A model generated the notes under the pieces. It ran no database searches, had not been told where the DNA came from, and saw only the letters and a program-made list of their open reading frames with translations. Of a stretch of 64,000 bases of DNA, positions 1 to 64,000 are shown one piece after another. The position numbers and the translations under genes are program-made. Positions within the stretch are counted from its first letter, which is position 1. Every line of letters begins with the position of its first letter. The DNA is from a virus: IMG/VR virus record IMGVR_UViG_3300006916_000041, positions 64,001 to 128,000 of that record; one strand, 5' to 3'.

Positions 1-1
1 G

Positions 2-205
2 GAGTATGACCAGGAAGTGATTGAATGGTTGACTGCAAAAGGATTTACAGAAACAATGGGTGCAAGACCAATGGCAAGAGTTATAAACGAAAAAATCAAG
101 AAACCATTAGCCAAACAAATATTGTTTGGTCAAGATGTAGACTTGGTTAAATTGAGTATACAAGAAGATGACATCAATATCCAAACAGATAAGGTCCAGA
201 GCTGA
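2..205 (+). CDS. ClpA/ClpB AAA+ chaperone, C-terminal end (5' truncated by window)
   Basis: GF...MGARPMARVINEKIKKPLA matches the ClpB D2-small domain; frame is open to the window edge. Confidence 0.85.
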   Translation, partial: EYDQEVIEWLTAKGFTETMGARPMARVINEKIKKPLAKQILFGQDVDLVKLSIQEDDINIQTDKVQS

Positions 206-893
206 CTTTAAGTTAAACACCAAAGTATTTTATAAAAAACACACCTGGAGAGTTGAATTTTTTCAGCCAAAGTGGCGTGAAGCTAGTAGTGAAATCATAA
301 AAAACTCTTGGTATAGAAATAGAAAAATATATGATTATCTAGAATATCACGAACTTGCGAGTTGGAAAGTGAGATCAGACAGTAGTTACTTTGTATACTT
401 AACCAGACCTGACCGAATACCAGAACTGTTAGCTCAATGGGGTGAAGATGTAATCGAAATAAGAGGCCCTATCAATGATCGTCACCAAGATATCATGCTT
501 GCTGATTTACAAGTTGTTACTAGAAAACAACTTTGGTATGGTCAATATAGATATAAAATAAGTAGTACTCAACACGGTAGCACTGATCAAGCTGTGTTTC
601 AAGAAATGCAGGAATTTTGCGACGAAAGTTTTGAACATGGAACTTATAAAATAAACAATGTATTAAAAAGATCTAGTAAATCAGCTCAACAAAAACTGAA
701 ACAATTGCAAGCCAACTATACCACAGCCAGCGGTTATCAAGGTAACTTGTTTTCAGCATACAGATGGATGCCTTATACTGCAACAGGCAGTATATATCTT
801 ACCAATCATGACGATGTTGTTACACTGCATATGATGTTTAAACCTCATATTACTTCAAGTCAAAAAGTTGTCACCTTCGACGAATTAGAATAA
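168..893 (+). CDS. hypothetical phage protein
   Basis: 241-aa ORF in gene-dense + strand run. Confidence 0.7.
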   Translation: MTSISKQIRSRADFKLNTKVFYKKHTWRVEFFQPKWREASSEIIKNSWYRNRKIYDYLEYHELASWKVRSDSSYFVYLTRPDRIPELLAQWGEDVIEIRGPINDRHQDIMLADLQVVTRKQLWYGQYRYKISSTQHGSTDQAVFQEMQEFCDESFEHGTYKINNVLKRSSKSAQQKLKQLQANYTTASGYQGNLFSAYRWMPYTATGSIYLTNHDDVVTLHMMFKPHITSSQKVVTFDELE

Positions 894-896
894 ATA
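891..896 (+). promoter_or_regulatory. putative T4-type late promoter TAAATA (representative). Also at 1460, 2472, 2850, 3268, 5298, 5865, 11482, 17304, 41061, 45011, 48995, 58082, 63225 (+) and 60820-60825, 63211-63216, ~52755-52760 (-)
   Basis: TAAATA recurs at short intergenic junctions before genes; T4 late consensus is TATAAATA (full match at 2848, 3266, 58080). Confidence 0.7.
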
Positions 897-917
897 TATG
901 TAGAAAGGTGATTTACT

Positions 918-1085
918 ATGGCAAAATTAAACGAAGACATGGTTGTTATCAAAGTCAGCGAACTGCTAAAAGATAGCGATGATGATCGAAAAATCTTGAA
1001 CCACGAAATAGTAAGTACTATTGAGGCCGCAGTACAAGAACTTGTAGGTGCTGGCAAACTAGTAGAGATTATACAAGAACAATGA
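918..1085 (+). CDS. small hypothetical protein MAKLNEDMVVIKVSELLKD... (55 aa, below ORF-track cutoff)
   Basis: SD AAAGGTG upstream; stop overlaps next ATG (ATGA). Confidence 0.75.
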   Translation: MAKLNEDMVVIKVSELLKDSDDDRKILNHEIVSTIEAAVQELVGAGKLVEIIQEQ

Positions 1086-1462
1086 GCGACAGTATTGAAA
1101 TATTATCACACACTGCTAGCCTAAGTTACACAGGCGATAAAGCCAAAGGCGATGGCTACTACAACACCAGCGATGGATTACACACAGTTGCATGGTATTT
1201 GACTAATTTTTTAGGTAGAATATACATGGAAGGTAGCTTGGTGACTGAACCAACCGACAGTGACTGGTTTGTAATTCCAATTGGTAGTGGAACTGATTAT
1301 AAAGAATATACAAGTCAAACAACAGTAACTGAAGCATTCAATTTTACAAACAATGCTGTTTGGGTTAGAGCTAGAGTGGACAGAAGCGCACTAGATCCTG
1401 CGCCAGGTAGCTATGATCAATCATTGCATGGAACAGTAGAAAAGGTTTTATTAAACCGCTAA
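1082..1462 (+). CDS. putative virion structural protein
   Basis: beta-rich 126 aa (GDGYY...LHTV...WF...WVRA), downstream of late promoter. Confidence 0.55.
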   Translation: MSDSIEILSHTASLSYTGDKAKGDGYYNTSDGLHTVAWYLTNFLGRIYMEGSLVTEPTDSDWFVIPIGSGTDYKEYTSQTTVTEAFNFTNNAVWVRARVDRSALDPAPGSYDQSLHGTVEKVLLNR

Positions 1463-1483
1463 ATATTAGCGAGAGGGCAGCAC

Positions 1484-1804
1484 ATGAAGGCTAGAGAATT
1501 TACAATTAACGTTCCTATCAACATTAAAATCAATGGCGATGGAGATCCTGAGATTGATGTAGCAGGCGAAAATCCTGAGGAGCCACAACCTGGTCAAGAT
1601 GTGCTGGATCCTAATCCAGTGATGGTACCTCCACTACAGCAAAATATTGAATTGAAAAAAGCAGCCTTGGGCAAAGAAGGCGATGTCGTTGATAAAATAA
1701 CACAAGATCAGGATCAAAGTGATCCACTTGAAGATGTTGACGACGGCAAAAACAAACTAGTAGGAGTAGTGTTCGCTGGAGACGACAGCCATTTAGAGGA
1801 CTGA
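1484..1804 (+). CDS. acidic hypothetical late protein (MKAREF N-terminus)
   Basis: TAAATA and SD GAGGG upstream. Confidence 0.65.
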   Translation: MKAREFTINVPINIKINGDGDPEIDVAGENPEEPQPGQDVLDPNPVMVPPLQQNIELKKAALGKEGDVVDKITQDQDQSDPLEDVDDGKNKLVGVVFAGDDSHLED

Positions 1805-1808
1805 TCCG

Positions 1809-2471
1809 GTGCCTATTCAAAAGTTTAACACCAGTGAAAAGCGCAACATAGATGTAGCCCAGTTTGTGGGAGACAAAGATCGTTTGTTCTTTGATGTTGC
1901 AACACGTACATTCAGATTGAGTGATGGTGTTACTCCAGGTGGTCTAGTAATCAATACCAGTGGAGGAGGTGGGGGTAGTTTAACAGGTATCAATGACTAC
2001 ACAACTGGTCCTGTTATGACTCTCACTGATGTAAATGTTAATGTTGAAAACAGTTTTACCATTGAAAGTGACGAGGGGTTAAATCCTGTCAAATCCACAA
2101 GTTATGTACTTTATGGAACAACTACAAATGGTTCTCCTACAGAACTATTCAGAGATGCAAACAACACAAGAATAGCTTGTGTTAGTCAAACCACATACTT
2201 TTATGAAGCTGACATAGTTGCACGTAATGATACAACACCAGATCACGCTGCATTTAGAATAAAAGGTGCTATCGATATAACACAAGCAGGTGTAACATCA
2301 GAACTCAACACACAAAAAGAAATTATTCATGCAGGTACTAATTATCAATACGATGCAGAAGTAATAGCAGACGATACCAACGATGCTATTGTGATACGTG
2401 TTGTAGGCGAAGCAAACAATACACTACGGTGGAGTGCTATTGTAAAAGTCACTGAAGTTACCCATACATGA
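1809..2471 (+). CDS. putative tail/fibre-associated structural protein
   Basis: N-terminal RLSDGVTPGG motif typical of phage fibre N-termini, Gly linker, beta-rich C-terminus. Confidence 0.55.
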   Translation: MPIQKFNTSEKRNIDVAQFVGDKDRLFFDVATRTFRLSDGVTPGGLVINTSGGGGGSLTGINDYTTGPVMTLTDVNVNVENSFTIESDEGLNPVKSTSYVLYGTTTNGSPTELFRDANNTRIACVSQTTYFYEADIVARNDTTPDHAAFRIKGAIDITQAGVTSELNTQKEIIHAGTNYQYDAEVIADDTNDAIVIRVVGEANNTLRWSAIVKVTEVTHT

Positions 2472-2528
2472 TAAATAAATGTATAAGTTCACACGATGAT
2501 GTGAGCGAGAGAAACAGGAGAAGTTAAA

Positions 2529-2795
2529 ATGGCTTTAACATCAAACGCAGCCCACAAAGCAGGCAACGGCCTAGGTAGCCGTACACAAATCATCAGCAGT
2601 GCAACTATTGCTGACCAAGCAGCTCTAGACACATTCGGCAAAGCAATTGCTGCTCTAGGACACACAATCGCAGCAGTCGACGGTGCACACGGTGGCACAA
2701 TGCACTTTGCGATCCAAGGTGGTCCACTACCAATCTCAGCAGGCGCATATGCAGGCGAAACAGTAGCAGCAGTTTGTGACTTCGAAGAAGCATAA
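2529..2795 (+). CDS. small Ala/Gly-rich late protein (possible capsid decoration)
   Basis: own TAAATA, strong SD AGGAG, own terminator. Confidence 0.6.
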   Translation: MALTSNAAHKAGNGLGSRTQIISSATIADQAALDTFGKAIAALGHTIAAVDGAHGGTMHFAIQGGPLPISAGAYAGETVAAVCDFEEA

Positions 2796-2819
2796 GATTA
2801 GCTGATATCTTTTAAAGAG

Positions 2820-2848
2820 AAAGCCTCGCAACCAGCGGGGCTTTTTTT
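2820..2848 (+). terminator. rho-independent terminator
   Basis: AAAGCCTCGC-aacca-GCGGGGCTTT followed by T-run. Confidence 0.8.
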
Positions 2849-2878
2849 ATAAATACTGCTAATATAAAGGAGACAGTT

Positions 2879-3211
2879 ATGGTAGCAAGAGCAGCAAATA
2901 ACTTAGTAGCATTTGGACACACCAATGGTATTGCAGCTGATATAGAAATGTTTACAATCGACGGAGGCGCAACACTAGCAAACGAAACCAATCCAGGCGA
3001 GGCAATGGACTTTATTGTCAGAGTAATTGAAGAAAAAGCAAACATTCTAGCAGTAGGTGCAGAAGACGGCGCTGGAGGATTTAGAATCATGCTACACGGT
3101 GGAAAATGGACAGCCAGTGATCTACAAACAGCAATTCAAGCACTGGGTGCAACGGTAGGCACAAACAGCTACGATGCAAGTGGTGCAACAGTAACAGATT
3201 TTACATTCTAA
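2879..3211 (+). CDS. small Ala/Gly-rich late protein (possible capsid decoration)
   Basis: TATAAATA and SD AAGGGAG upstream, terminator downstream. Confidence 0.6.
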   Translation: MVARAANNLVAFGHTNGIAADIEMFTIDGGATLANETNPGEAMDFIVRVIEEKANILAVGAEDGAGGFRIMLHGGKWTASDLQTAIQALGATVGTNSYDASGATVTDFTF

Positions 3212-3237
3212 AAACAGAAATGTTCCCCCCAGGAAAG

Positions 3238-3266
3238 AGGGCGTACTCAGGTGCGTCCTTTTTTTT
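3238..3266 (+). terminator. rho-independent terminator
   Basis: AGGGCGTAC-tcag-GTGCGTCCT followed by T-run. Confidence 0.75.
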
Positions 3267-3300
3267 ATAAATACTAGTGCAGACAGAGGAGTTTGAAACC

Positions 3301-3651
3301 ATGAATCAAAATAGTTTTTGGTGGTATGCACCAGAGTATTTTAGTAGATGGAGACTGTTTCCGAGGGCTTTTATAAGCATGTACATTTATTTGCTTTACG
3401 AAGTATGTACATGGTTTATGGCACTGGCTGAACCAAACAATGCACAAGCAGGACTAGTGAGTGTGGTCGTGGGTGCAGGTGCAGCTTGGTTTGGTCTTTA
3501 TGTAAACAGTACCAGTAGTAAACATGTTGAAGTGCCACAACAACAAGGTTCAATGCCCGGTAGTTCTAACTCAACTACAACTAGGGTAAATATAGATACA
3601 ACAGAAACACTAGTAGATGATGATCTACCACCACCAGTAAGAAGAATGTAA
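3301..3651 (+). CDS. two-TM membrane protein (holin-like)
   Basis: hydrophobic segments AFISMYIYLLYEV and GLVSVVVGAGAAWFGLY; SD GAGGAG before ATG 3301. Confidence 0.6.
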   Translation: MNQNSFWWYAPEYFSRWRLFPRAFISMYIYLLYEVCTWFMALAEPNNAQAGLVSVVVGAGAAWFGLYVNSTSSKHVEVPQQQGSMPGSSNSTTTRVNIDTTETLVDDDLPPPVRRM

Positions 3652-4208
3652 TGCAAGATTTCTATATTCAACAACGTACACAAAAAACACTAAACGCTGA
3701 AGAAATTCAGCGTTGGTTCTTCACTGTGGTAATGCTAGCACCAGAAGGTGTTGTTGCAGGAGATGATGAAACTGCTGAATTTATGTTAGCAGCACAAGCA
3801 GAAGATTACATATATCGTATTCCGCTATCAAGACATCTTACCGCAGATGAAGCTGAACGTATTGTTGTTGGATATATGAGAGTTACTGAGCATGACTTTG
3901 AAATTGAAACCAGTAATGTGTATCGTGCAGACGCAGACTTCGGACATCCATTCGAAGCAGACATAACCATGGACGAAGGTGCTAGAGATGTACTACAACA
4001 ATCATATGCTAGACAAGCACACAATGAGTGGATACAGGAAATGATGGGCCAGGGATATCGTTATGGTCTTAACATGAGTGTAAACGAAAAAACACATCCA
4101 GCTATGAGACCTTATGATGACCTTCCTGAAAACTACAGAAAAATGCCTCAAATAAACGATCAACGTTTGTTAGACTACTACAGTTTAAACATCAGTAAAT
4201 TTTCTTGA
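3651..4208 (+). CDS. RyR-domain protein
   Basis: HNEW...GYRYG...KTHPAMRPYDDLPE matches the RyR repeat signature. Confidence 0.65.
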   Translation: MQDFYIQQRTQKTLNAEEIQRWFFTVVMLAPEGVVAGDDETAEFMLAAQAEDYIYRIPLSRHLTADEAERIVVGYMRVTEHDFEIETSNVYRADADFGHPFEADITMDEGARDVLQQSYARQAHNEWIQEMMGQGYRYGLNMSVNEKTHPAMRPYDDLPENYRKMPQINDQRLLDYYSLNISKFS

Positions 4209-4233
4209 CATCTTGAATAATATACGCTATAGT
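4205..4233 (+). promoter_or_regulatory. sigma70-like promoter
   Basis: TTGACA-N17-TATAGT upstream of uvsE. Confidence 0.75.
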
Positions 4234-4250
4234 GTATAAAGTGAAATTAT

Positions 4251-5300
4251 ATGACGGAGCGTAATATGACTAGACGAATTGGATTTGCATGCAAGTACAT
4301 GCATCCTGATCAAAATCAGCCCAAGAAGATACTAGAAGAACTACAGCGTCCGTTGAACGAAAAAGCCACAACTATTACATGGCTTAACAATCAAACACAA
4401 GAAGTAGCAGAACAACGCCTGTGGGATATTATGGAACACAATGGTAAGGCTGCACTGCGTCTTGTAGAATATGTTGGAGGATTACCTCATGAATTACGAA
4501 TGGTCCGCCTTGGGTCAAATCAGCTTCCTGCTTATACTCAGCGGGACTGGAGTTATTATTGGCGCAAGCCTGATGTCAGACAAAGAGCCGAACAACTCTA
4601 TGCAAGAGTGGGTCAAGCTGCACGTGAGCTTGATGTTCGCATGTCTATGCATCCTGGCCAGTTTACTGTTCTTGCAAGTGATAGCCCTGATATTGTAAAT
4701 AGAAGTATAGAGGAGTTTGAATATCATGCGGATATCATCAGATACATGGGCTACGGTAAAACTTGGCAAGACTTCAAATGTAACGTCCACATCTCAGGTA
4801 GACAAGGTCCGCAAGGCATCAAAGACATCCTTCCAAGATTGTCTCCAGAAGCACGAAACTGTATTACTATCGAAAACGACGAAAACTCCTGGGGACTCGA
4901 CGCAAGCCTAGAGCTTGAAAAACATGTAGCATTGGTGATCGACATACATCACCATTGGGTTAAAACTGGAGAATATATTGAACCTGATGATGACAGGGTT
5001 AAGAGAATTCGTGATAGCTGGCGTGGTGTTCGCCCTAGTATGCATTATAGCATATCTAAGGAAACTTATATCACAGAACATAGACACGACACAAGGCCGT
5101 CCATGGAAGATCTCTTACAGCAAGGATACAAAAAAGCTAAACTAAGAGCACACAGCGATATGTGCTGGAATTATGCCTGTAACAATTGGGCATTGAGTTT
5201 TTGGGATGATTTTGATATCATGGTAGAAGCCAAACACAAGAACTTGGCTAGCGCACAGCTCTACAAACACTATCTTCAATTAGCACACAATCAGCACTAA
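4251..5300 (+). CDS. uvsE: UV damage endonuclease
   Basis: IGFAC, RMSMHPGQF, IENDE, DIHHH, HYS, AHSD, DIMVEAKHK motifs. Confidence 0.93.
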   Translation: MTERNMTRRIGFACKYMHPDQNQPKKILEELQRPLNEKATTITWLNNQTQEVAEQRLWDIMEHNGKAALRLVEYVGGLPHELRMVRLGSNQLPAYTQRDWSYYWRKPDVRQRAEQLYARVGQAARELDVRMSMHPGQFTVLASDSPDIVNRSIEEFEYHADIIRYMGYGKTWQDFKCNVHISGRQGPQGIKDILPRLSPEARNCITIENDENSWGLDASLELEKHVALVIDIHHHWVKTGEYIEPDDDRVKRIRDSWRGVRPSMHYSISKETYITEHRHDTRPSMEDLLQQGYKKAKLRAHSDMCWNYACNNWALSFWDDFDIMVEAKHKNLASAQLYKHYLQLAHNQH

Positions 5301-5308
5301 ATACTAGT

Positions 5309-5377
5309 GTCCGATAGTACTCATGAGAGGACTTATGGGGTTCCCACCCCGTAGCGACTAGAACTCGCATAGGACTT
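5309..5377 (+). ncRNA. putative structured 5' leader RNA
   Basis: GC-rich segment with hairpins TATGGGG/CCCCGTA and GCGA/TCGC; GTCC can pair with either of two GGAC. Confidence 0.4.
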
Positions 5378-5395
5378 CTTTTAAGGAGAAAACAA

Positions 5396-5836
5396 ATGGG
5401 AAGACCACTTAATAAAAGATATTTCGGAGCACCTACAGCAGGCGGTAACGAAATCAAAGTTCAGTTTAATGCAGGCTCTGGCTCAACACCAGGTTACATT
5501 GTAAAGCAAACTGGTTCAAAGCGTTTCAAAGTTTCAAACGCAGGCGGCACAGATACAGGTACTTGTTATCTAGTAGATAAAGCAAGTGCTGATTTGCTAG
5601 AAGGTGAAATGTCAATTGTTGTTGATGATAACGGCACAGCTCGTCAAGTCACAAAAATCTCAGGACGTAAAGTAACACTTGATAACGGTACTGTTACAGG
5701 TTGGGACTTCACAGGCGCTGGCGATTATGTAGCAATTGAAGAAGCTGGTACAGGTATTGGCGCAGGTGTTGACGCAATTCTTGGCACAGCAGACGATACT
5801 CTGGACGGTGCTGACGATATTGAAGGCGACGGCTAA
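5396..5836 (+). CDS. putative virion structural protein (MGRPLNKRYFG)
   Basis: late promoter, strong SD AAGGAG, Gly/Thr-rich. Confidence 0.65.
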   Translation: MGRPLNKRYFGAPTAGGNEIKVQFNAGSGSTPGYIVKQTGSKRFKVSNAGGTDTGTCYLVDKASADLLEGEMSIVVDDNGTARQVTKISGRKVTLDNGTVTGWDFTGAGDYVAIEEAGTGIGAGVDAILGTADDTLDGADDIEGDG

Positions 5837-5853
5837 CATCTTTTCTTAAACTT

Positions 5854-5893
5854 ACACCCTTGGCTAAATACTATAAAGTATTACCAAGGGTGT
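5854..5893 (+). promoter_or_regulatory. late promoter embedded in an RBS-sequestering hairpin
   Basis: ACACCCTTGG(5854-63)/CCAAGGGTGT(5884-93) plus inner AATACT/AGTATT; TAAATA at 5865; SD-like AAGGGTG in 3' arm. Confidence 0.65.
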
Positions 5894-5897
5894 TCTT

Positions 5898-6545
5898 ATG
5901 AAGATTAACGAATTTATTGAAACAAAGACTCCGGTGCAACAGGCTATCGAAGAACATGTAGCCAGAGGTGTACCGTTTAGAGAATGTATTTTCCGTCCAG
6001 GAAGTACTGCATTCAGAGAATTTTATCGCACAGTTAGAGACATGCACAGTCAAGGTTTGCTGGAGTTGGATTGGGAAGACGAAGAACTTCTCGAAACAGA
6101 TATTGGCGAATTGGTGCGTTTGAATGACGAAGTTGTTCCACTAGATGTTCCGTTTATGGAAGATATGAGTGACGAAGAAGTTGACGAATTTCACAAAGAA
6201 CTAGATAAACTCGTACACAAGCATTTAGGTCATAGTAGTGATGAAGAAGACCAGATGGATGAAGCAGAATACAATGGCAAAAAAGTAAAACTCAATTCAC
6301 CTAAAAGAGGCGGCAGCAAAAAGTTTTATGTATATGTAAAAAATCCAAAAACAGGCAGAGTAAAAAAGATCAGTTGGGGAGACACAACTGGACTAAGTGT
6401 AAAGGCCAAAGACCCAGGTAGAGTCAAAAGTTTTGTAGCAAGACACAAATGTAAACAGGCAAATGATAAAACAACTGCAAGATACTGGAGTTGCAGAACT
6501 CCACGTTACAAAAGTTTAGGCGTTAAAGGAGGCCAGTGGTGGTAA
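5898..6545 (+). CDS. putative internal head protein (acidic N-part, basic C-terminal module)
   Basis: MKINEFIE leader; MDE^AEYNGKK...ARHKC...YWSC module. Confidence 0.65.
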   Translation: MKINEFIETKTPVQQAIEEHVARGVPFRECIFRPGSTAFREFYRTVRDMHSQGLLELDWEDEELLETDIGELVRLNDEVVPLDVPFMEDMSDEEVDEFHKELDKLVHKHLGHSSDEEDQMDEAEYNGKKVKLNSPKRGGSKKFYVYVKNPKTGRVKKISWGDTTGLSVKAKDPGRVKSFVARHKCKQANDKTTARYWSCRTPRYKSLGVKGGQWW

Positions 6546-6811
6546 CTCCTTATACAGAAATTGTACAGGGTAGGAAAAGAACCAGAACTTTTGAAAGTTC
6601 TGTAGACGGAGAAGAATTAGTTTGGCACAGAGATAGGCAAACAAGAACAGTTAAAGTATTGGAGGGCACAGGTTGGAGATTTCAAATGGACAACCAATTG
6701 CCACAAAAATTACAACAAGGTGATGTCCTCCACATACCCAAAGAAACATATCATAGAATAATGGCTGGAGACAGCAACTTGGTAGTGGAAATAGAAGAAC
6801 ATGAAGATTAA
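6536..6811 (+). CDS. cupin-fold protein
   Basis: WHRD...VLEG...GDVLHIPKETYHRI. Confidence 0.65.
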   Translation: MVVTPYTEIVQGRKRTRTFESSVDGEELVWHRDRQTRTVKVLEGTGWRFQMDNQLPQKLQQGDVLHIPKETYHRIMAGDSNLVVEIEEHED

Positions 6812-7391
6812 TCAAGTAGACGAAAAGTGGAGCGAGAAATACAAGCGTAGTATTGACTGTGACAACCCACGAGGTTTCAGTCAAAAGGCCCATTGTGCTG
6901 GACATAAAAAAGCTAATGAAGAACTTACTGACTTCAACAAAGATGAGCCAATGAAAAGCACAGTTGCAGTGCCAGGCTATGGCACTATGAATATCGATAG
7001 TTTGATGAAGAATGTGATTGATCAAACTACTAACATGCTCAAACAAATGCAACAAAGCACACAAGGCTTTAGAAATGCAGATTATGAACTAAATCGCAAT
7101 CGAGTATTACCAACTAAAATTGCTGCACTTATACAAGCATTGGATGACCTACAAGCAATACGTGCCAAAGGCGGAGCTCGCAGTCGTAACATACAACAAG
7201 AAGCTGAACAAGAACCATTGCCAGTTGATGTTAACAAAATATTTGACAACATACAAGAATTTGAAAGCAGACAATACATCACTCCTCAAGATGCAGACAA
7301 AATGCGTCGTGGTGTTCAAAGTTTGACCAGTGGTAGACAAACCATAAACAGCGAAGCTATACTGCAACTATTGACAATGGTAACAAGATGA
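6801..7391 (+). CDS. putative internal head polyprotein
   Basis: MKINQVDE leader; KWSEKYKRSIDCDNPRGFSQKAHC module. Confidence 0.6.
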   Translation: MKINQVDEKWSEKYKRSIDCDNPRGFSQKAHCAGHKKANEELTDFNKDEPMKSTVAVPGYGTMNIDSLMKNVIDQTTNMLKQMQQSTQGFRNADYELNRNRVLPTKIAALIQALDDLQAIRAKGGARSRNIQQEAEQEPLPVDVNKIFDNIQEFESRQYITPQDADKMRRGVQSLTSGRQTINSEAILQLLTMVTR

Positions 7392-8860
7392 AAATCAATG
7401 AACTAACAGAAGCAGGTGTAGGCAAAATTACCAAACAGAATACCACTGTGGATGTCAAGCCAGGCGAAACTGAACGTCAAGCTGCTAAACTATTCCCTAT
7501 GAACAAAGGTGGAAAACCACAGCCGTTGCATGCAAAAGCTGCAAAAAACAGTACACCAAACAAATTGTTTAACTTGGGTTTAGCAGAAAATATCAGTGTC
7601 ACTGGCACAGAACGCAGACGCTTAGAAAGAAAAAAGGGCTTGGAAATAGGATCTCCTGAATGGTTTAAGCATTGGTTTAGTTTGCCTTATCTGAATGAAG
7701 GGTCTGAAATATTTTTAGAAGGTTATAAGTTACGATTAGAACGTGGCAAAGAGATGGATGTACTGCACATTGTAGATACAAAGTCAGGAAATCGCACAGA
7801 AGTTAGAGGCAAACCTGACTATGAACGTGCATATGATCCTCTAGATCCACTGCATCAGCTGTTGGACAAAATAGGTAAAGCAAGTAATATCAGTGATCTA
7901 ATTAACGGTGAACCAGTAGGCATTAATCCAAAACACCCAGACGGTGCAAGTGCCAAAGCAGCCGCTGATCGAGCATTTAACGAAGACATAGATGATAGAA
8001 AACAACGTATGTTTTTGGATGCCATGCTGGCAGCTATGCACAAACTAGTACAGAGCAAAGGTGACAAACAAAGTTTAGGCAGTTATGCATTTAGTATTGC
8101 CAAAAGTTTTGGATACGATCCTAGAGCGTTAATGAATTTGTACAAAGACCGTTACAATGTATCTGAGGATGTAACTGCAGGAGAATTAAATGCACTAGAA
8201 CGTGTGGTTGATCGTGCATTTGCACAAGTGGGAATCGATGTAGAGTTTACCAAACATTTTTTAGACAGAGCCAATGACAAGCGCAACGGTGAACCTATTA
8301 CAGTAAAAGAACTAGCACAACTGTTCAGCAAAGAAATACGCACTTGGGGCAAGCCAATTGCGCAAATGGGTCCAGACACCGAAGCCGTAATGAAAGATTT
8401 AGAAACAGACATTAATATTCCGTTTGTGTTGCGTTGGAATGGCAAAGAACTAGAAATGATTGCCAAAACTGTGATGCGTAAAAAGAACTTTCGCACCACT
8501 AACAAAGAGTTTCCTGTTGAAAACACACCAGGTACTTTGCTACACAAAATAAACTGGGGCGGTCAAAACAAACCACAGCAACCAAAACAAAATACTCAAC
8601 AACAACCCAAATCAAAGCCTAGGAACAGATACGACAAATTGGTTAACTGGTATAAAGAGTTGTTTAATGAAATAAGGTTAGAAGAAAACTTTGCTGATGG
8701 TAAAGTAAAAGGTAAAAGCAGACCAGGGCGTGTAAAACGTTCAGGTGCTAGTTGTGATGGTAGTGTTAGTGAACTAAGACGCAAAGCAAAAAATAGCAGT
8801 GGTGAGAAACAAAAAATGTATCACTGGTGTGCTAATATGAAATCGGGTAAAAAGAAATGA
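7388..8860 (+). CDS. putative internal head polyprotein
   Basis: MKINELTE leader; modules delimited by LAE^N, LNE^G, FLE^G, FNE^D, VSE^D, PVE^N, LEE^N. Confidence 0.65.
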   Translation: MKINELTEAGVGKITKQNTTVDVKPGETERQAAKLFPMNKGGKPQPLHAKAAKNSTPNKLFNLGLAENISVTGTERRRLERKKGLEIGSPEWFKHWFSLPYLNEGSEIFLEGYKLRLERGKEMDVLHIVDTKSGNRTEVRGKPDYERAYDPLDPLHQLLDKIGKASNISDLINGEPVGINPKHPDGASAKAAADRAFNEDIDDRKQRMFLDAMLAAMHKLVQSKGDKQSLGSYAFSIAKSFGYDPRALMNLYKDRYNVSEDVTAGELNALERVVDRAFAQVGIDVEFTKHFLDRANDKRNGEPITVKELAQLFSKEIRTWGKPIAQMGPDTEAVMKDLETDINIPFVLRWNGKELEMIAKTVMRKKNFRTTNKEFPVENTPGTLLHKINWGGQNKPQQPKQNTQQQPKSKPRNRYDKLVNWYKELFNEIRLEENFADGKVKGKSRPGRVKRSGASCDGSVSELRRKAKNSSGEKQKMYHWCANMKSGKKK

Positions 8861-9438
8861 GACTACAAGAACTGTTTAACATTAATTTAACTGAACAAAC
8901 TGGCTCATTTATTGCATACCACGGCTCTGGTGCCAACTTTGATAACTTTTTAAGAACCAAAGCGCATTCCGGCGAAGGCGGAGCAGCGTTTGGATCTGGT
9001 ATATATATTTCAAAAAATCCTGAAGTAGGTAAATTCTATCAAAAGTTAAGCAACAGCGATACTGCAACACTGTATAAAATAAAAGTTAATATTGACACAA
9101 ATAAGATTTTAAGATGGGACCGTCCGTTTTCACAACAACCAAAGTTTATTCAAGATGTTTTAAGTACGATTGACTATGATGGTTCTAAAGGAACAGAAGC
9201 AAGATATTATTATCATTATCTGAGAGCATCTTATGGATCAGGTGGAATATCCGGACCAATGGAAAGCGAACAAGCCACAAAATATTTAGAAGACCAAGGT
9301 ATCCAAGCAATATATTTCGTAGGTGATAGAAAGTATAAAGGACCTGGGCGTGATCAATCTCAAAACTTTGTTGTTTTTGATCCAAGTTTAATTACTATAC
9401 TTAACAAGTATGATACCAATGGTAATGAAATAAAATAA
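8857..9438 (+). CDS. ADP-ribosyltransferase-fold protein (ART-PolyVal-like) with capsid-targeting-like leader
   Basis: AYHGS...GEGG..FGSGIYIS...LYKIKV...GIQAI...QNFVVFDP; leader MRLQELF...LTE. Confidence 0.7.
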   Translation: MRLQELFNINLTEQTGSFIAYHGSGANFDNFLRTKAHSGEGGAAFGSGIYISKNPEVGKFYQKLSNSDTATLYKIKVNIDTNKILRWDRPFSQQPKFIQDVLSTIDYDGSKGTEARYYYHYLRASYGSGGISGPMESEQATKYLEDQGIQAIYFVGDRKYKGPGRDQSQNFVVFDPSLITILNKYDTNGNEIK

Positions 9439-9467
9439 TTGACACTTGTTATTAAATAATATATACT
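9439..9467 (+). promoter_or_regulatory. sigma70-like promoter
   Basis: TTGACA-N17-TATACT. Confidence 0.7.
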
Positions 9468-9489
9468 TCATAAAAACACATAGGTTAAA

Positions 9490-10371
9490 ATGAAAATAGC
9501 AGTACTATTAACTGGGCAACCAAGAAATCTTGAACAAGGTGCCCATTGGTTTAAAAATCATGTATTTCCCAAAGACTGCGGATTGGACGTAGATTACTTC
9601 TGTTATTTTTGGGATGACGGTGATCCAAATTTACAATCACGTATTGAAAACACATACAATCCTGTCAGATATCACACACAAAGTTTTGAAAAAACAATTG
9701 ATAACTTTATTGATCGAGTACAAGATCAAAATTCAAAGTTAGATAATTGGGATTTTGTTCCTGAGGAACGTCAGCAATCAAATCTATTCAGATTAGAGAA
9801 AAAATATATTAGTAAATATTCAAAAAATATATGGGGTCAATTTCTTTGTTCACAAAAAATAACTAACATGGTTGGTAATTTAGATCATTACGATATTGTT
9901 ATCAGAACCAGAAGCGATGTTGCATTTAAAAACATGGAAATTAATTATTGGAAAAAAGCATTTGAAAACATATATCGAAATCCAATATTCAATGACAAAG
10001 TATTTACTCCTTGGTTATATATAGAAAGCGGTATTCCTCTGTTTGCAGATTTTGCATTCATAAGCAAGCCAGATGTTTGGTACAAATTTAATTCAAATAT
10101 AGACGAATATTGTCTAAATCTTGCTACAATTCATAAACAATTATGGTACGAACTAGAAGTAAGTGAATTTTATCATCATCCTCATTGGATATGGAACAAA
10201 ATGGCTATGTACAGCAAAACAAATATGCTCAGTTTTAGTGTTACTTGGCCTATGCCTTGGGATTGTAAATTGATTAGATATCCTGAAAAGTTAGAAGATT
10301 TGTCTTGGGAACACATAGCACAACAACATGAAAAGTATGAAATAGAAAATCCTTATAAACCTAGTAATTAA
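9490..10371 (+). CDS. putative glycosyltransferase-like protein
   Basis: MKIAVLLTGQPR...DYFCYFW...YDIVIRTRSD...ADFAF. Confidence 0.55.
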   Translation: MKIAVLLTGQPRNLEQGAHWFKNHVFPKDCGLDVDYFCYFWDDGDPNLQSRIENTYNPVRYHTQSFEKTIDNFIDRVQDQNSKLDNWDFVPEERQQSNLFRLEKKYISKYSKNIWGQFLCSQKITNMVGNLDHYDIVIRTRSDVAFKNMEINYWKKAFENIYRNPIFNDKVFTPWLYIESGIPLFADFAFISKPDVWYKFNSNIDEYCLNLATIHKQLWYELEVSEFYHHPHWIWNKMAMYSKTNMLSFSVTWPMPWDCKLIRYPEKLEDLSWEHIAQQHEKYEIENPYKPSN

Positions 10372-11438
10372 TAAAAATTAAATTTTCCAACAGTATAATA
10401 TTGACTACGTTTATTGAAATTTTCTAAACTATCTTTCATACTACTGTGTTTTTTAGTTTGAAAATTTCTAGCGTACAAGTGATCAAAATGATCTTGAGGT
10501 CTAATATTAAAATTATTAGGAATAGTTTCAGGAAAACGTATAATATTACTTTGAATTCTGTCAGTTAAATGAATTGGTGTGTTGATATTTTTTATACTTT
10601 TAAAGAAATGTGTGTGTTGCCCACCTGGCGGTGTTTTCATATCAGTGATATAATCATGAAAAAATGTTTTGTTTAGTTTTTCTACAGTGGAAAGTGAACA
10701 TATCCACCATCCATCATGTAAACTCACAAGTGCATCAGGATTAGCAGTGTTTATATCATATGGCAAGTCTTGCTGCCATTCTAAACCTTCCCATGCTAGT
10801 TCTGTATAAAATGCTTGTTGATTTGCACATTGTTTAATTGCATTCATAATCTTATCGTTGTGCGTTACTAAGTCTGCTATTACATCGTATCTCCATTTGA
10901 TACAAGCTGCATAATTCATATTGGCATGATGGACCATTTCACAACTTTGAGCCGTAGAATATGCTTGAGAAGCTGTGTGTACATATCTACACCACCACAC
11001 ATGATAGTGCCACCATTTGTCAAATCCATCTTGTGGATTATCGCAATTGTTCAAAAACCAATCAGCATGTAATTCTTTATTAGCAATATTATGTTTAACT
11101 AATTCTGCACTACTTTTTGTCCAATCATCGTGTGCTATATGATCATAATAGTCTACAAAATTCCAATACAAATTTTTAAAAGGATTGATTCTATGATACT
11201 TGGGTTTGAATATGCTGAGAGCATAATCAATACTACCAGCATTTTCCCACGGAACACATATACGTGTTTTATGATAATCTATAGTATAGGGATAAAGATC
11301 CTCAGGTGACCAAAAATGACAGTAGTAATCTATTTGCAGATTGTTTCTTTCTGCAAACATGTCAAACATTTGTTTTATATACGGAAGTGTCTCTGTTTTA
11401 TCAATGACGAGACCCGTCAGCATTACAGCTATTTTCAT
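10368..11438 (-). CDS. putative glycosyltransferase-like protein, paralog of 9490
   Basis: MKIAVMLTG...DYYCHFW...IKWRYD...HDGWW; start moved to ATG 11438 with SD GAGGT. Confidence 0.55.
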   Translation of the reverse strand: MKIAVMLTGLVIDKTETLPYIKQMFDMFAERNNLQIDYYCHFWSPEDLYPYTIDYHKTRICVPWENAGSIDYALSIFKPKYHRINPFKNLYWNFVDYYDHIAHDDWTKSSAELVKHNIANKELHADWFLNNCDNPQDGFDKWWHYHVWWCRYVHTASQAYSTAQSCEMVHHANMNYAACIKWRYDVIADLVTHNDKIMNAIKQCANQQAFYTELAWEGLEWQQDLPYDINTANPDALVSLHDGWWICSLSTVEKLNKTFFHDYITDMKTPPGGQHTHFFKSIKNINTPIHLTDRIQSNIIRFPETIPNNFNIRPQDHFDHLYARNFQTKKHSSMKDSLENFNKRSQYYTVGKFNFY

Positions 11439-11492
11439 TGTAACCTCATTAGCAAAAATACTTATCACTTTTAAAATTACATAAATAAGTAT

Positions 11493-11681
11493 ATGAAGGT
11501 ACATGAGATCATAAGAGAAACAACCACTGCAGGGTCTATTGCAACAGTTGCACAGCCCTTGGGTAAAATGCAAAGACGTAAAAAAGATTCAATCTTTGCT
11601 GGTAAAAAAACAAAAGCTGATGCTGACGAGCAACAGTTAAATGATCAAGTGACCAATACAATGATCCGGAGAAACCCATGA
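11493..11681 (+). CDS. small putative internal head protein
   Basis: MKVHEIIRE^TTTAGSIATVA; TAAATA-N5-ATG. Confidence 0.6.
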   Translation: MKVHEIIRETTTAGSIATVAQPLGKMQRRKKDSIFAGKKTKADADEQQLNDQVTNTMIRRNP

Positions 11682-12358
11682 GATTGGAAAAAATAAGCAC
11701 AGTAAAAGAAGTTGCCAAACCACGTGTGGTAAAAGAAGGCAGAGAGTACAAAGTGTTAGATGTCAATGGAGTAGAACGCAAAGTGTTTGAAGACATTGAC
11801 CTGGCAAAACTTTGGAAGAAAAAACACATGCCTGAACTACAAGAAGGCACAGAACCAGTTGTATACACCAGCGAACTAATGGAAGGTGTACTAGATGCAA
11901 CTGACGAAGATGGATGGATGGCCAAAAGTCAACTGTATAGACTCAGCAAGTATGCAATTGAACTACACGGTATGATTGGTGATACAGACAACTTAGAACC
12001 TTGGGTACAAGCTAAAATTACAAAAGCCAGTGACTACTTGGGCGCAGTAAAGCATTATATGGAATATCTAGCAGTCAACGACTATCCAGAAGTTACTGTA
12101 GTAGACGACATGCCCGAAAGTGCAATGGAAAGACTTGAAGAAGCCCAAGAAGAAGGCATGATAATATATGTTGGAGATCAAAAGTTTGAATATTACGACT
12201 ATACACTAGAAGATGCAATGCGTATAGTTGACGAGTATGCTGACGAAATGGACGGCGAACCATATGAAGTATACAATGCAGACGGTAAATTAGTTTCAAG
12301 TGGTACGATGAGAAGTGGTGCATTCCACGAACCTGGAATTGAAGAAGAGGAAATCTAA
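11678..12358 (+). CDS. putative internal head polyprotein
   Basis: MRLEKI leader; VKE^G, LQE^G, LME^G, LEE^A; MAKSQL...LEPWVQAKITKASDYL module. Confidence 0.6.
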   Translation: MRLEKISTVKEVAKPRVVKEGREYKVLDVNGVERKVFEDIDLAKLWKKKHMPELQEGTEPVVYTSELMEGVLDATDEDGWMAKSQLYRLSKYAIELHGMIGDTDNLEPWVQAKITKASDYLGAVKHYMEYLAVNDYPEVTVVDDMPESAMERLEEAQEEGMIIYVGDQKFEYYDYTLEDAMRIVDEYADEMDGEPYEVYNADGKLVSSGTMRSGAFHEPGIEEEEI

Positions 12359-15300
12359 ATGCGTTTAGAGGATTTATTTGAAGCAAACCCTGCACTAAAA
12401 GTGTCGGGTTCAGTTGTGGGAGGTAAAAGTCCTGTTGTTTTGGGTACTGAATTCTTTGATATGGCAAAGAAACAAGGTGCTACTCCAAAACAAGCCAGCA
12501 ATGTAATCGAGTTGTTTCAAAAAAATAATCCTCAATTCCGCGGTCCAAAAATGACGCAGTTCATGCAACAGTTCTTTACGAACAATCCAGATGTATTCAA
12601 AACTGCTAACGATAATGTAAAATTAGCCACTGGCAGTGGCGGCGCAGGCAAAGTCAAAGGCAAAATTAAACCTTCAGGCTGGTCAAAACTGTTAGGTTTA
12701 GCTGGTAGAGTTGTTGGCGGAGCTGCGATGATGATTTTTGGCAACCCAACGACTGCGGCAGACGCCACACTTTCCGACGAAGATCGTCAAGCAATGGAAA
12801 TTGCTGATAAAATGATGCAGTCACTTGCAGCAAGTGATCCTCAAGCACTCATAGATATGATAGATGATGAATATAAAAATGCGGATAAAGATGATGTACA
12901 ATTTGTAGATCCAAGAACACATCCTTACTATACAGATGCACAAAAGCGTGTTGCTGACACTCAAAAAATGCTAGACCTAGAACCAATAGGCGGCGGTATA
13001 CCTCAACCATCAGCACAAACAGATGCGCCAACACTTGCACAACCAGAAATTAAACCAGAAGAATTACCCAAATCAGAACCTATAACAACGCCCAAGTTTC
13101 CAGGTATTCCTGTGCTTCCTGATCTACCTGGACCTGAGTCACCTCTGGAGATTCCAGAACCTGCTCCGAGTGTAGCACCAACTGCACCAAAGCAGCCTGA
13201 GCCAACTCAAGATCCACAAGATGCACCCGATGCTCCTACGAGAGATACACCTGTTGAAATACCAACAACTACTCCAACAAAACCAGAAGTTGATCCAGGT
13301 AAAGAACAAGAACCAACTGTTGATCCAGATGCTCCTTTACCCAAAGGACCAGTAGTAAATCCAGACGCTCCTGGTCAACCCAAAGGACCAGTAACTGATC
13401 CAGAGAAACTTCCAGATGCACCAAAAGTATTAGATAAACCTGTAACAACCCGAGCTCCAAGTACACTTACTGTACCGGGTCCTGCTCCTCGTGTGAAGAC
13501 AGATATCGGAACTACTCAACCACCCAGAGGCGGCAAAGGCAAAGAGAAAACACGCAAGAGAATACGTTTTGGTTTACCTGATTTAACGAAAAAACAAAGA
13601 GATTACACACTGAGTCCATTCACTCCTTTACCAATGCCAGATCCTATGAAACTTGCAAGATACAAAAGTTTCGGTGAGAGTGTTGAAGAGCGTGAAATGA
13701 CCAAAGCTGAAAAAGCCAAAGAAACACGTTTAAAGAAAAAATATGATGACAGCGGTATGAAAGCTGCAATGAAAAAACAATATGGTAAAGACTGGGAAAC
13801 AGTTTACTATGCTACAATTAGGAAACAAGCCATGGAAGAAGGATATCAAATCTTACCACCAATCGACAGAGATCGTTATGATGAAATACAGGGCATGGAA
13901 GGCCCAATGATAACTCGCAGTGGAAAAGTAGTGTACTATGATCCACAAGAAGGAGCATACTACGACAGAGACACAGACATGTATCTCACATATGATGAAT
14001 GGAAAGAACTAGACAAAGCACCACACACAGCAGAAGCAGTAAAACCAAAGGATGATCCTTATTCAGAACCAGGTAGACCTGGAGGTAAAAATCAAGACAA
14101 AGGCAAAAAATCTCCTAGCCTTCCAACAGCTATCCGTAGCTATCTCAAAGGCGGTGAACGCAGTTTGGGAATGCCTGATCCAATGAATATTCATGCAAGA
14201 TTAAACGCAAGTGTTGAACAACGTGCTAATGCACTGTTTGACAGAGCACTAGCAGAGTTTGAATTCAATCCTCGTGCTGGACACATGGATCAACCAAGTC
14301 ATCCACAAAACAAAGGTTTAACAGATCCAAGAAAATCAAGTCCTCGTCCAAGACTACGTCCTGAACCTGAAATTGATCTTTCACCTGATGCAGAAGCACC
14401 TGATCAGGTACACGTTAAAAAGTCAAGTGCGCCAGCCAGCAGCCCACGTCCGAGACTGCGTCCAAAGGATGTAGAGATGAAAGCTGCAATCGATGCTGCG
14501 GTACGTCAGGCAATGGGGGAAGAAAGCGTAAACGAATGGGGCGGTGATGATCAATACCAAGCAGTTGAAGGATTCATTGAAAACGCTCTTAGTATTTTTG
14601 ATGAAATGCTAGACAACGGAGTAGATGAACTTCGTGCTAGAGCAGAAGCACACGACTATCTCAAAGGAGAACTAGGCGACTTAGGTGTTACTCACGGTGA
14701 TATGGAAAGTAAACAGTATCACAGCGAATTGGAAAAAGAAATAGTACAAATCATGAATCGTCGTGACAAAGGAATGCGTGAAGGACACAGTCCACACAAA
14801 AAAGGTACAGCAAAATATAAAGCACACATGGCAGCAATGCATGCTGGTATGAACGAAGGCAAGTACGGCAAGAAGAAAAAGAAGAAAAAATATAACGAAG
14901 CTGACGATGAGTCATCATATGGTTGGGACGATGCTGCTATTGCGGCAGGCGCTTTAGGTTCTGCATATGCTACAGGTAAAATAGCAAACAGAACTCCAAA
15001 GCCACTTACACCTATGCAACAGTTGAAAAAAGACCAAAAGGCTGCAAGACAAGCACAAAAGCAACTGGATAGACAAAATCGAAAACTAGCCAAGAGCAAC
15101 ATGAGCGTAGCACAAAGCAATGACAAGATCGTTCGATTGAAACAAAAGTATCCTAATTTAGGAAACCAAAACATCAAAGCTGTGCCAAACAAAGCAACAA
15201 AATTAGGAAAAGCAGCCAAATTTGGAAAAGCTGCACTTGGAAAACTAGCATGGCCAGTAGCACTTGGTATGACAGCATACGATGCAGCTCGTGGTTATCG

Positions 15301-15691
15301 TGCAGATCCCAATGCTAGCTTTGCACAAAAAATTCGAAATGCAGGCAATACAGCACTAGACGGTGCAACATTTGGATTGTACGGAAAAGATGCTACTCAA
15401 GAGTCACTACAAGCACAAGGATTTACTGTGCAAGATCTTCAAGAAAAAGTAGATCAATTTATTCTAGTAAAAGAAAATGTTGATACACTGAGAAAAATTG
15501 TAGCTGATAAGAGTGTAATGCCAGTCAAGTTCGAAGATGGTACTATGAAAGTAGACATGACCACAGCTAGTATTTTCTTACAAGCATTCGACAAAATGCG
15601 TGAAGACAATCAAGCCAAAGTAGCTGAAATGATGAGAACCAAAAAAGGATTCCTAAGGGTAATGGATATTATCTACGGAGCAATGAAATGA
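12359..15691 (+). CDS. 1110-aa modular putative internal head polyprotein with Pro-rich region
   Basis: MRLEDLFE^A leader; many x-x-E junctions (VEE^R, MEE^G, LAE^F, VNE^W, MRE^G, MNE^G, YNE^A, VKE^N). Confidence 0.65.
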   Translation: MRLEDLFEANPALKVSGSVVGGKSPVVLGTEFFDMAKKQGATPKQASNVIELFQKNNPQFRGPKMTQFMQQFFTNNPDVFKTANDNVKLATGSGGAGKVKGKIKPSGWSKLLGLAGRVVGGAAMMIFGNPTTAADATLSDEDRQAMEIADKMMQSLAASDPQALIDMIDDEYKNADKDDVQFVDPRTHPYYTDAQKRVADTQKMLDLEPIGGGIPQPSAQTDAPTLAQPEIKPEELPKSEPITTPKFPGIPVLPDLPGPESPLEIPEPAPSVAPTAPKQPEPTQDPQDAPDAPTRDTPVEIPTTTPTKPEVDPGKEQEPTVDPDAPLPKGPVVNPDAPGQPKGPVTDPEKLPDAPKVLDKPVTTRAPSTLTVPGPAPRVKTDIGTTQPPRGGKGKEKTRKRIRFGLPDLTKKQRDYTLSPFTPLPMPDPMKLARYKSFGESVEEREMTKAEKAKETRLKKKYDDSGMKAAMKKQYGKDWETVYYATIRKQAMEEGYQILPPIDRDRYDEIQGMEGPMITRSGKVVYYDPQEGAYYDRDTDMYLTYDEWKELDKAPHTAEAVKPKDDPYSEPGRPGGKNQDKGKKSPSLPTAIRSYLKGGERSLGMPDPMNIHARLNASVEQRANALFDRALAEFEFNPRAGHMDQPSHPQNKGLTDPRKSSPRPRLRPEPEIDLSPDAEAPDQVHVKKSSAPASSPRPRLRPKDVEMKAAIDAAVRQAMGEESVNEWGGDDQYQAVEGFIENALSIFDEMLDNGVDELRARAEAHDYLKGELGDLGVTHGDMESKQYHSELEKEIVQIMNRRDKGMREGHSPHKKGTAKYKAHMAAMHAGMNEGKYGKKKKKKKYNEADDESSYGWDDAAIAAGALGSAYATGKIANRTPKPLTPMQQLKKDQKAARQAQKQLDRQNRKLAKSNMSVAQSNDKIVRLKQKYPNLGNQNIKAVPNKATKLGKAAKFGKAALGKLAWPVALGMTAYDAARGYRADPNASFAQKIRNAGNTALDGATFGLYGKDATQESLQAQGFTVQDLQEKVDQFILVKENVDTLRKIVADKSVMPVKFEDGTMKVDMTTASIFLQAFDKMREDNQAKVAEMMRTKKGFLRVMDIIYGAMK

Positions 15692-15879
15692 GACTGGATG
15701 AGCTCAAATCAACACCTTTAACTGAAGAACAATTTGATGAAGCAGCAGGCAAAAAAGACGCTTGCTATTACAAAGTTAAAAGTCGTTACAAAGTATGGCC
15801 CAGTGCATATGCAAGTGGCGCACTGGTAAAGTGTCGCAAAGTAGGTGCTAAGAACTGGGGCAACAAGAGTAAAAAGTAA
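15688..15879 (+). CDS. small basic putative internal head protein
   Basis: MRLDEL...FDE^AAGKKDACYYKVKSRYKVWPSAYASGALVKCRK. Confidence 0.65.
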   Translation: MRLDELKSTPLTEEQFDEAAGKKDACYYKVKSRYKVWPSAYASGALVKCRKVGAKNWGNKSKK

Positions 15880-16517
15880 TGTTGGTTAATGACATCATAT
15901 TAGAATCATATTATGATTTTGTTAAAGATGACAATGTTGAAGATATCATTGATCATGCAAAATCCACTGGACGCACTCATAATAATCCAATTTATATTGA
16001 TTATAGTGTTAAAAATAATCCTAAATATGATATGATTTCACTATCAGTTATGGCATATAAACCAGAAGCACCAGATCAACTAGTAAAACAAGCAGATGAA
16101 GACGGATGGTATGTTGAACTTCGTGCAATTTTTATCAAAAATCGCAATTATCAATCAAGTGAAAAATTGAATGCTAATCAGTTTCAGCGAATGATGGATA
16201 AACTTAATGCTGCGGACAATGTTGAACGTATTGAAGAAAATTTACGTGCTTGGTTTGGTAAAGGTAAAAAGGGCGGTGCTGGCGGTGGTGGCTGGGATCG
16301 TTACAACACCAAAGGTGAACGTATTGGTAAATGTGGCGATGCTAAAAAAGGTGAAGGCAAACCTAAATGTCTAAGTAAAAGTAGAGCTGCAAGTTTAAGA
16401 GCTAAAGGTGGCAAAAAAGCAATTGCTGCCGCTGTACGTAAAAAGAGAAGAGAAGATCCGAATAAGAATCGCAGAGGTAAAGCTAAAAACGTAAGCAACA
16501 CAACACGCAAATCATAA
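15879..16517 (+). CDS. putative internal head polyprotein
   Basis: MLVNDIILE leader; IEE^NLRAWF...GGWDR...PKC very basic module. Confidence 0.6.
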   Translation: MLVNDIILESYYDFVKDDNVEDIIDHAKSTGRTHNNPIYIDYSVKNNPKYDMISLSVMAYKPEAPDQLVKQADEDGWYVELRAIFIKNRNYQSSEKLNANQFQRMMDKLNAADNVERIEENLRAWFGKGKKGGAGGGGWDRYNTKGERIGKCGDAKKGEGKPKCLSKSRAASLRAKGGKKAIAAAVRKKRREDPNKNRRGKAKNVSNTTRKS

Positions 16518-16527
16518 AGGAGAAGCA

Positions 16528-16713
16528 ATGACACTTACACTTAACACAAAATGTAAAACCTGTGGACACGAGTGTCACTGCCATAAACAAGATTGCGATA
16601 AATGTATAAATGATGTTTGTACCAAATGTGTGTGCGATAATGCTGTGGGACTAGAAACTGATGCTCGTAAGTGGGCTTGGGAAGACAGCGGAGTCGAACA
16701 AGGCTTCAATTAA
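16528..16713 (+). CDS. small Cys/His-rich (metallothionein-like) protein
   Basis: CKTCGHECHCHKQDCDKCINDVCTKCVC; SD AAGGAG. Confidence 0.6.
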   Translation: MTLTLNTKCKTCGHECHCHKQDCDKCINDVCTKCVCDNAVGLETDARKWAWEDSGVEQGFN

Positions 16714-17306
16714 TGCACCCAGAAGAAATAGTTTGGCAAACAACTGCTCCTGAAGATTTGTGGATATTTGATAAACTAATACTATCAAGATATCTTGGTT
16801 ATACATGTGGTCCAACAGGAACCAGTGTTCCTACACCCGGATACTATATTGTGCGTCCTTGTGTAAACGCATTTGGACTAGGATTAAACGCACAAAAACA
16901 CTATATACAAGACACAACAGACTATCTAACACCTGGTCATTTTTGGTGTGAGTGGTTTGAAGGAGATCATATCAGTGTTGACTATCTAAACGGACAACAA
17001 GTACTAGCAGTACAAGGATTTAAACCACCAGGAACATTTACACGGTGGGACCGCTGGGTAAGAGTAGATACTCAGATACCTTTACCTCCAATACTAGATT
17101 ATATAAAAATCAAATATGATAAAATAAACTGTGAATTTATTGGTGATAAATTAATAGAAGTTCATTTGCGTCACAACAGCGATTTTCCACATGGTCGCAA
17201 CGAATATATTCCTGTGTGGCAGGGCATGAATGAAACACCTCCAAAAGGCTACGAATATATACAAGATCCTGATGTTCATGGCAGAATTGGAGCGTGGGTA
17301 AAATAA
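16713..17306 (+). CDS. ATP-grasp-like protein
   Basis: YIVRPCVNAFGLG, WCEWFEGDHISVD, INCEFIGDKLIEVHLR; start set at ATG overlapping previous stop. Confidence 0.55.
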   Translation: MHPEEIVWQTTAPEDLWIFDKLILSRYLGYTCGPTGTSVPTPGYYIVRPCVNAFGLGLNAQKHYIQDTTDYLTPGHFWCEWFEGDHISVDYLNGQQVLAVQGFKPPGTFTRWDRWVRVDTQIPLPPILDYIKIKYDKINCEFIGDKLIEVHLRHNSDFPHGRNEYIPVWQGMNETPPKGYEYIQDPDVHGRIGAWVK

Positions 17307-17334
17307 ATACGTATACAAAAAGGGAGTATTCATT

Positions 17335-18177
17335 ATGAGTACATTTGAATTTGAATTCACAGAAGATCAAGTGCAAGAACTGCTAAAAGGTAATGGCGAA
17401 TACGCAGAGTGGTTTGAAGCAATGGAAGAGATACTTCCATACTATGATATTACAACTGTTGATAGAGTAGCAGGCTTTATAGCACAGTGCGCTCATGAAA
17501 GCAACAACTTTAGAGTTACACAAGAGAACTTGAACTACAGTGCAAAAGGATTGAATGCTGTATTTCCCAAGTACTTTGTAAGAGCCGGAAGAGATGCAAA
17601 TGCCTATCACAGACAACCAGAAAAGATTGCAAACGTAGTGTATGCAAACCGCATGGACAATGGTGACGAAGCCAGTGGCGACGGATGGCGCTTTCGCGGT
17701 AGAGGAGTTATTCAACTTACTGGTAGACACAACTATACCAAGTTTGGAGAGACACTGGGCTACACAGCAGAACAAGCAATCAAATATCTCAAAACCAAGA
17801 AAGGTGCATTGGAAAGTGCATGTTGGTTTTGGAAAACAAATGGTCTAAACAAATGGGCTGACAAACAAGATGTTGTTGGCATGACCAAACGTATCAATGG
17901 CGGAACTATTGGACTAGAAGATCGCAAGAAGCACTACAAGCATGCACTAGAAGTATTGGGCGGCAGTTGGAGCCCACCACCTTTTACACACAGTACAGTG
18001 AAAAAAGGCAGCAAAGGTGAAACTGTAAAAGCAGTACAAAAAGCACTTGGTATTAGTGCAGATGGTGACTTTGGTCCAGGAACAGAAGCCGCTGTAATAG
18101 CATGGCAAAAAAGTAGAGGTTTGGTACCAGATGGTATCGTAGGAAAAGCTACACTTGCCGCAATGGGAATAAAATAA
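17335..18177 (+). CDS. endolysin: GH19 lysozyme with C-terminal peptidoglycan-binding domain
   Basis: FIAQCAHES, ENLNYS, FRGRGVIQLTG, TKRINGG; GSKGETVKAVQ..DGDFGPGT..WQ...GL.PDGIVG. Confidence 0.92.
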   Translation: MSTFEFEFTEDQVQELLKGNGEYAEWFEAMEEILPYYDITTVDRVAGFIAQCAHESNNFRVTQENLNYSAKGLNAVFPKYFVRAGRDANAYHRQPEKIANVVYANRMDNGDEASGDGWRFRGRGVIQLTGRHNYTKFGETLGYTAEQAIKYLKTKKGALESACWFWKTNGLNKWADKQDVVGMTKRINGGTIGLEDRKKHYKHALEVLGGSWSPPPFTHSTVKKGSKGETVKAVQKALGISADGDFGPGTEAAVIAWQKSRGLVPDGIVGKATLAAMGIK

Positions 18178-18332
18178 TGAATTGGATTACAAGTAGATTA
18201 ACAGAACGCACTACCTGGGATGGGCTAGTGCTGATAGCCGCAGGTGTAGCGATGATTGTTGTGCCTGTTGGAATAATTGGACTAGGCTGTATTGCATACG
18301 GCGCATGGACAATTTGGAAAAAGGAAGACTAA
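18177..18332 (+). CDS. small membrane protein, holin candidate (51 aa, not in ORF track)
   Basis: MNWITSRLTERTTWDGLVLIAAGVAMIVVPVGIIGLGCIAYGAWTIWKKED, coupled to the endolysin stop. Confidence 0.6.
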   Translation: MNWITSRLTERTTWDGLVLIAAGVAMIVVPVGIIGLGCIAYGAWTIWKKED

Positions 18333-18406
18333 TGGCAAAATCTTGGGCGCAAAAGAAAAAAGAAAACTTAAAGCAGTCATCAAAGTACGGCGAAAAAGGC
18401 AAGTAA
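18332..18406 (+). CDS. 24-aa basic peptide MAKSWAQKKKENLKQSSKYGEKGK
   Basis: fills the gap, TAATG coupling, SD AAGGA. Confidence 0.4.
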   Translation: MAKSWAQKKKENLKQSSKYGEKGK

Positions 18407-18410
18407 TAGT

Positions 18411-18695
18411 ATGTGGGAAATGATCGAGCGCATGGCCACAGACAGATTGTGGATTTATACTGCACTGGCAGGTAGTGCGTTTGGTGCTATATTTGTAGCA
18501 TACATGAGTAGCACACGCATTGGTTTATGGTTTTACAGCAAAGTAGACAAATGCGTGGACTATCTTGTTGAACGTTGGGGCTGGACATGGTTACAACAAC
18601 CAGAAGATGCCTGGCGCCAACGCTATCCTAAGATCACTGCAAAAATTGACCAATTAGAAAAAAGAATTGAAAAGATAGAGAAGAAAAATGTTTAG
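18411..18695 (+). CDS. membrane protein
   Basis: N-terminal TM and C-terminal coiled coil. Confidence 0.6.
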   Translation: MWEMIERMATDRLWIYTALAGSAFGAIFVAYMSSTRIGLWFYSKVDKCVDYLVERWGWTWLQQPEDAWRQRYPKITAKIDQLEKRIEKIEKKNV

Positions 18696-19161
18696 TTTTG
18701 ATATTGAAAATATAACCAAAGGTATAGGTGCTATTACAGCAACACTTGCGCTTATAGGTGGCGGCTACACACTGTGGGATAAGCTAGAATCAAAAGAAAT
18801 TTTAGCCTGGGCACCAGAACATTTCAGTGTGACAGATGCACCTGTTGACGGAACTTTTGATGTAATTGTTGCTCGTGAAAAGTACAGAGATGATTGCAGT
18901 GTTGAAGGTTTTACACTTGAGGTAAAAGACAGCAAGTTTATGGTACACAAGGCAATACCCAGCATAGCAAAATTTTCAGGACCTGCAAGTGATAAGATAG
19001 ACAAGTTTGGATTTTCTTTTACAATAGACAAAGAACACATAGATATGATACCTCCAGGCACTGCAACTTTACTTGCACACATAAATTATCAATGTCCCGA
19101 AGGACCAGTGGTTGTAAATTATCCAGATCATCCGAATTTAAAATTTACAATCACTGATTAA
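18688..19161 (+). CDS. membrane-anchored hypothetical protein
   Basis: N-terminal TM then beta-rich domain with two Cys. Confidence 0.6.
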   Translation: MFSFDIENITKGIGAITATLALIGGGYTLWDKLESKEILAWAPEHFSVTDAPVDGTFDVIVAREKYRDDCSVEGFTLEVKDSKFMVHKAIPSIAKFSGPASDKIDKFGFSFTIDKEHIDMIPPGTATLLAHINYQCPEGPVVVNYPDHPNLKFTITD

Positions 19162-19536
19162 ATGTGGCAGAGATTTCGTAAATGGCTAAACATAGATCAC
19201 ATTGTGGATTTAGCTGTAGACCTGGCTTTAATTTTATTTGACGTAATCACAAGCCCGATACTAATAGTAATGCGCTTGCTCAGATGGAGCATAGGCAAGT
19301 ACATGCTAGATGGTGTTAAGAACAAAATTAAAAAACTCATACACTGGCTACAAACCAAACCCTGGTGGGTCAGTGTCATTGTTGCTCCTATTGCACTGAT
19401 TGTAACTTTTTATACACTGGTTGCTTTATGGCTAGCCAGTGCGGTGTTCGATCCGCAACTGTGGACAGAAGACGAATTACCCAGCGATGATGTAATTATC
19501 CAAGAACATCTAAAAAACATTGACAACTCTGAATAA
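19162..19536 (+). CDS. membrane protein
   Basis: two hydrophobic segments. Confidence 0.6.
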   Translation: MWQRFRKWLNIDHIVDLAVDLALILFDVITSPILIVMRLLRWSIGKYMLDGVKNKIKKLIHWLQTKPWWVSVIVAPIALIVTFYTLVALWLASAVFDPQLWTEDELPSDDVIIQEHLKNIDNSE

Positions 19537-19548
19537 TTAATATAGTAT
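19520..19548 (+). promoter_or_regulatory. sigma70-like promoter of the replication operon
   Basis: TTGACA-N17-TAGTAT. Confidence 0.65.
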
Positions 19549-19573
19549 GTAACAAATACAAAAGGAGAAACGT

Positions 19574-19834
19574 ATGCCAATACGCAGCTTTAGCGATAGC
19601 GAAATTAATAAACTTAAACAACTTGTAAGCGAAGGCATTCAAGTCACAGGTGAAGTAGAAACACTCAAAGAAGGTCTCAGAGACACAGTAAAAGCCATTG
19701 CAGAAGAAATGGATATGAAACCAGCAGTGCTAAACAAAGCCATTAGAATTGCATACAAAAATGAATTTGCTAATGTACAAGACAGTTTTAATGCAGTTGA
19801 AGAAGTACTTCAAGCAGTAGGTAGAGACAATTAA
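19574..19834 (+). CDS. T4 DsbA-like dsDNA-binding protein
   Basis: helical 86 aa, LRDTVKAIAEEMDMKPAVLNKAIRIAYK pattern. Confidence 0.6.
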   Translation: MPIRSFSDSEINKLKQLVSEGIQVTGEVETLKEGLRDTVKAIAEEMDMKPAVLNKAIRIAYKNEFANVQDSFNAVEEVLQAVGRDN

Positions 19835-20538
19835 TGCTTGACTTAACAGTCATTGAAGTACAACATTATACAGACAAACTATTTAGAATAAGAACCGAAC
19901 GACCTCGCAGTTATAGATTTACTGCGGGCGAGTTTGTTATGATCAGTACTGTTGATGATGATACACCTAATAGAGCATACAGTATTACCAGTGGACCTTA
20001 TGACGACTACTTGGAGTTTTACAGTATCAAAGTACAAGACGGTCCATTAACCAGTCGACTACAACATGTGAGTGTGGGAGACAAAATACTAGTGGGAGAA
20101 AAACCCACCGGAACGCTGATACTTGCTAATCTGGAATTAGGTGGGCATTTGGTAATGATGGCTAGTGGTACAGGTATTGCACCTTTTATTAGTTTGTTGC
20201 GTGAACCAGAAACATATGACTTATTTGAAAACATCACTGTAACATGGACTACTAGAACACATTCAGAACAAGACTGCTACAGAGACTTTCTCAACGAAAT
20301 GCCCATTGAGTATATCAGCACAGTTACACAAGAACCTGCTGAACTGCAAGGACGCATTCAAAAGTTTATGGCAGACGGAACAGTTAAGATTGACAATCCT
20401 GAATATCAGCGTATAATGTTATGTGGAAGTATAGCATTCAACAACGACTTAAAAGAACACTTCGCTGCACTAGGGTTCAGTGAAGGCAACAAAAAAACAC
20501 AAGGTACGTTTGTGCAAGAAAGGGCATTTGTTAGTTAA
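19834..20538 (+). CDS. fpr: ferredoxin/flavodoxin-NADP+ reductase
   Basis: RAYSI, GPLTSRL, ASGTGIAPF, MLCGS, ERAF. Confidence 0.92.
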   Translation: MLDLTVIEVQHYTDKLFRIRTERPRSYRFTAGEFVMISTVDDDTPNRAYSITSGPYDDYLEFYSIKVQDGPLTSRLQHVSVGDKILVGEKPTGTLILANLELGGHLVMMASGTGIAPFISLLREPETYDLFENITVTWTTRTHSEQDCYRDFLNEMPIEYISTVTQEPAELQGRIQKFMADGTVKIDNPEYQRIMLCGSIAFNNDLKEHFAALGFSEGNKKTQGTFVQERAFVS

Positions 20539-23237
20539 TGTATGTAGACGCACTCATTGATAGAGACAAAGATATTATTCACGTTGTAGAACGTGTAAAT
20601 GGTAGACGAGAGTTCAGGGAATATCCTGCACGTTACTTGTTCTATTACAAAGACAGTCGCGGCAGTTTCGAAAGTATCTTTGGTGACAAACTACAACGTG
20701 TGGTCACTACTAGCGGTAAACAGTTCAAAAAAGAAAAGAAACTGTACAGCAATCAACGGTTGTTTGAAAGTGATGTCAACCCAGTATTTAGATGTTTGGC
20801 TGACAACTATTTGGGAGCGGATACTCCTAAACTACAACAAGCATTTTTCGATATCGAGGTTGACTTTGACAAAGACAAAGGCTTTGCAGATCCTAGTGAC
20901 CCATTCAATCCAGTAACCGCAGTTAGTGTACACTTGGATTGGATTGGCAAAACTATTTGTCTGGTTTGTAAACCCAAAACACTAACACGAGCAGATGCAC
21001 AACTTATTGTAGACAGGTTTGAGGATACTATTCTCATGGACACAGAAGATGAACTGCTGGATACATTCTTGCAGTTGATTGATGATGCAGATGTAATGAG
21101 TGGATGGAACAGTGAAGGCTTTGATATTCCTTACTTGGTGAATCGCATAGCAAGAGTTCTTGGCAAAGAACACACAAGACGTTTTTGTTTGTGGGGCAAA
21201 TATCCCAACAGACGAGAGTTTGAACGCTATGGCAAAGCACAAGAAACATTTGACACAGTGGGTAGACTGCATTTGGATTACATGGAACTGTATCGCAAGT
21301 ATACATATCATGAAATGCACAGTTATAGTTTGGATGCTATTGGCGAATATGAACTTGGCGAACGCAAAACAGAATATGAAGGCACACTGGATCAGCTTTA
21401 CAACAACGACTTTGAAACGTTTATTCAATACTCCAGACAAGACGTTGACTTGCTGGTACGTATGGACAAGAAGCTACAGTTTATTGATCTTGCAAACGTT
21501 ATTGCACATGACAACACAGTTCTTGTGCAAACAACCATGGGTGCGGTTGCTGTTACAGATCAAGCTATTCTCAACGAAGCACACAGTAGAGGACTTATTG
21601 TTCCTGACAAGCAACATGACAAAACACAAAAGCACTATCCACAAGCATGTACAGCGGCTGGTGCATATGTTGCTACGCCTAAGAAAGGCTTTCATGAATG
21701 GATTGGCAGTATGGACTTGAACAGTCTGTATCCAAGTATTTTGCGCAGTTTGAACATGAGTACAGAAACTATTGTTGGTCAAATTAGACACACACTGACT
21801 GTGCCAATGCTAGCAGAACACAAATGGGAAGTTGCAAAAGCGTGGGAAGGCAAATTTGCTTGTCGAGAATATGAACTTGTTATTGCTAAAGATGACGAGA
21901 CACTGCTATATATTGACTTTGAAAATGGCGAGGAACTGCAAGGCACAGGTGCTGAACTGTATCAAATTATCTTTGAAAGTGGGCAACCTTGGGTGCTTAC
22001 TAGTAATGGTACAATACTAGATCAAAGTAGAAAAGGCATCATTCCAGGCTTGCTAGAACGCTGGTATGCAGAACGTAAAGTACTGCAAAAGAACATGCGT
22101 GAGAATCAAGCGGCAGGTAACATTGAAGAAACTGCTTATTGGGACAAAAGGCAGTTGGTGAAAAAAATTAACTTGAACAGTTTGTATGGTGCGTTACTTA
22201 ACCCAGGCAGTAGATTCAATGATCCACGCATGGGACAAAGTACAACACTAACTGGTAGATGTATTGCAAGACACATGGGCGCCAAAGTAAATGAACTGTT
22301 TACAGGCGAATACAATCATGTGGGTCCTGCAATTATCTATGGTGATACAGACAGTGTGTACTTTAGTGCATATCCTATTTTTCGAGAACAAATTGAAAGC
22401 GGTGAGTTTGCTTGGGACAAAGACAAAGTCACTGAACTGTATGAAACTGTGTGTGAACAAGCCAATGAGACATTCCCTGATTACATGGCTAGAGCGCACA
22501 ACGTATTGGATCGCAAGCAAGGTGAAATTATTGCAGCGGCACGTGAAGTTAGTGCAACTGCTGGTATATACATCACAAAGAAACGCTATGCAATCCTAGT
22601 GTATGACAATGAAGGTCACAGAGAAGATAAAGATGATAAGCCAGGCAAGATCAAAGCAATGGGCCTGGACCTCAAAAGGTCAGACACTCCTGCGTTTATG
22701 CAAGACTTCTTGAATGAACTGTTACTCAAAACACTAACAGGTACAAGCGAAGAAGAGATTATTGAACGCATTATCGAGTTTCGTAGTGAGTTTAGAAACA
22801 TGCCAGCTTGGCTCAAAGGTACACCCAAACGTGTGAACAAACTTACACACTACTACAACAGTGAATATATGTTAGATCCTAAAACAGGAGATGAAGTATA
22901 CAAAGGCAAAGCAAACATGCCAGGTCACGTTAGAGCGGCTATCAACTACAATAGAATGCGTAGAATGAATGGTGACCGTTACAGCATGGAAATCATGGAT
23001 GGTATGAAGACCATTGTGTGCAAACTAAAACCAAATCCGTTGGGCTTTACTAGTATTGGTTATCCCACAGATGAAACTCGTTTGCCAGAATGGTACAAAG
23101 AACTTCCATTTGATACTGACACAATGGAAGAAGGTATTATTACAAAGAAGATTGAAAACTTGTTGGGTGTTATGAATTGGGACTTAACAAAAGCAGAGGA
23201 CAAAACTACATTTGATAGTTTGTTTGATTTTACTTAG
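20538..23237 (+). CDS. family B DNA polymerase
   Basis: FDIEV and WNSEGFDIPY exonuclease motifs; DLNSLYPS, KINLNSLYG, YGDTDS, KKRY. Confidence 0.97.
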   Translation: MYVDALIDRDKDIIHVVERVNGRREFREYPARYLFYYKDSRGSFESIFGDKLQRVVTTSGKQFKKEKKLYSNQRLFESDVNPVFRCLADNYLGADTPKLQQAFFDIEVDFDKDKGFADPSDPFNPVTAVSVHLDWIGKTICLVCKPKTLTRADAQLIVDRFEDTILMDTEDELLDTFLQLIDDADVMSGWNSEGFDIPYLVNRIARVLGKEHTRRFCLWGKYPNRREFERYGKAQETFDTVGRLHLDYMELYRKYTYHEMHSYSLDAIGEYELGERKTEYEGTLDQLYNNDFETFIQYSRQDVDLLVRMDKKLQFIDLANVIAHDNTVLVQTTMGAVAVTDQAILNEAHSRGLIVPDKQHDKTQKHYPQACTAAGAYVATPKKGFHEWIGSMDLNSLYPSILRSLNMSTETIVGQIRHTLTVPMLAEHKWEVAKAWEGKFACREYELVIAKDDETLLYIDFENGEELQGTGAELYQIIFESGQPWVLTSNGTILDQSRKGIIPGLLERWYAERKVLQKNMRENQAAGNIEETAYWDKRQLVKKINLNSLYGALLNPGSRFNDPRMGQSTTLTGRCIARHMGAKVNELFTGEYNHVGPAIIYGDTDSVYFSAYPIFREQIESGEFAWDKDKVTELYETVCEQANETFPDYMARAHNVLDRKQGEIIAAAREVSATAGIYITKKRYAILVYDNEGHREDKDDKPGKIKAMGLDLKRSDTPAFMQDFLNELLLKTLTGTSEEEIIERIIEFRSEFRNMPAWLKGTPKRVNKLTHYYNSEYMLDPKTGDEVYKGKANMPGHVRAAINYNRMRRMNGDRYSMEIMDGMKTIVCKLKPNPLGFTSIGYPTDETRLPEWYKELPFDTDTMEEGIITKKIENLLGVMNWDLTKAEDKTTFDSLFDFT

Positions 23238-23246
23238 GAAATACTG

Positions 23247-23501
23247 ATGAACAATTTATATTTAGGACCGTTCACTATTACCTTGTTTGGTATAATGGTA
23301 TTTTCAACAGTATTTGTTTACCTTTTATTAGGAGACAAAGAAGAACAAAGAGATATAACCATGCATAGGACCTTAGTTAATATATTGTGTCTTGGTTGGT
23401 TTACAGTTGGACTACTAATGGGTGTACAAACATTTACCTGGGATACAATAGTTAGCTGCGAACCGCACTGGCTTTTTCCAAAGTTTTGTAGCAATGACTA
23501 A
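23247..23501 (+). CDS. small membrane protein
   Basis: two TM segments. Confidence 0.55.
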   Translation: MNNLYLGPFTITLFGIMVFSTVFVYLLLGDKEEQRDITMHRTLVNILCLGWFTVGLLMGVQTFTWDTIVSCEPHWLFPKFCSND

Positions 23502-23730
23502 GTTAGACTTACACGGAAAACATGTACACGAGGCATGGAAACTGGTTGACAGATTCCTCAGCGACTGTTATTATAAAAATATTAAACGCTGTGAAATTAT
23601 TTGTGGGCAAGGTATGATACGTAACGAAATGGAAACTTGGCTCCACCTAAATACTTTTGTACGAGAATACAGGTTTAACACTCGTACACAAGGTAGCTAT
23701 ACAGTAAACCTAAGGAAAAGGAAAAAATAA
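23494..23730 (+). CDS. Smr-domain protein
   Basis: LDLHGKHVHEA...IICGQG...QGS. Confidence 0.8.
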   Translation: MTKLDLHGKHVHEAWKLVDRFLSDCYYKNIKRCEIICGQGMIRNEMETWLHLNTFVREYRFNTRTQGSYTVNLRKRKK

Positions 23731-24461
23731 TGCGAGATTATCTTAAAGATATTGTGCAACACACACATGGACTTGGATTCATTGACCAAGCAAAAGTTGT
23801 TAACGAAGATGGTACAACTAACTTAGAAGCTATGGACGATGATCGCACTGTGATTGTGCAAGCAAAGTTCAAAGAGCAAGTACCAGGCTTAGATGGCACA
23901 TTTGGTTTGCCCAATCTCAGCAAACTAAACGTTCTTCTAAACATTGAAGAATACAAAGAAAATGCAAACATCACTGTGAATACACAAGATCGCAATGGTG
24001 AAACTGTTCCATTTGGATTGCATTTTGAAAATGCAAACGGCGACTTTAAAAATGACTATCGCTTTATGAGCAAAGAAGTTGTTGAAGAAAAACTAAAAAG
24101 CGTTAAGTTCAAAGGCGTGAATTGGGATATTACTATGGCACCCAACAGCGCAAGCATTGCACGTTTTAAAATGCAAGCACAAGCCAACAGTGAAGAAACT
24201 GTTTTTGTTGCAAAAACTGAAGGCAATGATCTAAAGTTTTTCTTTGGTGATAGCAGTACACACGCAGGTAACTTTGTGTTTGCGGCAGGCGTTGAAGGTC
24301 AGTTGAACACCGGTTGGAGTTGGCCCGTAGCACAAGTATTGAGCATTCTCAACTTGCCTGGTGATATCACTATGAAGTTTAGTGATGCAGGTGCAGCAAT
24401 GATTACAGTAGACAGTGGTATGGCAACTTATGACTATATCCTGCCAGCACAGAGTAAGTAA
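23730..24461 (+). CDS. sliding clamp (gp45/PCNA-like)
   Basis: size, position after polB, C-terminal MITVDSGMATYDYILPA. Confidence 0.7.
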   Translation: MRDYLKDIVQHTHGLGFIDQAKVVNEDGTTNLEAMDDDRTVIVQAKFKEQVPGLDGTFGLPNLSKLNVLLNIEEYKENANITVNTQDRNGETVPFGLHFENANGDFKNDYRFMSKEVVEEKLKSVKFKGVNWDITMAPNSASIARFKMQAQANSEETVFVAKTEGNDLKFFFGDSSTHAGNFVFAAGVEGQLNTGWSWPVAQVLSILNLPGDITMKFSDAGAAMITVDSGMATYDYILPAQSK

Positions 24462-26035
24462 TGATCCATAATGAACACACAGACTTAACAAGTACACAGG
24501 ACGACTTTGCTGTATTCTTGCCAGCACTGAGTACTTTCTACGCTCTATTTGTAGGGCGACAGCGGCGAGGCTTAGAACCATTAGATGAAAACAAGAAAGG
24601 TAGTGGGGAACCATATATCCCACTCGAGCGAATCCCCTCGCACCTCACCCATGGCGTAGAAAGTATCAACTGGCTTGCAAAGGAAGGCTTGTTTAGATAC
24701 AAGTGGAGTTTGCACAGTGCAGGACACGCAAGTCTTGATTTACAAAAAGACATGTACAGAGAAAGTCAGTACAGAGAGCGTGACAGAGAATACAGTTGGC
24801 TACTAGGCGACAGTGGAGGCTTCCAAATTGGTAAAGGCAAGTGGGAAGGTGACTGGCGCAAAGGTAGCGGCTGTCCTCAAGCACAAAAGAAACGTGATGG
24901 TGTTCTAAGATGGATGGATGCCTTTATGGACTATGGTATGATCTTGGATATTCCAGCCTGGGTTGCACGTAGTCCAGAAGGTGCGGCTGCAAGTAAAATC
25001 AGCAGTTATCAAGAAGCAGTAGAAGGCACACAAGAAAACAACGAATATTTTATCAAGCATCGTAATGGTAATTGTAAATTTTTGAATGTACTGCAAGGTG
25101 AAAACTTTGCACAAGCTGATGACTGGTACAATCAAATGAAACACTTTTGCGATCCCAAGCAGTATCCAGATGCACACTTTAATGGATGGGCTATGGGTGG
25201 GCAAAACATGTGTGACATTGAACTAGCACTCAAGCGATTAGTTGAACTAAGGCATGATGGATTGCTTGAAGAAGGACTACATGATGTTATGCACTTCTTG
25301 GGTACAAGTAAACTAGAGTGGGCATTGGTACTTACAGCAATACAGCGTGGTGTTCGCAAGTATCACAATCCTAAATTTACTGTAACATTTGATTGTGCAA
25401 GTCCTTTCTTGTGTACAGCAAACGGACAATTTTACACAAACTGGCGTTTGGATCAAGACAGCAAATGGAGTTACATGATGCAAGACGCTCCAGATGACAA
25501 AGCATATAAAAACAGTACAATGACATTTGATGACATGTGTACACAAATGTATCCAGAATTTCAAAGTAGTCCAATGAGCAAAGGACTTATGTTAAACGAC
25601 ATTTGTTATTATGCTCCAGGTGATAAAAATAGAATGGGTACCGAAACAGCTACAAGTTGGGATAGTTTTGCATATGCACTTATGATGAATCATAATGTTT
25701 GGACACACATTAAAAGTGTACAAGAAGCAAATCGTGCATTTGACCAAGGTCAGTATCCTAGTATGATGGTAGATACTAGCTTGGACAAAGTTGAAGTAGC
25801 TGATGTAGTTATGAGAGTTTTCGAAGAAAGCGACAAAGGAAAAGCCTTGCAAATTATCGAAGATCATCGTAAACTATGGATGAAAGTAATTGGCACTAGA
25901 GGACATGTTGGTAGAAAAACTATTAATGCCAGTGCGCAACTAGAAGCACACTTTGAAGGTGTTGAGTTTGCTGGTGCTAAAGAAAAAAGAGAGAAACCTC
26001 AATTAACGAGTAACTTTAATGCACTCTTTGACTAA
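24461..26035 (+). CDS. TGT-fold guanine transglycosylase, DpdA-like (probably DNA-acting)
   Basis: TGT motifs in order: DSGGFQ, MILD, VLQG, GWAMGG, HFLG, FDCASP, HN; no CxCxxC Zn motif; coupled to clamp gene. Confidence 0.82.
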   Translation: MIHNEHTDLTSTQDDFAVFLPALSTFYALFVGRQRRGLEPLDENKKGSGEPYIPLERIPSHLTHGVESINWLAKEGLFRYKWSLHSAGHASLDLQKDMYRESQYRERDREYSWLLGDSGGFQIGKGKWEGDWRKGSGCPQAQKKRDGVLRWMDAFMDYGMILDIPAWVARSPEGAAASKISSYQEAVEGTQENNEYFIKHRNGNCKFLNVLQGENFAQADDWYNQMKHFCDPKQYPDAHFNGWAMGGQNMCDIELALKRLVELRHDGLLEEGLHDVMHFLGTSKLEWALVLTAIQRGVRKYHNPKFTVTFDCASPFLCTANGQFYTNWRLDQDSKWSYMMQDAPDDKAYKNSTMTFDDMCTQMYPEFQSSPMSKGLMLNDICYYAPGDKNRMGTETATSWDSFAYALMMNHNVWTHIKSVQEANRAFDQGQYPSMMVDTSLDKVEVADVVMRVFEESDKGKALQIIEDHRKLWMKVIGTRGHVGRKTINASAQLEAHFEGVEFAGAKEKREKPQLTSNFNALFD

Positions 26036-26888
26036 AGCATTGATTGTAGGCACTGGCTTTGGCAGTCTCTACAAACAAATATACCAAGACATGAATGTTG
26101 CTGTAACCACAGTGGACATTGCAGATCCCAATGCCGACTATAAGCATGTGTATCAAGCACTGCAACAAGGTCTAGTGCATTGGGATGTATGTCACATTAC
26201 AACTCCAAACTACACACACTATCCACTAGCAGACCTTTGTGCAAACTTTTGTGACATTGTATTTGTTGAAAAGCCTGGTGTAGATGATCCAGAGCTTTGG
26301 GAAGAACTGTTGACAGATCATCCCAATACACGTATTATGATGACCAAAAACAATCAATACAGAGACAATGTACATCAAATACGTGAAGCAGCAAGTCAAG
26401 GTCAAGTGCGTATCAATTGGATCAATGACAACAGAGTACCCAAGCCAGGCAGTTGGTTTACTACAAAAAAACTAGCATTTGGTGGTGTGAGCAGAGACTT
26501 GATGCCACACTTGTTGAGCTGGGTACAAGTATTAGAACCAGACTGGTTGCATATGAAACCCAAGTTCAGTCGCTGTGATCAGAAATGGACATTACAACAT
26601 TTGACAGGAAGTGATTATGGTGCTATAAATTATAAAGGCACATATGATGTAGATGATATGTGTTACATTGATCTTGGTAGATACAATCTACACGCAGATT
26701 GGCGCAGCGGCACAGGAGACGACATTGCTATACACACAGACAAAGTTAGTTTTCAACTAGGACTATGTCCTGAAAGTGCATACGAAGCAATGATACGTAT
26801 TGCACACGAGAACCTAAATAATGATGAGTTTTGGAACAAGCAAAAGGACATGGATCTATGGATTCACCGGATCTTAAACAACCTGTAA
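26019..26888 (+). CDS. Gfo/Idh/MocA family oxidoreductase
   Basis: GTGFG Rossmann, TPNYTH, VFVEKP, GGVSRDLMPH. Confidence 0.85.
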   Translation: MHSLTKALIVGTGFGSLYKQIYQDMNVAVTTVDIADPNADYKHVYQALQQGLVHWDVCHITTPNYTHYPLADLCANFCDIVFVEKPGVDDPELWEELLTDHPNTRIMMTKNNQYRDNVHQIREAASQGQVRINWINDNRVPKPGSWFTTKKLAFGGVSRDLMPHLLSWVQVLEPDWLHMKPKFSRCDQKWTLQHLTGSDYGAINYKGTYDVDDMCYIDLGRYNLHADWRSGTGDDIAIHTDKVSFQLGLCPESAYEAMIRIAHENLNNDEFWNKQKDMDLWIHRILNNL

Positions 26889-27775
26889 GACAGTTAGTAA
26901 CCAGAGGCAATGGTGTATTCATCGAACAAGACTATTTGGTGCCCATGTTACTCAAAGATGAAATACGTGTTCGTGCAATAATGACAGGTGTTTGTCGCAG
27001 TGACATTGACATGATGACAGGTGACTTTACACTATTGCCCACAGAAATGCATGGACACGAAGGCTTGGGTCAAGTAATTGCAGTAGGCAATGATGTTGAT
27101 GATTGCGGAATTGGCGATTATGTTGCTACCAGAGGCGAGCCTGCATATGCAGATATTTACAATTGCAAGAAAGGCACATACTGTGTAGTTCCAGAAGCAC
27201 ATCCAGATTATATAATTGAACCTGTAGCATGTGCAGTTAACATGGAGTTGGTTTGTCAACAAGAACTTACGCAACGAGATGGCGGTAGAATGCTGATTAT
27301 TGGCACAGGATTTCTTGCTAGAGTATTTCACCAAACTGTAATAGAACAAGGATACGATTATCAAATTGATGTAATAGGCAAAAGCAATGCTGATTATTGG
27401 GGCACGGAAATGCTGGTTGACGGCAGCTATGCAAAGTATGACGTAGTAGTAGATCTCAAAGGTGAAGACAAAATTAAGTTTGTTAAAGTTAACCCTAATG
27501 CACTTGTGATAATGGCTAGTGCGCCGCACAGAGAATATAATTTTCCTCTCGAAGATTGGCTGTGGAATAATGTTACAATCAAAATGCCAAGTCCGAGAGC
27601 AGAAACATTTCACAGTGCTATGAAACTAGCAACACGCATGGTAGCTCAAGGAAAGATAGAGCTTGACAATGTATGGACACGTGAGTATAATAGAGAAACA
27701 AATTGGCAACAAGCATTCAGTGATGCACTAACTAGACCTGAAGGCTACAATAGAGGTTATATCAAATGGGATTAG
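26858..27775 (+). CDS. Zn-dependent medium-chain (polyol/sugar) dehydrogenase
   Basis: GVCRSD, GHEGLG, GDYV, IEPVAC, IIGTG; lacks the 4-Cys structural Zn lobe. Confidence 0.82.
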   Translation: MDSPDLKQPVRQLVTRGNGVFIEQDYLVPMLLKDEIRVRAIMTGVCRSDIDMMTGDFTLLPTEMHGHEGLGQVIAVGNDVDDCGIGDYVATRGEPAYADIYNCKKGTYCVVPEAHPDYIIEPVACAVNMELVCQQELTQRDGGRMLIIGTGFLARVFHQTVIEQGYDYQIDVIGKSNADYWGTEMLVDGSYAKYDVVVDLKGEDKIKFVKVNPNALVIMASAPHREYNFPLEDWLWNNVTIKMPSPRAETFHSAMKLATRMVAQGKIELDNVWTREYNRETNWQQAFSDALTRPEGYNRGYIKWD

Positions 27776-28278
27776 ACACAGACGAACGTCAGGACGTAGT
27801 TTATTTTATTGGCACAGAAGTTGAACGCACAGCAATGTATGGAGAAAAAACTCTGTTTGTGGTTGGTATTCAGCCTTGGGAAGATATCCAAAAACGTGCA
27901 GACGAACATGGCATTCGACATTTATATTTTGGTACCAGTCAAAGTTTTCATCCTAAAAACGATGAGGACTATGATATGTGGGAATCTATGATCAAACCTT
28001 TACTTAAACTAGGATACTGGTGTACATTAGACTTCGGTGTAGAGTATGCATCGGATGTACTTGAATGTGGGTTTGACGAACATGATAACTACATTAGTAT
28101 GATAAGTGTTAAACTTCCATACATTAAACAATTCAACTATAATGCAACACTTAAATTAGATGACACAACATGGGGTAAAAGCAATCCAGGCGTATGGTGC
28201 CACAGTGTGCATGACTTAATGGATCGCTCGGTTTACACAGACTGGCGAGACTATGTTGGTGATACGGTAATCGAATGA
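27766..28278 (+). CDS. hypothetical protein in the deazaguanine cluster
   Basis: 170-aa ORF overlapping neighbours on both sides. Confidence 0.75.
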   Translation: MGLDTDERQDVVYFIGTEVERTAMYGEKTLFVVGIQPWEDIQKRADEHGIRHLYFGTSQSFHPKNDEDYDMWESMIKPLLKLGYWCTLDFGVEYASDVLECGFDEHDNYISMISVKLPYIKQFNYNATLKLDDTTWGKSNPGVWCHSVHDLMDRSVYTDWRDYVGDTVIE

Positions 28279-28715
28279 ACGGAAATAAACGAATAGGATT
28301 TACATGTAGCACATTTGATTTGTTACATGCAGGACATATTGCTATGCTCAGAGAAGCCAAAGAGCATTGTGATTATCTTATTGTAGGGTTACAAACAGAT
28401 CCTACAATTGATAGACCAGATACAAAAAACAAACCTGTGCAAAGTTTAGTAGAACGCTACACACAATTATCAGGTGTAAAGTATGTGGATGAAATTATTC
28501 CTTATCAAACTGAACAAGATTTAGAAGATATACTAGCCATGTATCATATAACAGTAAGAGTTCTTGGTGAAGAATATCGTGAAAAGGAATTTACAGGCAA
28601 AGATGTTTGCCGCAAGCGTGGTATTGAATTATATTTTAACAAAAGAGATCATAGATTTAGTACTACAGATCTAAGGGAAAGAGTAAGTAATGAGCCCCGT
28701 GGAAAACCGCATTAA
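28275..28715 (+). CDS. TagD-like (glycerol-3-phosphate) cytidylyltransferase
   Basis: STFDLLHAGH, LIVGLQ, ER...VKYVD, RFSTT. Confidence 0.88.
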   Translation: MNGNKRIGFTCSTFDLLHAGHIAMLREAKEHCDYLIVGLQTDPTIDRPDTKNKPVQSLVERYTQLSGVKYVDEIIPYQTEQDLEDILAMYHITVRVLGEEYREKEFTGKDVCRKRGIELYFNKRDHRFSTTDLRERVSNEPRGKPH

Positions 28716-28866
28716 TAAACTTGTAAAAGAGCACAGAATGCTTGACACAGAAATAAAACGACTATACAATACAACAAATAGCGAAAAAACATTAAAAGCT
28801 ATGAAACAACGCAAACTCAAACTTAAAGATGAGATAACTAAACTCAAAGGAGATACAAATGGTTAA
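28690..28866 (+). CDS. DUF465/YdcH-like coiled-coil protein (58 aa, not in ORF track)
   Basis: LVKEHRMLDTEI...MKQRKLKLKDEI. Confidence 0.7.
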   Translation: MSPVENRINKLVKEHRMLDTEIKRLYNTTNSEKTLKAMKQRKLKLKDEITKLKGDTNG

Positions 28867-29086
28867 AAAAATTCGTGTATTAGACGAGCCAGTACAAGAA
28901 GTTTCAGAAGAAGTAACTTTGGAAACTATGCATGAACTGGCAAAGACCATGGATTGGAAGCTGTGGGAAATACTGCAAATTATGCAACGATTTGAAAAGA
29001 AAATCAGTGTGCTAGATGGTGCTGGTATACCAGATGAAGAAGTCAGTTCTAAACAATCGACAAAACCCAAAGTTGTTAAAAAATAA
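28859..29086 (+). CDS. hypothetical protein
   Basis: SD AAGGAG; MDWKLWE motif. Confidence 0.65.
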   Translation: MVKKIRVLDEPVQEVSEEVTLETMHELAKTMDWKLWEILQIMQRFEKKISVLDGAGIPDEEVSSKQSTKPKVVKK

Positions 29087-29550
29087 TGTTAGATCGAGTC
29101 GAACCAGAACGCTATTATGAATGGATGCTCTGGAAGATGAGACAGGAAGATGCAAAAATGCAAAAATTAAAAAAAACTAGTAGCATGATTTGGGTTACAT
29201 TTCGCAAAGAAGGTTTACACAAATATCCTGCGGCACTAGATGATCCGAAGCTAGCTACAGGCGGGGCAGATGATGTTAGCTTTTTAGGCTATATTCATAG
29301 ACACATGTTTCACTTTAAAGTTGCAATTGAGGTGTTTCATGATGATCGTGATATTGAATTTATACAATTTAAACGTTGGTTAGAGAATCTATATGCAGAG
29401 GGTACACTGCAATTAGATTTTAAAAGCTGTGAGATGATCTGCGATGATCTTGCAGAAAGTATTAACAACAAGTACCCGGGAAGAAAACTTAACATCACTG
29501 TCAGTGAAGATGGTGAAAACGGCGCAACCATTGAATACGAGGTATCATAA
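29086..29550 (+). CDS. queD: QueD/PTPS-like T-fold enzyme
   Basis: EGLH, HRH, SCE, VSEDGENGA T-fold Zn motifs; context with folE and queE. Confidence 0.72.
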   Translation: MLDRVEPERYYEWMLWKMRQEDAKMQKLKKTSSMIWVTFRKEGLHKYPAALDDPKLATGGADDVSFLGYIHRHMFHFKVAIEVFHDDRDIEFIQFKRWLENLYAEGTLQLDFKSCEMICDDLAESINNKYPGRKLNITVSEDGENGATIEYEVS

Positions 29551-29552
29551 TT

Positions 29553-29858
29553 ATGCGACAACACCGTATTAGTATTAACGATATTAAATACGATCTCATC
29601 AAGATCATCGAACCCCACGATGGTCGTTTGGAAACCAAAGAATCAGGTGGGGCAAAAGTTGAAAAACTTTTTGATTCTTATCTCAGAGATTTGCGCAGAG
29701 CTGGAATGATTCAACACTATGATATTGAAGTTACCCAGCGTCCTACAGCATTTACCTATGACGTAAGTGTTAAAGTAAATGCTGACAGAAGTCCTAAAAA
29801 ACTTAAAATACACGTTGGTGTATTTACACAACCTTGGACACAAAAGTCAGCAGCATGA
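29553..29858 (+). CDS. hypothetical protein
   Basis: 101-aa ORF. Confidence 0.6.
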   Translation: MRQHRISINDIKYDLIKIIEPHDGRLETKESGGAKVEKLFDSYLRDLRRAGMIQHYDIEVTQRPTAFTYDVSVKVNADRSPKKLKIHVGVFTQPWTQKSAA

Positions 29859-30955
29859 CAGTCTATATTATAGATATCGAGGCTGTTGACACACGCTACA
29901 CTGCACAGTGGAAGGAACATCTTCCCGAGCAGTTGCGCAACCGCACTGATGATGTAGTTGTTATCAGCGGCGGGGAAACGCCTCAGGCTACTACGCCTGG
30001 GGCATTTCTTAATTTTGGAGGCACTAATGTATACAAATCTAATCAACTTGAGCAATTGGGTAGACTGTTCTGTGAAGGGAAAATTAACGATGGCGATTAT
30101 TTCCTTTACACTGATGCTTGGAATCCTACTGTTATTCAGTTACGATACATGGCTAGCCTTCTTGGCACAGATATTACTATCGGTGGCATGTGGCATGCCG
30201 GTAGCTATGATCCTCAAGACTTTCTTGGACGACTAATCGGCGATGCAGCATGGGTAAGACATGCTGAGAAAAGCATGTTCTGGTGCTATGATCACAACTA
30301 CTTTGCAACAGAGTTTCATTTAAACTTGTTTGCTGAGAACTTGCTAAACTACAAAGGTATGTTTGGTATGACAGCGGCAGAGACACTCAAAGACAGCAAT
30401 GATAATATTGTTATCACAGGATGGCCCATGGAGTATATGCAGGACATATTGCTTCCATATAAAAACATGGAAAAGCGTAACACAGTAGTATTTCCGCACA
30501 GACTAGCACCTGAGAAACAACTGGATATTTTTAAAGATTTGGCAACACAGTTACCAGAATACGAATTCATAGTTTGTCAGGAACAACAATTGACAAAAAA
30601 TGAATACCATAATATACTTGGTGAAGCTAAGGTAGTGTTTAGTGCTAACTTGCAAGAAACACTGGGTATTAGCGCATATGAAGGTGCGTTAGTAGGAGCC
30701 ATTCCTATGATGCCTAATAGACTCAGCTATACAGAAATGTATGATGACGAATTCAAGTATCCAAGTGAATGGACAGAAAGTTGGGATAGTTATCAAAAGA
30801 ACAAAACCAAGATTGTCCAAAAGTTAAAAAATTACATGGAAAATCACAATAATTATCACAACATGTTAAATACAGAGTCAGCACGTTTGACACAGAATTT
30901 TTTCAGTGGCAATCGTATGTATGACACAATAACACAAAGTGACACACCACTATAA
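29855..30955 (+). CDS. GT-B glycosyltransferase
   Basis: WHAGSYD, VFPHRLAPEK, QETLGISAYEG, P..LSYTE (GT4-like E-x7-E). Confidence 0.82.
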   Translation: MTVYIIDIEAVDTRYTAQWKEHLPEQLRNRTDDVVVISGGETPQATTPGAFLNFGGTNVYKSNQLEQLGRLFCEGKINDGDYFLYTDAWNPTVIQLRYMASLLGTDITIGGMWHAGSYDPQDFLGRLIGDAAWVRHAEKSMFWCYDHNYFATEFHLNLFAENLLNYKGMFGMTAAETLKDSNDNIVITGWPMEYMQDILLPYKNMEKRNTVVFPHRLAPEKQLDIFKDLATQLPEYEFIVCQEQQLTKNEYHNILGEAKVVFSANLQETLGISAYEGALVGAIPMMPNRLSYTEMYDDEFKYPSEWTESWDSYQKNKTKIVQKLKNYMENHNNYHNMLNTESARLTQNFFSGNRMYDTITQSDTPL

Positions 30956-30968
30956 CTCGGAGCAATTA

Positions 30969-31652
30969 ATGGAAAAATCAAAAGAACTAAAGGCACGCCT
31001 TGACGATGCAGGCATTCGTTATTGGGCGGGCGATAATATCTCCTCAGTAATGCAACCAGGAGACAAAGAAGAACTTATCGAAGAACTTACAGATAAGTTT
31101 GAAGCAGTACTAGACAGTTTAGTAATCGACAGACACACTGACCCAAACAGTATGGATACTGGTCGTAGACTTGCTAAAATGTATGTTAAAGAACTGATGG
31201 CAGGACGTTATGATCCAATGCCCAATGCAACAGCATTTCCCAATCACACAAATGACAGGTACACAGGTATGCTAGTGGTTCGCAGTGAACTTGTTAGTAT
31301 GTGCAGTCATCACCATCAACCAGTAAAAGGAGTTGCGTATATAGGACTTATCGCAGCAGACACACTTATTGGGTTGAGCAAGTATACTCGTATTGCACAG
31401 TGGTGTGCAAGACGTGGTACATTGCAAGAAGAACTTGCAATGGACATTGCCCGCGAAATTATGAAAGCAACGGGCAGTGAAGATGTTGGCGTATATATCC
31501 AAGCAACACATGGTTGTTGTGAAAATAGAGGTATTATGGCAACTAGTAGTTTAACACAAACCACTGTACTCAAAGGCGCTTTTAACAGCGACATGGGTAC
31601 TAAAAAAGAATTTATGGACAATATTAAACTACAACAAGAATATACACGATAA
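30969..31652 (+). CDS. folE: GTP cyclohydrolase I
   Basis: SMCSHH, GLSK, LQEE, HGC.ENRG. Confidence 0.95.
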   Translation: MEKSKELKARLDDAGIRYWAGDNISSVMQPGDKEELIEELTDKFEAVLDSLVIDRHTDPNSMDTGRRLAKMYVKELMAGRYDPMPNATAFPNHTNDRYTGMLVVRSELVSMCSHHHQPVKGVAYIGLIAADTLIGLSKYTRIAQWCARRGTLQEELAMDIAREIMKATGSEDVGVYIQATHGCCENRGIMATSSLTQTTVLKGAFNSDMGTKKEFMDNIKLQQEYTR

Positions 31653-31702
31653 CGTGTAGGCAGAGTCGATCCTGCCTTAACACCCTCGAAAAGGAAAAGA
31701 CA

Positions 31703-32794
31703 TTGAAACTATTTAAATTACTTACTGCCGCTTTAGTAGCGGCTGGTCTCTTTGTTTCTCCTGCAGCGTCGAAAGATAAAGTGAAAGTAGGTTTTATCTA
31801 CGTGGGACCAATTGGTGACCACGGCTGGACTTACCGACATGATATTGGACGTCAACAAGTAGAAGAAGCATACGGAGATCGTGTTGAAACAACTTATATC
31901 GAATCAGTACCAGAAGGTGCAGATGCTGAACGTGTACTAACACAAATGGCTCTGCAAGGACATGACATTATTTTTGCTACTTCATTTGGATATATGGATG
32001 CAGTGGAAACTGTTGCTAAGAAGTTTCCAAACACAAAATTTGAACATGCAACAGGCTACAAAACAAACGGCGTGAACAGTTCAAACTATGGACTAAGACT
32101 ATACCAAGCAAGACACGTACAAGGTGTTATTGCAGGTATGATGACCAAAACAAACAAAATTTGTTATGTAGCAGCGTATCCAATTCCAGAAGTTATCCGT
32201 GAGATCAACACATACTATCTTGGTGCCAAATCAGTTAACCCTGACGTTGATATCGACATAGTATGGGTATTCACTTGGTATGATCCAGCAAAAGAACAAG
32301 ATGCGGCTGTTGCTCTAATGGGCCAGGGCTGTGATGTGATTGCACAACACACAGACTCGCCTGCTCCACTACAGGCAGCAGAAGTCCAAGGCAAGATTGG
32401 CTTTGGCCAGGCATCAGACCAAATCAAGTTTGCGCCTAAAGCACAACTTACAGCAACAATTGACAACTGGGGTCCGTACTATGTTGAAAAAGTAGGACAG
32501 GTACTAGACGGTACTTGGACACCAATGTGTGATGGTCCAGACGGATGCTACTTTGGACACATGAATGATGGTTCAGTTGAAATGGCACCATTTACAAATA
32601 TGCCAGCCGACGTGGCAGCAAAAGCACAGGAAATCAAAGATGCTATTACAGCAGGAGAATACTTTGCTTTCACTGGTCCATTAAATGACAATCAAGGCAA
32701 TCAAGTGTTGGCAGCAGGCGAAGTTGCTGATCGTGCGCATCTAGACACTATGATGTACTATGTCGAAGGTATTGATGCAACGGTGCCTAACTAA
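31703..32794 (+). CDS. BMP-family ABC substrate-binding protein (purine/nucleoside type), exported
   Basis: signal peptide; KVGFIYVGPIGDHGW, ATSFGY, WYDP, QHTDS, NWG.YY. Confidence 0.9.
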   Translation: MKLFKLLTAALVAAGLFVSPAASKDKVKVGFIYVGPIGDHGWTYRHDIGRQQVEEAYGDRVETTYIESVPEGADAERVLTQMALQGHDIIFATSFGYMDAVETVAKKFPNTKFEHATGYKTNGVNSSNYGLRLYQARHVQGVIAGMMTKTNKICYVAAYPIPEVIREINTYYLGAKSVNPDVDIDIVWVFTWYDPAKEQDAAVALMGQGCDVIAQHTDSPAPLQAAEVQGKIGFGQASDQIKFAPKAQLTATIDNWGPYYVEKVGQVLDGTWTPMCDGPDGCYFGHMNDGSVEMAPFTNMPADVAAKAQEIKDAITAGEYFAFTGPLNDNQGNQVLAAGEVADRAHLDTMMYYVEGIDATVPN

Positions 32795-33657
32795 TGATTC
32801 CAGTAATTGATTTAAAAGCATCGGACGCTTTAGATCGCATTGACGAAGCTTACACCACTGTAGGCTTCGCAGTGTTTACAAATGCGTTGGATGCAGAAGA
32901 CAGTACAGATATGAAAAACTGGCAACAACAAATGAAAACATTTTTTGACTTGCCATTGGAAACAAAAAAGCAGTATCCTTATGAAGGTGATACCAACTTG
33001 GGTTACAGCATTATGGGTGCAGAGAATGTAGATCCTACAGCACCAAAAGATATTAAAGAATCATTTAACTATAATAATATGCGTATGCCTGAACACTTGT
33101 GGCCAACCGAACTAGAAGGCTTTAAGCAAAGTGCATTAGAAAGTATTGATATTGCAGATAGACTTACACTGCGTATCTTGGGCAAGTTTGATGAAATACT
33201 GGACACAGGTACTACACTTGTAGATGCACACAGTGAACCATTCAATACTACACGGGTTATACATTATCCTGCGTATGATGGACCTGTTGAAGATAAACAG
33301 ATGCGCATAGGAGAACACAGTGACTACGGTACTATTACTTTACTATGGCAGATTAATGACGTACCTGGACTTGAAGTGCAAGACTTATCTGGGAATTGGC
33401 ATCCCGTCCCATATGCGGATGACGGTGTTGTTGTTAATATTGGTGATCTACTTCAGCGTTGGACTAATGATTATTTCAAAAGCACTAAGCATAGAGTTGT
33501 AAACAGTCATATACATCAACAGCGTTATAGTATGCCACACTTTGTTGATCCTACACCTGGAACTATTGTAAGCAATTTACGCAAAGGTGAAGCAGCAAAG
33601 TACGATCCAATTGAATCAAAAGAATATTTGATGTGGCGACTAGCACAGAGTTACTAA
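32794..33657 (+). CDS. IPNS-family 2OG-Fe(II) dioxygenase
   Basis: IPVIDL, HSDYG, VNIGDLL..WTN, HRV, RYS. Confidence 0.9.
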   Translation: MIPVIDLKASDALDRIDEAYTTVGFAVFTNALDAEDSTDMKNWQQQMKTFFDLPLETKKQYPYEGDTNLGYSIMGAENVDPTAPKDIKESFNYNNMRMPEHLWPTELEGFKQSALESIDIADRLTLRILGKFDEILDTGTTLVDAHSEPFNTTRVIHYPAYDGPVEDKQMRIGEHSDYGTITLLWQINDVPGLEVQDLSGNWHPVPYADDGVVVNIGDLLQRWTNDYFKSTKHRVVNSHIHQQRYSMPHFVDPTPGTIVSNLRKGEAAKYDPIESKEYLMWRLAQSY

Positions 33658-34155
33658 ATGACAGATGAAATACAAATATATGACGATTATCTAGCAAGCC
33701 AAGAACTTGATAATCTACAAAACTTGTTTTTTAACAATACAGATTTTCCTTATTTCTTTAATAATCATAAAGTTGACCAGGGAGATGGGTTTTCACAATT
33801 TACTCATCAATTCTATATAAACAATACCATTAATAGTAATTTTTACAATTATTTAAGTTGTATACTAGATAAGATAGATCCGTTGGCTATTATAGGAATT
33901 AAAGCAAACTTGCAAATGAAAACCAAAGAAATCAAAACAACACCCATGCATCAAGATTATGCTAACACGCTAGACAATCAAAAAACTGGAATATTTTATG
34001 TAAACACAAACAATGGTAAAACTATATTCGAGGACGGACAAGAAATTTCTAGTGTTGCTAATAGATTGATTGTTTTTCCAGCAAAAAGATATCATGCAGG
34101 AACCACTCACACAGATGCAGATTATAGATGTGTTATTAACTTGAATTGGTTTTAA
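33658..34155 (+). CDS. phage 2OG-Fe(II) oxygenase
   Basis: HQD...NRLIVF...HAG...RCVINLN. Confidence 0.75.
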   Translation: MTDEIQIYDDYLASQELDNLQNLFFNNTDFPYFFNNHKVDQGDGFSQFTHQFYINNTINSNFYNYLSCILDKIDPLAIIGIKANLQMKTKEIKTTPMHQDYANTLDNQKTGIFYVNTNNGKTIFEDGQEISSVANRLIVFPAKRYHAGTTHTDADYRCVINLNWF

Positions 34156-34413
34156 ATGAGGGTATTAACCATGCACAGTACAAGCGGTAGTATCATCCAA
34201 GCAAACGATGACCAAATTGATATGAAAACTGACTTGATTGTCAAAGGCAGAAACATACTAAATGAACTTGACAATCTACACCGACATATGCTATTATTAC
34301 CAAGAGATCAGAAATTACAAGACAAGTATCCTGAACTCAAACAAGCGTATGACGCATACAATGAGTTGTACAGAGAAATCCTTATAGCAGATAAGATGAT
34401 GAACAATGATTAA
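34156..34413 (+). CDS. hypothetical protein
   Basis: KYPELKQAYD motif; coupled. Confidence 0.6.
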   Translation: MRVLTMHSTSGSIIQANDDQIDMKTDLIVKGRNILNELDNLHRHMLLLPRDQKLQDKYPELKQAYDAYNELYREILIADKMMNND

Positions 34414-34417
34414 AAAA
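34385..34417 (+). repeat. 33-bp direct repeat, copy 1 (copy 2 at 34965-34997)
   Basis: TAGCAGAT[A/G]AGATGATGAACAATGATTAAAAAA, 1 mismatch. Confidence 0.9.
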
Positions 34418-34993
34418 TACTGTATGCAAGATTATTATTATGTTTCTACAGTAAAGGAACATCTTGATTATAAGATAAAGTTAATTGATGCTATAGAATC
34501 TATGCCTAGTCACGAATCCTTTAAACCGTATGAGAATTTAACAAATCAAGATTATAGATTACCAGAAGATTTTCCTAGACCATATTTAGATTTATTTTAC
34601 GAAATGGTTGTTCCATATGTAAAAGATTTAGGAAATTTATTAGGATTTTATGCCTGGCAAATACATAATGCATGGTTTCAACAATACTACAATAACGATT
34701 CTCACGATTGGCACAATCACGCTTGTGTAAATTTTACTAATATATATTACTTAGAACTTCCTAGTCAAGAGTTAGTAACAGAACTATATGATCCTCATAG
34801 CAAGAAAATTGTTAATCTTGAAGGAATAGAAGAAGGACAGTTTGTTACATTTCCGGGTCATTGGATACACCGATCACCAAAAAATCTAACAAATGAAAGA
34901 AAAACAATTGTAGCATTTAACACTAGTTACGGAGAAGTAGATTTTGAATCTATTAATAAAGCATTAGCAGATGAGATGATGAACAATGATTAA
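34406..34993 (+). CDS. phage 2OG-Fe(II) oxygenase (repeat-flanked)
   Basis: WFQQY...HDWHNH...YYL...EG....FP....HRS...RKTIVAFN. Confidence 0.75.
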   Translation: MIKKYCMQDYYYVSTVKEHLDYKIKLIDAIESMPSHESFKPYENLTNQDYRLPEDFPRPYLDLFYEMVVPYVKDLGNLLGFYAWQIHNAWFQQYYNNDSHDWHNHACVNFTNIYYLELPSQELVTELYDPHSKKIVNLEGIEEGQFVTFPGHWIHRSPKNLTNERKTIVAFNTSYGEVDFESINKALADEMMNND

Positions 34994-34997
34994 AAAA
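34965..34997 (+). repeat. 33-bp direct repeat, copy 2
   Basis: matches 34385-34417. Confidence 0.9.
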
Positions 34998-35570
34998 CAT
35001 AGATACAGTTGGCAAGACGTAGAAAAAATGTGTGTACAGATTGTAAATCAAATGTATGCAGACAGATGGAAGCCTGATTACATTGTAGGCATTACACGAG
35101 GTGGTAATATTCCTGCAACTATTATTAGTAACATGACTGGTATTCGTTGCGAAGCTCTCAAAGTAAGCCTGCGTGATGATGACCGTGAAAGCGAAAGTAA
35201 CTGCTGGATGGCAGAAGATGCATTTGGTTATGTACAAGAATATGACAGAGCAGGTATATTTGAAAAATCAACTAGTGATCCTGCAAAGAAAAAGAACATA
35301 CTTATTGTAGATGACATCAACGACACTGGTGCTACATTCAATTGGATTATGCAGGATTGGCAAAGTGGTTGCTTGCCTGATCATCCAAATTGGGACACTG
35401 TTTGGAATCAAAATGTTCGTTTTGCAACACTAACAGACAACCTAGCCAGTGAATTCACAGAGCATTGTGCGTATACATGTCATGAAATTAATAAAGCTGA
35501 AGAAGATGTTTGGCTGGTTTATCCTTGGGAAGATGTAGGAGAATACAATGTGGACACTTTGGATTATTAG
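34986..35570 (+). CDS. purine (xanthine/guanine-type) phosphoribosyltransferase
   Basis: VGITRGG, ILIVDDINDTGAT, WLVYPWE. Confidence 0.85.
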   Translation: MIKKHRYSWQDVEKMCVQIVNQMYADRWKPDYIVGITRGGNIPATIISNMTGIRCEALKVSLRDDDRESESNCWMAEDAFGYVQEYDRAGIFEKSTSDPAKKKNILIVDDINDTGATFNWIMQDWQSGCLPDHPNWDTVWNQNVRFATLTDNLASEFTEHCAYTCHEINKAEEDVWLVYPWEDVGEYNVDTLDY

Positions 35571-35712
35571 TACAGTTGTTGGGTTAGAAGAACCTAAATA
35601 CACTCGTTACGAAGAATATGCTAGTAAGTTAGAATGTCAAGTTGCTTGGCATAAAATTACTACAGATTTTACACAAGGTGAAGCAGCATTTTGTGAGGGA
35701 GAAGATAAATGA
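35548..35712 (+). CDS. small exported two-Cys protein (54 aa, not in ORF track)
   Basis: MWTLWIISTVVG...YASKLEC...AFC; SD AGGAG. Confidence 0.6.
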   Translation: MWTLWIISTVVGLEEPKYTRYEEYASKLECQVAWHKITTDFTQGEAAFCEGEDK

Positions 35713-35954
35713 GTTTCGAATGGAATCGTATTCACAAATGGGAAGAAAATCTTGAACGTGATGCAACAGATGGCGTTTATGAATATGTATGTGAATACTA
35801 CGGAATCGACGATGTAGAAGAACTTACTGAAGAACAGCTAGCAGAAGTTGAAGCATTTAGAGATGAACTAAACGAATACAGTCTTATGCAAATTGGATTT
35901 AGCAACTTAATTAATCATGTAGAATCAATCCATTGGGAGAAAGAAAATGGGTAA
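35709..35954 (+). CDS. acidic hypothetical protein
   Basis: coupled ORF. Confidence 0.6.
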   Translation: MSFEWNRIHKWEENLERDATDGVYEYVCEYYGIDDVEELTEEQLAEVEAFRDELNEYSLMQIGFSNLINHVESIHWEKENG

Positions 35955-36717
35955 GAAAATTTATATTCGTGGTAATAACTACGGTGGTGAAATGACCATT
36001 GGTGAAGTTACAAAGGAGTTTGTAGAATATTGGCAACCTATTTGTAAAGAAGAAGGCGACAGTCGTCTTATTGATCATTTAATGGCACTAGAAGCTTGGG
36101 ATAGTGATCCCGAAGACGAAGAAGGATTTGATTCGGACAGTCCGCCAATATACACAGACGACACAGTTTGGAATAACTGGTACGAAAATGACGAAATTCA
36201 TCATGACAACAGTGCAAACGGAACAGAACTTTGGGCATTCCCAATGACTGAAGGTGAACATGGTGAGCCAGTTTACGACTGGGACGAACGTATTGAATTT
36301 GAACCACATCAACTGTACAGTCGCGAATGTTACACACAAGAAGAATATCAAAATGAAGAGCCAGATGAGGACAACAGTGTTCCTGTACTAGTATTTTATT
36401 CAAGTGAAAAAGGCGAGTTTGGGGGCTGGACTGTCGAGCTAGAGGACGACGAAGAGTTTGATCCTAACAAAGTAGCTGTAAGTATTGTTGAAACTGATCA
36501 TGGCGAAATGATCGAACGTCTGTTTTATGACAAAAAAGAATATGATTGCGAATATGACTGGTGTGATAGTCGCGGCAAAGGTTACTATGCACACGTAGCG
36601 TGGTTCAACAAACGTTGGGAAGATCCGCATATTAACGAAGAAACAGACAAAGATATGTGGGATGAAGTTTGGGAATACTACGATGACGAGCTAGCTGAAA
36701 AGGCTGCCGTTGAATGA
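35947..36717 (+). CDS. highly acidic hypothetical protein
   Basis: 256 aa, Asp/Glu/Trp-rich. Confidence 0.7.
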   Translation: MGKKIYIRGNNYGGEMTIGEVTKEFVEYWQPICKEEGDSRLIDHLMALEAWDSDPEDEEGFDSDSPPIYTDDTVWNNWYENDEIHHDNSANGTELWAFPMTEGEHGEPVYDWDERIEFEPHQLYSRECYTQEEYQNEEPDEDNSVPVLVFYSSEKGEFGGWTVELEDDEEFDPNKVAVSIVETDHGEMIERLFYDKKEYDCEYDWCDSRGKGYYAHVAWFNKRWEDPHINEETDKDMWDEVWEYYDDELAEKAAVE

Positions 36718-37265
36718 GAGGAAGACTAGAAGTTTATGCAGGTCCGATGTATGCCGGCAAAACCAGCAAACTGTTACAGCGTGTATTGTGGATTGACCAT
36801 CAACAAAAGAAAGTATTGTGCATAAAGCCTTCTAAAGACGATCGCTACAGTCAAGATACTATTGTAACACACAATCAGCTGAGTTATCCTTGTATAAGTA
36901 TCAGTGAGTTTGATGAAATAGAAGAACACTACAACATCATGCCCTATAACTTTAATACAGTAGTATTAGACGAAGTGCAATTCATGAACGCTAAAGAAAC
37001 CGTCGAAGGTGTTGAACTGTGGTTGCACAGTGGCGTAAATGTAATTGCCGCAGGACTAGATCAAGACTCAAGAGGTGTACCTTTTGAAACAACCAGTCAA
37101 CTACTAGGACTTGCTGACTGTGTTGAAAAGATAACAGCCATATGCACAACTTGCGGCAAAGAAGCCACAAAAACTTATAGAGTAAAAGCACAAGGTGAAC
37201 GTATTCAAGTAGGTAGCATGGGCATGTACGAACCAAGATGTCTTGAACATTGGGAGCCAAAATAA
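36714..37265 (+). CDS. tdk: thymidine kinase
   Basis: GPMYAGKT, DDRY, LDEVQF, AGLD, CxxC, YEPRC. Confidence 0.93.
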   Translation: MRGRLEVYAGPMYAGKTSKLLQRVLWIDHQQKKVLCIKPSKDDRYSQDTIVTHNQLSYPCISISEFDEIEEHYNIMPYNFNTVVLDEVQFMNAKETVEGVELWLHSGVNVIAAGLDQDSRGVPFETTSQLLGLADCVEKITAICTTCGKEATKTYRVKAQGERIQVGSMGMYEPRCLEHWEPK

Positions 37266-37801
37266 TGATCAGATGGGAAGATTATATAAGAACAATACCA
37301 AATTATCCACAAGAAGGTATTAATTTTTACGACCTTAACAGTTTGTTTGCTGGGCCTATGTTTAGCAAAGCAGTACAAGAAATGACTAAGAAAGTAACTG
37401 AATATACAGACAATCCTACACACATTGTAGGTGTTGAAAGTAGAGGATTTGTACTAGGTGCAGCTATAGCACACGAATTAAACTTACCTTTTGTGATGGT
37501 ACGTAAAAAAGGTGCTAAGTATCCCGGTGAATTATTAGAGCAAAGCTATGATTTAGAATATGGTAGTGCAACACTTACACTGCAAACAGGACTGTTAGGT
37601 CACACAGACCGTTGTGTTATTGTAGATGATTTGGTTGCTACCGGTGGTAGTATGATGGCCACAAGAGACTTAGTAAAACAAACAGGTGCGAAAGTTCTAC
37701 GAGGTGTTACTGTGATTGATTTGGTATATGTAAGAAGAGATATCGATGCAAGTTTAGATTTTCCTGTTAGCGCACTAGAAACGGTATGGAACAATGAGTG
37801 A
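37265..37801 (+). CDS. apt: adenine phosphoribosyltransferase
   Basis: ESRGF, RKKG, YDLEYG, VDDLVATGGS. Confidence 0.92.
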   Translation: MIRWEDYIRTIPNYPQEGINFYDLNSLFAGPMFSKAVQEMTKKVTEYTDNPTHIVGVESRGFVLGAAIAHELNLPFVMVRKKGAKYPGELLEQSYDLEYGSATLTLQTGLLGHTDRCVIVDDLVATGGSMMATRDLVKQTGAKVLRGVTVIDLVYVRRDIDASLDFPVSALETVWNNE

Positions 37802-37919
37802 ATGGTATGATGTAATAATTGCAAATATTTTGTTTTGGCCTATCTATATTTGGATGTGCAGTTTACCTGCTAAAATGTTTGAGTATAGTATAAACAATTT
37901 TGATAAGGTAAAACGATGA
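37794..37919 (+). CDS. small hydrophobic protein (41 aa, not in ORF track)
   Basis: MSEWYDVIIANILFWPIYIWMCSLP...; fills gap, overlaps both neighbours. Confidence 0.5.
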   Translation: MSEWYDVIIANILFWPIYIWMCSLPAKMFEYSINNFDKVKR

Positions 37920-38101
37920 AGTATACAAAACAAGGTGAAAATAGTTGGCTTGTAGAAGTGCAAGAAAACAGTAAAACCAAAGAGCTGTACATCGAATTTC
38001 CCCCTGATGCACTTAATCAAGTTGGTTGGGATGAAGGAGATACACTAATCTGGGAAGAATTGCCAAGTGGTGCATGGAGTGTAACAAAAAAATGCACATA
38101 G
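37916..38101 (+). CDS. AbrB/MazE-like small protein
   Basis: LYIEFP....QVGWDEGDTLIW. Confidence 0.6.
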   Translation: MKYTKQGENSWLVEVQENSKTKELYIEFPPDALNQVGWDEGDTLIWEELPSGAWSVTKKCT

Positions 38102-38859
38102 GTGTAGTCGGATGTGGCTTTGTAGGAGGCACAGTTGCTGAATACTTAGAAAGTCAATACATAAACGTTTGTAGAGTAGATCCAAAACTTTATCCTAACA
38201 CAACGTTAGATGATATCAAAGAAACTTGTGAAGGGTTTATACTTTGTTTACCTACACCCCAAGGCGAAAACGGTGTATGTGATGATAGTGCTATTGTACA
38301 AGTATTAGAACAATTAAACACAACTAAGCCTGTACTACTCAAAAGCACAGTAACTCCTGATTTACTTGCAAAATATCCTAACAATGTCACGTACAATCCA
38401 GAATTTTTGAGAGCAGCTCATGCTAAAGAAGATTTTGACAATCAAGAAATTTTTATATTAGGTAGCGACAACGAACAACACATACAGTTTTGGGAGGACT
38501 TGTTCAAAAGTCTAAATACACGAGTAGTGCAAACAAACCGTACTACAGCAAGTATGATAAAGTATGTTCACAATGCATGGTTAGCTACTAAGGTAGCATT
38601 TTTTCATGAAGTGTTTGCAAATGCACCCAAGGATATGAACTACAGTATGTTAACAAGTACACTAGCACAAATGCGTAACATCGGCCCAAGTCACATGATG
38701 GTACCCAACAGTAAACAAACACTTGGTTTTGATGGCTATTGTTTTCCCAAGGACACAAAAGCCTTGACAGAATTTATGGATCATACTATACTAGAACAAG
38801 TCATAACCACAAACAAGCGTCTAAATAAAAGGAATGTTAATGAAAGAACCAAGAGTTGA
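38092..38859 (+). CDS. UDP-glucose 6-dehydrogenase-like (lacks C-terminal domain)
   Basis: GCGFVG, CLPTP, KSTV, NPEFLR, KYVHN, GYCFPKD. Confidence 0.85.
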   Translation: MHIGVVGCGFVGGTVAEYLESQYINVCRVDPKLYPNTTLDDIKETCEGFILCLPTPQGENGVCDDSAIVQVLEQLNTTKPVLLKSTVTPDLLAKYPNNVTYNPEFLRAAHAKEDFDNQEIFILGSDNEQHIQFWEDLFKSLNTRVVQTNRTTASMIKYVHNAWLATKVAFFHEVFANAPKDMNYSMLTSTLAQMRNIGPSHMMVPNSKQTLGFDGYCFPKDTKALTEFMDHTILEQVITTNKRLNKRNVNERTKS

Positions 38860-39010
38860 AAAATTAATTGAAGAGCTAAGATCAAGTGTTGAAAGAATCA
38901 ATCGCTTGGACAAGCTACTACAACAGTCTGGTGTAACATACAGTTTAAGTCGTAGCACACGTGACGAACCTTTTAAATTACAAGATGTAGTACAGAAAGT
39001 AGAGTATTAA
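38840..39010 (+). CDS. small hypothetical protein (56 aa, not in ORF track)
   Basis: MKEPRVEKLIEEL...; TAATG coupling to queE. Confidence 0.55.
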   Translation: MKEPRVEKLIEELRSSVERINRLDKLLQQSGVTYSLSRSTRDEPFKLQDVVQKVEY

Positions 39011-39903
39011 TGAAACTAAGATACAGTGAAGCATTTTACAGCGTACAAGGTGAAGGCAAATACGTAGGCGTACCCAGTGTATTCCTACGTACTTTTGGTT
39101 GTAACTTTCGCTGTATGAACTTTGGACTTCCCAAAGACAAAGATCGTTGGGAGCAACATCAAGAAGGCAATCGTTATAATCCAGAAGTAAAGGAATTAAT
39201 AGATAAAGGTGTACATTTAACAACTGTAAACTTTGAAGACTTGCCTATTATTCACACAGGTTGTGACACATATGCAAGTATCTATCCAGAGTTTAAGCAT
39301 TTTAATAAACAAGCTACTGTAGATGAAGTTGTAGATCATTTGATTAGTTTACTGCCAGAAGGTAAATGGACACAGGATAATGGTCAAGATATACATTTAA
39401 TTCTCACAGGCGGTGAACCTTTACTAGCATGGCAAAAATTATACGTCGAATTATTCGAGCATCCAAAGATGAAGGACTTGAAAAATGTCACATTTGAAAC
39501 AAACACTACACAACTATTACACGACGATCTGTTCGAGTATATCAATAATAATGACACAATTGAATGGACATTTAGTTGTAGCCCTAAACTTTCCGTCTCA
39601 GGAGAAACTTGGGAAACAGCTATCAAACCTGACGTCTTGCGGGATTACGCTCGTTGTGACAACAGTAATGTTTATCTCAAATTTGTTGTTGCTGATATGG
39701 ATGATGTTGATGAAGTTGGTAGAGCTGTTATGGAATATCGTAGTGCAGGTGTGGAGTGCCCTGTCTATCTTATGCCACTTGGCGGTCGTTCAGAAGGATA
39801 CGACCTTACGGTACAGGAGGTGGCGAAGTTATGTATGGAACAAGGCTGGAGATTTACCCCAAGACTCCACATCAGCTTATTCGGAAATGCCTGGGGAACT
39901 TGA
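39010..39903 (+). CDS. queE: 7-carboxy-7-deazaguanine synthase (radical SAM)
   Basis: EAFYSVQGEG, FLRTFGCNFRC...GCDT, TGGEP, ETN, SPKL, RLH. Confidence 0.92.
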   Translation: MKLRYSEAFYSVQGEGKYVGVPSVFLRTFGCNFRCMNFGLPKDKDRWEQHQEGNRYNPEVKELIDKGVHLTTVNFEDLPIIHTGCDTYASIYPEFKHFNKQATVDEVVDHLISLLPEGKWTQDNGQDIHLILTGGEPLLAWQKLYVELFEHPKMKDLKNVTFETNTTQLLHDDLFEYINNNDTIEWTFSCSPKLSVSGETWETAIKPDVLRDYARCDNSNVYLKFVVADMDDVDEVGRAVMEYRSAGVECPVYLMPLGGRSEGYDLTVQEVAKLCMEQGWRFTPRLHISLFGNAWGT

Positions 39904-39974
39904 TAAGATTGCCAAATACACCAAAGGCATACACACCGAAGAGCAATACGAAAAAATAAGGAAACAATTATAAC

Positions 39975-41063
39975 ATGAACAATTACATTTTTACTAGCGA
40001 AAGTGTTAGCGAAGGACACCCAGATAAAGTTGCAGACCAAATCTCAGACGCACTCGTTGATGCTGGTTTAGCAGCGGGAGATGAAACAACTCGTGTTGCT
40101 GTTGAAACACTTGTAACTACCAATCATGTAACATTGGCGGGCGAAGTAAAAAACTTCAATGTAAGCAAAGAAAAAATTAAAGAAATTGTACGCAACAAAG
40201 TTCGAGAGATTGGCTATGAGCAAGATGGTTTCCATTGGGATAATTTAAATATCTATAATGAAATTCATGCTCAAAGCGGTGACATTGCACTAGGTACAGA
40301 TGATTTTGGAGCAGGTGATCAAGGTATTATGTTTGGCTATGCTTGTAATGACAATGACGCATATATGCCAGCACCGATTTATTACTCGCACGAAATTCTA
40401 AAACGTTTGTGTGATATGCGCAAAGACGGTTATGAATACCTAGGACCAGACGCTAAATCACAAGTAAGTGTTGAATACGAAGGCGGGCGTGTAAAGCGTA
40501 TTGACCAAGTTGTTGTAAGTCAACAGCACCGCGAAGGGTTTGGAAATAGTGCTGTTATGCCAATTCGTGATGCTGTAAATGAAACATTAGGAGATTTGAT
40601 TGATAAAAATACTGTATGGCATATTAATCCTACAGGTAACTTTGTTATTGGCGGTCCAGATGGCGATGCTGGTGTCACTGGGCGCAAAATTATCGTTGAT
40701 ACTTATGGCGGTTTTGCCCCTCACGGTGGTGGTGCTTTTAGTGGAAAAGATCCTACAAAAGTAGATCGCAGTGCAGCATACATGGCACGTTGGCTTGCCA
40801 AAAATGTAGTAGCAGACGACATGGCAGATTGGTGTCAAATACAACTTAGCTATGCTATAGGTGTTAAAGAGCCGACGAGTATCTATGTTGATTCAAATGG
40901 ACATAATCGTTCAATTCAAAAGTTTATTGAGAACAATATTGACTTAACACCAAAAGGTATTATTGATAGATTTGACTTATTTAACTTTACACAGTATAGT
41001 AGTAACTGTACATATGGACACTTTGGAAACAAAGATGTTCCTTGGGAACGTATAGGTTGGTAA
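39975..41063 (+). CDS. metK: S-adenosylmethionine synthetase
   Basis: SESVSEGHPDK, GAGDQG, GGGAFSGKD. Confidence 0.96.
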   Translation: MNNYIFTSESVSEGHPDKVADQISDALVDAGLAAGDETTRVAVETLVTTNHVTLAGEVKNFNVSKEKIKEIVRNKVREIGYEQDGFHWDNLNIYNEIHAQSGDIALGTDDFGAGDQGIMFGYACNDNDAYMPAPIYYSHEILKRLCDMRKDGYEYLGPDAKSQVSVEYEGGRVKRIDQVVVSQQHREGFGNSAVMPIRDAVNETLGDLIDKNTVWHINPTGNFVIGGPDGDAGVTGRKIIVDTYGGFAPHGGGAFSGKDPTKVDRSAAYMARWLAKNVVADDMADWCQIQLSYAIGVKEPTSIYVDSNGHNRSIQKFIENNIDLTPKGIIDRFDLFNFTQYSSNCTYGHFGNKDVPWERIGW

Positions 41064-41081
41064 ATAATAGTAGAGAACAGT

Positions 41082-41363
41082 ATGTTAGACAAACTCAAAA
41101 ATATTTTTAATAAAAGTAAAGATATAGAAACCAAAGAACAAGCCGTCGGACCTTGGGTTAAAGTGGTTGAAGTACACTTTGATAAAGAAAATCCACAACG
41201 TGGTTATTTTGAACTGGACTGGAATGAAGACTTTGTTGGTTTATTAGGCGAAGCAGGTTATGCAGGGCCTACTCCAGAAGCTGTTGTTGATCTATGGTTC
41301 AATGATCTCTGCCGTAGCATTGTGTTAGAACAAGAGTTAGCAGGCAATGATGTTCAACAATAA
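41082..41363 (+). CDS. hypothetical protein
   Basis: GYFELDWN motif; TAAATA upstream. Confidence 0.65.
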   Translation: MLDKLKNIFNKSKDIETKEQAVGPWVKVVEVHFDKENPQRGYFELDWNEDFVGLLGEAGYAGPTPEAVVDLWFNDLCRSIVLEQELAGNDVQQ

Positions 41364-41835
41364 ACAAGTTGAAGAACTAATAAATTTACTAACAACATTA
41401 AATGAAAAAACTAAAATTTATTTTGGATGTGACAGTGTCAGAGTTATCAAAAATAACATCTGGTATGCACGTTTTGCCACAGTGGTAATAGTACACAAAA
41501 ACGGTAATAATGGTTGCCGTTTGTTTAGTCACGAAAGCACAGAAATAGATTATGATGTTAGACAAAACAGACCTAAAATGAGATTGATGCACGAAGCAAT
41601 GAAAGTTTGCGATGCATACCTACAACTTGCACCTTTAATAGACGAGTTTGATTGTGAAATACATTTGGATATTAATAGCGATCCTGGTGCAGGAAGTTAT
41701 TGTGCTGCTAAAGAAGCTGCTGGTTATGTGTTGGGTATGACTGGTGTTGAGCCTAAACTAAAACCGCACGGATTTGCTGCTAGCTATGGCGCAGACGGTG
41801 TAGCACACGGACGCAGTCAGAAAATACAAGTATAA
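41347..41835 (+). CDS. RNase H-like YkuK/DUF458 family protein
   Basis: IYFGCDS, RLMHE, EIHLDIN, KP..FAAS..AD. Confidence 0.78.
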   Translation: MMFNNKQVEELINLLTTLNEKTKIYFGCDSVRVIKNNIWYARFATVVIVHKNGNNGCRLFSHESTEIDYDVRQNRPKMRLMHEAMKVCDAYLQLAPLIDEFDCEIHLDINSDPGAGSYCAAKEAAGYVLGMTGVEPKLKPHGFAASYGADGVAHGRSQKIQV

Positions 41836-41838
41836 TGA

Positions 41839-42054
41839 ATGAGCGAATTTACAAGATCATATCAAGCAATCAAAGGTACATTGTTCCGTACCGCAGTGTA
41901 TACAATAGGACACTTTCTTATTGCTGCAATGTGTGTAATGTATTTTACAGGCGCACCTTTTTACATTGCTATTACTGATGCTATAGTAGAACCATTGCTT
42001 AATGCAGTATGGTTTTTTGTATTGGACAGAGTATGGATATCAAAAAATACATAA
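41839..42054 (+). CDS. DUF2061-like small membrane protein
   Basis: RTAVYTIGH...VEP..NAVWFFVLDRVW. Confidence 0.6.
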   Translation: MSEFTRSYQAIKGTLFRTAVYTIGHFLIAAMCVMYFTGAPFYIAITDAIVEPLLNAVWFFVLDRVWISKNT

Positions 42055-42158
42055 TGGATACAAAATTATTTTGGCATATATATTTTTGGTGGAGAATACG
42101 CCAAGCACGTAAACAAAGATTAGAACGTGCTAAACAAGGAAAGTCGCCGTTACTATGA
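42054..42158 (+). CDS. 34-aa peptide (not in ORF track)
   Basis: MDTKLFWHIYFWWRIRQ...; coupled on both sides. Confidence 0.45.
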   Translation: MDTKLFWHIYFWWRIRQARKQRLERAKQGKSPLL

Positions 42159-42382
42159 ATGATGAACCTAAATTAATATTACTCACAGACATTATTGAAC
42201 AAAAAGTACGCAAAGAAAAAGAACTGGAATTCTATCAAGCTGAACTAGCCAAACTACAAGAAAAAATGTATTGGCTCAAACGTGATATCGATGTCAACAA
42301 TATAATCATTGACATGATCAAAAGTGAAAAAGTGTTGGACATCAAAGACAACATGGAAAAACGATTGATAGATGACAAGTAA
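42155..42382 (+). CDS. coiled-coil hypothetical protein
   Basis: RKEKELEFYQAELAKLQEK. Confidence 0.65.
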   Translation: MNDEPKLILLTDIIEQKVRKEKELEFYQAELAKLQEKMYWLKRDIDVNNIIIDMIKSEKVLDIKDNMEKRLIDDK

Positions 42383-42389
42383 AAAAAAC

Positions 42390-42418
42390 TTGACACTCGC
42401 TGGGTTATATCGTATTAT
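42390..42418 (+). promoter_or_regulatory. sigma70-like promoter inside an inverted repeat
   Basis: TTGACA-N17-TATTAT; arms ACTCGCTGGGTT / AACCTAGCGAGT. Confidence 0.65.
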
Positions 42419-42448
42419 ATGATAGTAACAACCTAGCGAGTTTTTTTT

Positions 42449-43429
42449 ATGACATATATTCTTGTAGATACAGCAAACATGTTTTTTCGTGCTAGACACG
42501 TAGTACGAGGCGATAGTATTGAAACTAAAATTGGCATGGCATATCATATTATGTTTGCTAGTATTCTCAAAGCATACAGAGACTTTAAAGGCAGTCATGT
42601 TGTATTCTGTTTAGAAGGACGCAGTTGGCGCAAAGATTTTTATGAGCCTTATAAAAAGAATAGACAAGCTGCACGTGATGCACTAACACCTAAGGAACAA
42701 GAAGAAGATCGTGCATATTGGGAAGCGTTTGATGAACTAAAAGAGTTTATGGACAAGAAGACCAACTGTACTGTACTGCAAGATCCACAATGTGAAGCAG
42801 ATGACTTTATTGCACGTTGGATACAAAATCACCCCGATGATGAACATGTAATTGTCAGCAGTGACAGTGACTTTTATCAACTGTTAACTGATAAAGTGTC
42901 GCAATACAACGGCATTACCAATCAGCACATTCGCTTGGATGGTGTTTACAACGATAAAGGCAAACCTGTCATGGATAATAAGACAGGAGAACAAAAACAA
43001 ATTGGCGATCCTAATTGGTTGCTGTTTGAAAAGTGTATCAGGGGTGACACTAGCGACAACGTGTTTAGTGCTTATCCTGGCGCACGTAAAAAGGGAACTA
43101 AGAATAAAATTGGCATGCTTGAAGCCTTTGAAGACAAAGATTCAAAAGGCTTTAACTGGAACAATTTTATGCTACAAAGATGGACTGATCACAACGGCGA
43201 AGAACATAGAGTGCTTGACGACTATCAGCGCAATCGCACACTTATTGATCTCACACAACAACCCGATGAGATTAAAACTGTGTTAGATGAAGCTATTACT
43301 AAACAGGTACAGAAGATTCCTGCTAGTATGGTAGGTGTACACTTTATGCGTTTTTGTGGTAAATGGGACTTGCAACGTATTAGCCAAAGTGCAGAAGCAC
43401 ACAGTGATTACTTGAACAGTGCTTACTAA
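42449..43429 (+). CDS. rnh: T4-type RNase H / 5'-3' flap exonuclease
   Basis: ILVD..N, WRK.FY..YK.NR, EADD, SSDSDF.QL, GDTSDN. Confidence 0.9.
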   Translation: MTYILVDTANMFFRARHVVRGDSIETKIGMAYHIMFASILKAYRDFKGSHVVFCLEGRSWRKDFYEPYKKNRQAARDALTPKEQEEDRAYWEAFDELKEFMDKKTNCTVLQDPQCEADDFIARWIQNHPDDEHVIVSSDSDFYQLLTDKVSQYNGITNQHIRLDGVYNDKGKPVMDNKTGEQKQIGDPNWLLFEKCIRGDTSDNVFSAYPGARKKGTKNKIGMLEAFEDKDSKGFNWNNFMLQRWTDHNGEEHRVLDDYQRNRTLIDLTQQPDEIKTVLDEAITKQVQKIPASMVGVHFMRFCGKWDLQRISQSAEAHSDYLNSAY

Positions 43430-43430
43430 A

Positions 43431-43943
43431 ATGGGTAAATACTTACAAGCAAAAGAAGTTGTAGAAAACAGTTTCTGGATAGTCGAACGCAAAGGTGCTA
43501 AAGTTGGCACACTCCGTCGCAAAGCAGATGGCTATGTTTTTTATGAGAACACTGCTGGCACAGAAACTGTGTTGGATAGCCTAGACGGATTTAAAATAGA
43601 GAAACAAAAACAGAAAAGCTCTGTTAATGTTTCTATCTTTGGGTTTCCAACGAACATTGATACTGTGTACAACGAACAGCTACAAGATAATGTGGCGGTA
43701 TACACTAAAACCGCCAATAGTCAACAATATTTTGTGGCTGGTTATTGGGGAATACTTTTTCCTATGGGCTGGCGACCGAGCTTTTGTCCTAGGTTAAAGA
43801 CACTAAAAGAGTATACACATTTGGGACCGTTTACAAACGAAGCTGATATGTATCTTGCCATAAAACGAAAGGGGCAAGAAGATGAAAAAAATATTAAGTT
43901 TGTTACTGTTCGTTCCGATGATAGCATGGGCACAGGACAATAA
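43431..43943 (+). CDS. hypothetical protein
   Basis: ORF; YFVAGYW...FCPRL motif. Confidence 0.65.
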   Translation: MGKYLQAKEVVENSFWIVERKGAKVGTLRRKADGYVFYENTAGTETVLDSLDGFKIEKQKQKSSVNVSIFGFPTNIDTVYNEQLQDNVAVYTKTANSQQYFVAGYWGILFPMGWRPSFCPRLKTLKEYTHLGPFTNEADMYLAIKRKGQEDEKNIKFVTVRSDDSMGTGQ

Positions 43944-44250
43944 TCAACAACAAATGCCGGGATCGCTAGGGCTGACTACTGTAGCACCATGTGATCCAGT
44001 TCCAAAAATGTTTGGAGTTATTGAAAAATACAGAGAAGGATTGCTGTTCAGCGGAACAGGCATGACATTCTTGCCAAACCGTCGACCTGTAACAGGTGGA
44101 TTGTTTATTTTTGTTAATCAAGACAAAGGCACATTCAGTGTTGTGCAAGTTTTCAACGATGGCGTAGCTTGTATGCTAGCCAATGGTAGAGACTTTGAAC
44201 CATATGGCGGTGTGCAACCTTGGGAAAAGAAACAAGGAGAAGACGGATGA
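43882..44250 (+). CDS. exported hypothetical protein
   Basis: signal peptide MKKILSLLLFVPMIAWA; two Cys. Confidence 0.65.
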   Translation: MKKILSLLLFVPMIAWAQDNNQQQMPGSLGLTTVAPCDPVPKMFGVIEKYREGLLFSGTGMTFLPNRRPVTGGLFIFVNQDKGTFSVVQVFNDGVACMLANGRDFEPYGGVQPWEKKQGEDG

Positions 44251-44546
44251 ATTGGGCAATAGTTTTTTATGCACTAATAGCACCATTGGACGGTGGTGAG
44301 GCTAGCGAACACATTAGTTGGGGACTTACTTTTGGTCATCACGAACAGTGTATTACATTTTTTGAAAGAAACAAAAGTAACTTGCTTGAAGGTTTAGCAA
44401 CATACGCCAGTCAACAATTTGATCAACCAATAAAGTTACAAGAAATTGGATGCGCTCATGCTAGAGCAGATTTCAGTGTTCCAGCTGAGGACAGAACTCC
44501 TGAACTAACACTAAAAATGCCAGTCTGGAACGGAACAGAAACATGA
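44247..44546 (+). CDS. small exported two-Cys protein
   Basis: MNWAIVFYAL...TFGHHEQC...IGC. Confidence 0.6.
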   Translation: MNWAIVFYALIAPLDGGEASEHISWGLTFGHHEQCITFFERNKSNLLEGLATYASQQFDQPIKLQEIGCAHARADFSVPAEDRTPELTLKMPVWNGTET

Positions 44547-44785
44547 ATTGGTTAATAGTGGTAGTGTTTGCTACAATGACAGGTGATGTATACATATTCA
44601 CTGATCCTAAATTTGATACACGTGAAGAATGTGTGGCATCTATTAAAGATCCAAACATGGTACCTGTGTACTCAAAAAAACTAGTAGAAGAGTATGGGCG
44701 TTTGTTGCCAATTATAGGATTAAATTGTTTGCAAGAAGATGAAATCAAAAAAATAATAAAAGGTGTGAAAGAATCCAAAGCATGA
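44543..44785 (+). CDS. small exported two-Cys protein
   Basis: MNWLIVVVF...KFDTREEC...LNC. Confidence 0.65.
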   Translation: MNWLIVVVFATMTGDVYIFTDPKFDTREECVASIKDPNMVPVYSKKLVEEYGRLLPIIGLNCLQEDEIKKIIKGVKESKA

Positions 44786-44985
44786 AGTGGATGTTAATTT
44801 ATATCTTAATTAGCAATGGTGAACCAATGGCAATAAATGCATATGGTCCTCGACACACATTCGATGACATGTATGATTGTTTTCATGCTAGAGAAAGTCT
44901 AAGCGAAAAGATAGGAACCGGGCAAGGGTATTTTGGAAATAACCAACAAGCTGTTTGTGTTCCAGTAGAATCTACCAACACTTAA
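44782..44985 (+). CDS. small exported two-Cys protein
   Basis: MKWMLIYILI...TFDDMYDC...AVC. Confidence 0.65.
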   Translation: MKWMLIYILISNGEPMAINAYGPRHTFDDMYDCFHARESLSEKIGTGQGYFGNNQQAVCVPVESTNT

Positions 44986-45038
44986 ACTCATAATTCTATA
45001 CCGTTTTAACTAAATACATTAAAGCAGTAGAGAATGAA

Positions 45039-45350
45039 ATGGCAAGACCAAAACCAAAAATACTAATGGAGTTTACAGATCCAAAAAGTTATCGCAGTGA
45101 ACAAATACTAGCAGCAGATGCAATCTATGCAGTGTTTCATGATAACAAGCCGATTAACCTAAGAAGCTTAAATAGTCTTGTAAACTTTCCAGGACCAAAA
45201 TATAAAAAGGTAAGTTTTAGCAACAGCGGGCATGCGTTTAATCTAGCAACTAGATTAAATAAATTGTTCAAAACAGACAAATTTACAGTGGTAAAACTGT
45301 TACAAGGCGAAACAATAGTTGAAGACGATGGTGAACAAGGAATGGTATAA
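45039..45350 (+). CDS. basic hypothetical protein
   Basis: MARPKPKIL...PKYKKVSFSNSGHA.NLA; late promoter upstream. Confidence 0.7.
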   Translation: MARPKPKILMEFTDPKSYRSEQILAADAIYAVFHDNKPINLRSLNSLVNFPGPKYKKVSFSNSGHAFNLATRLNKLFKTDKFTVVKLLQGETIVEDDGEQGMV

Positions 45351-45675
45351 TCAAATATTGGCTCATGCACAACGTACCAAACCTGAAACCAAAATACAAG
45401 ACCTTTTTAAAAATTACAGAAATAATCACGGGCTCAGCTTGACCAAGCTGGGCCTTCATGTAATATCCAGCATGGATATAGAACGTGAAGATTTTAATTT
45501 ACCCAACATAAAAATCACTCCTAGAGTAAGACTACTGCTGGACAGATACATGCAGTATCCCTATTACTTTGAAAAAAAGTGGTTGGTGTTGTTTAGCACA
45601 GAAGATCGCATATTCTACAAGATGTACGGCAAAGACTGGGATAGTTTTGTAGAACACATGGAAGAAAATCTTTAA
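45328..45675 (+). CDS. hypothetical protein
   Basis: GLSLTKLG...LDRYMQYPYY. Confidence 0.65.
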   Translation: MVNKEWYNQILAHAQRTKPETKIQDLFKNYRNNHGLSLTKLGLHVISSMDIEREDFNLPNIKITPRVRLLLDRYMQYPYYFEKKWLVLFSTEDRIFYKMYGKDWDSFVEHMEENL

Positions 45676-45702
45676 AAAAGACAAAAAACTTGCAAAAAAA
45701 GG

Positions 45703-45731
45703 TTGACAAGTAAGACATCTTGCTGTATATT
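45703..45731 (+). promoter_or_regulatory. strong sigma70-like early promoter
   Basis: A-tract then GGTTGACA-N17-TATATT with extended TG. Confidence 0.75.
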
Positions 45732-45764
45732 ATAAGTGTAAGTTAAGAAAAAACGGAGAAACAC

Positions 45765-46163
45765 ATGTTTGACCAAACAGTAAAATTTGAAGATGTTGAC
45801 ACTGATACACTGTGCATTGAACACTTTGATGATATGCAACAAGAACTAGGCATGTCAACTGTTTGGAGCATGTGGGATGGCGGCACTATGTCCGCAGACC
45901 ATGCTATCTTTACTCCCAAGCATCACCGAGTTGTTTATGAATTTGTGCGTGATGACGCTACTTCAGAAGAGATTTACGCAGACCTAGAAGATGGCGGTAA
46001 ACGCTCAATGGCGCAAGTTAGTTCTTTTGCAGTAGACGGAACAGTTAAAAGTTTATGGGCGGCTGCTGAAAGCTGCATCAAACAAAGCGGAACACATCAT
46101 CAGTTCATTGAAGATTTTGAAGTCAATGAAGATGGAACACTAGAATTGATCACCGGCTCTTAA
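45765..46163 (+). CDS. hypothetical early protein
   Basis: SD GGAG; HHQFIEDF motif. Confidence 0.7.
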   Translation: MFDQTVKFEDVDTDTLCIEHFDDMQQELGMSTVWSMWDGGTMSADHAIFTPKHHRVVYEFVRDDATSEEIYADLEDGGKRSMAQVSSFAVDGTVKSLWAAAESCIKQSGTHHQFIEDFEVNEDGTLELITGS

Positions 46164-46167
46164 AAGG

Positions 46168-46195
46168 TTGACACAGACTTTTAAGATGCTACAAT
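46168..46195 (+). promoter_or_regulatory. sigma70-like early promoter
   Basis: AAAAGGTTGACA-N16-TACAAT with TG. Confidence 0.7.
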
Positions 46196-46232
46196 ATTAG
46201 TATAGTTAGAAACAAACCCAGGAGTATTAACT

Positions 46233-47330
46233 ATGTCTATGGAAACACAAACCCGTACAGTTACACTAAAAGAGCTTAAAAAGTATGCAATGCATAACTT
46301 TAAAAAGCAACGTCCAATGTTTGTTTGGGGTCCTCCCGGCATTGGCAAATCTGAGACTTTTGAGCAGATCAAAGTCAGCTATGAAGAAAAAGGTCTTCGT
46401 GCTAAATTGATCGATGCTCGTTTGGCACTGTGGGATCCTACAGATCTCAAAGGCTATCCTTACTTTGATCAGGAAGCAAACCGCATGCGTTTTAGTGTGC
46501 CAGATGAATTGCCCACCGAAGATGATGCCAAAGAATATGATATTATTATCCTGTTCTTAGACGAACTCAACGGTGCGGCACCTGCTACACAGGCTGCGGC
46601 ATATCAGTTGATTCTCAACCGTGCAATTGGCAAGTACAAGCTACCAGACAATGTTGTGATTGCGGCAGCTGGTAACCGAGACACTGACAAAGGTGTTACC
46701 TATCGCATGCCCAAGCCGTTAGCAAACCGCTTCCTACACTACGAAGTGCGTGTTGATTTTGACACTTGGTTTGACTGGGCTGTTAAAAACAACATTCACC
46801 CAGACGTAGTAGGTTACTTGCAAACCTTTAAAAATCACCTTTACAACTTTGATGCTGGCAGCAACGAGCGTTCGTTTGCTACACCACGCAGTTGGACCTT
46901 TGTGTCAGAAACACTGGATGATGTTGATGACTTTACCGAAGAGGAAATCACTGACATGGTGTCAGCTGGTATCGGTGAAGGACTTGCGCTACAGTTTAAA
47001 GCACACCGCGAAGTTAGTGGTCAGTTGCCTAACCCAACAGACATTTTGGATGGTAAGGTAAAAGACCTTAAAACAGACAACATCAGTGCAAAATATTCAT
47101 TGACCACTGCACTGTGCTATGAACTTAAAACTGCTTTCGACAACGACGACAAGGGCAATGAAAAGTTTGATAACTTCCTTGAGTTTATGCAAAACAACTT
47201 CGAAAGCGAAATGGTTGTGATGGGTGCTACAGTTGCTCTTAGCAAATATGGTATCCGTCCAAAGTTCAATCAACTTAAAAACTACAAGCCATTCATTCAA
47301 CAGTATGGCAAGTTGATTGAGCAAGCATAG
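46233..47330 (+). CDS. MoxR-type AAA+ ATPase
   Basis: WGPPGIGKS, LFLDELN, AAGN, PLANRF, TPRSW. Confidence 0.9.
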   Translation: MSMETQTRTVTLKELKKYAMHNFKKQRPMFVWGPPGIGKSETFEQIKVSYEEKGLRAKLIDARLALWDPTDLKGYPYFDQEANRMRFSVPDELPTEDDAKEYDIIILFLDELNGAAPATQAAAYQLILNRAIGKYKLPDNVVIAAAGNRDTDKGVTYRMPKPLANRFLHYEVRVDFDTWFDWAVKNNIHPDVVGYLQTFKNHLYNFDAGSNERSFATPRSWTFVSETLDDVDDFTEEEITDMVSAGIGEGLALQFKAHREVSGQLPNPTDILDGKVKDLKTDNISAKYSLTTALCYELKTAFDNDDKGNEKFDNFLEFMQNNFESEMVVMGATVALSKYGIRPKFNQLKNYKPFIQQYGKLIEQA

Positions 47331-47348
47331 GCAACTATGCTCCTGGGA

Positions 47349-47377
47349 GATAATAGGGCTGTAATGGCCCTATTATC
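47349..47377 (+). terminator. hairpin/terminator
   Basis: perfect 11-bp stem GATAATAGGGC/GCCCTATTATC. Confidence 0.6.
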
Positions 47378-47387
47378 ATTTAAAAGG

Positions 47388-47415
47388 TTGACATCTAGGC
47401 AAGATATGTTACTAT
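47388..47415 (+). promoter_or_regulatory. sigma70-like early promoter
   Basis: AAAAGGTTGACA-N16-TACTAT with TG. Confidence 0.7.
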
Positions 47416-47439
47416 ATAAGTATAGCAAAGAACACAGGA

Positions 47440-48708
47440 GTGATTCGCATGTCAGAATTTGAAACCGCACACGATAAGCTAGTTGCCGCACGTATTAAGA
47501 TGCTGTTTAATCAGCCTTTCTTTGGTAACATTGCCTGTCGTTTGAAATTGGTAGATGCTACTGACGATGGTTGGTGTCCAACAGCCGCTACAGACGGTCG
47601 TCATTTTTACTACAATCGAGACTTTGTTGACACACTTAGCGTTGGTCAAACTGTGTTTCTTGTGGGACATGAAATCGGACACTGCATTTACGAACACTTC
47701 CTGCGTGTAAACGGCAGAGATAAACAGTACTGGAACATGGCAGGTGACTACAAAATCAACGGTATGTTAGTACGTGAAAAAATTGGTGAGATTATCGACC
47801 AAGTAAAAATTTGCTATGATGAAAAATACAATGACAACGAATGGTTCACTGAAAACGTATACGACGATTTGTACAACAATCAAGCACCTGTACAAGCTAC
47901 ACTAGATGTACACTTGGACATGGAAGGTGAAGGTGAAGGCGAAGATGACAAGCCTGGTGCAGGTGGCGACCAAGGCAAAGATGGTAACCAAAAAGGCAAA
48001 GGTAAAAAGCCTACCATTAGTAAAGATGATGCCAAAGCTATCTCAGACGAAATGAAAAATGCAATTATCCAAGCGGCACAAACTGCTGGTGCTGGCAATG
48101 TTCCTGCTGAAATTGCACGTATGATCAGGGAGCTAACTGAACCTAAAATGGATTGGCGTCAGTATGTTCGTGTTACACTTGAAAGCAATTTGAGCAGTGA
48201 CTTTACTTTTATGCGTCCTAATCGCAAAAGTCAGTTTAACAGTGTTGTTATTCCGGGCATGAAGAAAGATGAAAAAATTGACATTTGTATTGCACTGGAT
48301 GCTAGCGGATCTATCAGTCAACGAGACTGCACAGACTTCCTAAGTGAAGTACAAGGTATTATGGATCAGTTTGGCAGCTACAGAATTCGTATTTGGAGTT
48401 TTGATACTGCGGTGTATGCATACGATGAGTTCACTGACGACGACGGACGTAGCATTGAAGAGTATCAAATTGTTGGCGGAGGCGGCACAGACTTTATGTG
48501 CAACTGGCACTTTATGGAAGAACAAGGCATAGAGCCTGATCAGTTTATTATGTTTACAGATGGTTATCCTTGGGATAGTTGGGGAATGCCAGACTACTGT
48601 GATACATTGTTCTTGATCAAGTATCCTGAATTTTGTGGTAAGCCTGGGCCTGCACCTTTTGGACAAACCGTTTATTATAACGAACAAGAACAGAAACAAG
48701 CGGCATAA
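47440..48708 (+). CDS. DUF2201-type metallopeptidase plus vWA protein (MoxR partner)
   Basis: TAATDG, HEIGH, DASGSI MIDAS, GGGGTDF, FTDG. Confidence 0.88.
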   Translation: MIRMSEFETAHDKLVAARIKMLFNQPFFGNIACRLKLVDATDDGWCPTAATDGRHFYYNRDFVDTLSVGQTVFLVGHEIGHCIYEHFLRVNGRDKQYWNMAGDYKINGMLVREKIGEIIDQVKICYDEKYNDNEWFTENVYDDLYNNQAPVQATLDVHLDMEGEGEGEDDKPGAGGDQGKDGNQKGKGKKPTISKDDAKAISDEMKNAIIQAAQTAGAGNVPAEIARMIRELTEPKMDWRQYVRVTLESNLSSDFTFMRPNRKSQFNSVVIPGMKKDEKIDICIALDASGSISQRDCTDFLSEVQGIMDQFGSYRIRIWSFDTAVYAYDEFTDDDGRSIEEYQIVGGGGTDFMCNWHFMEEQGIEPDQFIMFTDGYPWDSWGMPDYCDTLFLIKYPEFCGKPGPAPFGQTVYYNEQEQKQAA

Positions 48709-48712
48709 GTAA

Positions 48713-48994
48713 ATGCGTATAGTTGAACAAAAAAATAGTTTAAGCGAGGAGGATCTCGAATGGTTACGAGGAACTCCCACAATACAAAAAATGTTAAAAC
48801 AAAGACTAATAGTTGAGTTTGACACACCACCAGACATTGAAACAATAGATTTTAGTGGCACTAGAGGTTTTTATCTTATTAAAAACTTAGGTCACAAAAT
48901 CTATCAATTTTGGTTTGAAGAGTCAAGAGACTATGAGGATTTTAGAGCCAATATATTGGCTTACAAGTTAAGTAGTACCAAAATCAAAGAATGA
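48713..48994 (+). CDS. hypothetical protein
   Basis: ORF. Confidence 0.6.
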   Translation: MRIVEQKNSLSEEDLEWLRGTPTIQKMLKQRLIVEFDTPPDIETIDFSGTRGFYLIKNLGHKIYQFWFEESRDYEDFRANILAYKLSSTKIKE

Positions 48995-49035
48995 TAAATA
49001 ACTGCGTATATAATTCGTTACAATAGGAGTTTATA

Positions 49036-49296
49036 ATGAGCGAAGAAAATAATATTGAAGCAACTGCAACAGAAGCACCAGAAGCAAATGAACCCGTAGC
49101 ACTAGGCGTAGCTGACCTACAAAATGCGGCACAAATTATCGATGCGGCTGTAACTAGAGGTGCTTTCAAAGCTAGTGAAGCTGCCGGCGTTGGCGCTGTC
49201 TACAATAAAATTGTAGCTTTTGTACAACAAGTAGCTGAACAACAAGCCGCACAACAAGCCGCGGCAAACGAAACTGAAGCTGCCGCTTCAGAGTAA
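49036..49296 (+). CDS. Ala-rich hypothetical protein
   Basis: IIDAAVTRGAFKASE..VGAVYNK; SD AGGAG. Confidence 0.7.
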   Translation: MSEENNIEATATEAPEANEPVALGVADLQNAAQIIDAAVTRGAFKASEAAGVGAVYNKIVAFVQQVAEQQAAQQAAANETEAAASE

Positions 49297-49307
49297 GGAG
49301 AAATCCA

Positions 49308-49949
49308 ATGGCAAATCTAAAACATATAGGACAAGTAGCTAATACTGGTCTAAAATGTATTGTGGTCTTTAGAGAGATCTATGACGAAAATGGTAATGTA
49401 ACAGATCCTAATCATTGTTTGATTGTGGAAACAGAACGTTTACCTGACATGGAGCATGACGATATAGTACGTGTTGTTGAAAGTGATTCTGGACAAAGTG
49501 CAAAACAATTTTATGAGATTGCACACCGTAGCATGTTTAGTGATGGCATCAACATGCTCACTAAACTACACACCAGGGGTTATTTAAAAAAGTACCCAAC
49601 AGATCAAATTTTAATGACTCCCAATAGCAGTACCGCAGTTAAACTAAGCGAAGTTAACGAAGTTATTCGTAAACAATCAACTGGCATGAGCGAGCAAGAC
49701 ATTCAAAACAGCATGGTCGATGACACTGACAGCGCACCTAGAAGTGCAACTACCAGTCGTCAAGCGCCTCCTCCGCCACAAACAGATTCAGGAGTAATGG
49801 ACGATACAACTATTGCACAAAATATGTTGGCACAAGCAGAAACATATGAAGCAGAAGTTAAACGCCTTCGAGAAGAAGCATATAGCATGGCGCCTGACTT
49901 GAAACCCAAGCGGGGCCGTAAAAAGGCTACTGCTGATGCCAATACATAA
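49308..49949 (+). CDS. hypothetical protein
   Basis: MANLKHIG...; SD AAGGAG. Confidence 0.7.
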   Translation: MANLKHIGQVANTGLKCIVVFREIYDENGNVTDPNHCLIVETERLPDMEHDDIVRVVESDSGQSAKQFYEIAHRSMFSDGINMLTKLHTRGYLKKYPTDQILMTPNSSTAVKLSEVNEVIRKQSTGMSEQDIQNSMVDDTDSAPRSATTSRQAPPPPQTDSGVMDDTTIAQNMLAQAETYEAEVKRLREEAYSMAPDLKPKRGRKKATADANT

Positions 49950-50247
49950 GCGTGACAGAAACTTTCAAAAAATTGTAAGTGAATTAGAAATCAAAAGCGT
50001 ACCAACTGAGTTTGTTCAACAGCTCACGTTGGTATGTGAAAACGGAGATCGAATCACGTTTGAAGATGAGACTATACAAACTTTCCAAGACGAAAAAGAT
50101 TTTGTATCAGCTATGATTAAACTAGTAGAAGACAATGACGACTTACAAAGCAATATTGTAGATGTAGAAATTATTATCAATTACAAAAAACTAGAAGAAA
50201 ACATTGGTAATTTAACCAAACAGTTATTGGATGCAAAATCAAAATGA
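49936..50247 (+). CDS. hypothetical protein
   Basis: coupled ORF. Confidence 0.6.
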   Translation: MPIHKRDRNFQKIVSELEIKSVPTEFVQQLTLVCENGDRITFEDETIQTFQDEKDFVSAMIKLVEDNDDLQSNIVDVEIIINYKKLEENIGNLTKQLLDAKSK

Positions 50248-50723
50248 TCAGAGCTATACTAGCGTGTGACGAAGATTGGGGAATAGGCAAGGATAACAAT
50301 CTTCCTTGGCCACATAATCCAGCAGATCTTCGCTGGTTTAAAGAAAACACCACAGGTGGTGTTATTGCTATGGGCAAGTCTACATGGGATAGTTTACCTA
50401 TCAAACCATTGCCCAATCGTAATAACATAGTTGTAACCAGCAGTACTGATGATTATAACGGCGGCGGCTATCATTATGTAAAATTTGATACTGCTAAAAC
50501 AGAACTTGTTAACATGAACAAACTTCAAGACGTTTGGATTATCGGCGGCGCACAACTTGTTAACGGACTGTTATCTATCATTGATGAGATATGGTTAAGT
50601 CGTATTCCAGGGACATACGACTGTGACGTATTCCTCCCACGTAGCATTATTGAAACAACTTATAGCTTGTACAGTAGTGAACGTGAAGGAGACTTATGGA
50701 TCGACAAGTGGAGACAAATATGA
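50244..50723 (+). CDS. folA: dihydrofolate reductase
   Basis: IGKDNNLPW, DLRWFK, MGKSTWDS, PLPNRNNIV, IIGGA. Confidence 0.95.
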   Translation: MIRAILACDEDWGIGKDNNLPWPHNPADLRWFKENTTGGVIAMGKSTWDSLPIKPLPNRNNIVVTSSTDDYNGGGYHYVKFDTAKTELVNMNKLQDVWIIGGAQLVNGLLSIIDEIWLSRIPGTYDCDVFLPRSIIETTYSLYSSEREGDLWIDKWRQI

Positions 50724-51151
50724 AAATATTAATATTTGGACTACCAGGCAGTGGTAAAACTACACTAGCAAAACCTTTTTCAGAACTTATAGGCGGTGTA
50801 CACTTAAATGCTGATGCTGTAAGAAAACAATATGATGATTGGGACTTTACACCAACAGGACGCATACGACAAGCCCAACGTATGCGTCATTTAGCAGATG
50901 GAGTAGTAATGGCTGGAAAAATAGCAGTAGCAGATTTTGTTGCACCTACTGACGCTGCACGAGCGGAATTTGACCCCGATTTTACTGTTTGGATGGACAC
51001 AATCAATGAAGGTCGTTTTGAAGATACAAATAAAATGTTCGAACGTCCTTATAATGCATATATTGATTATCATGTAAGCAAATGGTTTGATGATACTCAT
51101 GCACAATTACTACCTGTTGTGCAAACTTGGATGGAGCGTAATAATGTTTGA
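50720..51151 (+). CDS. adenylylsulfate-kinase-like P-loop kinase
   Basis: GLPGSGKTT, NADAVR, DF...GR. Confidence 0.75.
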   Translation: MKILIFGLPGSGKTTLAKPFSELIGGVHLNADAVRKQYDDWDFTPTGRIRQAQRMRHLADGVVMAGKIAVADFVAPTDAARAEFDPDFTVWMDTINEGRFEDTNKMFERPYNAYIDYHVSKWFDDTHAQLLPVVQTWMERNNV

Positions 51152-51554
51152 TTGGAAAAAGCCTACTGCACAAATGCTCGGACGTTGGCAACCTTGGCAT
51201 GATGGTCATACAGAATTATTTAAAAAAGCACTAGCAGAAACTGGACAAGTTTGTATCATGGTACGTGATGTGGGAGGCATTATTGGCGAAGATGCTGGTG
51301 CCGGACGTACAGTAACACAAGACGATAATCCATTCGAATGGAAGCAAGTTAGACAAAACATTATTGCAGGACTAAACAAAGCAGGGTATTTGATTGGTAT
51401 AGATTACGAAATTATGAAAGTACCAAACATTGTTGATATTAGTTATGGACGTGGTGTTGGATACACATTTACTGAACATGATCTTGGAGAAGCAATTCAC
51501 AACATCAGTGCTACAAAAATTAGAGCAAAGATGAGAGAGGAAGGCGAACTTTGA
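51144..51554 (+). CDS. HxGH-type nucleotidyltransferase
   Basis: GRWQPWHDGH...ISATKIR. Confidence 0.8.
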   Translation: MFDWKKPTAQMLGRWQPWHDGHTELFKKALAETGQVCIMVRDVGGIIGEDAGAGRTVTQDDNPFEWKQVRQNIIAGLNKAGYLIGIDYEIMKVPNIVDISYGRGVGYTFTEHDLGEAIHNISATKIRAKMREEGEL

Positions 51555-52405
51555 AGCAGTATTTAGATGCACTTAAACATATCCTAGATAATGGAGAACA
51601 AGTAAGTGATCGTACTGGAGTAGGTACAAAGAGCGTGTTTGGATATCAAATGCGCTTTGATTTACAAGAAGGTTTTCCTGCTGTTACAACAAAACGACTT
51701 GCATGGAAGAGTGTAGTAGGAGAACTGTTATGGTTCTTAGAAGGTAGCAGTGACGAACGCAGACTTGCTGAAATTACATTTGAAAAGCCCCGACGTGAAC
51801 TAATTGATAAGAAAACTATCTGGACTGCTAATGCCGATAAACAAGGTATAGACTTGGGTTATCGTAACGACGACTTGGTTAAAGAACTTGGCCCTGTGTA
51901 TGGAGTACAGTGGAGAGACTTTGGTGGTGTTGATCAAATCAAGTGGCTCATAAACGAAATTAAAAATAATCCAGACAGTAGACGCATTATACTAAGTGCA
52001 TGGAATCCAACTCAAGTTGACAAAATGGCACTTCCTCCTTGTCATACTATGGCACAGTTTAGAGTGACAAATAGTCGTTTAAGTTGTCAACTATACCAGC
52101 GTAGTGCTGACATGTTCTTGGGCGTCCCATTTAACATTGCAAGTTACAGTTTGCTCACAGTTATACTAGCACACATATGTGATTTAGAACCGGGAGACTT
52201 TGTATGGACAGGCGGAGATTGTCACATATACAACAATCATACGGAACAAGTAAAACAACAGATTGCTCGTAAACCCGACAAGTTGCCAGGTCTAGCAGTG
52301 CCACTGTTTCATGATTTAGAAACACTGCTAACATGCAAACCAAGTGAGTTTATTCTGGTAGAATACAACCCACAACCCAGTATTAAGGCACCAATGGCAG
52401 TATAA
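51551..52405 (+). CDS. thyA: thymidylate synthase
   Basis: DRTG, ELLWFL, MALPPCH, YQRSADMFLGVPFN. Confidence 0.96.
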   Translation: MKQYLDALKHILDNGEQVSDRTGVGTKSVFGYQMRFDLQEGFPAVTTKRLAWKSVVGELLWFLEGSSDERRLAEITFEKPRRELIDKKTIWTANADKQGIDLGYRNDDLVKELGPVYGVQWRDFGGVDQIKWLINEIKNNPDSRRIILSAWNPTQVDKMALPPCHTMAQFRVTNSRLSCQLYQRSADMFLGVPFNIASYSLLTVILAHICDLEPGDFVWTGGDCHIYNNHTEQVKQQIARKPDKLPGLAVPLFHDLETLLTCKPSEFILVEYNPQPSIKAPMAV

Positions 52406-52459
52406 CAAGTACGTTATACTGCCATTGTAATTATAATATATTTACTCTAATAAACGAAA

Positions 52460-52723
52460 TCAGATAGTTTCTTTTAAAACATCACTGGTGGTAAAATTTA
52501 ATGCTGGTCCTGCTTCTTTTTCTGCTTTCAATGTAGCATGATCAGCTTCACTTGCAAAAATTTTTACGCAACGCACACTAGTAGGACTTGCTAGAGTAAT
52601 AGATCCACTAGTAACCAATGGATTAGTTGTTCCGCAATTTCCGTGTTCTGCCTTCCACTCGTTTACACTAGCATATGTATTACCACTAGTTGTTGTAAGT
52701 ATATTAGTTACTCTATATGCCAT
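52460..52723 (-). CDS. small Thr/Ser-rich late protein (87 aa)
   Basis: SD AGGAG before ATG 52723; TAAATA at ~52755-52760 on minus strand. Confidence 0.7.
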   Translation of the reverse strand: MAYRVTNILTTTSGNTYASVNEWKAEHGNCGTTNPLVTSGSITLASPTSVRCVKIFASEADHATLKAEKEAGPALNFTTSDVLKETI

Positions 52724-52761
52724 GTTGTTTTCTCCTGTCACATAATTTATAAGTGTATTTA

Positions 52762-53361
52762 TTAATAAAATCCAAATGCCCAGTATTTTTCTTTACACCA
52801 CCAGCATGTTTTACAAGGTCTAGGCGCTGTTAAACTTTCACAGCTTACTGTTAAATCTGACAGTTCTTGCAACTGATGTTGTTTATATAGTTCAGCAACA
52901 TAACGTTTATCCTGGTTTATAAATGGCTGATAATGATAAATTCCGTTACGGCTCACACTGCGCCATTCTCTTGTAACATCTCTGGTTTCATCACGTCCTT
53001 CTGTTTGTAACTCTGGAGGATTTGTTGTCATACCACTTAGTATTCCAGTAACATTATATTTTTCTACCAATTCTTTTGTTTGTTTTGCTCTTCCGCCTGC
53101 TTTTGCTGTTTCCCTGTCAGGAAGAAATCCTATACGATGCTCTATAATACGATTTGGAAAATTACTATCCAAATATTTTTTTATTTTTTCGACATTGTCT
53201 AAATTATAATTTTGCATATGAGCGAAACAAATAGTACTCAGTACTATTTTACATTCTGGTTTATAATTCATTACTAAAAATGTAAGTAATGCACTATCTA
53301 ATCCGCCACTTAGTGTACTCAAATAAACACCTTCGTTTGGAATTAGGTCAATTTTTTCCAT
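52762..53361 (-). CDS. QueC-like PP-loop ATPase
   Basis: SGGLDS, PF...DK, SC...PCKTCWWCKE. Confidence 0.75.
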   Translation of the reverse strand: MEKIDLIPNEGVYLSTLSGGLDSALLTFLVMNYKPECKIVLSTICFAHMQNYNLDNVEKIKKYLDSNFPNRIIEHRIGFLPDRETAKAGGRAKQTKELVEKYNVTGILSGMTTNPPELQTEGRDETRDVTREWRSVSRNGIYHYQPFINQDKRYVAELYKQHQLQELSDLTVSCESLTAPRPCKTCWWCKEKYWAFGFY

Positions 53362-54476
53362 AATTCTTCTCTACTATTTTTGTTTAGTTCAGAGCAAATT
53401 TTATCCATAGTAGCACCATTAAATGAAGTAACACAATGGTCACTACCATACCCAGCAATGTCAGGATTATATTCTGCTATTGTATTGAAAAAATCTAGTG
53501 CGCCTCGATAACTTTGTTGACTGCTTCTGAGGATATTAGCTGGTAGTCGTTTTAAAGCACCGTTCCACCAAAAAGCACCTTTGCCTGTTAAGTCTAAACC
53601 AGCAAGGGTGTTGCGTAACATTTGATTATCGCCAAAATTACACACATTATAAGTATGTTGACACTGTTGATATCTGTGCCAATGTTCTGACCATTTATCA
53701 CCAAAAGTATCTTGTACATGTTGCCAAACATTTTTAGTTGCAGGACTAAAACTACGAAGTTTATGTATTCCGTTATATACTTCTAATAGTTCAAACTTCT
53801 CATACAAATGATCTATCCAAGCATAAAAATTGTTTCCATCCCAATTTTCGATTGTGTACTTTCTTACTCGTAAACTCATAGGACTTACATCCAAGTGATG
53901 CACATTGGTATTGTTGTCAAACGAGCTTAAATTTAACACATAATTTATATAGAATCCACTGCTCACAGTCATTACAAAATCTAGATGTTCGTGTGTTGGT
54001 TTTGGCCTGGGTATTTCATTATGAATTACGTAAGATATATTGCTATTTGCAACAACTGAATTCATAACGCTAGTATGAGTTGCCGAAAAACTATCATCAG
54101 TGCTTGGGTCTACACACGGAAAAGACACAGGCATTTCTAGTTTCCAGTCACTTTCTCCACGAGAATTATACACAGTCACATTATCATGAAGTTTAACTAC
54201 ACCAACGTTTGTACTTAAAACTTTTGTTCTTAAATTGCCTTCCCAATTTGCAGACCAACGATTATAATCAAAAATAACACCAGGCTTTAACTGTACTGTA
54301 ACTTCGTATTTGCTTAAATCCACTTTTGATATATCGTCTGTAATGATAAATTCATGTCCTCGGTCTTGTTCAAATCTATCAGCCATACAATAATCGTAAT
54401 TTAATTGTGTATAGTTTTTGGCTACTTGATATCTCCAAGTATCAGTACCATTGTCTAATAATACTATTGCTATCAT
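53343..54476 (-). CDS. hypothetical protein (possible Rossmann-like domain)
   Basis: 377-aa ORF; VSSG...LDVS. Confidence 0.65.
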   Translation of the reverse strand: MIAIVLLDNGTDTWRYQVAKNYTQLNYDYCMADRFEQDRGHEFIITDDISKVDLSKYEVTVQLKPGVIFDYNRWSANWEGNLRTKVLSTNVGVVKLHDNVTVYNSRGESDWKLEMPVSFPCVDPSTDDSFSATHTSVMNSVVANSNISYVIHNEIPRPKPTHEHLDFVMTVSSGFYINYVLNLSSFDNNTNVHHLDVSPMSLRVRKYTIENWDGNNFYAWIDHLYEKFELLEVYNGIHKLRSFSPATKNVWQHVQDTFGDKWSEHWHRYQQCQHTYNVCNFGDNQMLRNTLAGLDLTGKGAFWWNGALKRLPANILRSSQQSYRGALDFFNTIAEYNPDIAGYGSDHCVTSFNGATMDKICSELNKNSREELWKKLT

Positions 54477-55189
54477 GTTAACCTCGGTTCAATATCTTCA
54501 AAATTATAGTATGCAAACTGTGTATCAAATGTTACATCTCTACTAGGATCCTTTTTGTAGAAAAAGTATCCTTCTAAACTCTTAATCCACTTATTGTTTT
54601 CGTCTGTTATATTCCAGAACTCTCTCCAGTGTCTACTGGTCGCTGTATGTACGTGCAAGTCTTTTTTAAATATCCATTGTCTACAGTCTCGAAGTTCCTG
54701 TTTTATCATTCGTTTTGCTGTCTCTTCGTCTTTGTAGTATGAATGATAGGTAGGATATGTAATATCAAAGCCGCCAGCACCAAACCATCCAGTGTAACAC
54801 TGTTGTAATGGTCTAAACACTACGATAATTTTACTGGTTGGAAAGGTTTCTGTAATCCAGTCTAATCGATTACTAATACAATGACTTTTAACAATACGGT
54901 ATTGATCATAATGAGGTTCAAACCAAGCACGATCTATCTCGTCTAGTATTTCTTGTTTGCTGCAACAACTTATATCATCCCAATAATTTCCAAATTCAAA
55001 TCCCGGACCAAAGTAACTGCCCAAATGACTAGCACTGTTGAACTTTTCAGGGTGTATGTATTCACGTTCAGGACTTCTGTCATGTGTATTAATTTTTATT
55101 TTAGGAGTCATACTAAGAACATTAGCTACTGCACTCCATTTACTTCCAGGTGCACCTGTAAGAAATATCAACTTACTTTCGTCGATCAT
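54473..55189 (-). CDS. P-loop sulfotransferase-like protein
   Basis: IFLTGAPGSKWS, IVKSH, IIVVFR. Confidence 0.6.
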   Translation of the reverse strand: MIDESKLIFLTGAPGSKWSAVANVLSMTPKIKINTHDRSPEREYIHPEKFNSASHLGSYFGPGFEFGNYWDDISCCSKQEILDEIDRAWFEPHYDQYRIVKSHCISNRLDWITETFPTSKIIVVFRPLQQCYTGWFGAGGFDITYPTYHSYYKDEETAKRMIKQELRDCRQWIFKKDLHVHTATSRHWREFWNITDENNKWIKSLEGYFFYKKDPSRDVTFDTQFAYYNFEDIEPRLT

Positions 55190-55979
55190 CCAAATCTCCT
55201 ATAAAATTTTTCATTAAATTGTAATCTTTTTTTGTAACAGTTAAAACTCTACTGTCATTGATACAACGTCTCTTTTCCATGTTATTCGAGATACGTTCTT
55301 TTGTGTATTTAACAAAGTCTCCGGTGTTACGATTTTCCCAAACATCTTGAACTGTGAAATTTTTACCTAATTTGTCTGCTAGTTCTTGCAAAAATTGACC
55401 ATGTTTTGTTTGTTCACCGTTCATCCATTGATGTTTTAAATATCCTGGAAACTTTGCACTGGTATTCATATAGCGTTCAACAGTACTTGCAACATCACTA
55501 ACAATGTTTATTATTTTACTGTTAGGAAATATTTCTAATAACTCCATTGGTAAACTGTGACTGCAAAACAACAAGTAACAGTCAAACGATTGTGCACCAG
55601 ATAGCAAGTATTGAGGAGCAAAATGTTTGGTATAATATTCGTGCCAACAAGGTACAAAATCTTTTACATAATCATGTGTAGGTGGTAGCATTACCCCGTT
55701 AGGCATAACACGATTGAAATGGCGTCTAGACACCTTGCGTTCTCGAATACTTGTGTGTGATATATTCCACGGATGTACACCGTTATCGCTGTTACTGTAC
55801 CAATGCACTTGCGGTAATGTACACAAAACTCTACCCACGGTGTGACCAAATGCACCTGGCTCAAAACTCACAAACAAATAATTTGTACGTTCAAATACGT
55901 CCGAGAAAGTAGTACATTTCGTTTTTTTGTTCAACAATATCTCCTGTTGCAAACCAATCATCATACACACATATGTCAC
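55173..55979 (-). CDS. sulfotransferase-like protein (start uncertain)
   Basis: FVSFEPGAFGH, CSH...FPNSKIINI. Confidence 0.5.
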   Translation of the reverse strand: MTYVCMMIGLQQEILLNKKTKCTTFSDVFERTNYLFVSFEPGAFGHTVGRVLCTLPQVHWYSNSDNGVHPWNISHTSIRERKVSRRHFNRVMPNGVMLPPTHDYVKDFVPCWHEYYTKHFAPQYLLSGAQSFDCYLLFCSHSLPMELLEIFPNSKIINIVSDVASTVERYMNTSAKFPGYLKHQWMNGEQTKHGQFLQELADKLGKNFTVQDVWENRNTGDFVKYTKERISNNMEKRRCINDSRVLTVTKKDYNLMKNFIGDLDDRRK

Positions 55980-56574
55980 CTTTAACCCACAACTGTTTTG
56001 CTTCGATAGTTGTTTCGCACCAAGCAGTATCTCCCATAACAGTTTCGGTGAAGTTTACATGCATGCCAGGTTTAAAGGTTTTGTTAATAGCACAAGGACC
56101 TATCTCTGTCATTCCCCAATTGACAATAAATGTACAACCTTGATCAATAAAATTTTGTATTATTTTACTATCTACTCTGTCGCTACCACACATAACTGTG
56201 ATGCCATTCAAATTTAATTTTTGAAAACTTTTTGTTTTAATTACAGCTCTGGCCATATCTGGTGTTAAATGACTGTGTGTATAATCTTGTATTTGTCTAG
56301 TCCAAGCATATGCGTTGAAAGGTTGTATTTCAATGTGTGCATCAACTTCATGTGCTGGCAGTGTTTGTGCTAGTAATCCTCCTGCATGTTTTAGTGTACA
56401 CACTGTGAGTACTCTACTATTTTTATCGATTTGCTGGCATTCTCGAGCCGCACTGTTTGCAGCCCGAAGTTTTTCAACACTTTGCCAAATACGTTTAGGT
56501 TCGCCAGTTGTACCACTGGTTTGTAAAAAACAACCTTCAGTTAGTGTCTTTTTTAAAGTTTTTTTCAGTTCCAT
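55891..56574 (-). CDS. adenylate-forming (AMP-binding) enzyme, core only
   Basis: TSGTTGEPK, WGMTE, ATGD, FLGR; ends at the hinge. Confidence 0.8.
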   Translation of the reverse strand: MELKKTLKKTLTEGCFLQTSGTTGEPKRIWQSVEKLRAANSAARECQQIDKNSRVLTVCTLKHAGGLLAQTLPAHEVDAHIEIQPFNAYAWTRQIQDYTHSHLTPDMARAVIKTKSFQKLNLNGITVMCGSDRVDSKIIQNFIDQGCTFIVNWGMTEIGPCAINKTFKPGMHVNFTETVMGDTAWCETTIEAKQLWVKGDICVYDDWFATGDIVEQKNEMYYFLGRI

Positions 56575-56752
56575 CTGTAATCTTTTTTGCTAGTCTATAC
56601 GGTGTAAATGCAAACACCCAAGGTACAAATGCATGTATAGTGCCAGTTATAAAAACCAACAATGCTAAAAAATTATAATACATTGCATAACCCAAGTGAC
56701 GAAAATAGCCACTACGAGCCTTTTTTAAATGTTTAAGGTCAAAATCCATCAT
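56537..56752 (-). CDS. DUF6356-like small membrane protein
   Basis: HL....GYFRH...IHAFVPWVF. Confidence 0.6.
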   Translation of the reverse strand: MMDFDLKHLKKARSGYFRHLGYAMYYNFLALLVFITGTIHAFVPWVFAFTPYRLAKKITDGTEKNFKKDTN

Positions 56753-57267
56753 AAAATCCTTTTTCTTATTTCAAAATATCTGTCTACGTTCAATCTCCAT
56801 ATACTTTGCCAAGTGTGAAATATTTCTGCATCGCCCATATATTCCACCATACCTCCTTTAGCCATTACACTAAAACTACGATGTATTCGATTCATTCTTC
56901 CACTGGCATCATTACTTACATTAGTAGTTATATATAATGCATGCCCGCCAGCAAACTCTATTTGTTTAGGTAACTGTTCACTGATACAATAACTTTGCAT
57001 TTGGTATCTAGTAAGACTATTTATAGGGCGAGTTTCTAACTGTGCTCCTCTGAACAAACCACGATATCCATCTTCAAACTTGTGTATGCCACTTATACTA
57101 ACTAGTTTATCGTTAACACTTGTGCCATACCAAGCACCATTTTCTAAACACCAGTCCCATTTCATTGCTTTAAGACTGCTATTATTTTTAAATCCACGAT
57201 TTTCACATTCGCTTATATAATCCATAACACTGTCGTCAGGTGTATAAAGTCTTTTAGTCTGGATCAT
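56749..57267 (-). CDS. possible GNAT-fold protein
   Basis: LVSISGIH....YRGLFRG, LYITTN; weak fold inference. Confidence 0.45.
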   Translation of the reverse strand: MIQTKRLYTPDDSVMDYISECENRGFKNNSSLKAMKWDWCLENGAWYGTSVNDKLVSISGIHKFEDGYRGLFRGAQLETRPINSLTRYQMQSYCISEQLPKQIEFAGGHALYITTNVSNDASGRMNRIHRSFSVMAKGGMVEYMGDAEIFHTWQSIWRLNVDRYFEIRKRIL

Positions 57268-58078
57268 AGTCTGTCAAGTCCATTGTTTGCATCATGCTGT
57301 CTTCTAATGAATCAGTTAGCTGATCGAAAAAGTTTTCGCGATAAAGATCTACTGAGTTATCTTTCAGTAACTGATAATTAGCATCTGCATAATTTTTAAA
57401 ACTGATTTTATCTAATTCGATGTTTAAGTATTCCTCTAACTTGGCTGTATTTGCATTATATACTAAATCTGCAATATCAAAATAAGTATATCCTTCTTCC
57501 TTTTTGAACGACAGATTGCACTGTTGTTCGTAAATTTTAAAATAGCCTTTAATATATTCTCTGAGATTAAACTGACTATTGACCATAATATTATTATAAT
57601 AACATAGATACTTCCATTTATGAAACTTTGTTATTAATTCCGTGCGAACAGGTTCTGGCGTGTCTTTGAGTTGTTGTAATCTTTCTTTATGAGGTTCTTC
57701 AAGTATCGAGTGACTTTTATAAATCCACATAGCATAACTTAGCTTTATAATGTCTGTATTTTTGGTGTACAATCTTACTAAATTAACATCATCATTGTTA
57801 AATTCGTTAAAGTGATAAGCAGGTCTGAAGCGATGTGTAGGCAGAACCAAGTCTTTATAATTATAAAATTTGTTTAATTTATCTACTACCTCTTTTGTAA
57901 TATTATTTTTTGTAACTTTAACTTCCCAGCCAAAAATATCTTTAGTCAAGCAAGGCAGTTCGTATCTGTTAACACCATTGGGCTGTAACTTGATTTTATA
58001 ATAACTTTCATTTTTGTGTATCTGAGTGGCAACAAAATCGCCACTACAGCCTTGCGGATAACTCAATATTGTAATCAT
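57254..58078 (-). CDS. sulfotransferase-like/hypothetical protein
   Basis: ILSYPQGCSGDFV, PTH. Confidence 0.5.
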   Translation of the reverse strand: MITILSYPQGCSGDFVATQIHKNESYYKIKLQPNGVNRYELPCLTKDIFGWEVKVTKNNITKEVVDKLNKFYNYKDLVLPTHRFRPAYHFNEFNNDDVNLVRLYTKNTDIIKLSYAMWIYKSHSILEEPHKERLQQLKDTPEPVRTELITKFHKWKYLCYYNNIMVNSQFNLREYIKGYFKIYEQQCNLSFKKEEGYTYFDIADLVYNANTAKLEEYLNIELDKISFKNYADANYQLLKDNSVDLYRENFFDQLTDSLEDSMMQTMDLTDYDPD

Positions 58079-58092
58079 CTATAAATACCTGT

Positions 58093-58653
58093 ATGAAAAA
58101 ATCTTTACTGTTTAGTGGCGGTGTCGAAAGTACTTTACTATACTACGAATTACTAAAAAATGCAAGTGAAAACAATAGTCTAAATATATTTATTCTTGAC
58201 AGAGACAATAAGCCAATACAAAAAGCATTATCAGTTTACAACCTTATTAAAGATTCATTTGATGATACCGCAAGTACGTGTAATATTTTAGAAGTGCCTG
58301 AGGGACTTAATAATACAAAACGAATGATGTGGGCAGTAAACGAACTAAGTACGTTATCGGATGAAATTTATTGGGGTATAAATGCATACTTTGATCACAT
58401 AAAACCCAATCAGCAAATTTTTAAAAATGTTGATGAAAAAATAAAAAGATATCCGCAACTTCGATTTCCTTATCTTAATTACACAAAAGATAAAATAATA
58501 GAAAAGTATATTAAATATAACATAGAATGGATACTTGAACATACGCATAGTTGTGGTTTACCCGAAAACCAACCGTGTGGTAATTGTTTTAACTGCCGAG
58601 AACGTGAATATGCTTATCAATTACAAGGTCTAGATTTACATAGAGGAATATAA
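58093..58653 (+). CDS. QueC-like PP-loop ATPase
   Basis: FSGGVES, PY...TK, THSC...PCGNCFNCRER. Confidence 0.75.
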   Translation: MKKSLLFSGGVESTLLYYELLKNASENNSLNIFILDRDNKPIQKALSVYNLIKDSFDDTASTCNILEVPEGLNNTKRMMWAVNELSTLSDEIYWGINAYFDHIKPNQQIFKNVDEKIKRYPQLRFPYLNYTKDKIIEKYIKYNIEWILEHTHSCGLPENQPCGNCFNCREREYAYQLQGLDLHRGI

Positions 58654-59183
58654 TGCTAGTACAAAATATAGGAAAATATCCAAGATATAACGAACTAAAA
58701 ACTTTTGTTATGGACTTTTATAACGAGTATGATTTACACAATAGTGGACAATATGCTCTTCAAGGAAAAGATAAACACGACGGGCAATTCTGTTGTTTAC
58801 GTCAAAAGTTCGGCGGAACGTTCACAGGACATGATGATCGTACACACAGCACCCTACTAGAAATATTCGAAGGTACTGAAATTGAAACGCTGTTTAACTG
58901 GTTAAGTGATTATACTGTTTGCAGAAGTCGGATATTTGTACTAGGACAAGGAAATAAAAGTGAGTACGGTATCCACACAGATCCAACAAAAAGATTACAT
59001 GTACCTATCGTAACCAATGAAAGCTGTGGATTTAATTTTTATGATGAGAATAAAAGTTTAGTTCATACTGATTTTTTATCAGCAGACGGAAGTGTGTATA
59101 TTGTAGATACTACTGTGTTTCATAATACACAGAATACCAACAACGAAGATCGTATTCATGTTGTGTGTAGTTACTATGATTAA
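58653..59183 (+). CDS. aspartyl/asparaginyl beta-hydroxylase-like 2OG oxygenase
   Basis: RSRI, HTD...RLHVPIVTN, DTT..HN..N....DRIHVV. Confidence 0.78.
   Translation: MLVQNIGKYPRYNELKTFVMDFYNEYDLHNSGQYALQGKDKHDGQFCCLRQKFGGTFTGHDDRTHSTLLEIFEGTEIETLFNWLSDYTVCRSRIFVLGQGNKSEYGIHTDPTKRLHVPIVTNESCGFNFYDENKSLVHTDFLSADGSVYIVDTTVFHNTQNTNNEDRIHVVCSYYD
59161..59183 (+). repeat. 23-bp direct repeat, copy 1 (copy 2 at 60138-60160)
   Basis: TTGTGTG[T/C]AGTTACTATGATTAA, 1 mismatch. Confidence 0.85.
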
Positions 59184-60130
59184 GGCTTAATTTTTTTAGT
59201 TGCTATTTCAGGTACACAAGCACATTTGTTAGCAATACACGGAGCAGGGTTATCCATTAGTGCAAAGTCTGGATCTCTGATATCACCAATTGGTTTATTA
59301 ATTTCTCCCCAACAACGATATACTTTGTTTTCATGAATACGTATAAAATTAACGCCTGCCCAACATGTCCAGCCTTTAAAACTTAAATAAGGATTTGCTT
59401 TTGGAGCAAGTCCGTTAAGTTCATTTGCATGTAGTGCAATTGTTTTATCACCTGCAGTAACTTCTAACTGTTTACCGCCGCCAGAAGATATCTGATATTC
59501 TCTAATAGTGTCAAGCTGATCAGATGAATACTTCATTGCTGTTTGAACAGGGTATTTGTGATTTTTTGTTGGTCGTATTCTGCGGATTGTATATGGTATA
59601 TTATTTGCTTTGTAATACTCTATTGATTCGATAACACTGTCTTCGTGTTGTGCATGATACATAACTTGTACTTGCATACCTTTTTTGCCACGATGTTCAT
59701 TTATAAATTTCATTTTAGGCAAAAATATTTCGTTTTTTGCATGTTCAAAATGTTGACTAAATGTTATATCGCTAAACGACGGATAGATGTCAATGTAATA
59801 TTGTGCTGTTCTGGAACCATTGGTAGTTAGATCAACAGGCAAATTTTTATCTGACAGAAACTTGCAAAGTATTTCAAACTCAGGATGTACTGTAGGTTCA
59901 CCACCTGTAAAGTTTATTTTTAATTTATTACCAAACTTTTCAATCATCTTACTGATAGTATCAATGGTATACTTGATATCAGTGTGCGGACTAAAGTTGT
60001 CATGATTCATGTCATGACAATAACTGCAATCATAATTACACCTTTTACCAACAAACCATTCAACATGCAACTCTTGATTACACACGTCAGGAAATCTTTT
60101 TACTTGCGTTATTTCTTCTAACTTTATCAT
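59180..60130 (-). CDS. radical SAM protein with C-terminal Cys-rich (SPASM/twitch-like) domain
   Basis: CNYDCSYC, TGGEPT, TTNGS, CWAG...RC...CIANKCAC. Confidence 0.88.
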   Translation of the reverse strand: MIKLEEITQVKRFPDVCNQELHVEWFVGKRCNYDCSYCHDMNHDNFSPHTDIKYTIDTISKMIEKFGNKLKINFTGGEPTVHPEFEILCKFLSDKNLPVDLTTNGSRTAQYYIDIYPSFSDITFSQHFEHAKNEIFLPKMKFINEHRGKKGMQVQVMYHAQHEDSVIESIEYYKANNIPYTIRRIRPTKNHKYPVQTAMKYSSDQLDTIREYQISSGGGKQLEVTAGDKTIALHANELNGLAPKANPYLSFKGWTCWAGVNFIRIHENKVYRCWGEINKPIGDIRDPDFALMDNPAPCIANKCACVPEIATKKIKP

Positions 60131-60137
60131 TGAATTA

Positions 60138-60160
60138 TTGTGTGCAGTTACTATGATTAA
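60138..60160 (+). repeat. 23-bp direct repeat, copy 2
   Basis: matches 59161-59183. Confidence 0.85.
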
Positions 60161-60795
60161 ACTCTAACTACTTTTAAAGGAACTTTTTTATGAGCTTCTA
60201 CTTTTTCTCCTGTGAAGTGCTCTTCTCTGCGGTTTCTTGTATCATCTTTGATTCCGATACCCATCATTAAAATAGCATCTTCATCGTCTTGTAAATTTAA
60301 AATTTCCTTAACAGCTTCACCGTCAAAACATTTATTACATCCACAACGATAACCTAGCATACTTGCTGTGAGATTTGAAAATCCTGCAGCCACCCCAATT
60401 GCTTGATGCATGTCCACATGTAAATTATAAAGACTTTCTTCATCCCATGCTCTAGTTTCATTGTTTCTGTAACTTTGATTTGTACTTACTACATCTGGAT
60501 TTTTAACAAATACCAATAGTAATTGACCTAGTACCTGCGGATTAAACCTTCCCTTTACAGTCTTAGTAGTTTGATAAATTCTTTCAATTGTAGATCTATC
60601 TTGTACAGCATATACACTAAAAAAGTCTAGATTTTGTTTACTGGGTGCTTGTGTTGCTGCATGAATTAATAGTTCTACATCAGCCTCTGGCATTGTTTGT
60701 TCTAAATCATAATTACGCTGACAGTGTTGTCCAACCAAGTGACTTTTTTTTAGTTTAGTCCTTAAACTATCTTTTTGGATTATAAGTTCTGTCAT
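60157..60795 (-). CDS. nitroreductase-family flavoprotein
   Basis: QRNY, APSKQN, AIGVAAG...ASMLGY, MMGIG. Confidence 0.8.
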   Translation of the reverse strand: MTELIIQKDSLRTKLKKSHLVGQHCQRNYDLEQTMPEADVELLIHAATQAPSKQNLDFFSVYAVQDRSTIERIYQTTKTVKGRFNPQVLGQLLLVFVKNPDVVSTNQSYRNNETRAWDEESLYNLHVDMHQAIGVAAGFSNLTASMLGYRCGCNKCFDGEAVKEILNLQDDEDAILMMGIGIKDDTRNRREEHFTGEKVEAHKKVPLKVVRV

Positions 60796-60831
60796 ATTCT
60801 CTCTCACGTTTTATGTTAATATTTATATATT

Positions 60832-61953
60832 TTATTTTTTTCTCTTGGGTATCTTACTATCAGCACTTGACACACATGCAGGTGTTGTGCAAATACGAGG
60901 TCCATCAAATAATTTAAATCCTGTTTCAATATTACCTAGTGGAACATCATGACAACTGTAGCTACGCTTGATACTACCATCAGGTTCGCGTATAATAATT
61001 CCCTGAAACCCACTGTTGCACATCCAACCTTCAAAGTTATTAAAGTTAAAAGCATTAAAACGTTCTGCCTGATCCATGTACCATTTTTTGCCATCACTGT
61101 CAGTGAACTCTACTTGCATGTGCCAGGGCACACTTTTATCGTTTTCACCTATTGCATAAGGCGGCAGTTCGAAACTAGGCCTTGGACGAGCTGCCCATTT
61201 ACGCTTTGACTCTGTATATGCCATTTGCGGCATACCGTTCCACAATCGCTGTAGCATTTCTTGTGTATAACCGTCCACGACTCTTGACGCCGTGGGGTCA
61301 GATTGGGGTTTGAGGGTAACGTTGATTCCTTGCTCGTGGAAGAAAAGAGCATTTTCCCAATCTCTTTCAAACCAGTCTGGAACCATGACCATGTTGATTG
61401 TAATTTGTACATCGTGTTCTTGACAGAGAATCAACTTGTCTGCAAAGTCTTGCATTTTCTCTCGTGTATTTAAGTGTTCTGTGTGCAAACTAGCCGTTAT
61501 ACTTGCTCTATGAAATGGTTTTGCACATTCTACATAATTTTCAAACCACTTCATGTTGCGGCTACAGTTTGATGTCATATGAATACTAGTATAATTAGTG
61601 TTAGGAACATCACTGGCAAGATGCTCCAAAATATCCAAGTAACCAGGGTGGAAAGTAGGTTCTCCGCCACTGAGACTAAAGTGGAAACTATTAAATCCGT
61701 TCTCACGAGCTTGCCTCTTTATTTCGTCTACTGTTTTGAGACATAGTTCTGTAGGTCTATGATCTTTTCTGTCGCTTCTTGCGTAGGGCCAGCAATAACT
61801 ACATTTGTAGTTGCAGAAGCGTCCCAGTAGCCAACTGACAGTAAACAAGTCTCTATATAAGAGTGTCCGTTGTCCAACTTGAACAATGTCATCATACGGG
61901 ATTTTGGTAAAGTCATATTCACTCCATTTTAGATCTTCACTGGATTGTGCCAT
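60832..61953 (-). CDS. radical SAM protein with C-terminal Cys-rich domain
   Basis: CNYKCSYC, SGGEPT, CNSG...SC...CTTPACVSSAD. Confidence 0.88.
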   Translation of the reverse strand: MAQSSEDLKWSEYDFTKIPYDDIVQVGQRTLLYRDLFTVSWLLGRFCNYKCSYCWPYARSDRKDHRPTELCLKTVDEIKRQARENGFNSFHFSLSGGEPTFHPGYLDILEHLASDVPNTNYTSIHMTSNCSRNMKWFENYVECAKPFHRASITASLHTEHLNTREKMQDFADKLILCQEHDVQITINMVMVPDWFERDWENALFFHEQGINVTLKPQSDPTASRVVDGYTQEMLQRLWNGMPQMAYTESKRKWAARPRPSFELPPYAIGENDKSVPWHMQVEFTDSDGKKWYMDQAERFNAFNFNNFEGWMCNSGFQGIIIREPDGSIKRSYSCHDVPLGNIETGFKLFDGPRICTTPACVSSADSKIPKRKK

Positions 61954-62092
61954 CTAATCTCATCTCCAAGTATTTAATTACCTGTTCTAACATTGTTTTC
62001 ATTTCAGGATCCAGTGTCTCTTCATACATGTTACGACACTCTTCTAGTTCTAGTTCGAATAGTTTTTCAACACTCCAAACTTTATATTCCAT
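61937..62092 (-). CDS. small acidic helical protein
   Basis: MEYKVWSVEKLFELELEE...; coupled. Confidence 0.5.
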   Translation of the reverse strand: MEYKVWSVEKLFELELEECRNMYEETLDPEMKTMLEQVIKYLEMRLDGTIQ

Positions 62093-62639
62093 TGTACACT
62101 TCCAAAAACTCATCAGCACCATCAGCTACATTTTTAGCCCATTCATCAGCAGCATTTTCATCTGCCATGTCACTGATATATTTCCAACTTCTAAATGGTA
62201 TACCATATTGTTTTGCAACATATGCCAGTGCCCATCCTTCCATGTCTACACAGTCTATATCAGCTCTAACAAACCACGGATCTGGCTCCGTTACAAAACT
62301 GTCACCCGTACCACAGCGTACTTGCATAGTAGGTGCTGCTGTTTTTATATCTCCCACAGTGGGTTCACTGAACGGAATAGTACCTCTAGGTGCCTGAGGT
62401 TCAGCTTGCATGTCACGCTGTACAAAGGTTCCTATTTCAGTCATTCCTTTTACCAGTGGATGAAGTCCTCCTGCTGTACCATAGTTTACAATCAAGTCTG
62501 GCTTGGTACTTTTACATAGTGCTTGTGCTAGTGCAGTTGCAGCTTGAACTTTGCCCACACCTGTATAAATCACAGGACTAGCATGTGGTAATTTATTGTG
62601 CGGTAATTCCGCTTCCAGTGCTACACATAGTAATATCAT
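62082..62639 (-). CDS. MTA/SAH nucleosidase-like (PNP/UDP family)
   Basis: ALEAE, GVGKVQA, NYGTAGG, GTGDSF, DMEG, ISDMAD. Confidence 0.85.
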   Translation of the reverse strand: MILLCVALEAELPHNKLPHASPVIYTGVGKVQAATALAQALCKSTKPDLIVNYGTAGGLHPLVKGMTEIGTFVQRDMQAEPQAPRGTIPFSEPTVGDIKTAAPTMQVRCGTGDSFVTEPDPWFVRADIDCVDMEGWALAYVAKQYGIPFRSWKYISDMADENAADEWAKNVADGADEFLEVYNGI

Positions 62640-63205
62640 AGTTCATCCCTATACCACATAGAATCCTGCATGGGATCTATGCTTATTTCGTTTATATTAA
62701 CATACTTTGGTTGATCTATCAACCACTTTATATAACCAGCAGCTTGATCTATATCCATGCAACGACGATCAGGATGCTTGTGCTGATTGTTGCTGAGTGT
62801 TCCAAAACTAATATAACTTATTTTTGGTTTGTTGCCCCACACACCACCAATAGCAAGTGTATTTGAATAATCACGCAGTGCTTTCTTTTCTGCATTGTAA
62901 AGCCATGCTTTGCCGTTCTTGACTCTGTCCGTGGTGCTACCTACAACTACTATATGTGCTTGTTTTTTGGCGTCTACAAGTGCCTTGTATACTGCATCTA
63001 GTAGCACAGTTTGTTGAAACTGCCATAGTGCAGCATTGACTATGATTACGTCACACAGAACAGCTAATTGTGCAAACTCTTGTCTACCTTGCTTGTTAGT
63101 GAGTTCATATTCATTTCGACGGCTACAAAATGTTGCATCTGGATACATTTTATGCAATGCTTGCGCTAGTCCAAAGTTTGGATTTCCGCTTATTAATATT
63201 TTCAT
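62636..63205 (-). CDS. short-chain dehydrogenase/reductase
   Basis: ILISG...GLA, VNAA, GS, YNAEK. Confidence 0.8.
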   Translation of the reverse strand: MKILISGNPNFGLAQALHKMYPDATFCSRRNEYELTNKQGRQEFAQLAVLCDVIIVNAALWQFQQTVLLDAVYKALVDAKKQAHIVVVGSTTDRVKNGKAWLYNAEKKALRDYSNTLAIGGVWGNKPKISYISFGTLSNNQHKHPDRRCMDIDQAAGYIKWLIDQPKYVNINEISIDPMQDSMWYRDEL

Positions 63206-63250
63206 AATGATATTTATTTTTTAATAAATACACATAGAAGGAGAACAAAA

Positions 63251-63895
63251 ATGTTTTTAACAGATGACGCAAACACCCATATTAAAAAAGCTGTAATTCG
63301 TAGCCAACATGTTCAAAGAAATTGGGATCTTGAAAAGGAGATGCCACAAGACGATGTTGATCTTCTGGTACATGCGGCAACTAATTGCCCAAGTAAGCAA
63401 AACTTTAGATTTTATGATTTGCATGTTATTCAAGATAGAGATACAATTGAAAGAATTTATTCTCACACCAAAGGCTTAGGAATAACTAATCCCGAAACAG
63501 GCAAAGCAGAGTTCACAACCAATAGTCAAGTATTAGCTCATACTCTATTTGTATTTACAGACACTGTCAGATCTGAAAGATACGTTCAAAAATGGAAAGA
63601 AGATGATTTTGCGATGGACTTTAACTGGAAACGTGATCAAGACATGGCTGTAGGAATTGCAGCTGGTTATATCAATGTAATCGCAAGTCAATTAGGTTAC
63701 GGTACAGGTTGTTGTGCATGTTTCGAGTCTGACAAAGTTGTTGAAGAATTAGGTTTAAGTTCTAGCGAAACTCATGTTATACTTATGATGGGTGTAGGAA
63801 TTAAAGGCAGCGATAAAAATCGTAGAATTCACCAAGAAACTGGTGTAATGATGCCAACACACACCAAAGAACCTATTAATGTAACTTACATATAG
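63251..63895 (+). CDS. nitroreductase-family flavoprotein, paralog of 60157
   Basis: QRNW, CPSKQN, AVGIAAG...ASQLGY, MMGVG. Confidence 0.8.
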   Translation: MFLTDDANTHIKKAVIRSQHVQRNWDLEKEMPQDDVDLLVHAATNCPSKQNFRFYDLHVIQDRDTIERIYSHTKGLGITNPETGKAEFTTNSQVLAHTLFVFTDTVRSERYVQKWKEDDFAMDFNWKRDQDMAVGIAAGYINVIASQLGYGTGCCACFESDKVVEELGLSSSETHVILMMGVGIKGSDKNRRIHQETGVMMPTHTKEPINVTYI

Positions 63896-63923
63896 AAAGT
63901 TACTCAACAACATAATTATATAC

Positions 63924-63946
63924 ATCTGGCTCTATCAGGGCCAGAT
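63924..63946. terminator. hairpin/terminator
   Basis: ATCTGGCTCT-atc-AGGGCCAGAT followed by T-rich tail. Confidence 0.55.
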
Positions 63947-64000
63947 CTACTTTTCTTACTTTTTTGTAATAATCTACGTATTCTTTTAGTAAGTATTTTT

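Follow-up and report, generated by a model that had tools for sequence, protein, structure and literature searches.

The window (the whole stretch of DNA analysed, 64,000 nucleotides in length) comes from an uncultured giant aquatic phage whose genome record is only ~48% complete. The genes and features considered here are listed below with their coordinates, strand and the main basis for each assignment.

20538..23237, + strand, family B DNA polymerase, context (Pfam DNA_pol_B, E 3e-33)
23730..24461, + strand, sliding-clamp-like protein (phrog_12062, E 7e-39)
24461..26035, + strand, DpdAx, candidate DpdA-like DNA transglycosylase (TGT fold, no zinc site, QFxxLF-type tail)
26019..26888, + strand, Gfo/Idh/MocA-like oxidoreductase, weak call, accessory (Pfam E 1e-3, below threshold)
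26831..27775, + strand, Zn-dependent medium-chain dehydrogenase, accessory (ADH_N, E 5e-10)
27766..28278, + strand, unk170, conserved 170-aa protein, core (in 41/41 relatives)
28275..28715, + strand, cytidylyl/adenylyltransferase, RfaE domain II / TagD-like, accessory (CTP_transf_like, E 1e-15)
29086..29550, + strand, DpdL, T-fold QueD paralogue (signature LxxxHRHxF)
29855..30955, + strand, GT4-like GT-B glycosyltransferase (GT), end overlapping folE (family matches to Glycos_transf_1)
30939..31652, + strand, GTP cyclohydrolase I, FolE (Pfam E 5e-38, NCBIfam E 8e-41)
31703..32794, Bmp/PnrA substrate-binding lipoprotein (E 1e-50)
34986..35570, + strand, divergent xanthine/guanine-type phosphoribosyltransferase (PRTase), near-core (Pribosyltran, E 2e-12)
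38074..38859, + strand, UDP-sugar dehydrogenase-like protein, truncated, accessory (UDPG_MGDP_dh N-terminal and central domains only)
39010..39903, + strand, divergent QueE, CDG synthase (five QueE NCBIfam models and PA5oct homology)
39975..41063, + strand, SAM synthetase, MetK (three MetK Pfam domains, E 3e-33 to 6e-58)
58093..58653, + strand, short QueC-like PP-loop protein (Pfam QueC 34.5 bits, cut-off 22)

The region also encodes three 2OG-Fe(II) oxygenases, two phosphoribosyltransferases and a thymidine kinase, which an earlier sequence-only reading of this DNA had passed over.

Judged by sequence, the product of 23730..24461 is a putative sliding clamp, sharing 40% identity with EST35_0314 of the Pseudomonas jumbo phage PA5oct and being homologous to a Phosso gene that carries a sliding-clamp annotation. 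It is preceded by polB, and its stop codon overlaps the ATG of the DpdAx gene in the sequence TAATG. DpdAx is a protein of 524 aa carrying the motifs GDSGGFQ (117–122), MILD (160–163), LQG (211–213), MGG (244–246) and FDC (310–312). No Pfam, PHROG or NCBIfam model matched it, and the Pfam TGT model PF01702 had no match above its gathering score in DpdAx or elsewhere in the genome; this model matched just two of 62 DpdAx relatives (at E 0.04), and the recognised DpdAs of ACP17 and BUDD escape it as well. The AF2 model of DpdAx (pLDDT 90, pTM 0.90) is confidently predicted to be a tRNA-guanine-transglycosylase barrel, with the best 50 Foldseek matches all to TGT (E ~2e-6) and a VIA Z of 18.2 to 2ash (rmsd 4.5 over 306 residues). 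Among 62 representatives of the family, D117, S118, G120, H278 and D311 never vary and D163 is kept in at least 90%, and the catalytic motifs line up by hhalign with those of E. coli Tgt and ACP17 DpdA; we take the catalytic and substrate Asp residues to be the equivalents of Z. mobilis D102, D156 and D280. No conserved Cys cluster corresponding to the tRNA-TGT zinc site (CxCxxC...H) was found in the family alignment, in which just two columns reach 50% Cys and these are far apart. The motifs, the structural matches and the TAATG overlap uphold the sequence-only reading, which had described a TGT-fold gene without a Zn site coupled to the clamp gene after polB.

That reading had also taken the enzyme to act on DNA in the manner of DpdA, and this agrees with our profile comparison in which DpdAx matched the ACP17 phage DpdA at E 5e-10 and E. 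coli Tgt at E 1.8e-6 (the alignment with phiST gp042, which we take to be DpdA3, was partial, with E 1.3e-5). A tblastn search with DpdAx recovered only PA5oct-like phages, Vibrio phage 2.275.O and Phosso, and no phage known to have DpdA1, DpdA2 or DpdA4. The homologues in PA5oct and Vibrio phage 2.275.O adjoin deazaguanine genes, and that of Phosso is ~170 kb away from the Phosso DpdL–GT–FolE–QueE cluster. Of 119 close homologues, 96 have the tail motif [FLMIY]xx[LMF]F, compared with a background of 0.9%, and the polB product has the C-terminus TFDSLFDFT; the tail of DpdAx is probably a clamp-binding-like peptide. We regard DpdAx as representing a divergent, previously unnamed DpdA-like family and as a candidate DNA base exchanger, a role for which the operon context, the clamp-type tail and the PA5oct restriction pattern give indirect support.

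FolE and MetK were confirmed as originally called, and the call of QueE, which is divergent, is probable: the five matching NCBIfam QueE models (E 1e-8 to 1e-11) are all far under their cut-offs, and the Cys motif is split (Cx3C, ~49 aa, C) as it is in the QueE proteins of PA5oct, BUDD and BUCT-ZZ01, with that of PA5oct being 30% identical (E 1.6e-33). MetK probably supplies SAM for QueE and may in this way be tied to the module. The gene at 29086..29550 had been described as QueD-like, but its sequence FLGYIHRHMF fits the LxxxHRHxF signature which defines DpdL in place of the CxxxHGH of QueD (PMC10516641). The protein shares 58% identity with ACP17 DpdL and 32% with phiST DpdL, and its partners FolE, QueE and DpdAx are found inside the window, with the true QueD of this genome 28 kb upstream of it. 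Homology shows FolE, QueD and QueE to be the predicted enzymes for making CDG from GTP, and the earlier claim of a TGT-fold enzyme accompanied by a de novo CDG pathway beside replisome genes was borne out. DpdL is a proposed CDG decarboxylase, and 7-deazaguanine (DG) produced via DpdL is more likely to be the modified base than CDG, which had been suggested before. QueC had been reported as lacking inside the cluster; the window includes the short QueC-like ORF at 58093..58653, which carries SGGVES and CGxCxxC motifs and in which the Pfam QueC match covers the C-terminal part alone. Its membership in the deazaguanine pathway is uncertain, and it could divert CDG to ADG or preQ0.

The GT of the window scored 16.5 bits against Glycos_transf_1, below the Pfam cut-off of 26.4, and the GT-B call of the sequence-only reading is retained because 13 of the 27 family members match this model (best E 6.8e-12). 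The protein is 46% identical to PA5oct EST35_0317 and includes the E-x7-E motif typical of GT4 enzymes (ETLGISAYE, with E276 invariant and E268 nearly so), and none of the 27 members matched DUF3524, the QTMAN / GTDC1 N-terminal domain, at E up to 0.1. Co-occurrence of the GT with dpdA had been named by that reading as a test of its own proposal, and we found DpdA-like, unk170, DpdL and GT genes together in all 41 fully covered relatives when loci were anchored on DpdA. When anchored on the GT instead, DpdL was nearby in 79 of 84 viral loci, and in the remaining five the GT starts the fetched stretch, so that the usual DpdL side is missing. DpdL is within a few hundred bases of the GT in all ten GT clusters (50% identity) holding metagenomic loci, and adjacent to it in two further singleton clusters formed by the PA5oct and ACP17 GTs; the DpdL-linked GT also occurs with two different TGT-like (DpdA) partner types. 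A detailed check found the GT and DpdL paired in the cultured phages PA5oct, ACP17, Phosso, BUDD, BCSR5 and BUCT-ZZ01, and tblastn coordinates indicate the same pairing in Xanthomonas phage X1. A second GT is present in the BUCT-ZZ01 cluster, and an epimerase/dehydratase fragment in that of PA5oct.

As the GT always accompanies deazaguanine genes, the DNA of this phage may carry a sugar-bearing purine, and we found no published description of a GT-bearing deazaguanine module or of a sugar-bearing DNA purine in the searchable literature. Counting against a sugar is that DG is without a classical acceptor group and offers no evident O or N at C7 to receive one, that members of the GT family are acidic (pI 4.9 for the window GT, with a median of 5.8), which does not favour DNA binding by the GT, and that phiST makes plain dDG with FolE, QueD, QueE, DpdL and DpdA3 alone, so that DNA modification does not require the GT. 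The phage might therefore make plain dDG as in phiST, with a GT that belongs to the pathway and leaves no sugar on the DNA, acting perhaps on a transient intermediate or carrier or on some other substrate, for example a protein or another base. We consider this unlikely, if still a serious contender, as the closeness of GT and DpdL across GT clusters and two DpdA types would be difficult to account for if the two had no substrate in common, and additional sugar genes recur in the GT–DpdL clusters. The huimycin GT glycosylates the free 7-deazaguanine base, and the window genes might likewise produce a free glycosylated 7-deazapurine as a huimycin-like small molecule, or else modify tRNA rather than DNA. 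This we judge very improbable given that the genes sit in a polB–clamp operon, that DpdAx is without the tRNA-TGT zinc site, that the virion DNA of PA5oct resists restriction at G sites, and that the secondary-metabolite clusters in a genome-mining survey were without dpdA.

Other genes of the region vary in how widely they are conserved. Unk170 is acidic with E18, E20, D89, D132 and D133 invariant, and has a homologue, ASD50402, in the ACP17 cluster; structure comparison of its AF2 model (pLDDT 91) yielded no clear relative. The Zn dehydrogenase and cytidylyltransferase (rfaE_dom_II E 4e-24, TagD E 1e-18) are real, as had been proposed, and the call of a Gfo/Idh/MocA oxidoreductase stands on sub-threshold matches. 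The Gfo-like and Zn-dehydrogenase genes are found in 12 of the 41 relatives, always as a pair, the cytidylyltransferase in 23, where it mostly lies ahead of the clamp gene, and the UDP-sugar dehydrogenase-like gene in ten. It should be noted that a UDP-glucose dehydrogenase-like gene had been listed next after folE, where the Bmp/PnrA match rules this out, and that the truncated dehydrogenase-like gene is at 38074..38859 instead. The sequence-only reading had derived the sugar donor from the oxidoreductase pair and the cytidylyltransferase, but these are accessory and absent from PA5oct and ACP17, and so do not form a general donor pathway.

The PRTase, for which the best NCBIfam match is to xanthine PRTase (E 5e-10, under cut-off), is present in 37 of 41 relatives and has homologues in the PA5oct and BUCT-ZZ01 clusters. 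PRTases build the deazapurine nucleotides of the toyocamycin and tubercidin pathways, and this divergent, recurring enzyme might make a DG or CDG nucleotide which is then reduced, phosphorylated and incorporated by the polymerase, with the TGT-like protein otherwise employed. Such a pre-replicative route seems quite improbable, as it leaves aside a conserved TGT-fold enzyme that has its catalytic Asp intact, ends in a clamp-binding-like tail and adjoins the clamp gene; guanine salvage is also a simpler account of the PRTase, and all known deazaguanine DNA modifications are held to be post-replicative (PMC10516641).

Our preferred reading, on which we are evenly poised, is that this is a replisome-linked module for 7-deazaguanine DNA modification and that the DNA carries a glycosylated 7-deazaguanine. 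DpdL would convert CDG to 7-deazaguanine and DpdAx, probably kept at the fork by its C-terminal clamp-binding peptide, would exchange guanine in DNA for this base, with the released guanine recycled by the PRTase. The GT would put a sugar on the deazaguanine, with the freed C7 or N2 as candidate positions, and could act on the free base ahead of insertion or later on the DNA. Unk170 may assist, and the Gfo-like/Zn-dehydrogenase pair, the nucleotidyltransferase and the UDP-sugar dehydrogenase-like gene may provide strain-specific donor supply or variation. More tentatively, and with somewhat less than even confidence, we extend this to very many aquatic phages of the jumbo and T4-like kinds plus PA5oct, ACP17, Phosso, BUDD, BCSR5 and BUCT-ZZ01, in which glycosylated 7-deazaguanine would replace guanine, installed at the replication fork by a clamp-tethered, hitherto unnamed DpdA subfamily and with a strain-variable donor. 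If this holds, it would be the first purine in DNA to bear a sugar.

Among known systems, Cellulophaga phage phiST has DNA carrying 2'-deoxy-7-deazaguanosine and encodes FolE, QueD, QueE, DpdL and DpdA3 (Cui, Hutinet et al., NAR 2023, PMC10516641). It shares with our module the same precursor genes, a DpdL with LxxxHRHxF, a TGT-superfamily enzyme and a cluster without QueC and QueF, but is without the GT, unk170 and PRTase, and its DpdA3 of 259 aa is only remotely related to DpdAx, for which the clamp-binding-like tail and coupling to the clamp gene are distinguishing features. The Acidovorax phage ACP17 cluster (QueD, FolE, ASD50402, DpdA ASD50403, ASD50404, DpdL and QueE) includes homologues of unk170 (E 1e-26 to profile), GT (36% identity), DpdL, QueD (53%), FolE and QueE, but the ACP17 DpdA of 424 aa is of another subtype; published work used ACP17 DpdL and DpdA and the GT goes unmentioned (PMC10516641), and we found no report of ACP17 DNA chemistry in the literature consulted. 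PA5oct (Wroclawvirus) has the gene order polB, clamp-like, DpdAx, GT, DpdL, PRTase and QueE, with 29% identity to the window protein for DpdAx and 57% for DpdL, but unk170 and the sugar-donor genes were not detected there. Its DNA contains a modified G and resists cleavage at restriction sites that include G; a DpdA had not previously been named for this phage (PMC12191111). Tgt and the bacterial and phage DpdA1–4 proteins resemble DpdAx in the TIM-barrel and in having DSGGFQ, LD, QG, GG and FDC in the same order, but DpdAx differs from Tgt in being under the Pfam TGT threshold and without the zinc-binding Cys/His cluster. Finally, HuiG of huimycin provides a precedent for a GT acting on the 7-deazaguanine base (PMC7439116), and like QTMAN/QTGAL is a glycosyltransferase with a 7-deazaguanine-derivative acceptor. 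HuiG has the GT4-type Pfam domain PF13439 and is likened to the phage GT by description, but it belongs to secondary metabolism and has the free methylated preQ0 base as acceptor, and that of QTMAN is the queuosine side chain in eukaryotic tRNA.

The source record is a 172-kb viral sequence (about 48% complete by CheckV) from an uncultured jumbo phage, and no near relative emerged when 8.3 kb was compared with phage records by megablast. A co-directional run of genes, extending from polB through MetK, occupies 20.5 to 41 kb of the window on the + strand.

Genes of the co-directional run in order (window coordinates, strand, description).
20538-23237, +, family B DNA polymerase (polB), starting the run
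23730-24461, +, clamp-like gene following the polymerase
24461-26035, +, DpdAx, a 524-aa DpdA-like ORF following the clamp-like gene
Next in order, +, Gfo/Idh/MocA-like gene (a weak call), Zn-dependent dehydrogenase, unk170 (a conserved 170-aa protein, 27766-28278), cytidylyl/adenylyltransferase
29086-29550, +, T-fold protein of 154 aa (DpdL), between the cytidylyl/adenylyltransferase and the glycosyltransferase
29855-30955, +, glycosyltransferase (GT), followed by FolE
31703-34993, +, Bmp/PnrA substrate-binding lipoprotein and three 2OG-Fe(II) oxygenases, between folE and the phosphoribosyltransferase
After the oxygenases in order, +, divergent xanthine/guanine-type phosphoribosyltransferase (PRTase, 34986-35570), thymidine kinase, adenine phosphoribosyltransferase
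38074-38859, +, truncated UDP-sugar dehydrogenase-like gene (261 aa)
39010-39903, +, QueE, followed by MetK at the end of the run

The gene list of an earlier sequence-only reading was mostly right, but it skipped several genes and mislabelled two: its QueD-like gene is DpdL, and the UDP-glucose dehydrogenase-like gene it placed after folE is a Bmp/PnrA lipoprotein (E 1e-50). The combination of this lipoprotein and three oxygenases in the same gap was seen in one of 80 related loci, and other relatives have different 2OG oxygenases there. Further downstream, the UDP-sugar dehydrogenase-like protein consists of a partial NAD domain plus the central domain and lacks the C-terminal UDP-binding domain. 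Among sigma-70-like sites, the eight that best fit TTGACA-N16-18-TATAAT (12/12 or 11/12 matches) all lie on the + strand, at 20390, 23546, 26310, 27663, 28742, 30590, 34268 and 38764, with several directly 5' of module genes (polB, unk170, DpdL and QueE); the total count of such sites was no higher than in shuffled controls.

The DpdAx protein matched nothing in Pfam, PHROG, NCBIfam or the PDB sequences, either singly or as a 62-sequence profile. An AlphaFold2 model built from 62 diverse relatives (pLDDT 90, pTM 0.90) returned only tRNA-guanine transglycosylases (TGTs) amongst its top 50 Foldseek hits (E about 2e-6), and VIA-align gave a Z of 18.2 with an rmsd of 4.5 over 306 residues. Profile-profile comparison aligned DpdAx with E. 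coli Tgt over all catalytic motifs (probability 90%, E 1.8e-6), better still with the DpdA of Acidovorax phage ACP17 (97%, E 5e-10), and partially with phiST gp042, which we take to be DpdA3 (E 1.3e-5). The TGT motifs recognised in the sequence-only reading are present at residues 117-122, 160-163, 211-213, 244-246 and 310-312, with D117, S118, G120, H278 and D311 invariant, and the tRNA-TGT zinc site is absent, as that reading also held, because there is no conserved Cys cluster. The predicted structure and the profile-profile comparisons, the only two sources of the link, indicate that DpdAx is a member of the TGT superfamily. It also appears, as judged by sequence comparison, to fall outside every named DpdA subfamily tested (identities across the superfamily are 12–20%, too low for a dependable tree), and in the searchable literature this type of family is not named and there is no 'DpdA5'. 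The family is large (over 7,900 clusters at 90% identity); cultured phages and a second scan of viral sequences supplied the sample of its distant contexts.

Several features point to action on DNA. The DpdAx start codon overlaps the stop of the clamp gene (TAATG), and DpdAx ends in SNFNALFD and the polymerase in TFDSLFDFT. Among close DpdAx homologs, 96 of 119 have the pattern [FLMIY]xx[LMF]F in their final 12 residues, as do 11 of 62 distant ones, against a background of less than 1% per 12-residue window; this tail resembles a clamp-binding peptide, by which the clamp would tether DpdAx. In PA5oct, a phage investigated against P. aeruginosa in models of infection and biofilm, the DpdAx homolog also follows polB and a clamp gene, and QueE lies 3 kb further downstream. 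The virion DNA of PA5oct is resistant to enzymes with G in their sites, from which the authors inferred a modified G, and they report QueE and a PTPS-like gene while naming no transglycosylase (PMC12191111). DpdAx is the obvious candidate for that enzyme, since the Pfam TGT model matches nothing else in PA5oct. A preQ1- or G+-type pathway seems to use this family too, because in Vibrio phage 2.275.O (L002:8914-16000) DpdAx stands with QueF, QueC, FolE, a YhhQ-type transporter and an amidotransferase-like gene, without DpdL or GT.

Of the genes for CDG, the precursor made from GTP, FolE is assigned unambiguously, and QueE is divergent, matching five QueE models and sharing 30% identity with PA5oct QueE. 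We note that its radical-SAM cysteines are split, with Cx3C followed after about 45-50 residues, about 49 here, by GCD(S/T), an arrangement common to phages PA5oct, BUDD and BUCT-ZZ01 (L001:13469-14341, L091:10858-11751 and L092:2224-3084, respectively), and that ACP17 and Phosso retain the compact CxxxCxxC. The supposed QueD-like gene carries FLGYIHRHMF, which fits the LxxxHRHxF signature defining DpdL, the proposed CDG decarboxylase of phages making 2'-deoxy-7-deazaguanosine (dDG; Cui, Hutinet et al., PMC10516641); its identity is 58% to ACP17 DpdL and 32% to phiST DpdL. The genome also encodes a true QueD, 28 kb ahead of the window. The base to be expected is therefore 7-deazaguanine rather than CDG. 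A caveat is a QueC-like PP-loop ORF of 186 aa in a radical-SAM island (58093-58653, +), with SGGVES and a C-terminal CGxCxxC; only the C-terminal part of the protein exceeds the Pfam QueC threshold. Lying 17 kb away from the deazaguanine genes, it may produce ADG or preQ0 or have no connection with them.

The GT4-like GT in the window scores under the Pfam threshold; of 27 family members, 13 have a Glycos_transf_1 match, the best at E 6.8e-12. The family conserves an E-x7-E motif and comprises at least 8,000 candidates. Co-occurrence with deazaguanine genes, a check proposed in the sequence-only reading, held in 41/41 DpdAx-anchored and 79/84 GT-anchored loci. To enter the first set, a viral contig had to extend 3.5 kb or more upstream and 5 kb or more downstream. 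All 41 such loci contain unk170, DpdL and GT, and PRTase was found in 37 and FolE in 35. Fewer have the nucleotidyltransferase (23 loci), the Gfo-like/Zn-ADH pair (12) or the UDP-sugar dehydrogenase-like gene (10). The second set was collected with a profile led by a distant cyanophage member, and DpdL was usually within a few hundred bases of GT; in the five loci lacking it, GT is at the start of the fetched stretch and the usual side of DpdL is not covered. The GT sequences form 12 clusters at 50% identity, all with DpdL nearby; 52 loci have DpdAx as the TGT-like partner, and nine have the ACP17 type. GT is also beside or near DpdL, in varied gene orders, in the cultured phages PA5oct, ACP17, Phosso, BUDD, X1, BCSR5 and BUCT-ZZ01, and we found no record with a full-length GT ortholog but without DpdL. 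Conversely, DpdL occurs without GT in phiST-like phages, RHph_I1_18, Ahp1 and Bakedbeans, and phiST DNA carries plain dDG. GT thus depends on DpdL and not the reverse, the pattern expected if GT uses the DpdL product.

Other identities for GT were considered. A QTMAN-like enzyme was rejected as no DUF3524 domain was found, and a GT4 relative in PhiXhv phages, which stands in a GlmS/deacetylase context without deazaguanine genes, was rejected as an ortholog given its 27% identity and 65% coverage. A search for longer, fused GT forms gave none, which is weak evidence. In Vibrio phage Bakedbeans, DpdL is the C-terminal third of the 383-aa gp176 (L095:6218-7369), and the N-terminal 260 residues match neither phiST DpdA3, DpdAx nor GT.

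The oxidoreductase pair and nucleotidyltransferase, earlier cast as a sugar-donor module, prove to be accessory, with neither present in 11 of 41 relatives and both absent from PA5oct and ACP17. In PA5oct an NAD-dependent epimerase/dehydratase fragment adjoins DpdL (L001:12434-12952), and BUCT-ZZ01 has a second glycosyltransferase within its own cyanophage cluster (L092:5001-6344). The GT–QueE gap of relatives often contains a HIT-domain protein (35 loci) and sometimes an HhH-GPD DNA-glycosylase-family protein (seven loci), with examples at L068:10450-10923 and L017:15043-15483; neither protein is in this window. The unk170 protein is universal in the marine group, and the ACP17 cluster encodes a homolog. 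Some of its acidic residues are invariant, and its fold is predicted with confidence but has no counterpart among solved structures. Its structural matches were within noise (Foldseek best E 0.03; wide VIA best Z 6.7), as was a partial-barrel likeness to QueE (VIA Z 6.5); glycoside-hydrolase-like ESM Atlas clusters at 0.89 were below the reliable range, and the Phosso 'glycosylase' at the same position has no detectable kinship with it. PRTase, which also occurs in PA5oct and BUCT-ZZ01, has its nearest matches among xanthine/guanine enzymes; its simplest reading is salvage of guanine freed by base exchange, with phosphoribosylation of deazaguanine as the alternative.

Homology and modelling are the basis for the route from GTP to CDG and for assigning DpdAx a TGT fold. 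DpdL would then decarboxylate CDG, DpdAx would insert the base into DNA, and GT would glycosylate the deazaguanine. The sugar bond would be of an unusual kind, possibly a C-glycoside at the C7 freed by decarboxylation, or alternatively an N2-glycoside like that which HuiG forms on the free 7-deazaguanine base in huimycin (PMC7439116). The acidity of the GT family speaks slightly for action on the free base ahead of its insertion, similar to the way in which eukaryotic TGT inserts the bulky queuine. We consider deazaguanine in this DNA highly probable, and a sugar on that base an even chance.

The searchable literature contains no description of glycosylated deazaguanine in DNA and no comment on the GT in the ACP17 cluster. 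If true, the sugar reading would provide a candidate chemistry for the modified G of PA5oct and a name for its DpdA, and one possible reason why DpdL and DpdA alone yielded no dDG in E. coli; it would also bear on restriction evasion, sequencing artefacts in marine viromes and DNA-labelling enzymes. Sugar-bearing DNA bases in the searchable literature are pyrimidines throughout, and a deazapurine bearing a sugar would add a new chemical class to the known DNA modifications.
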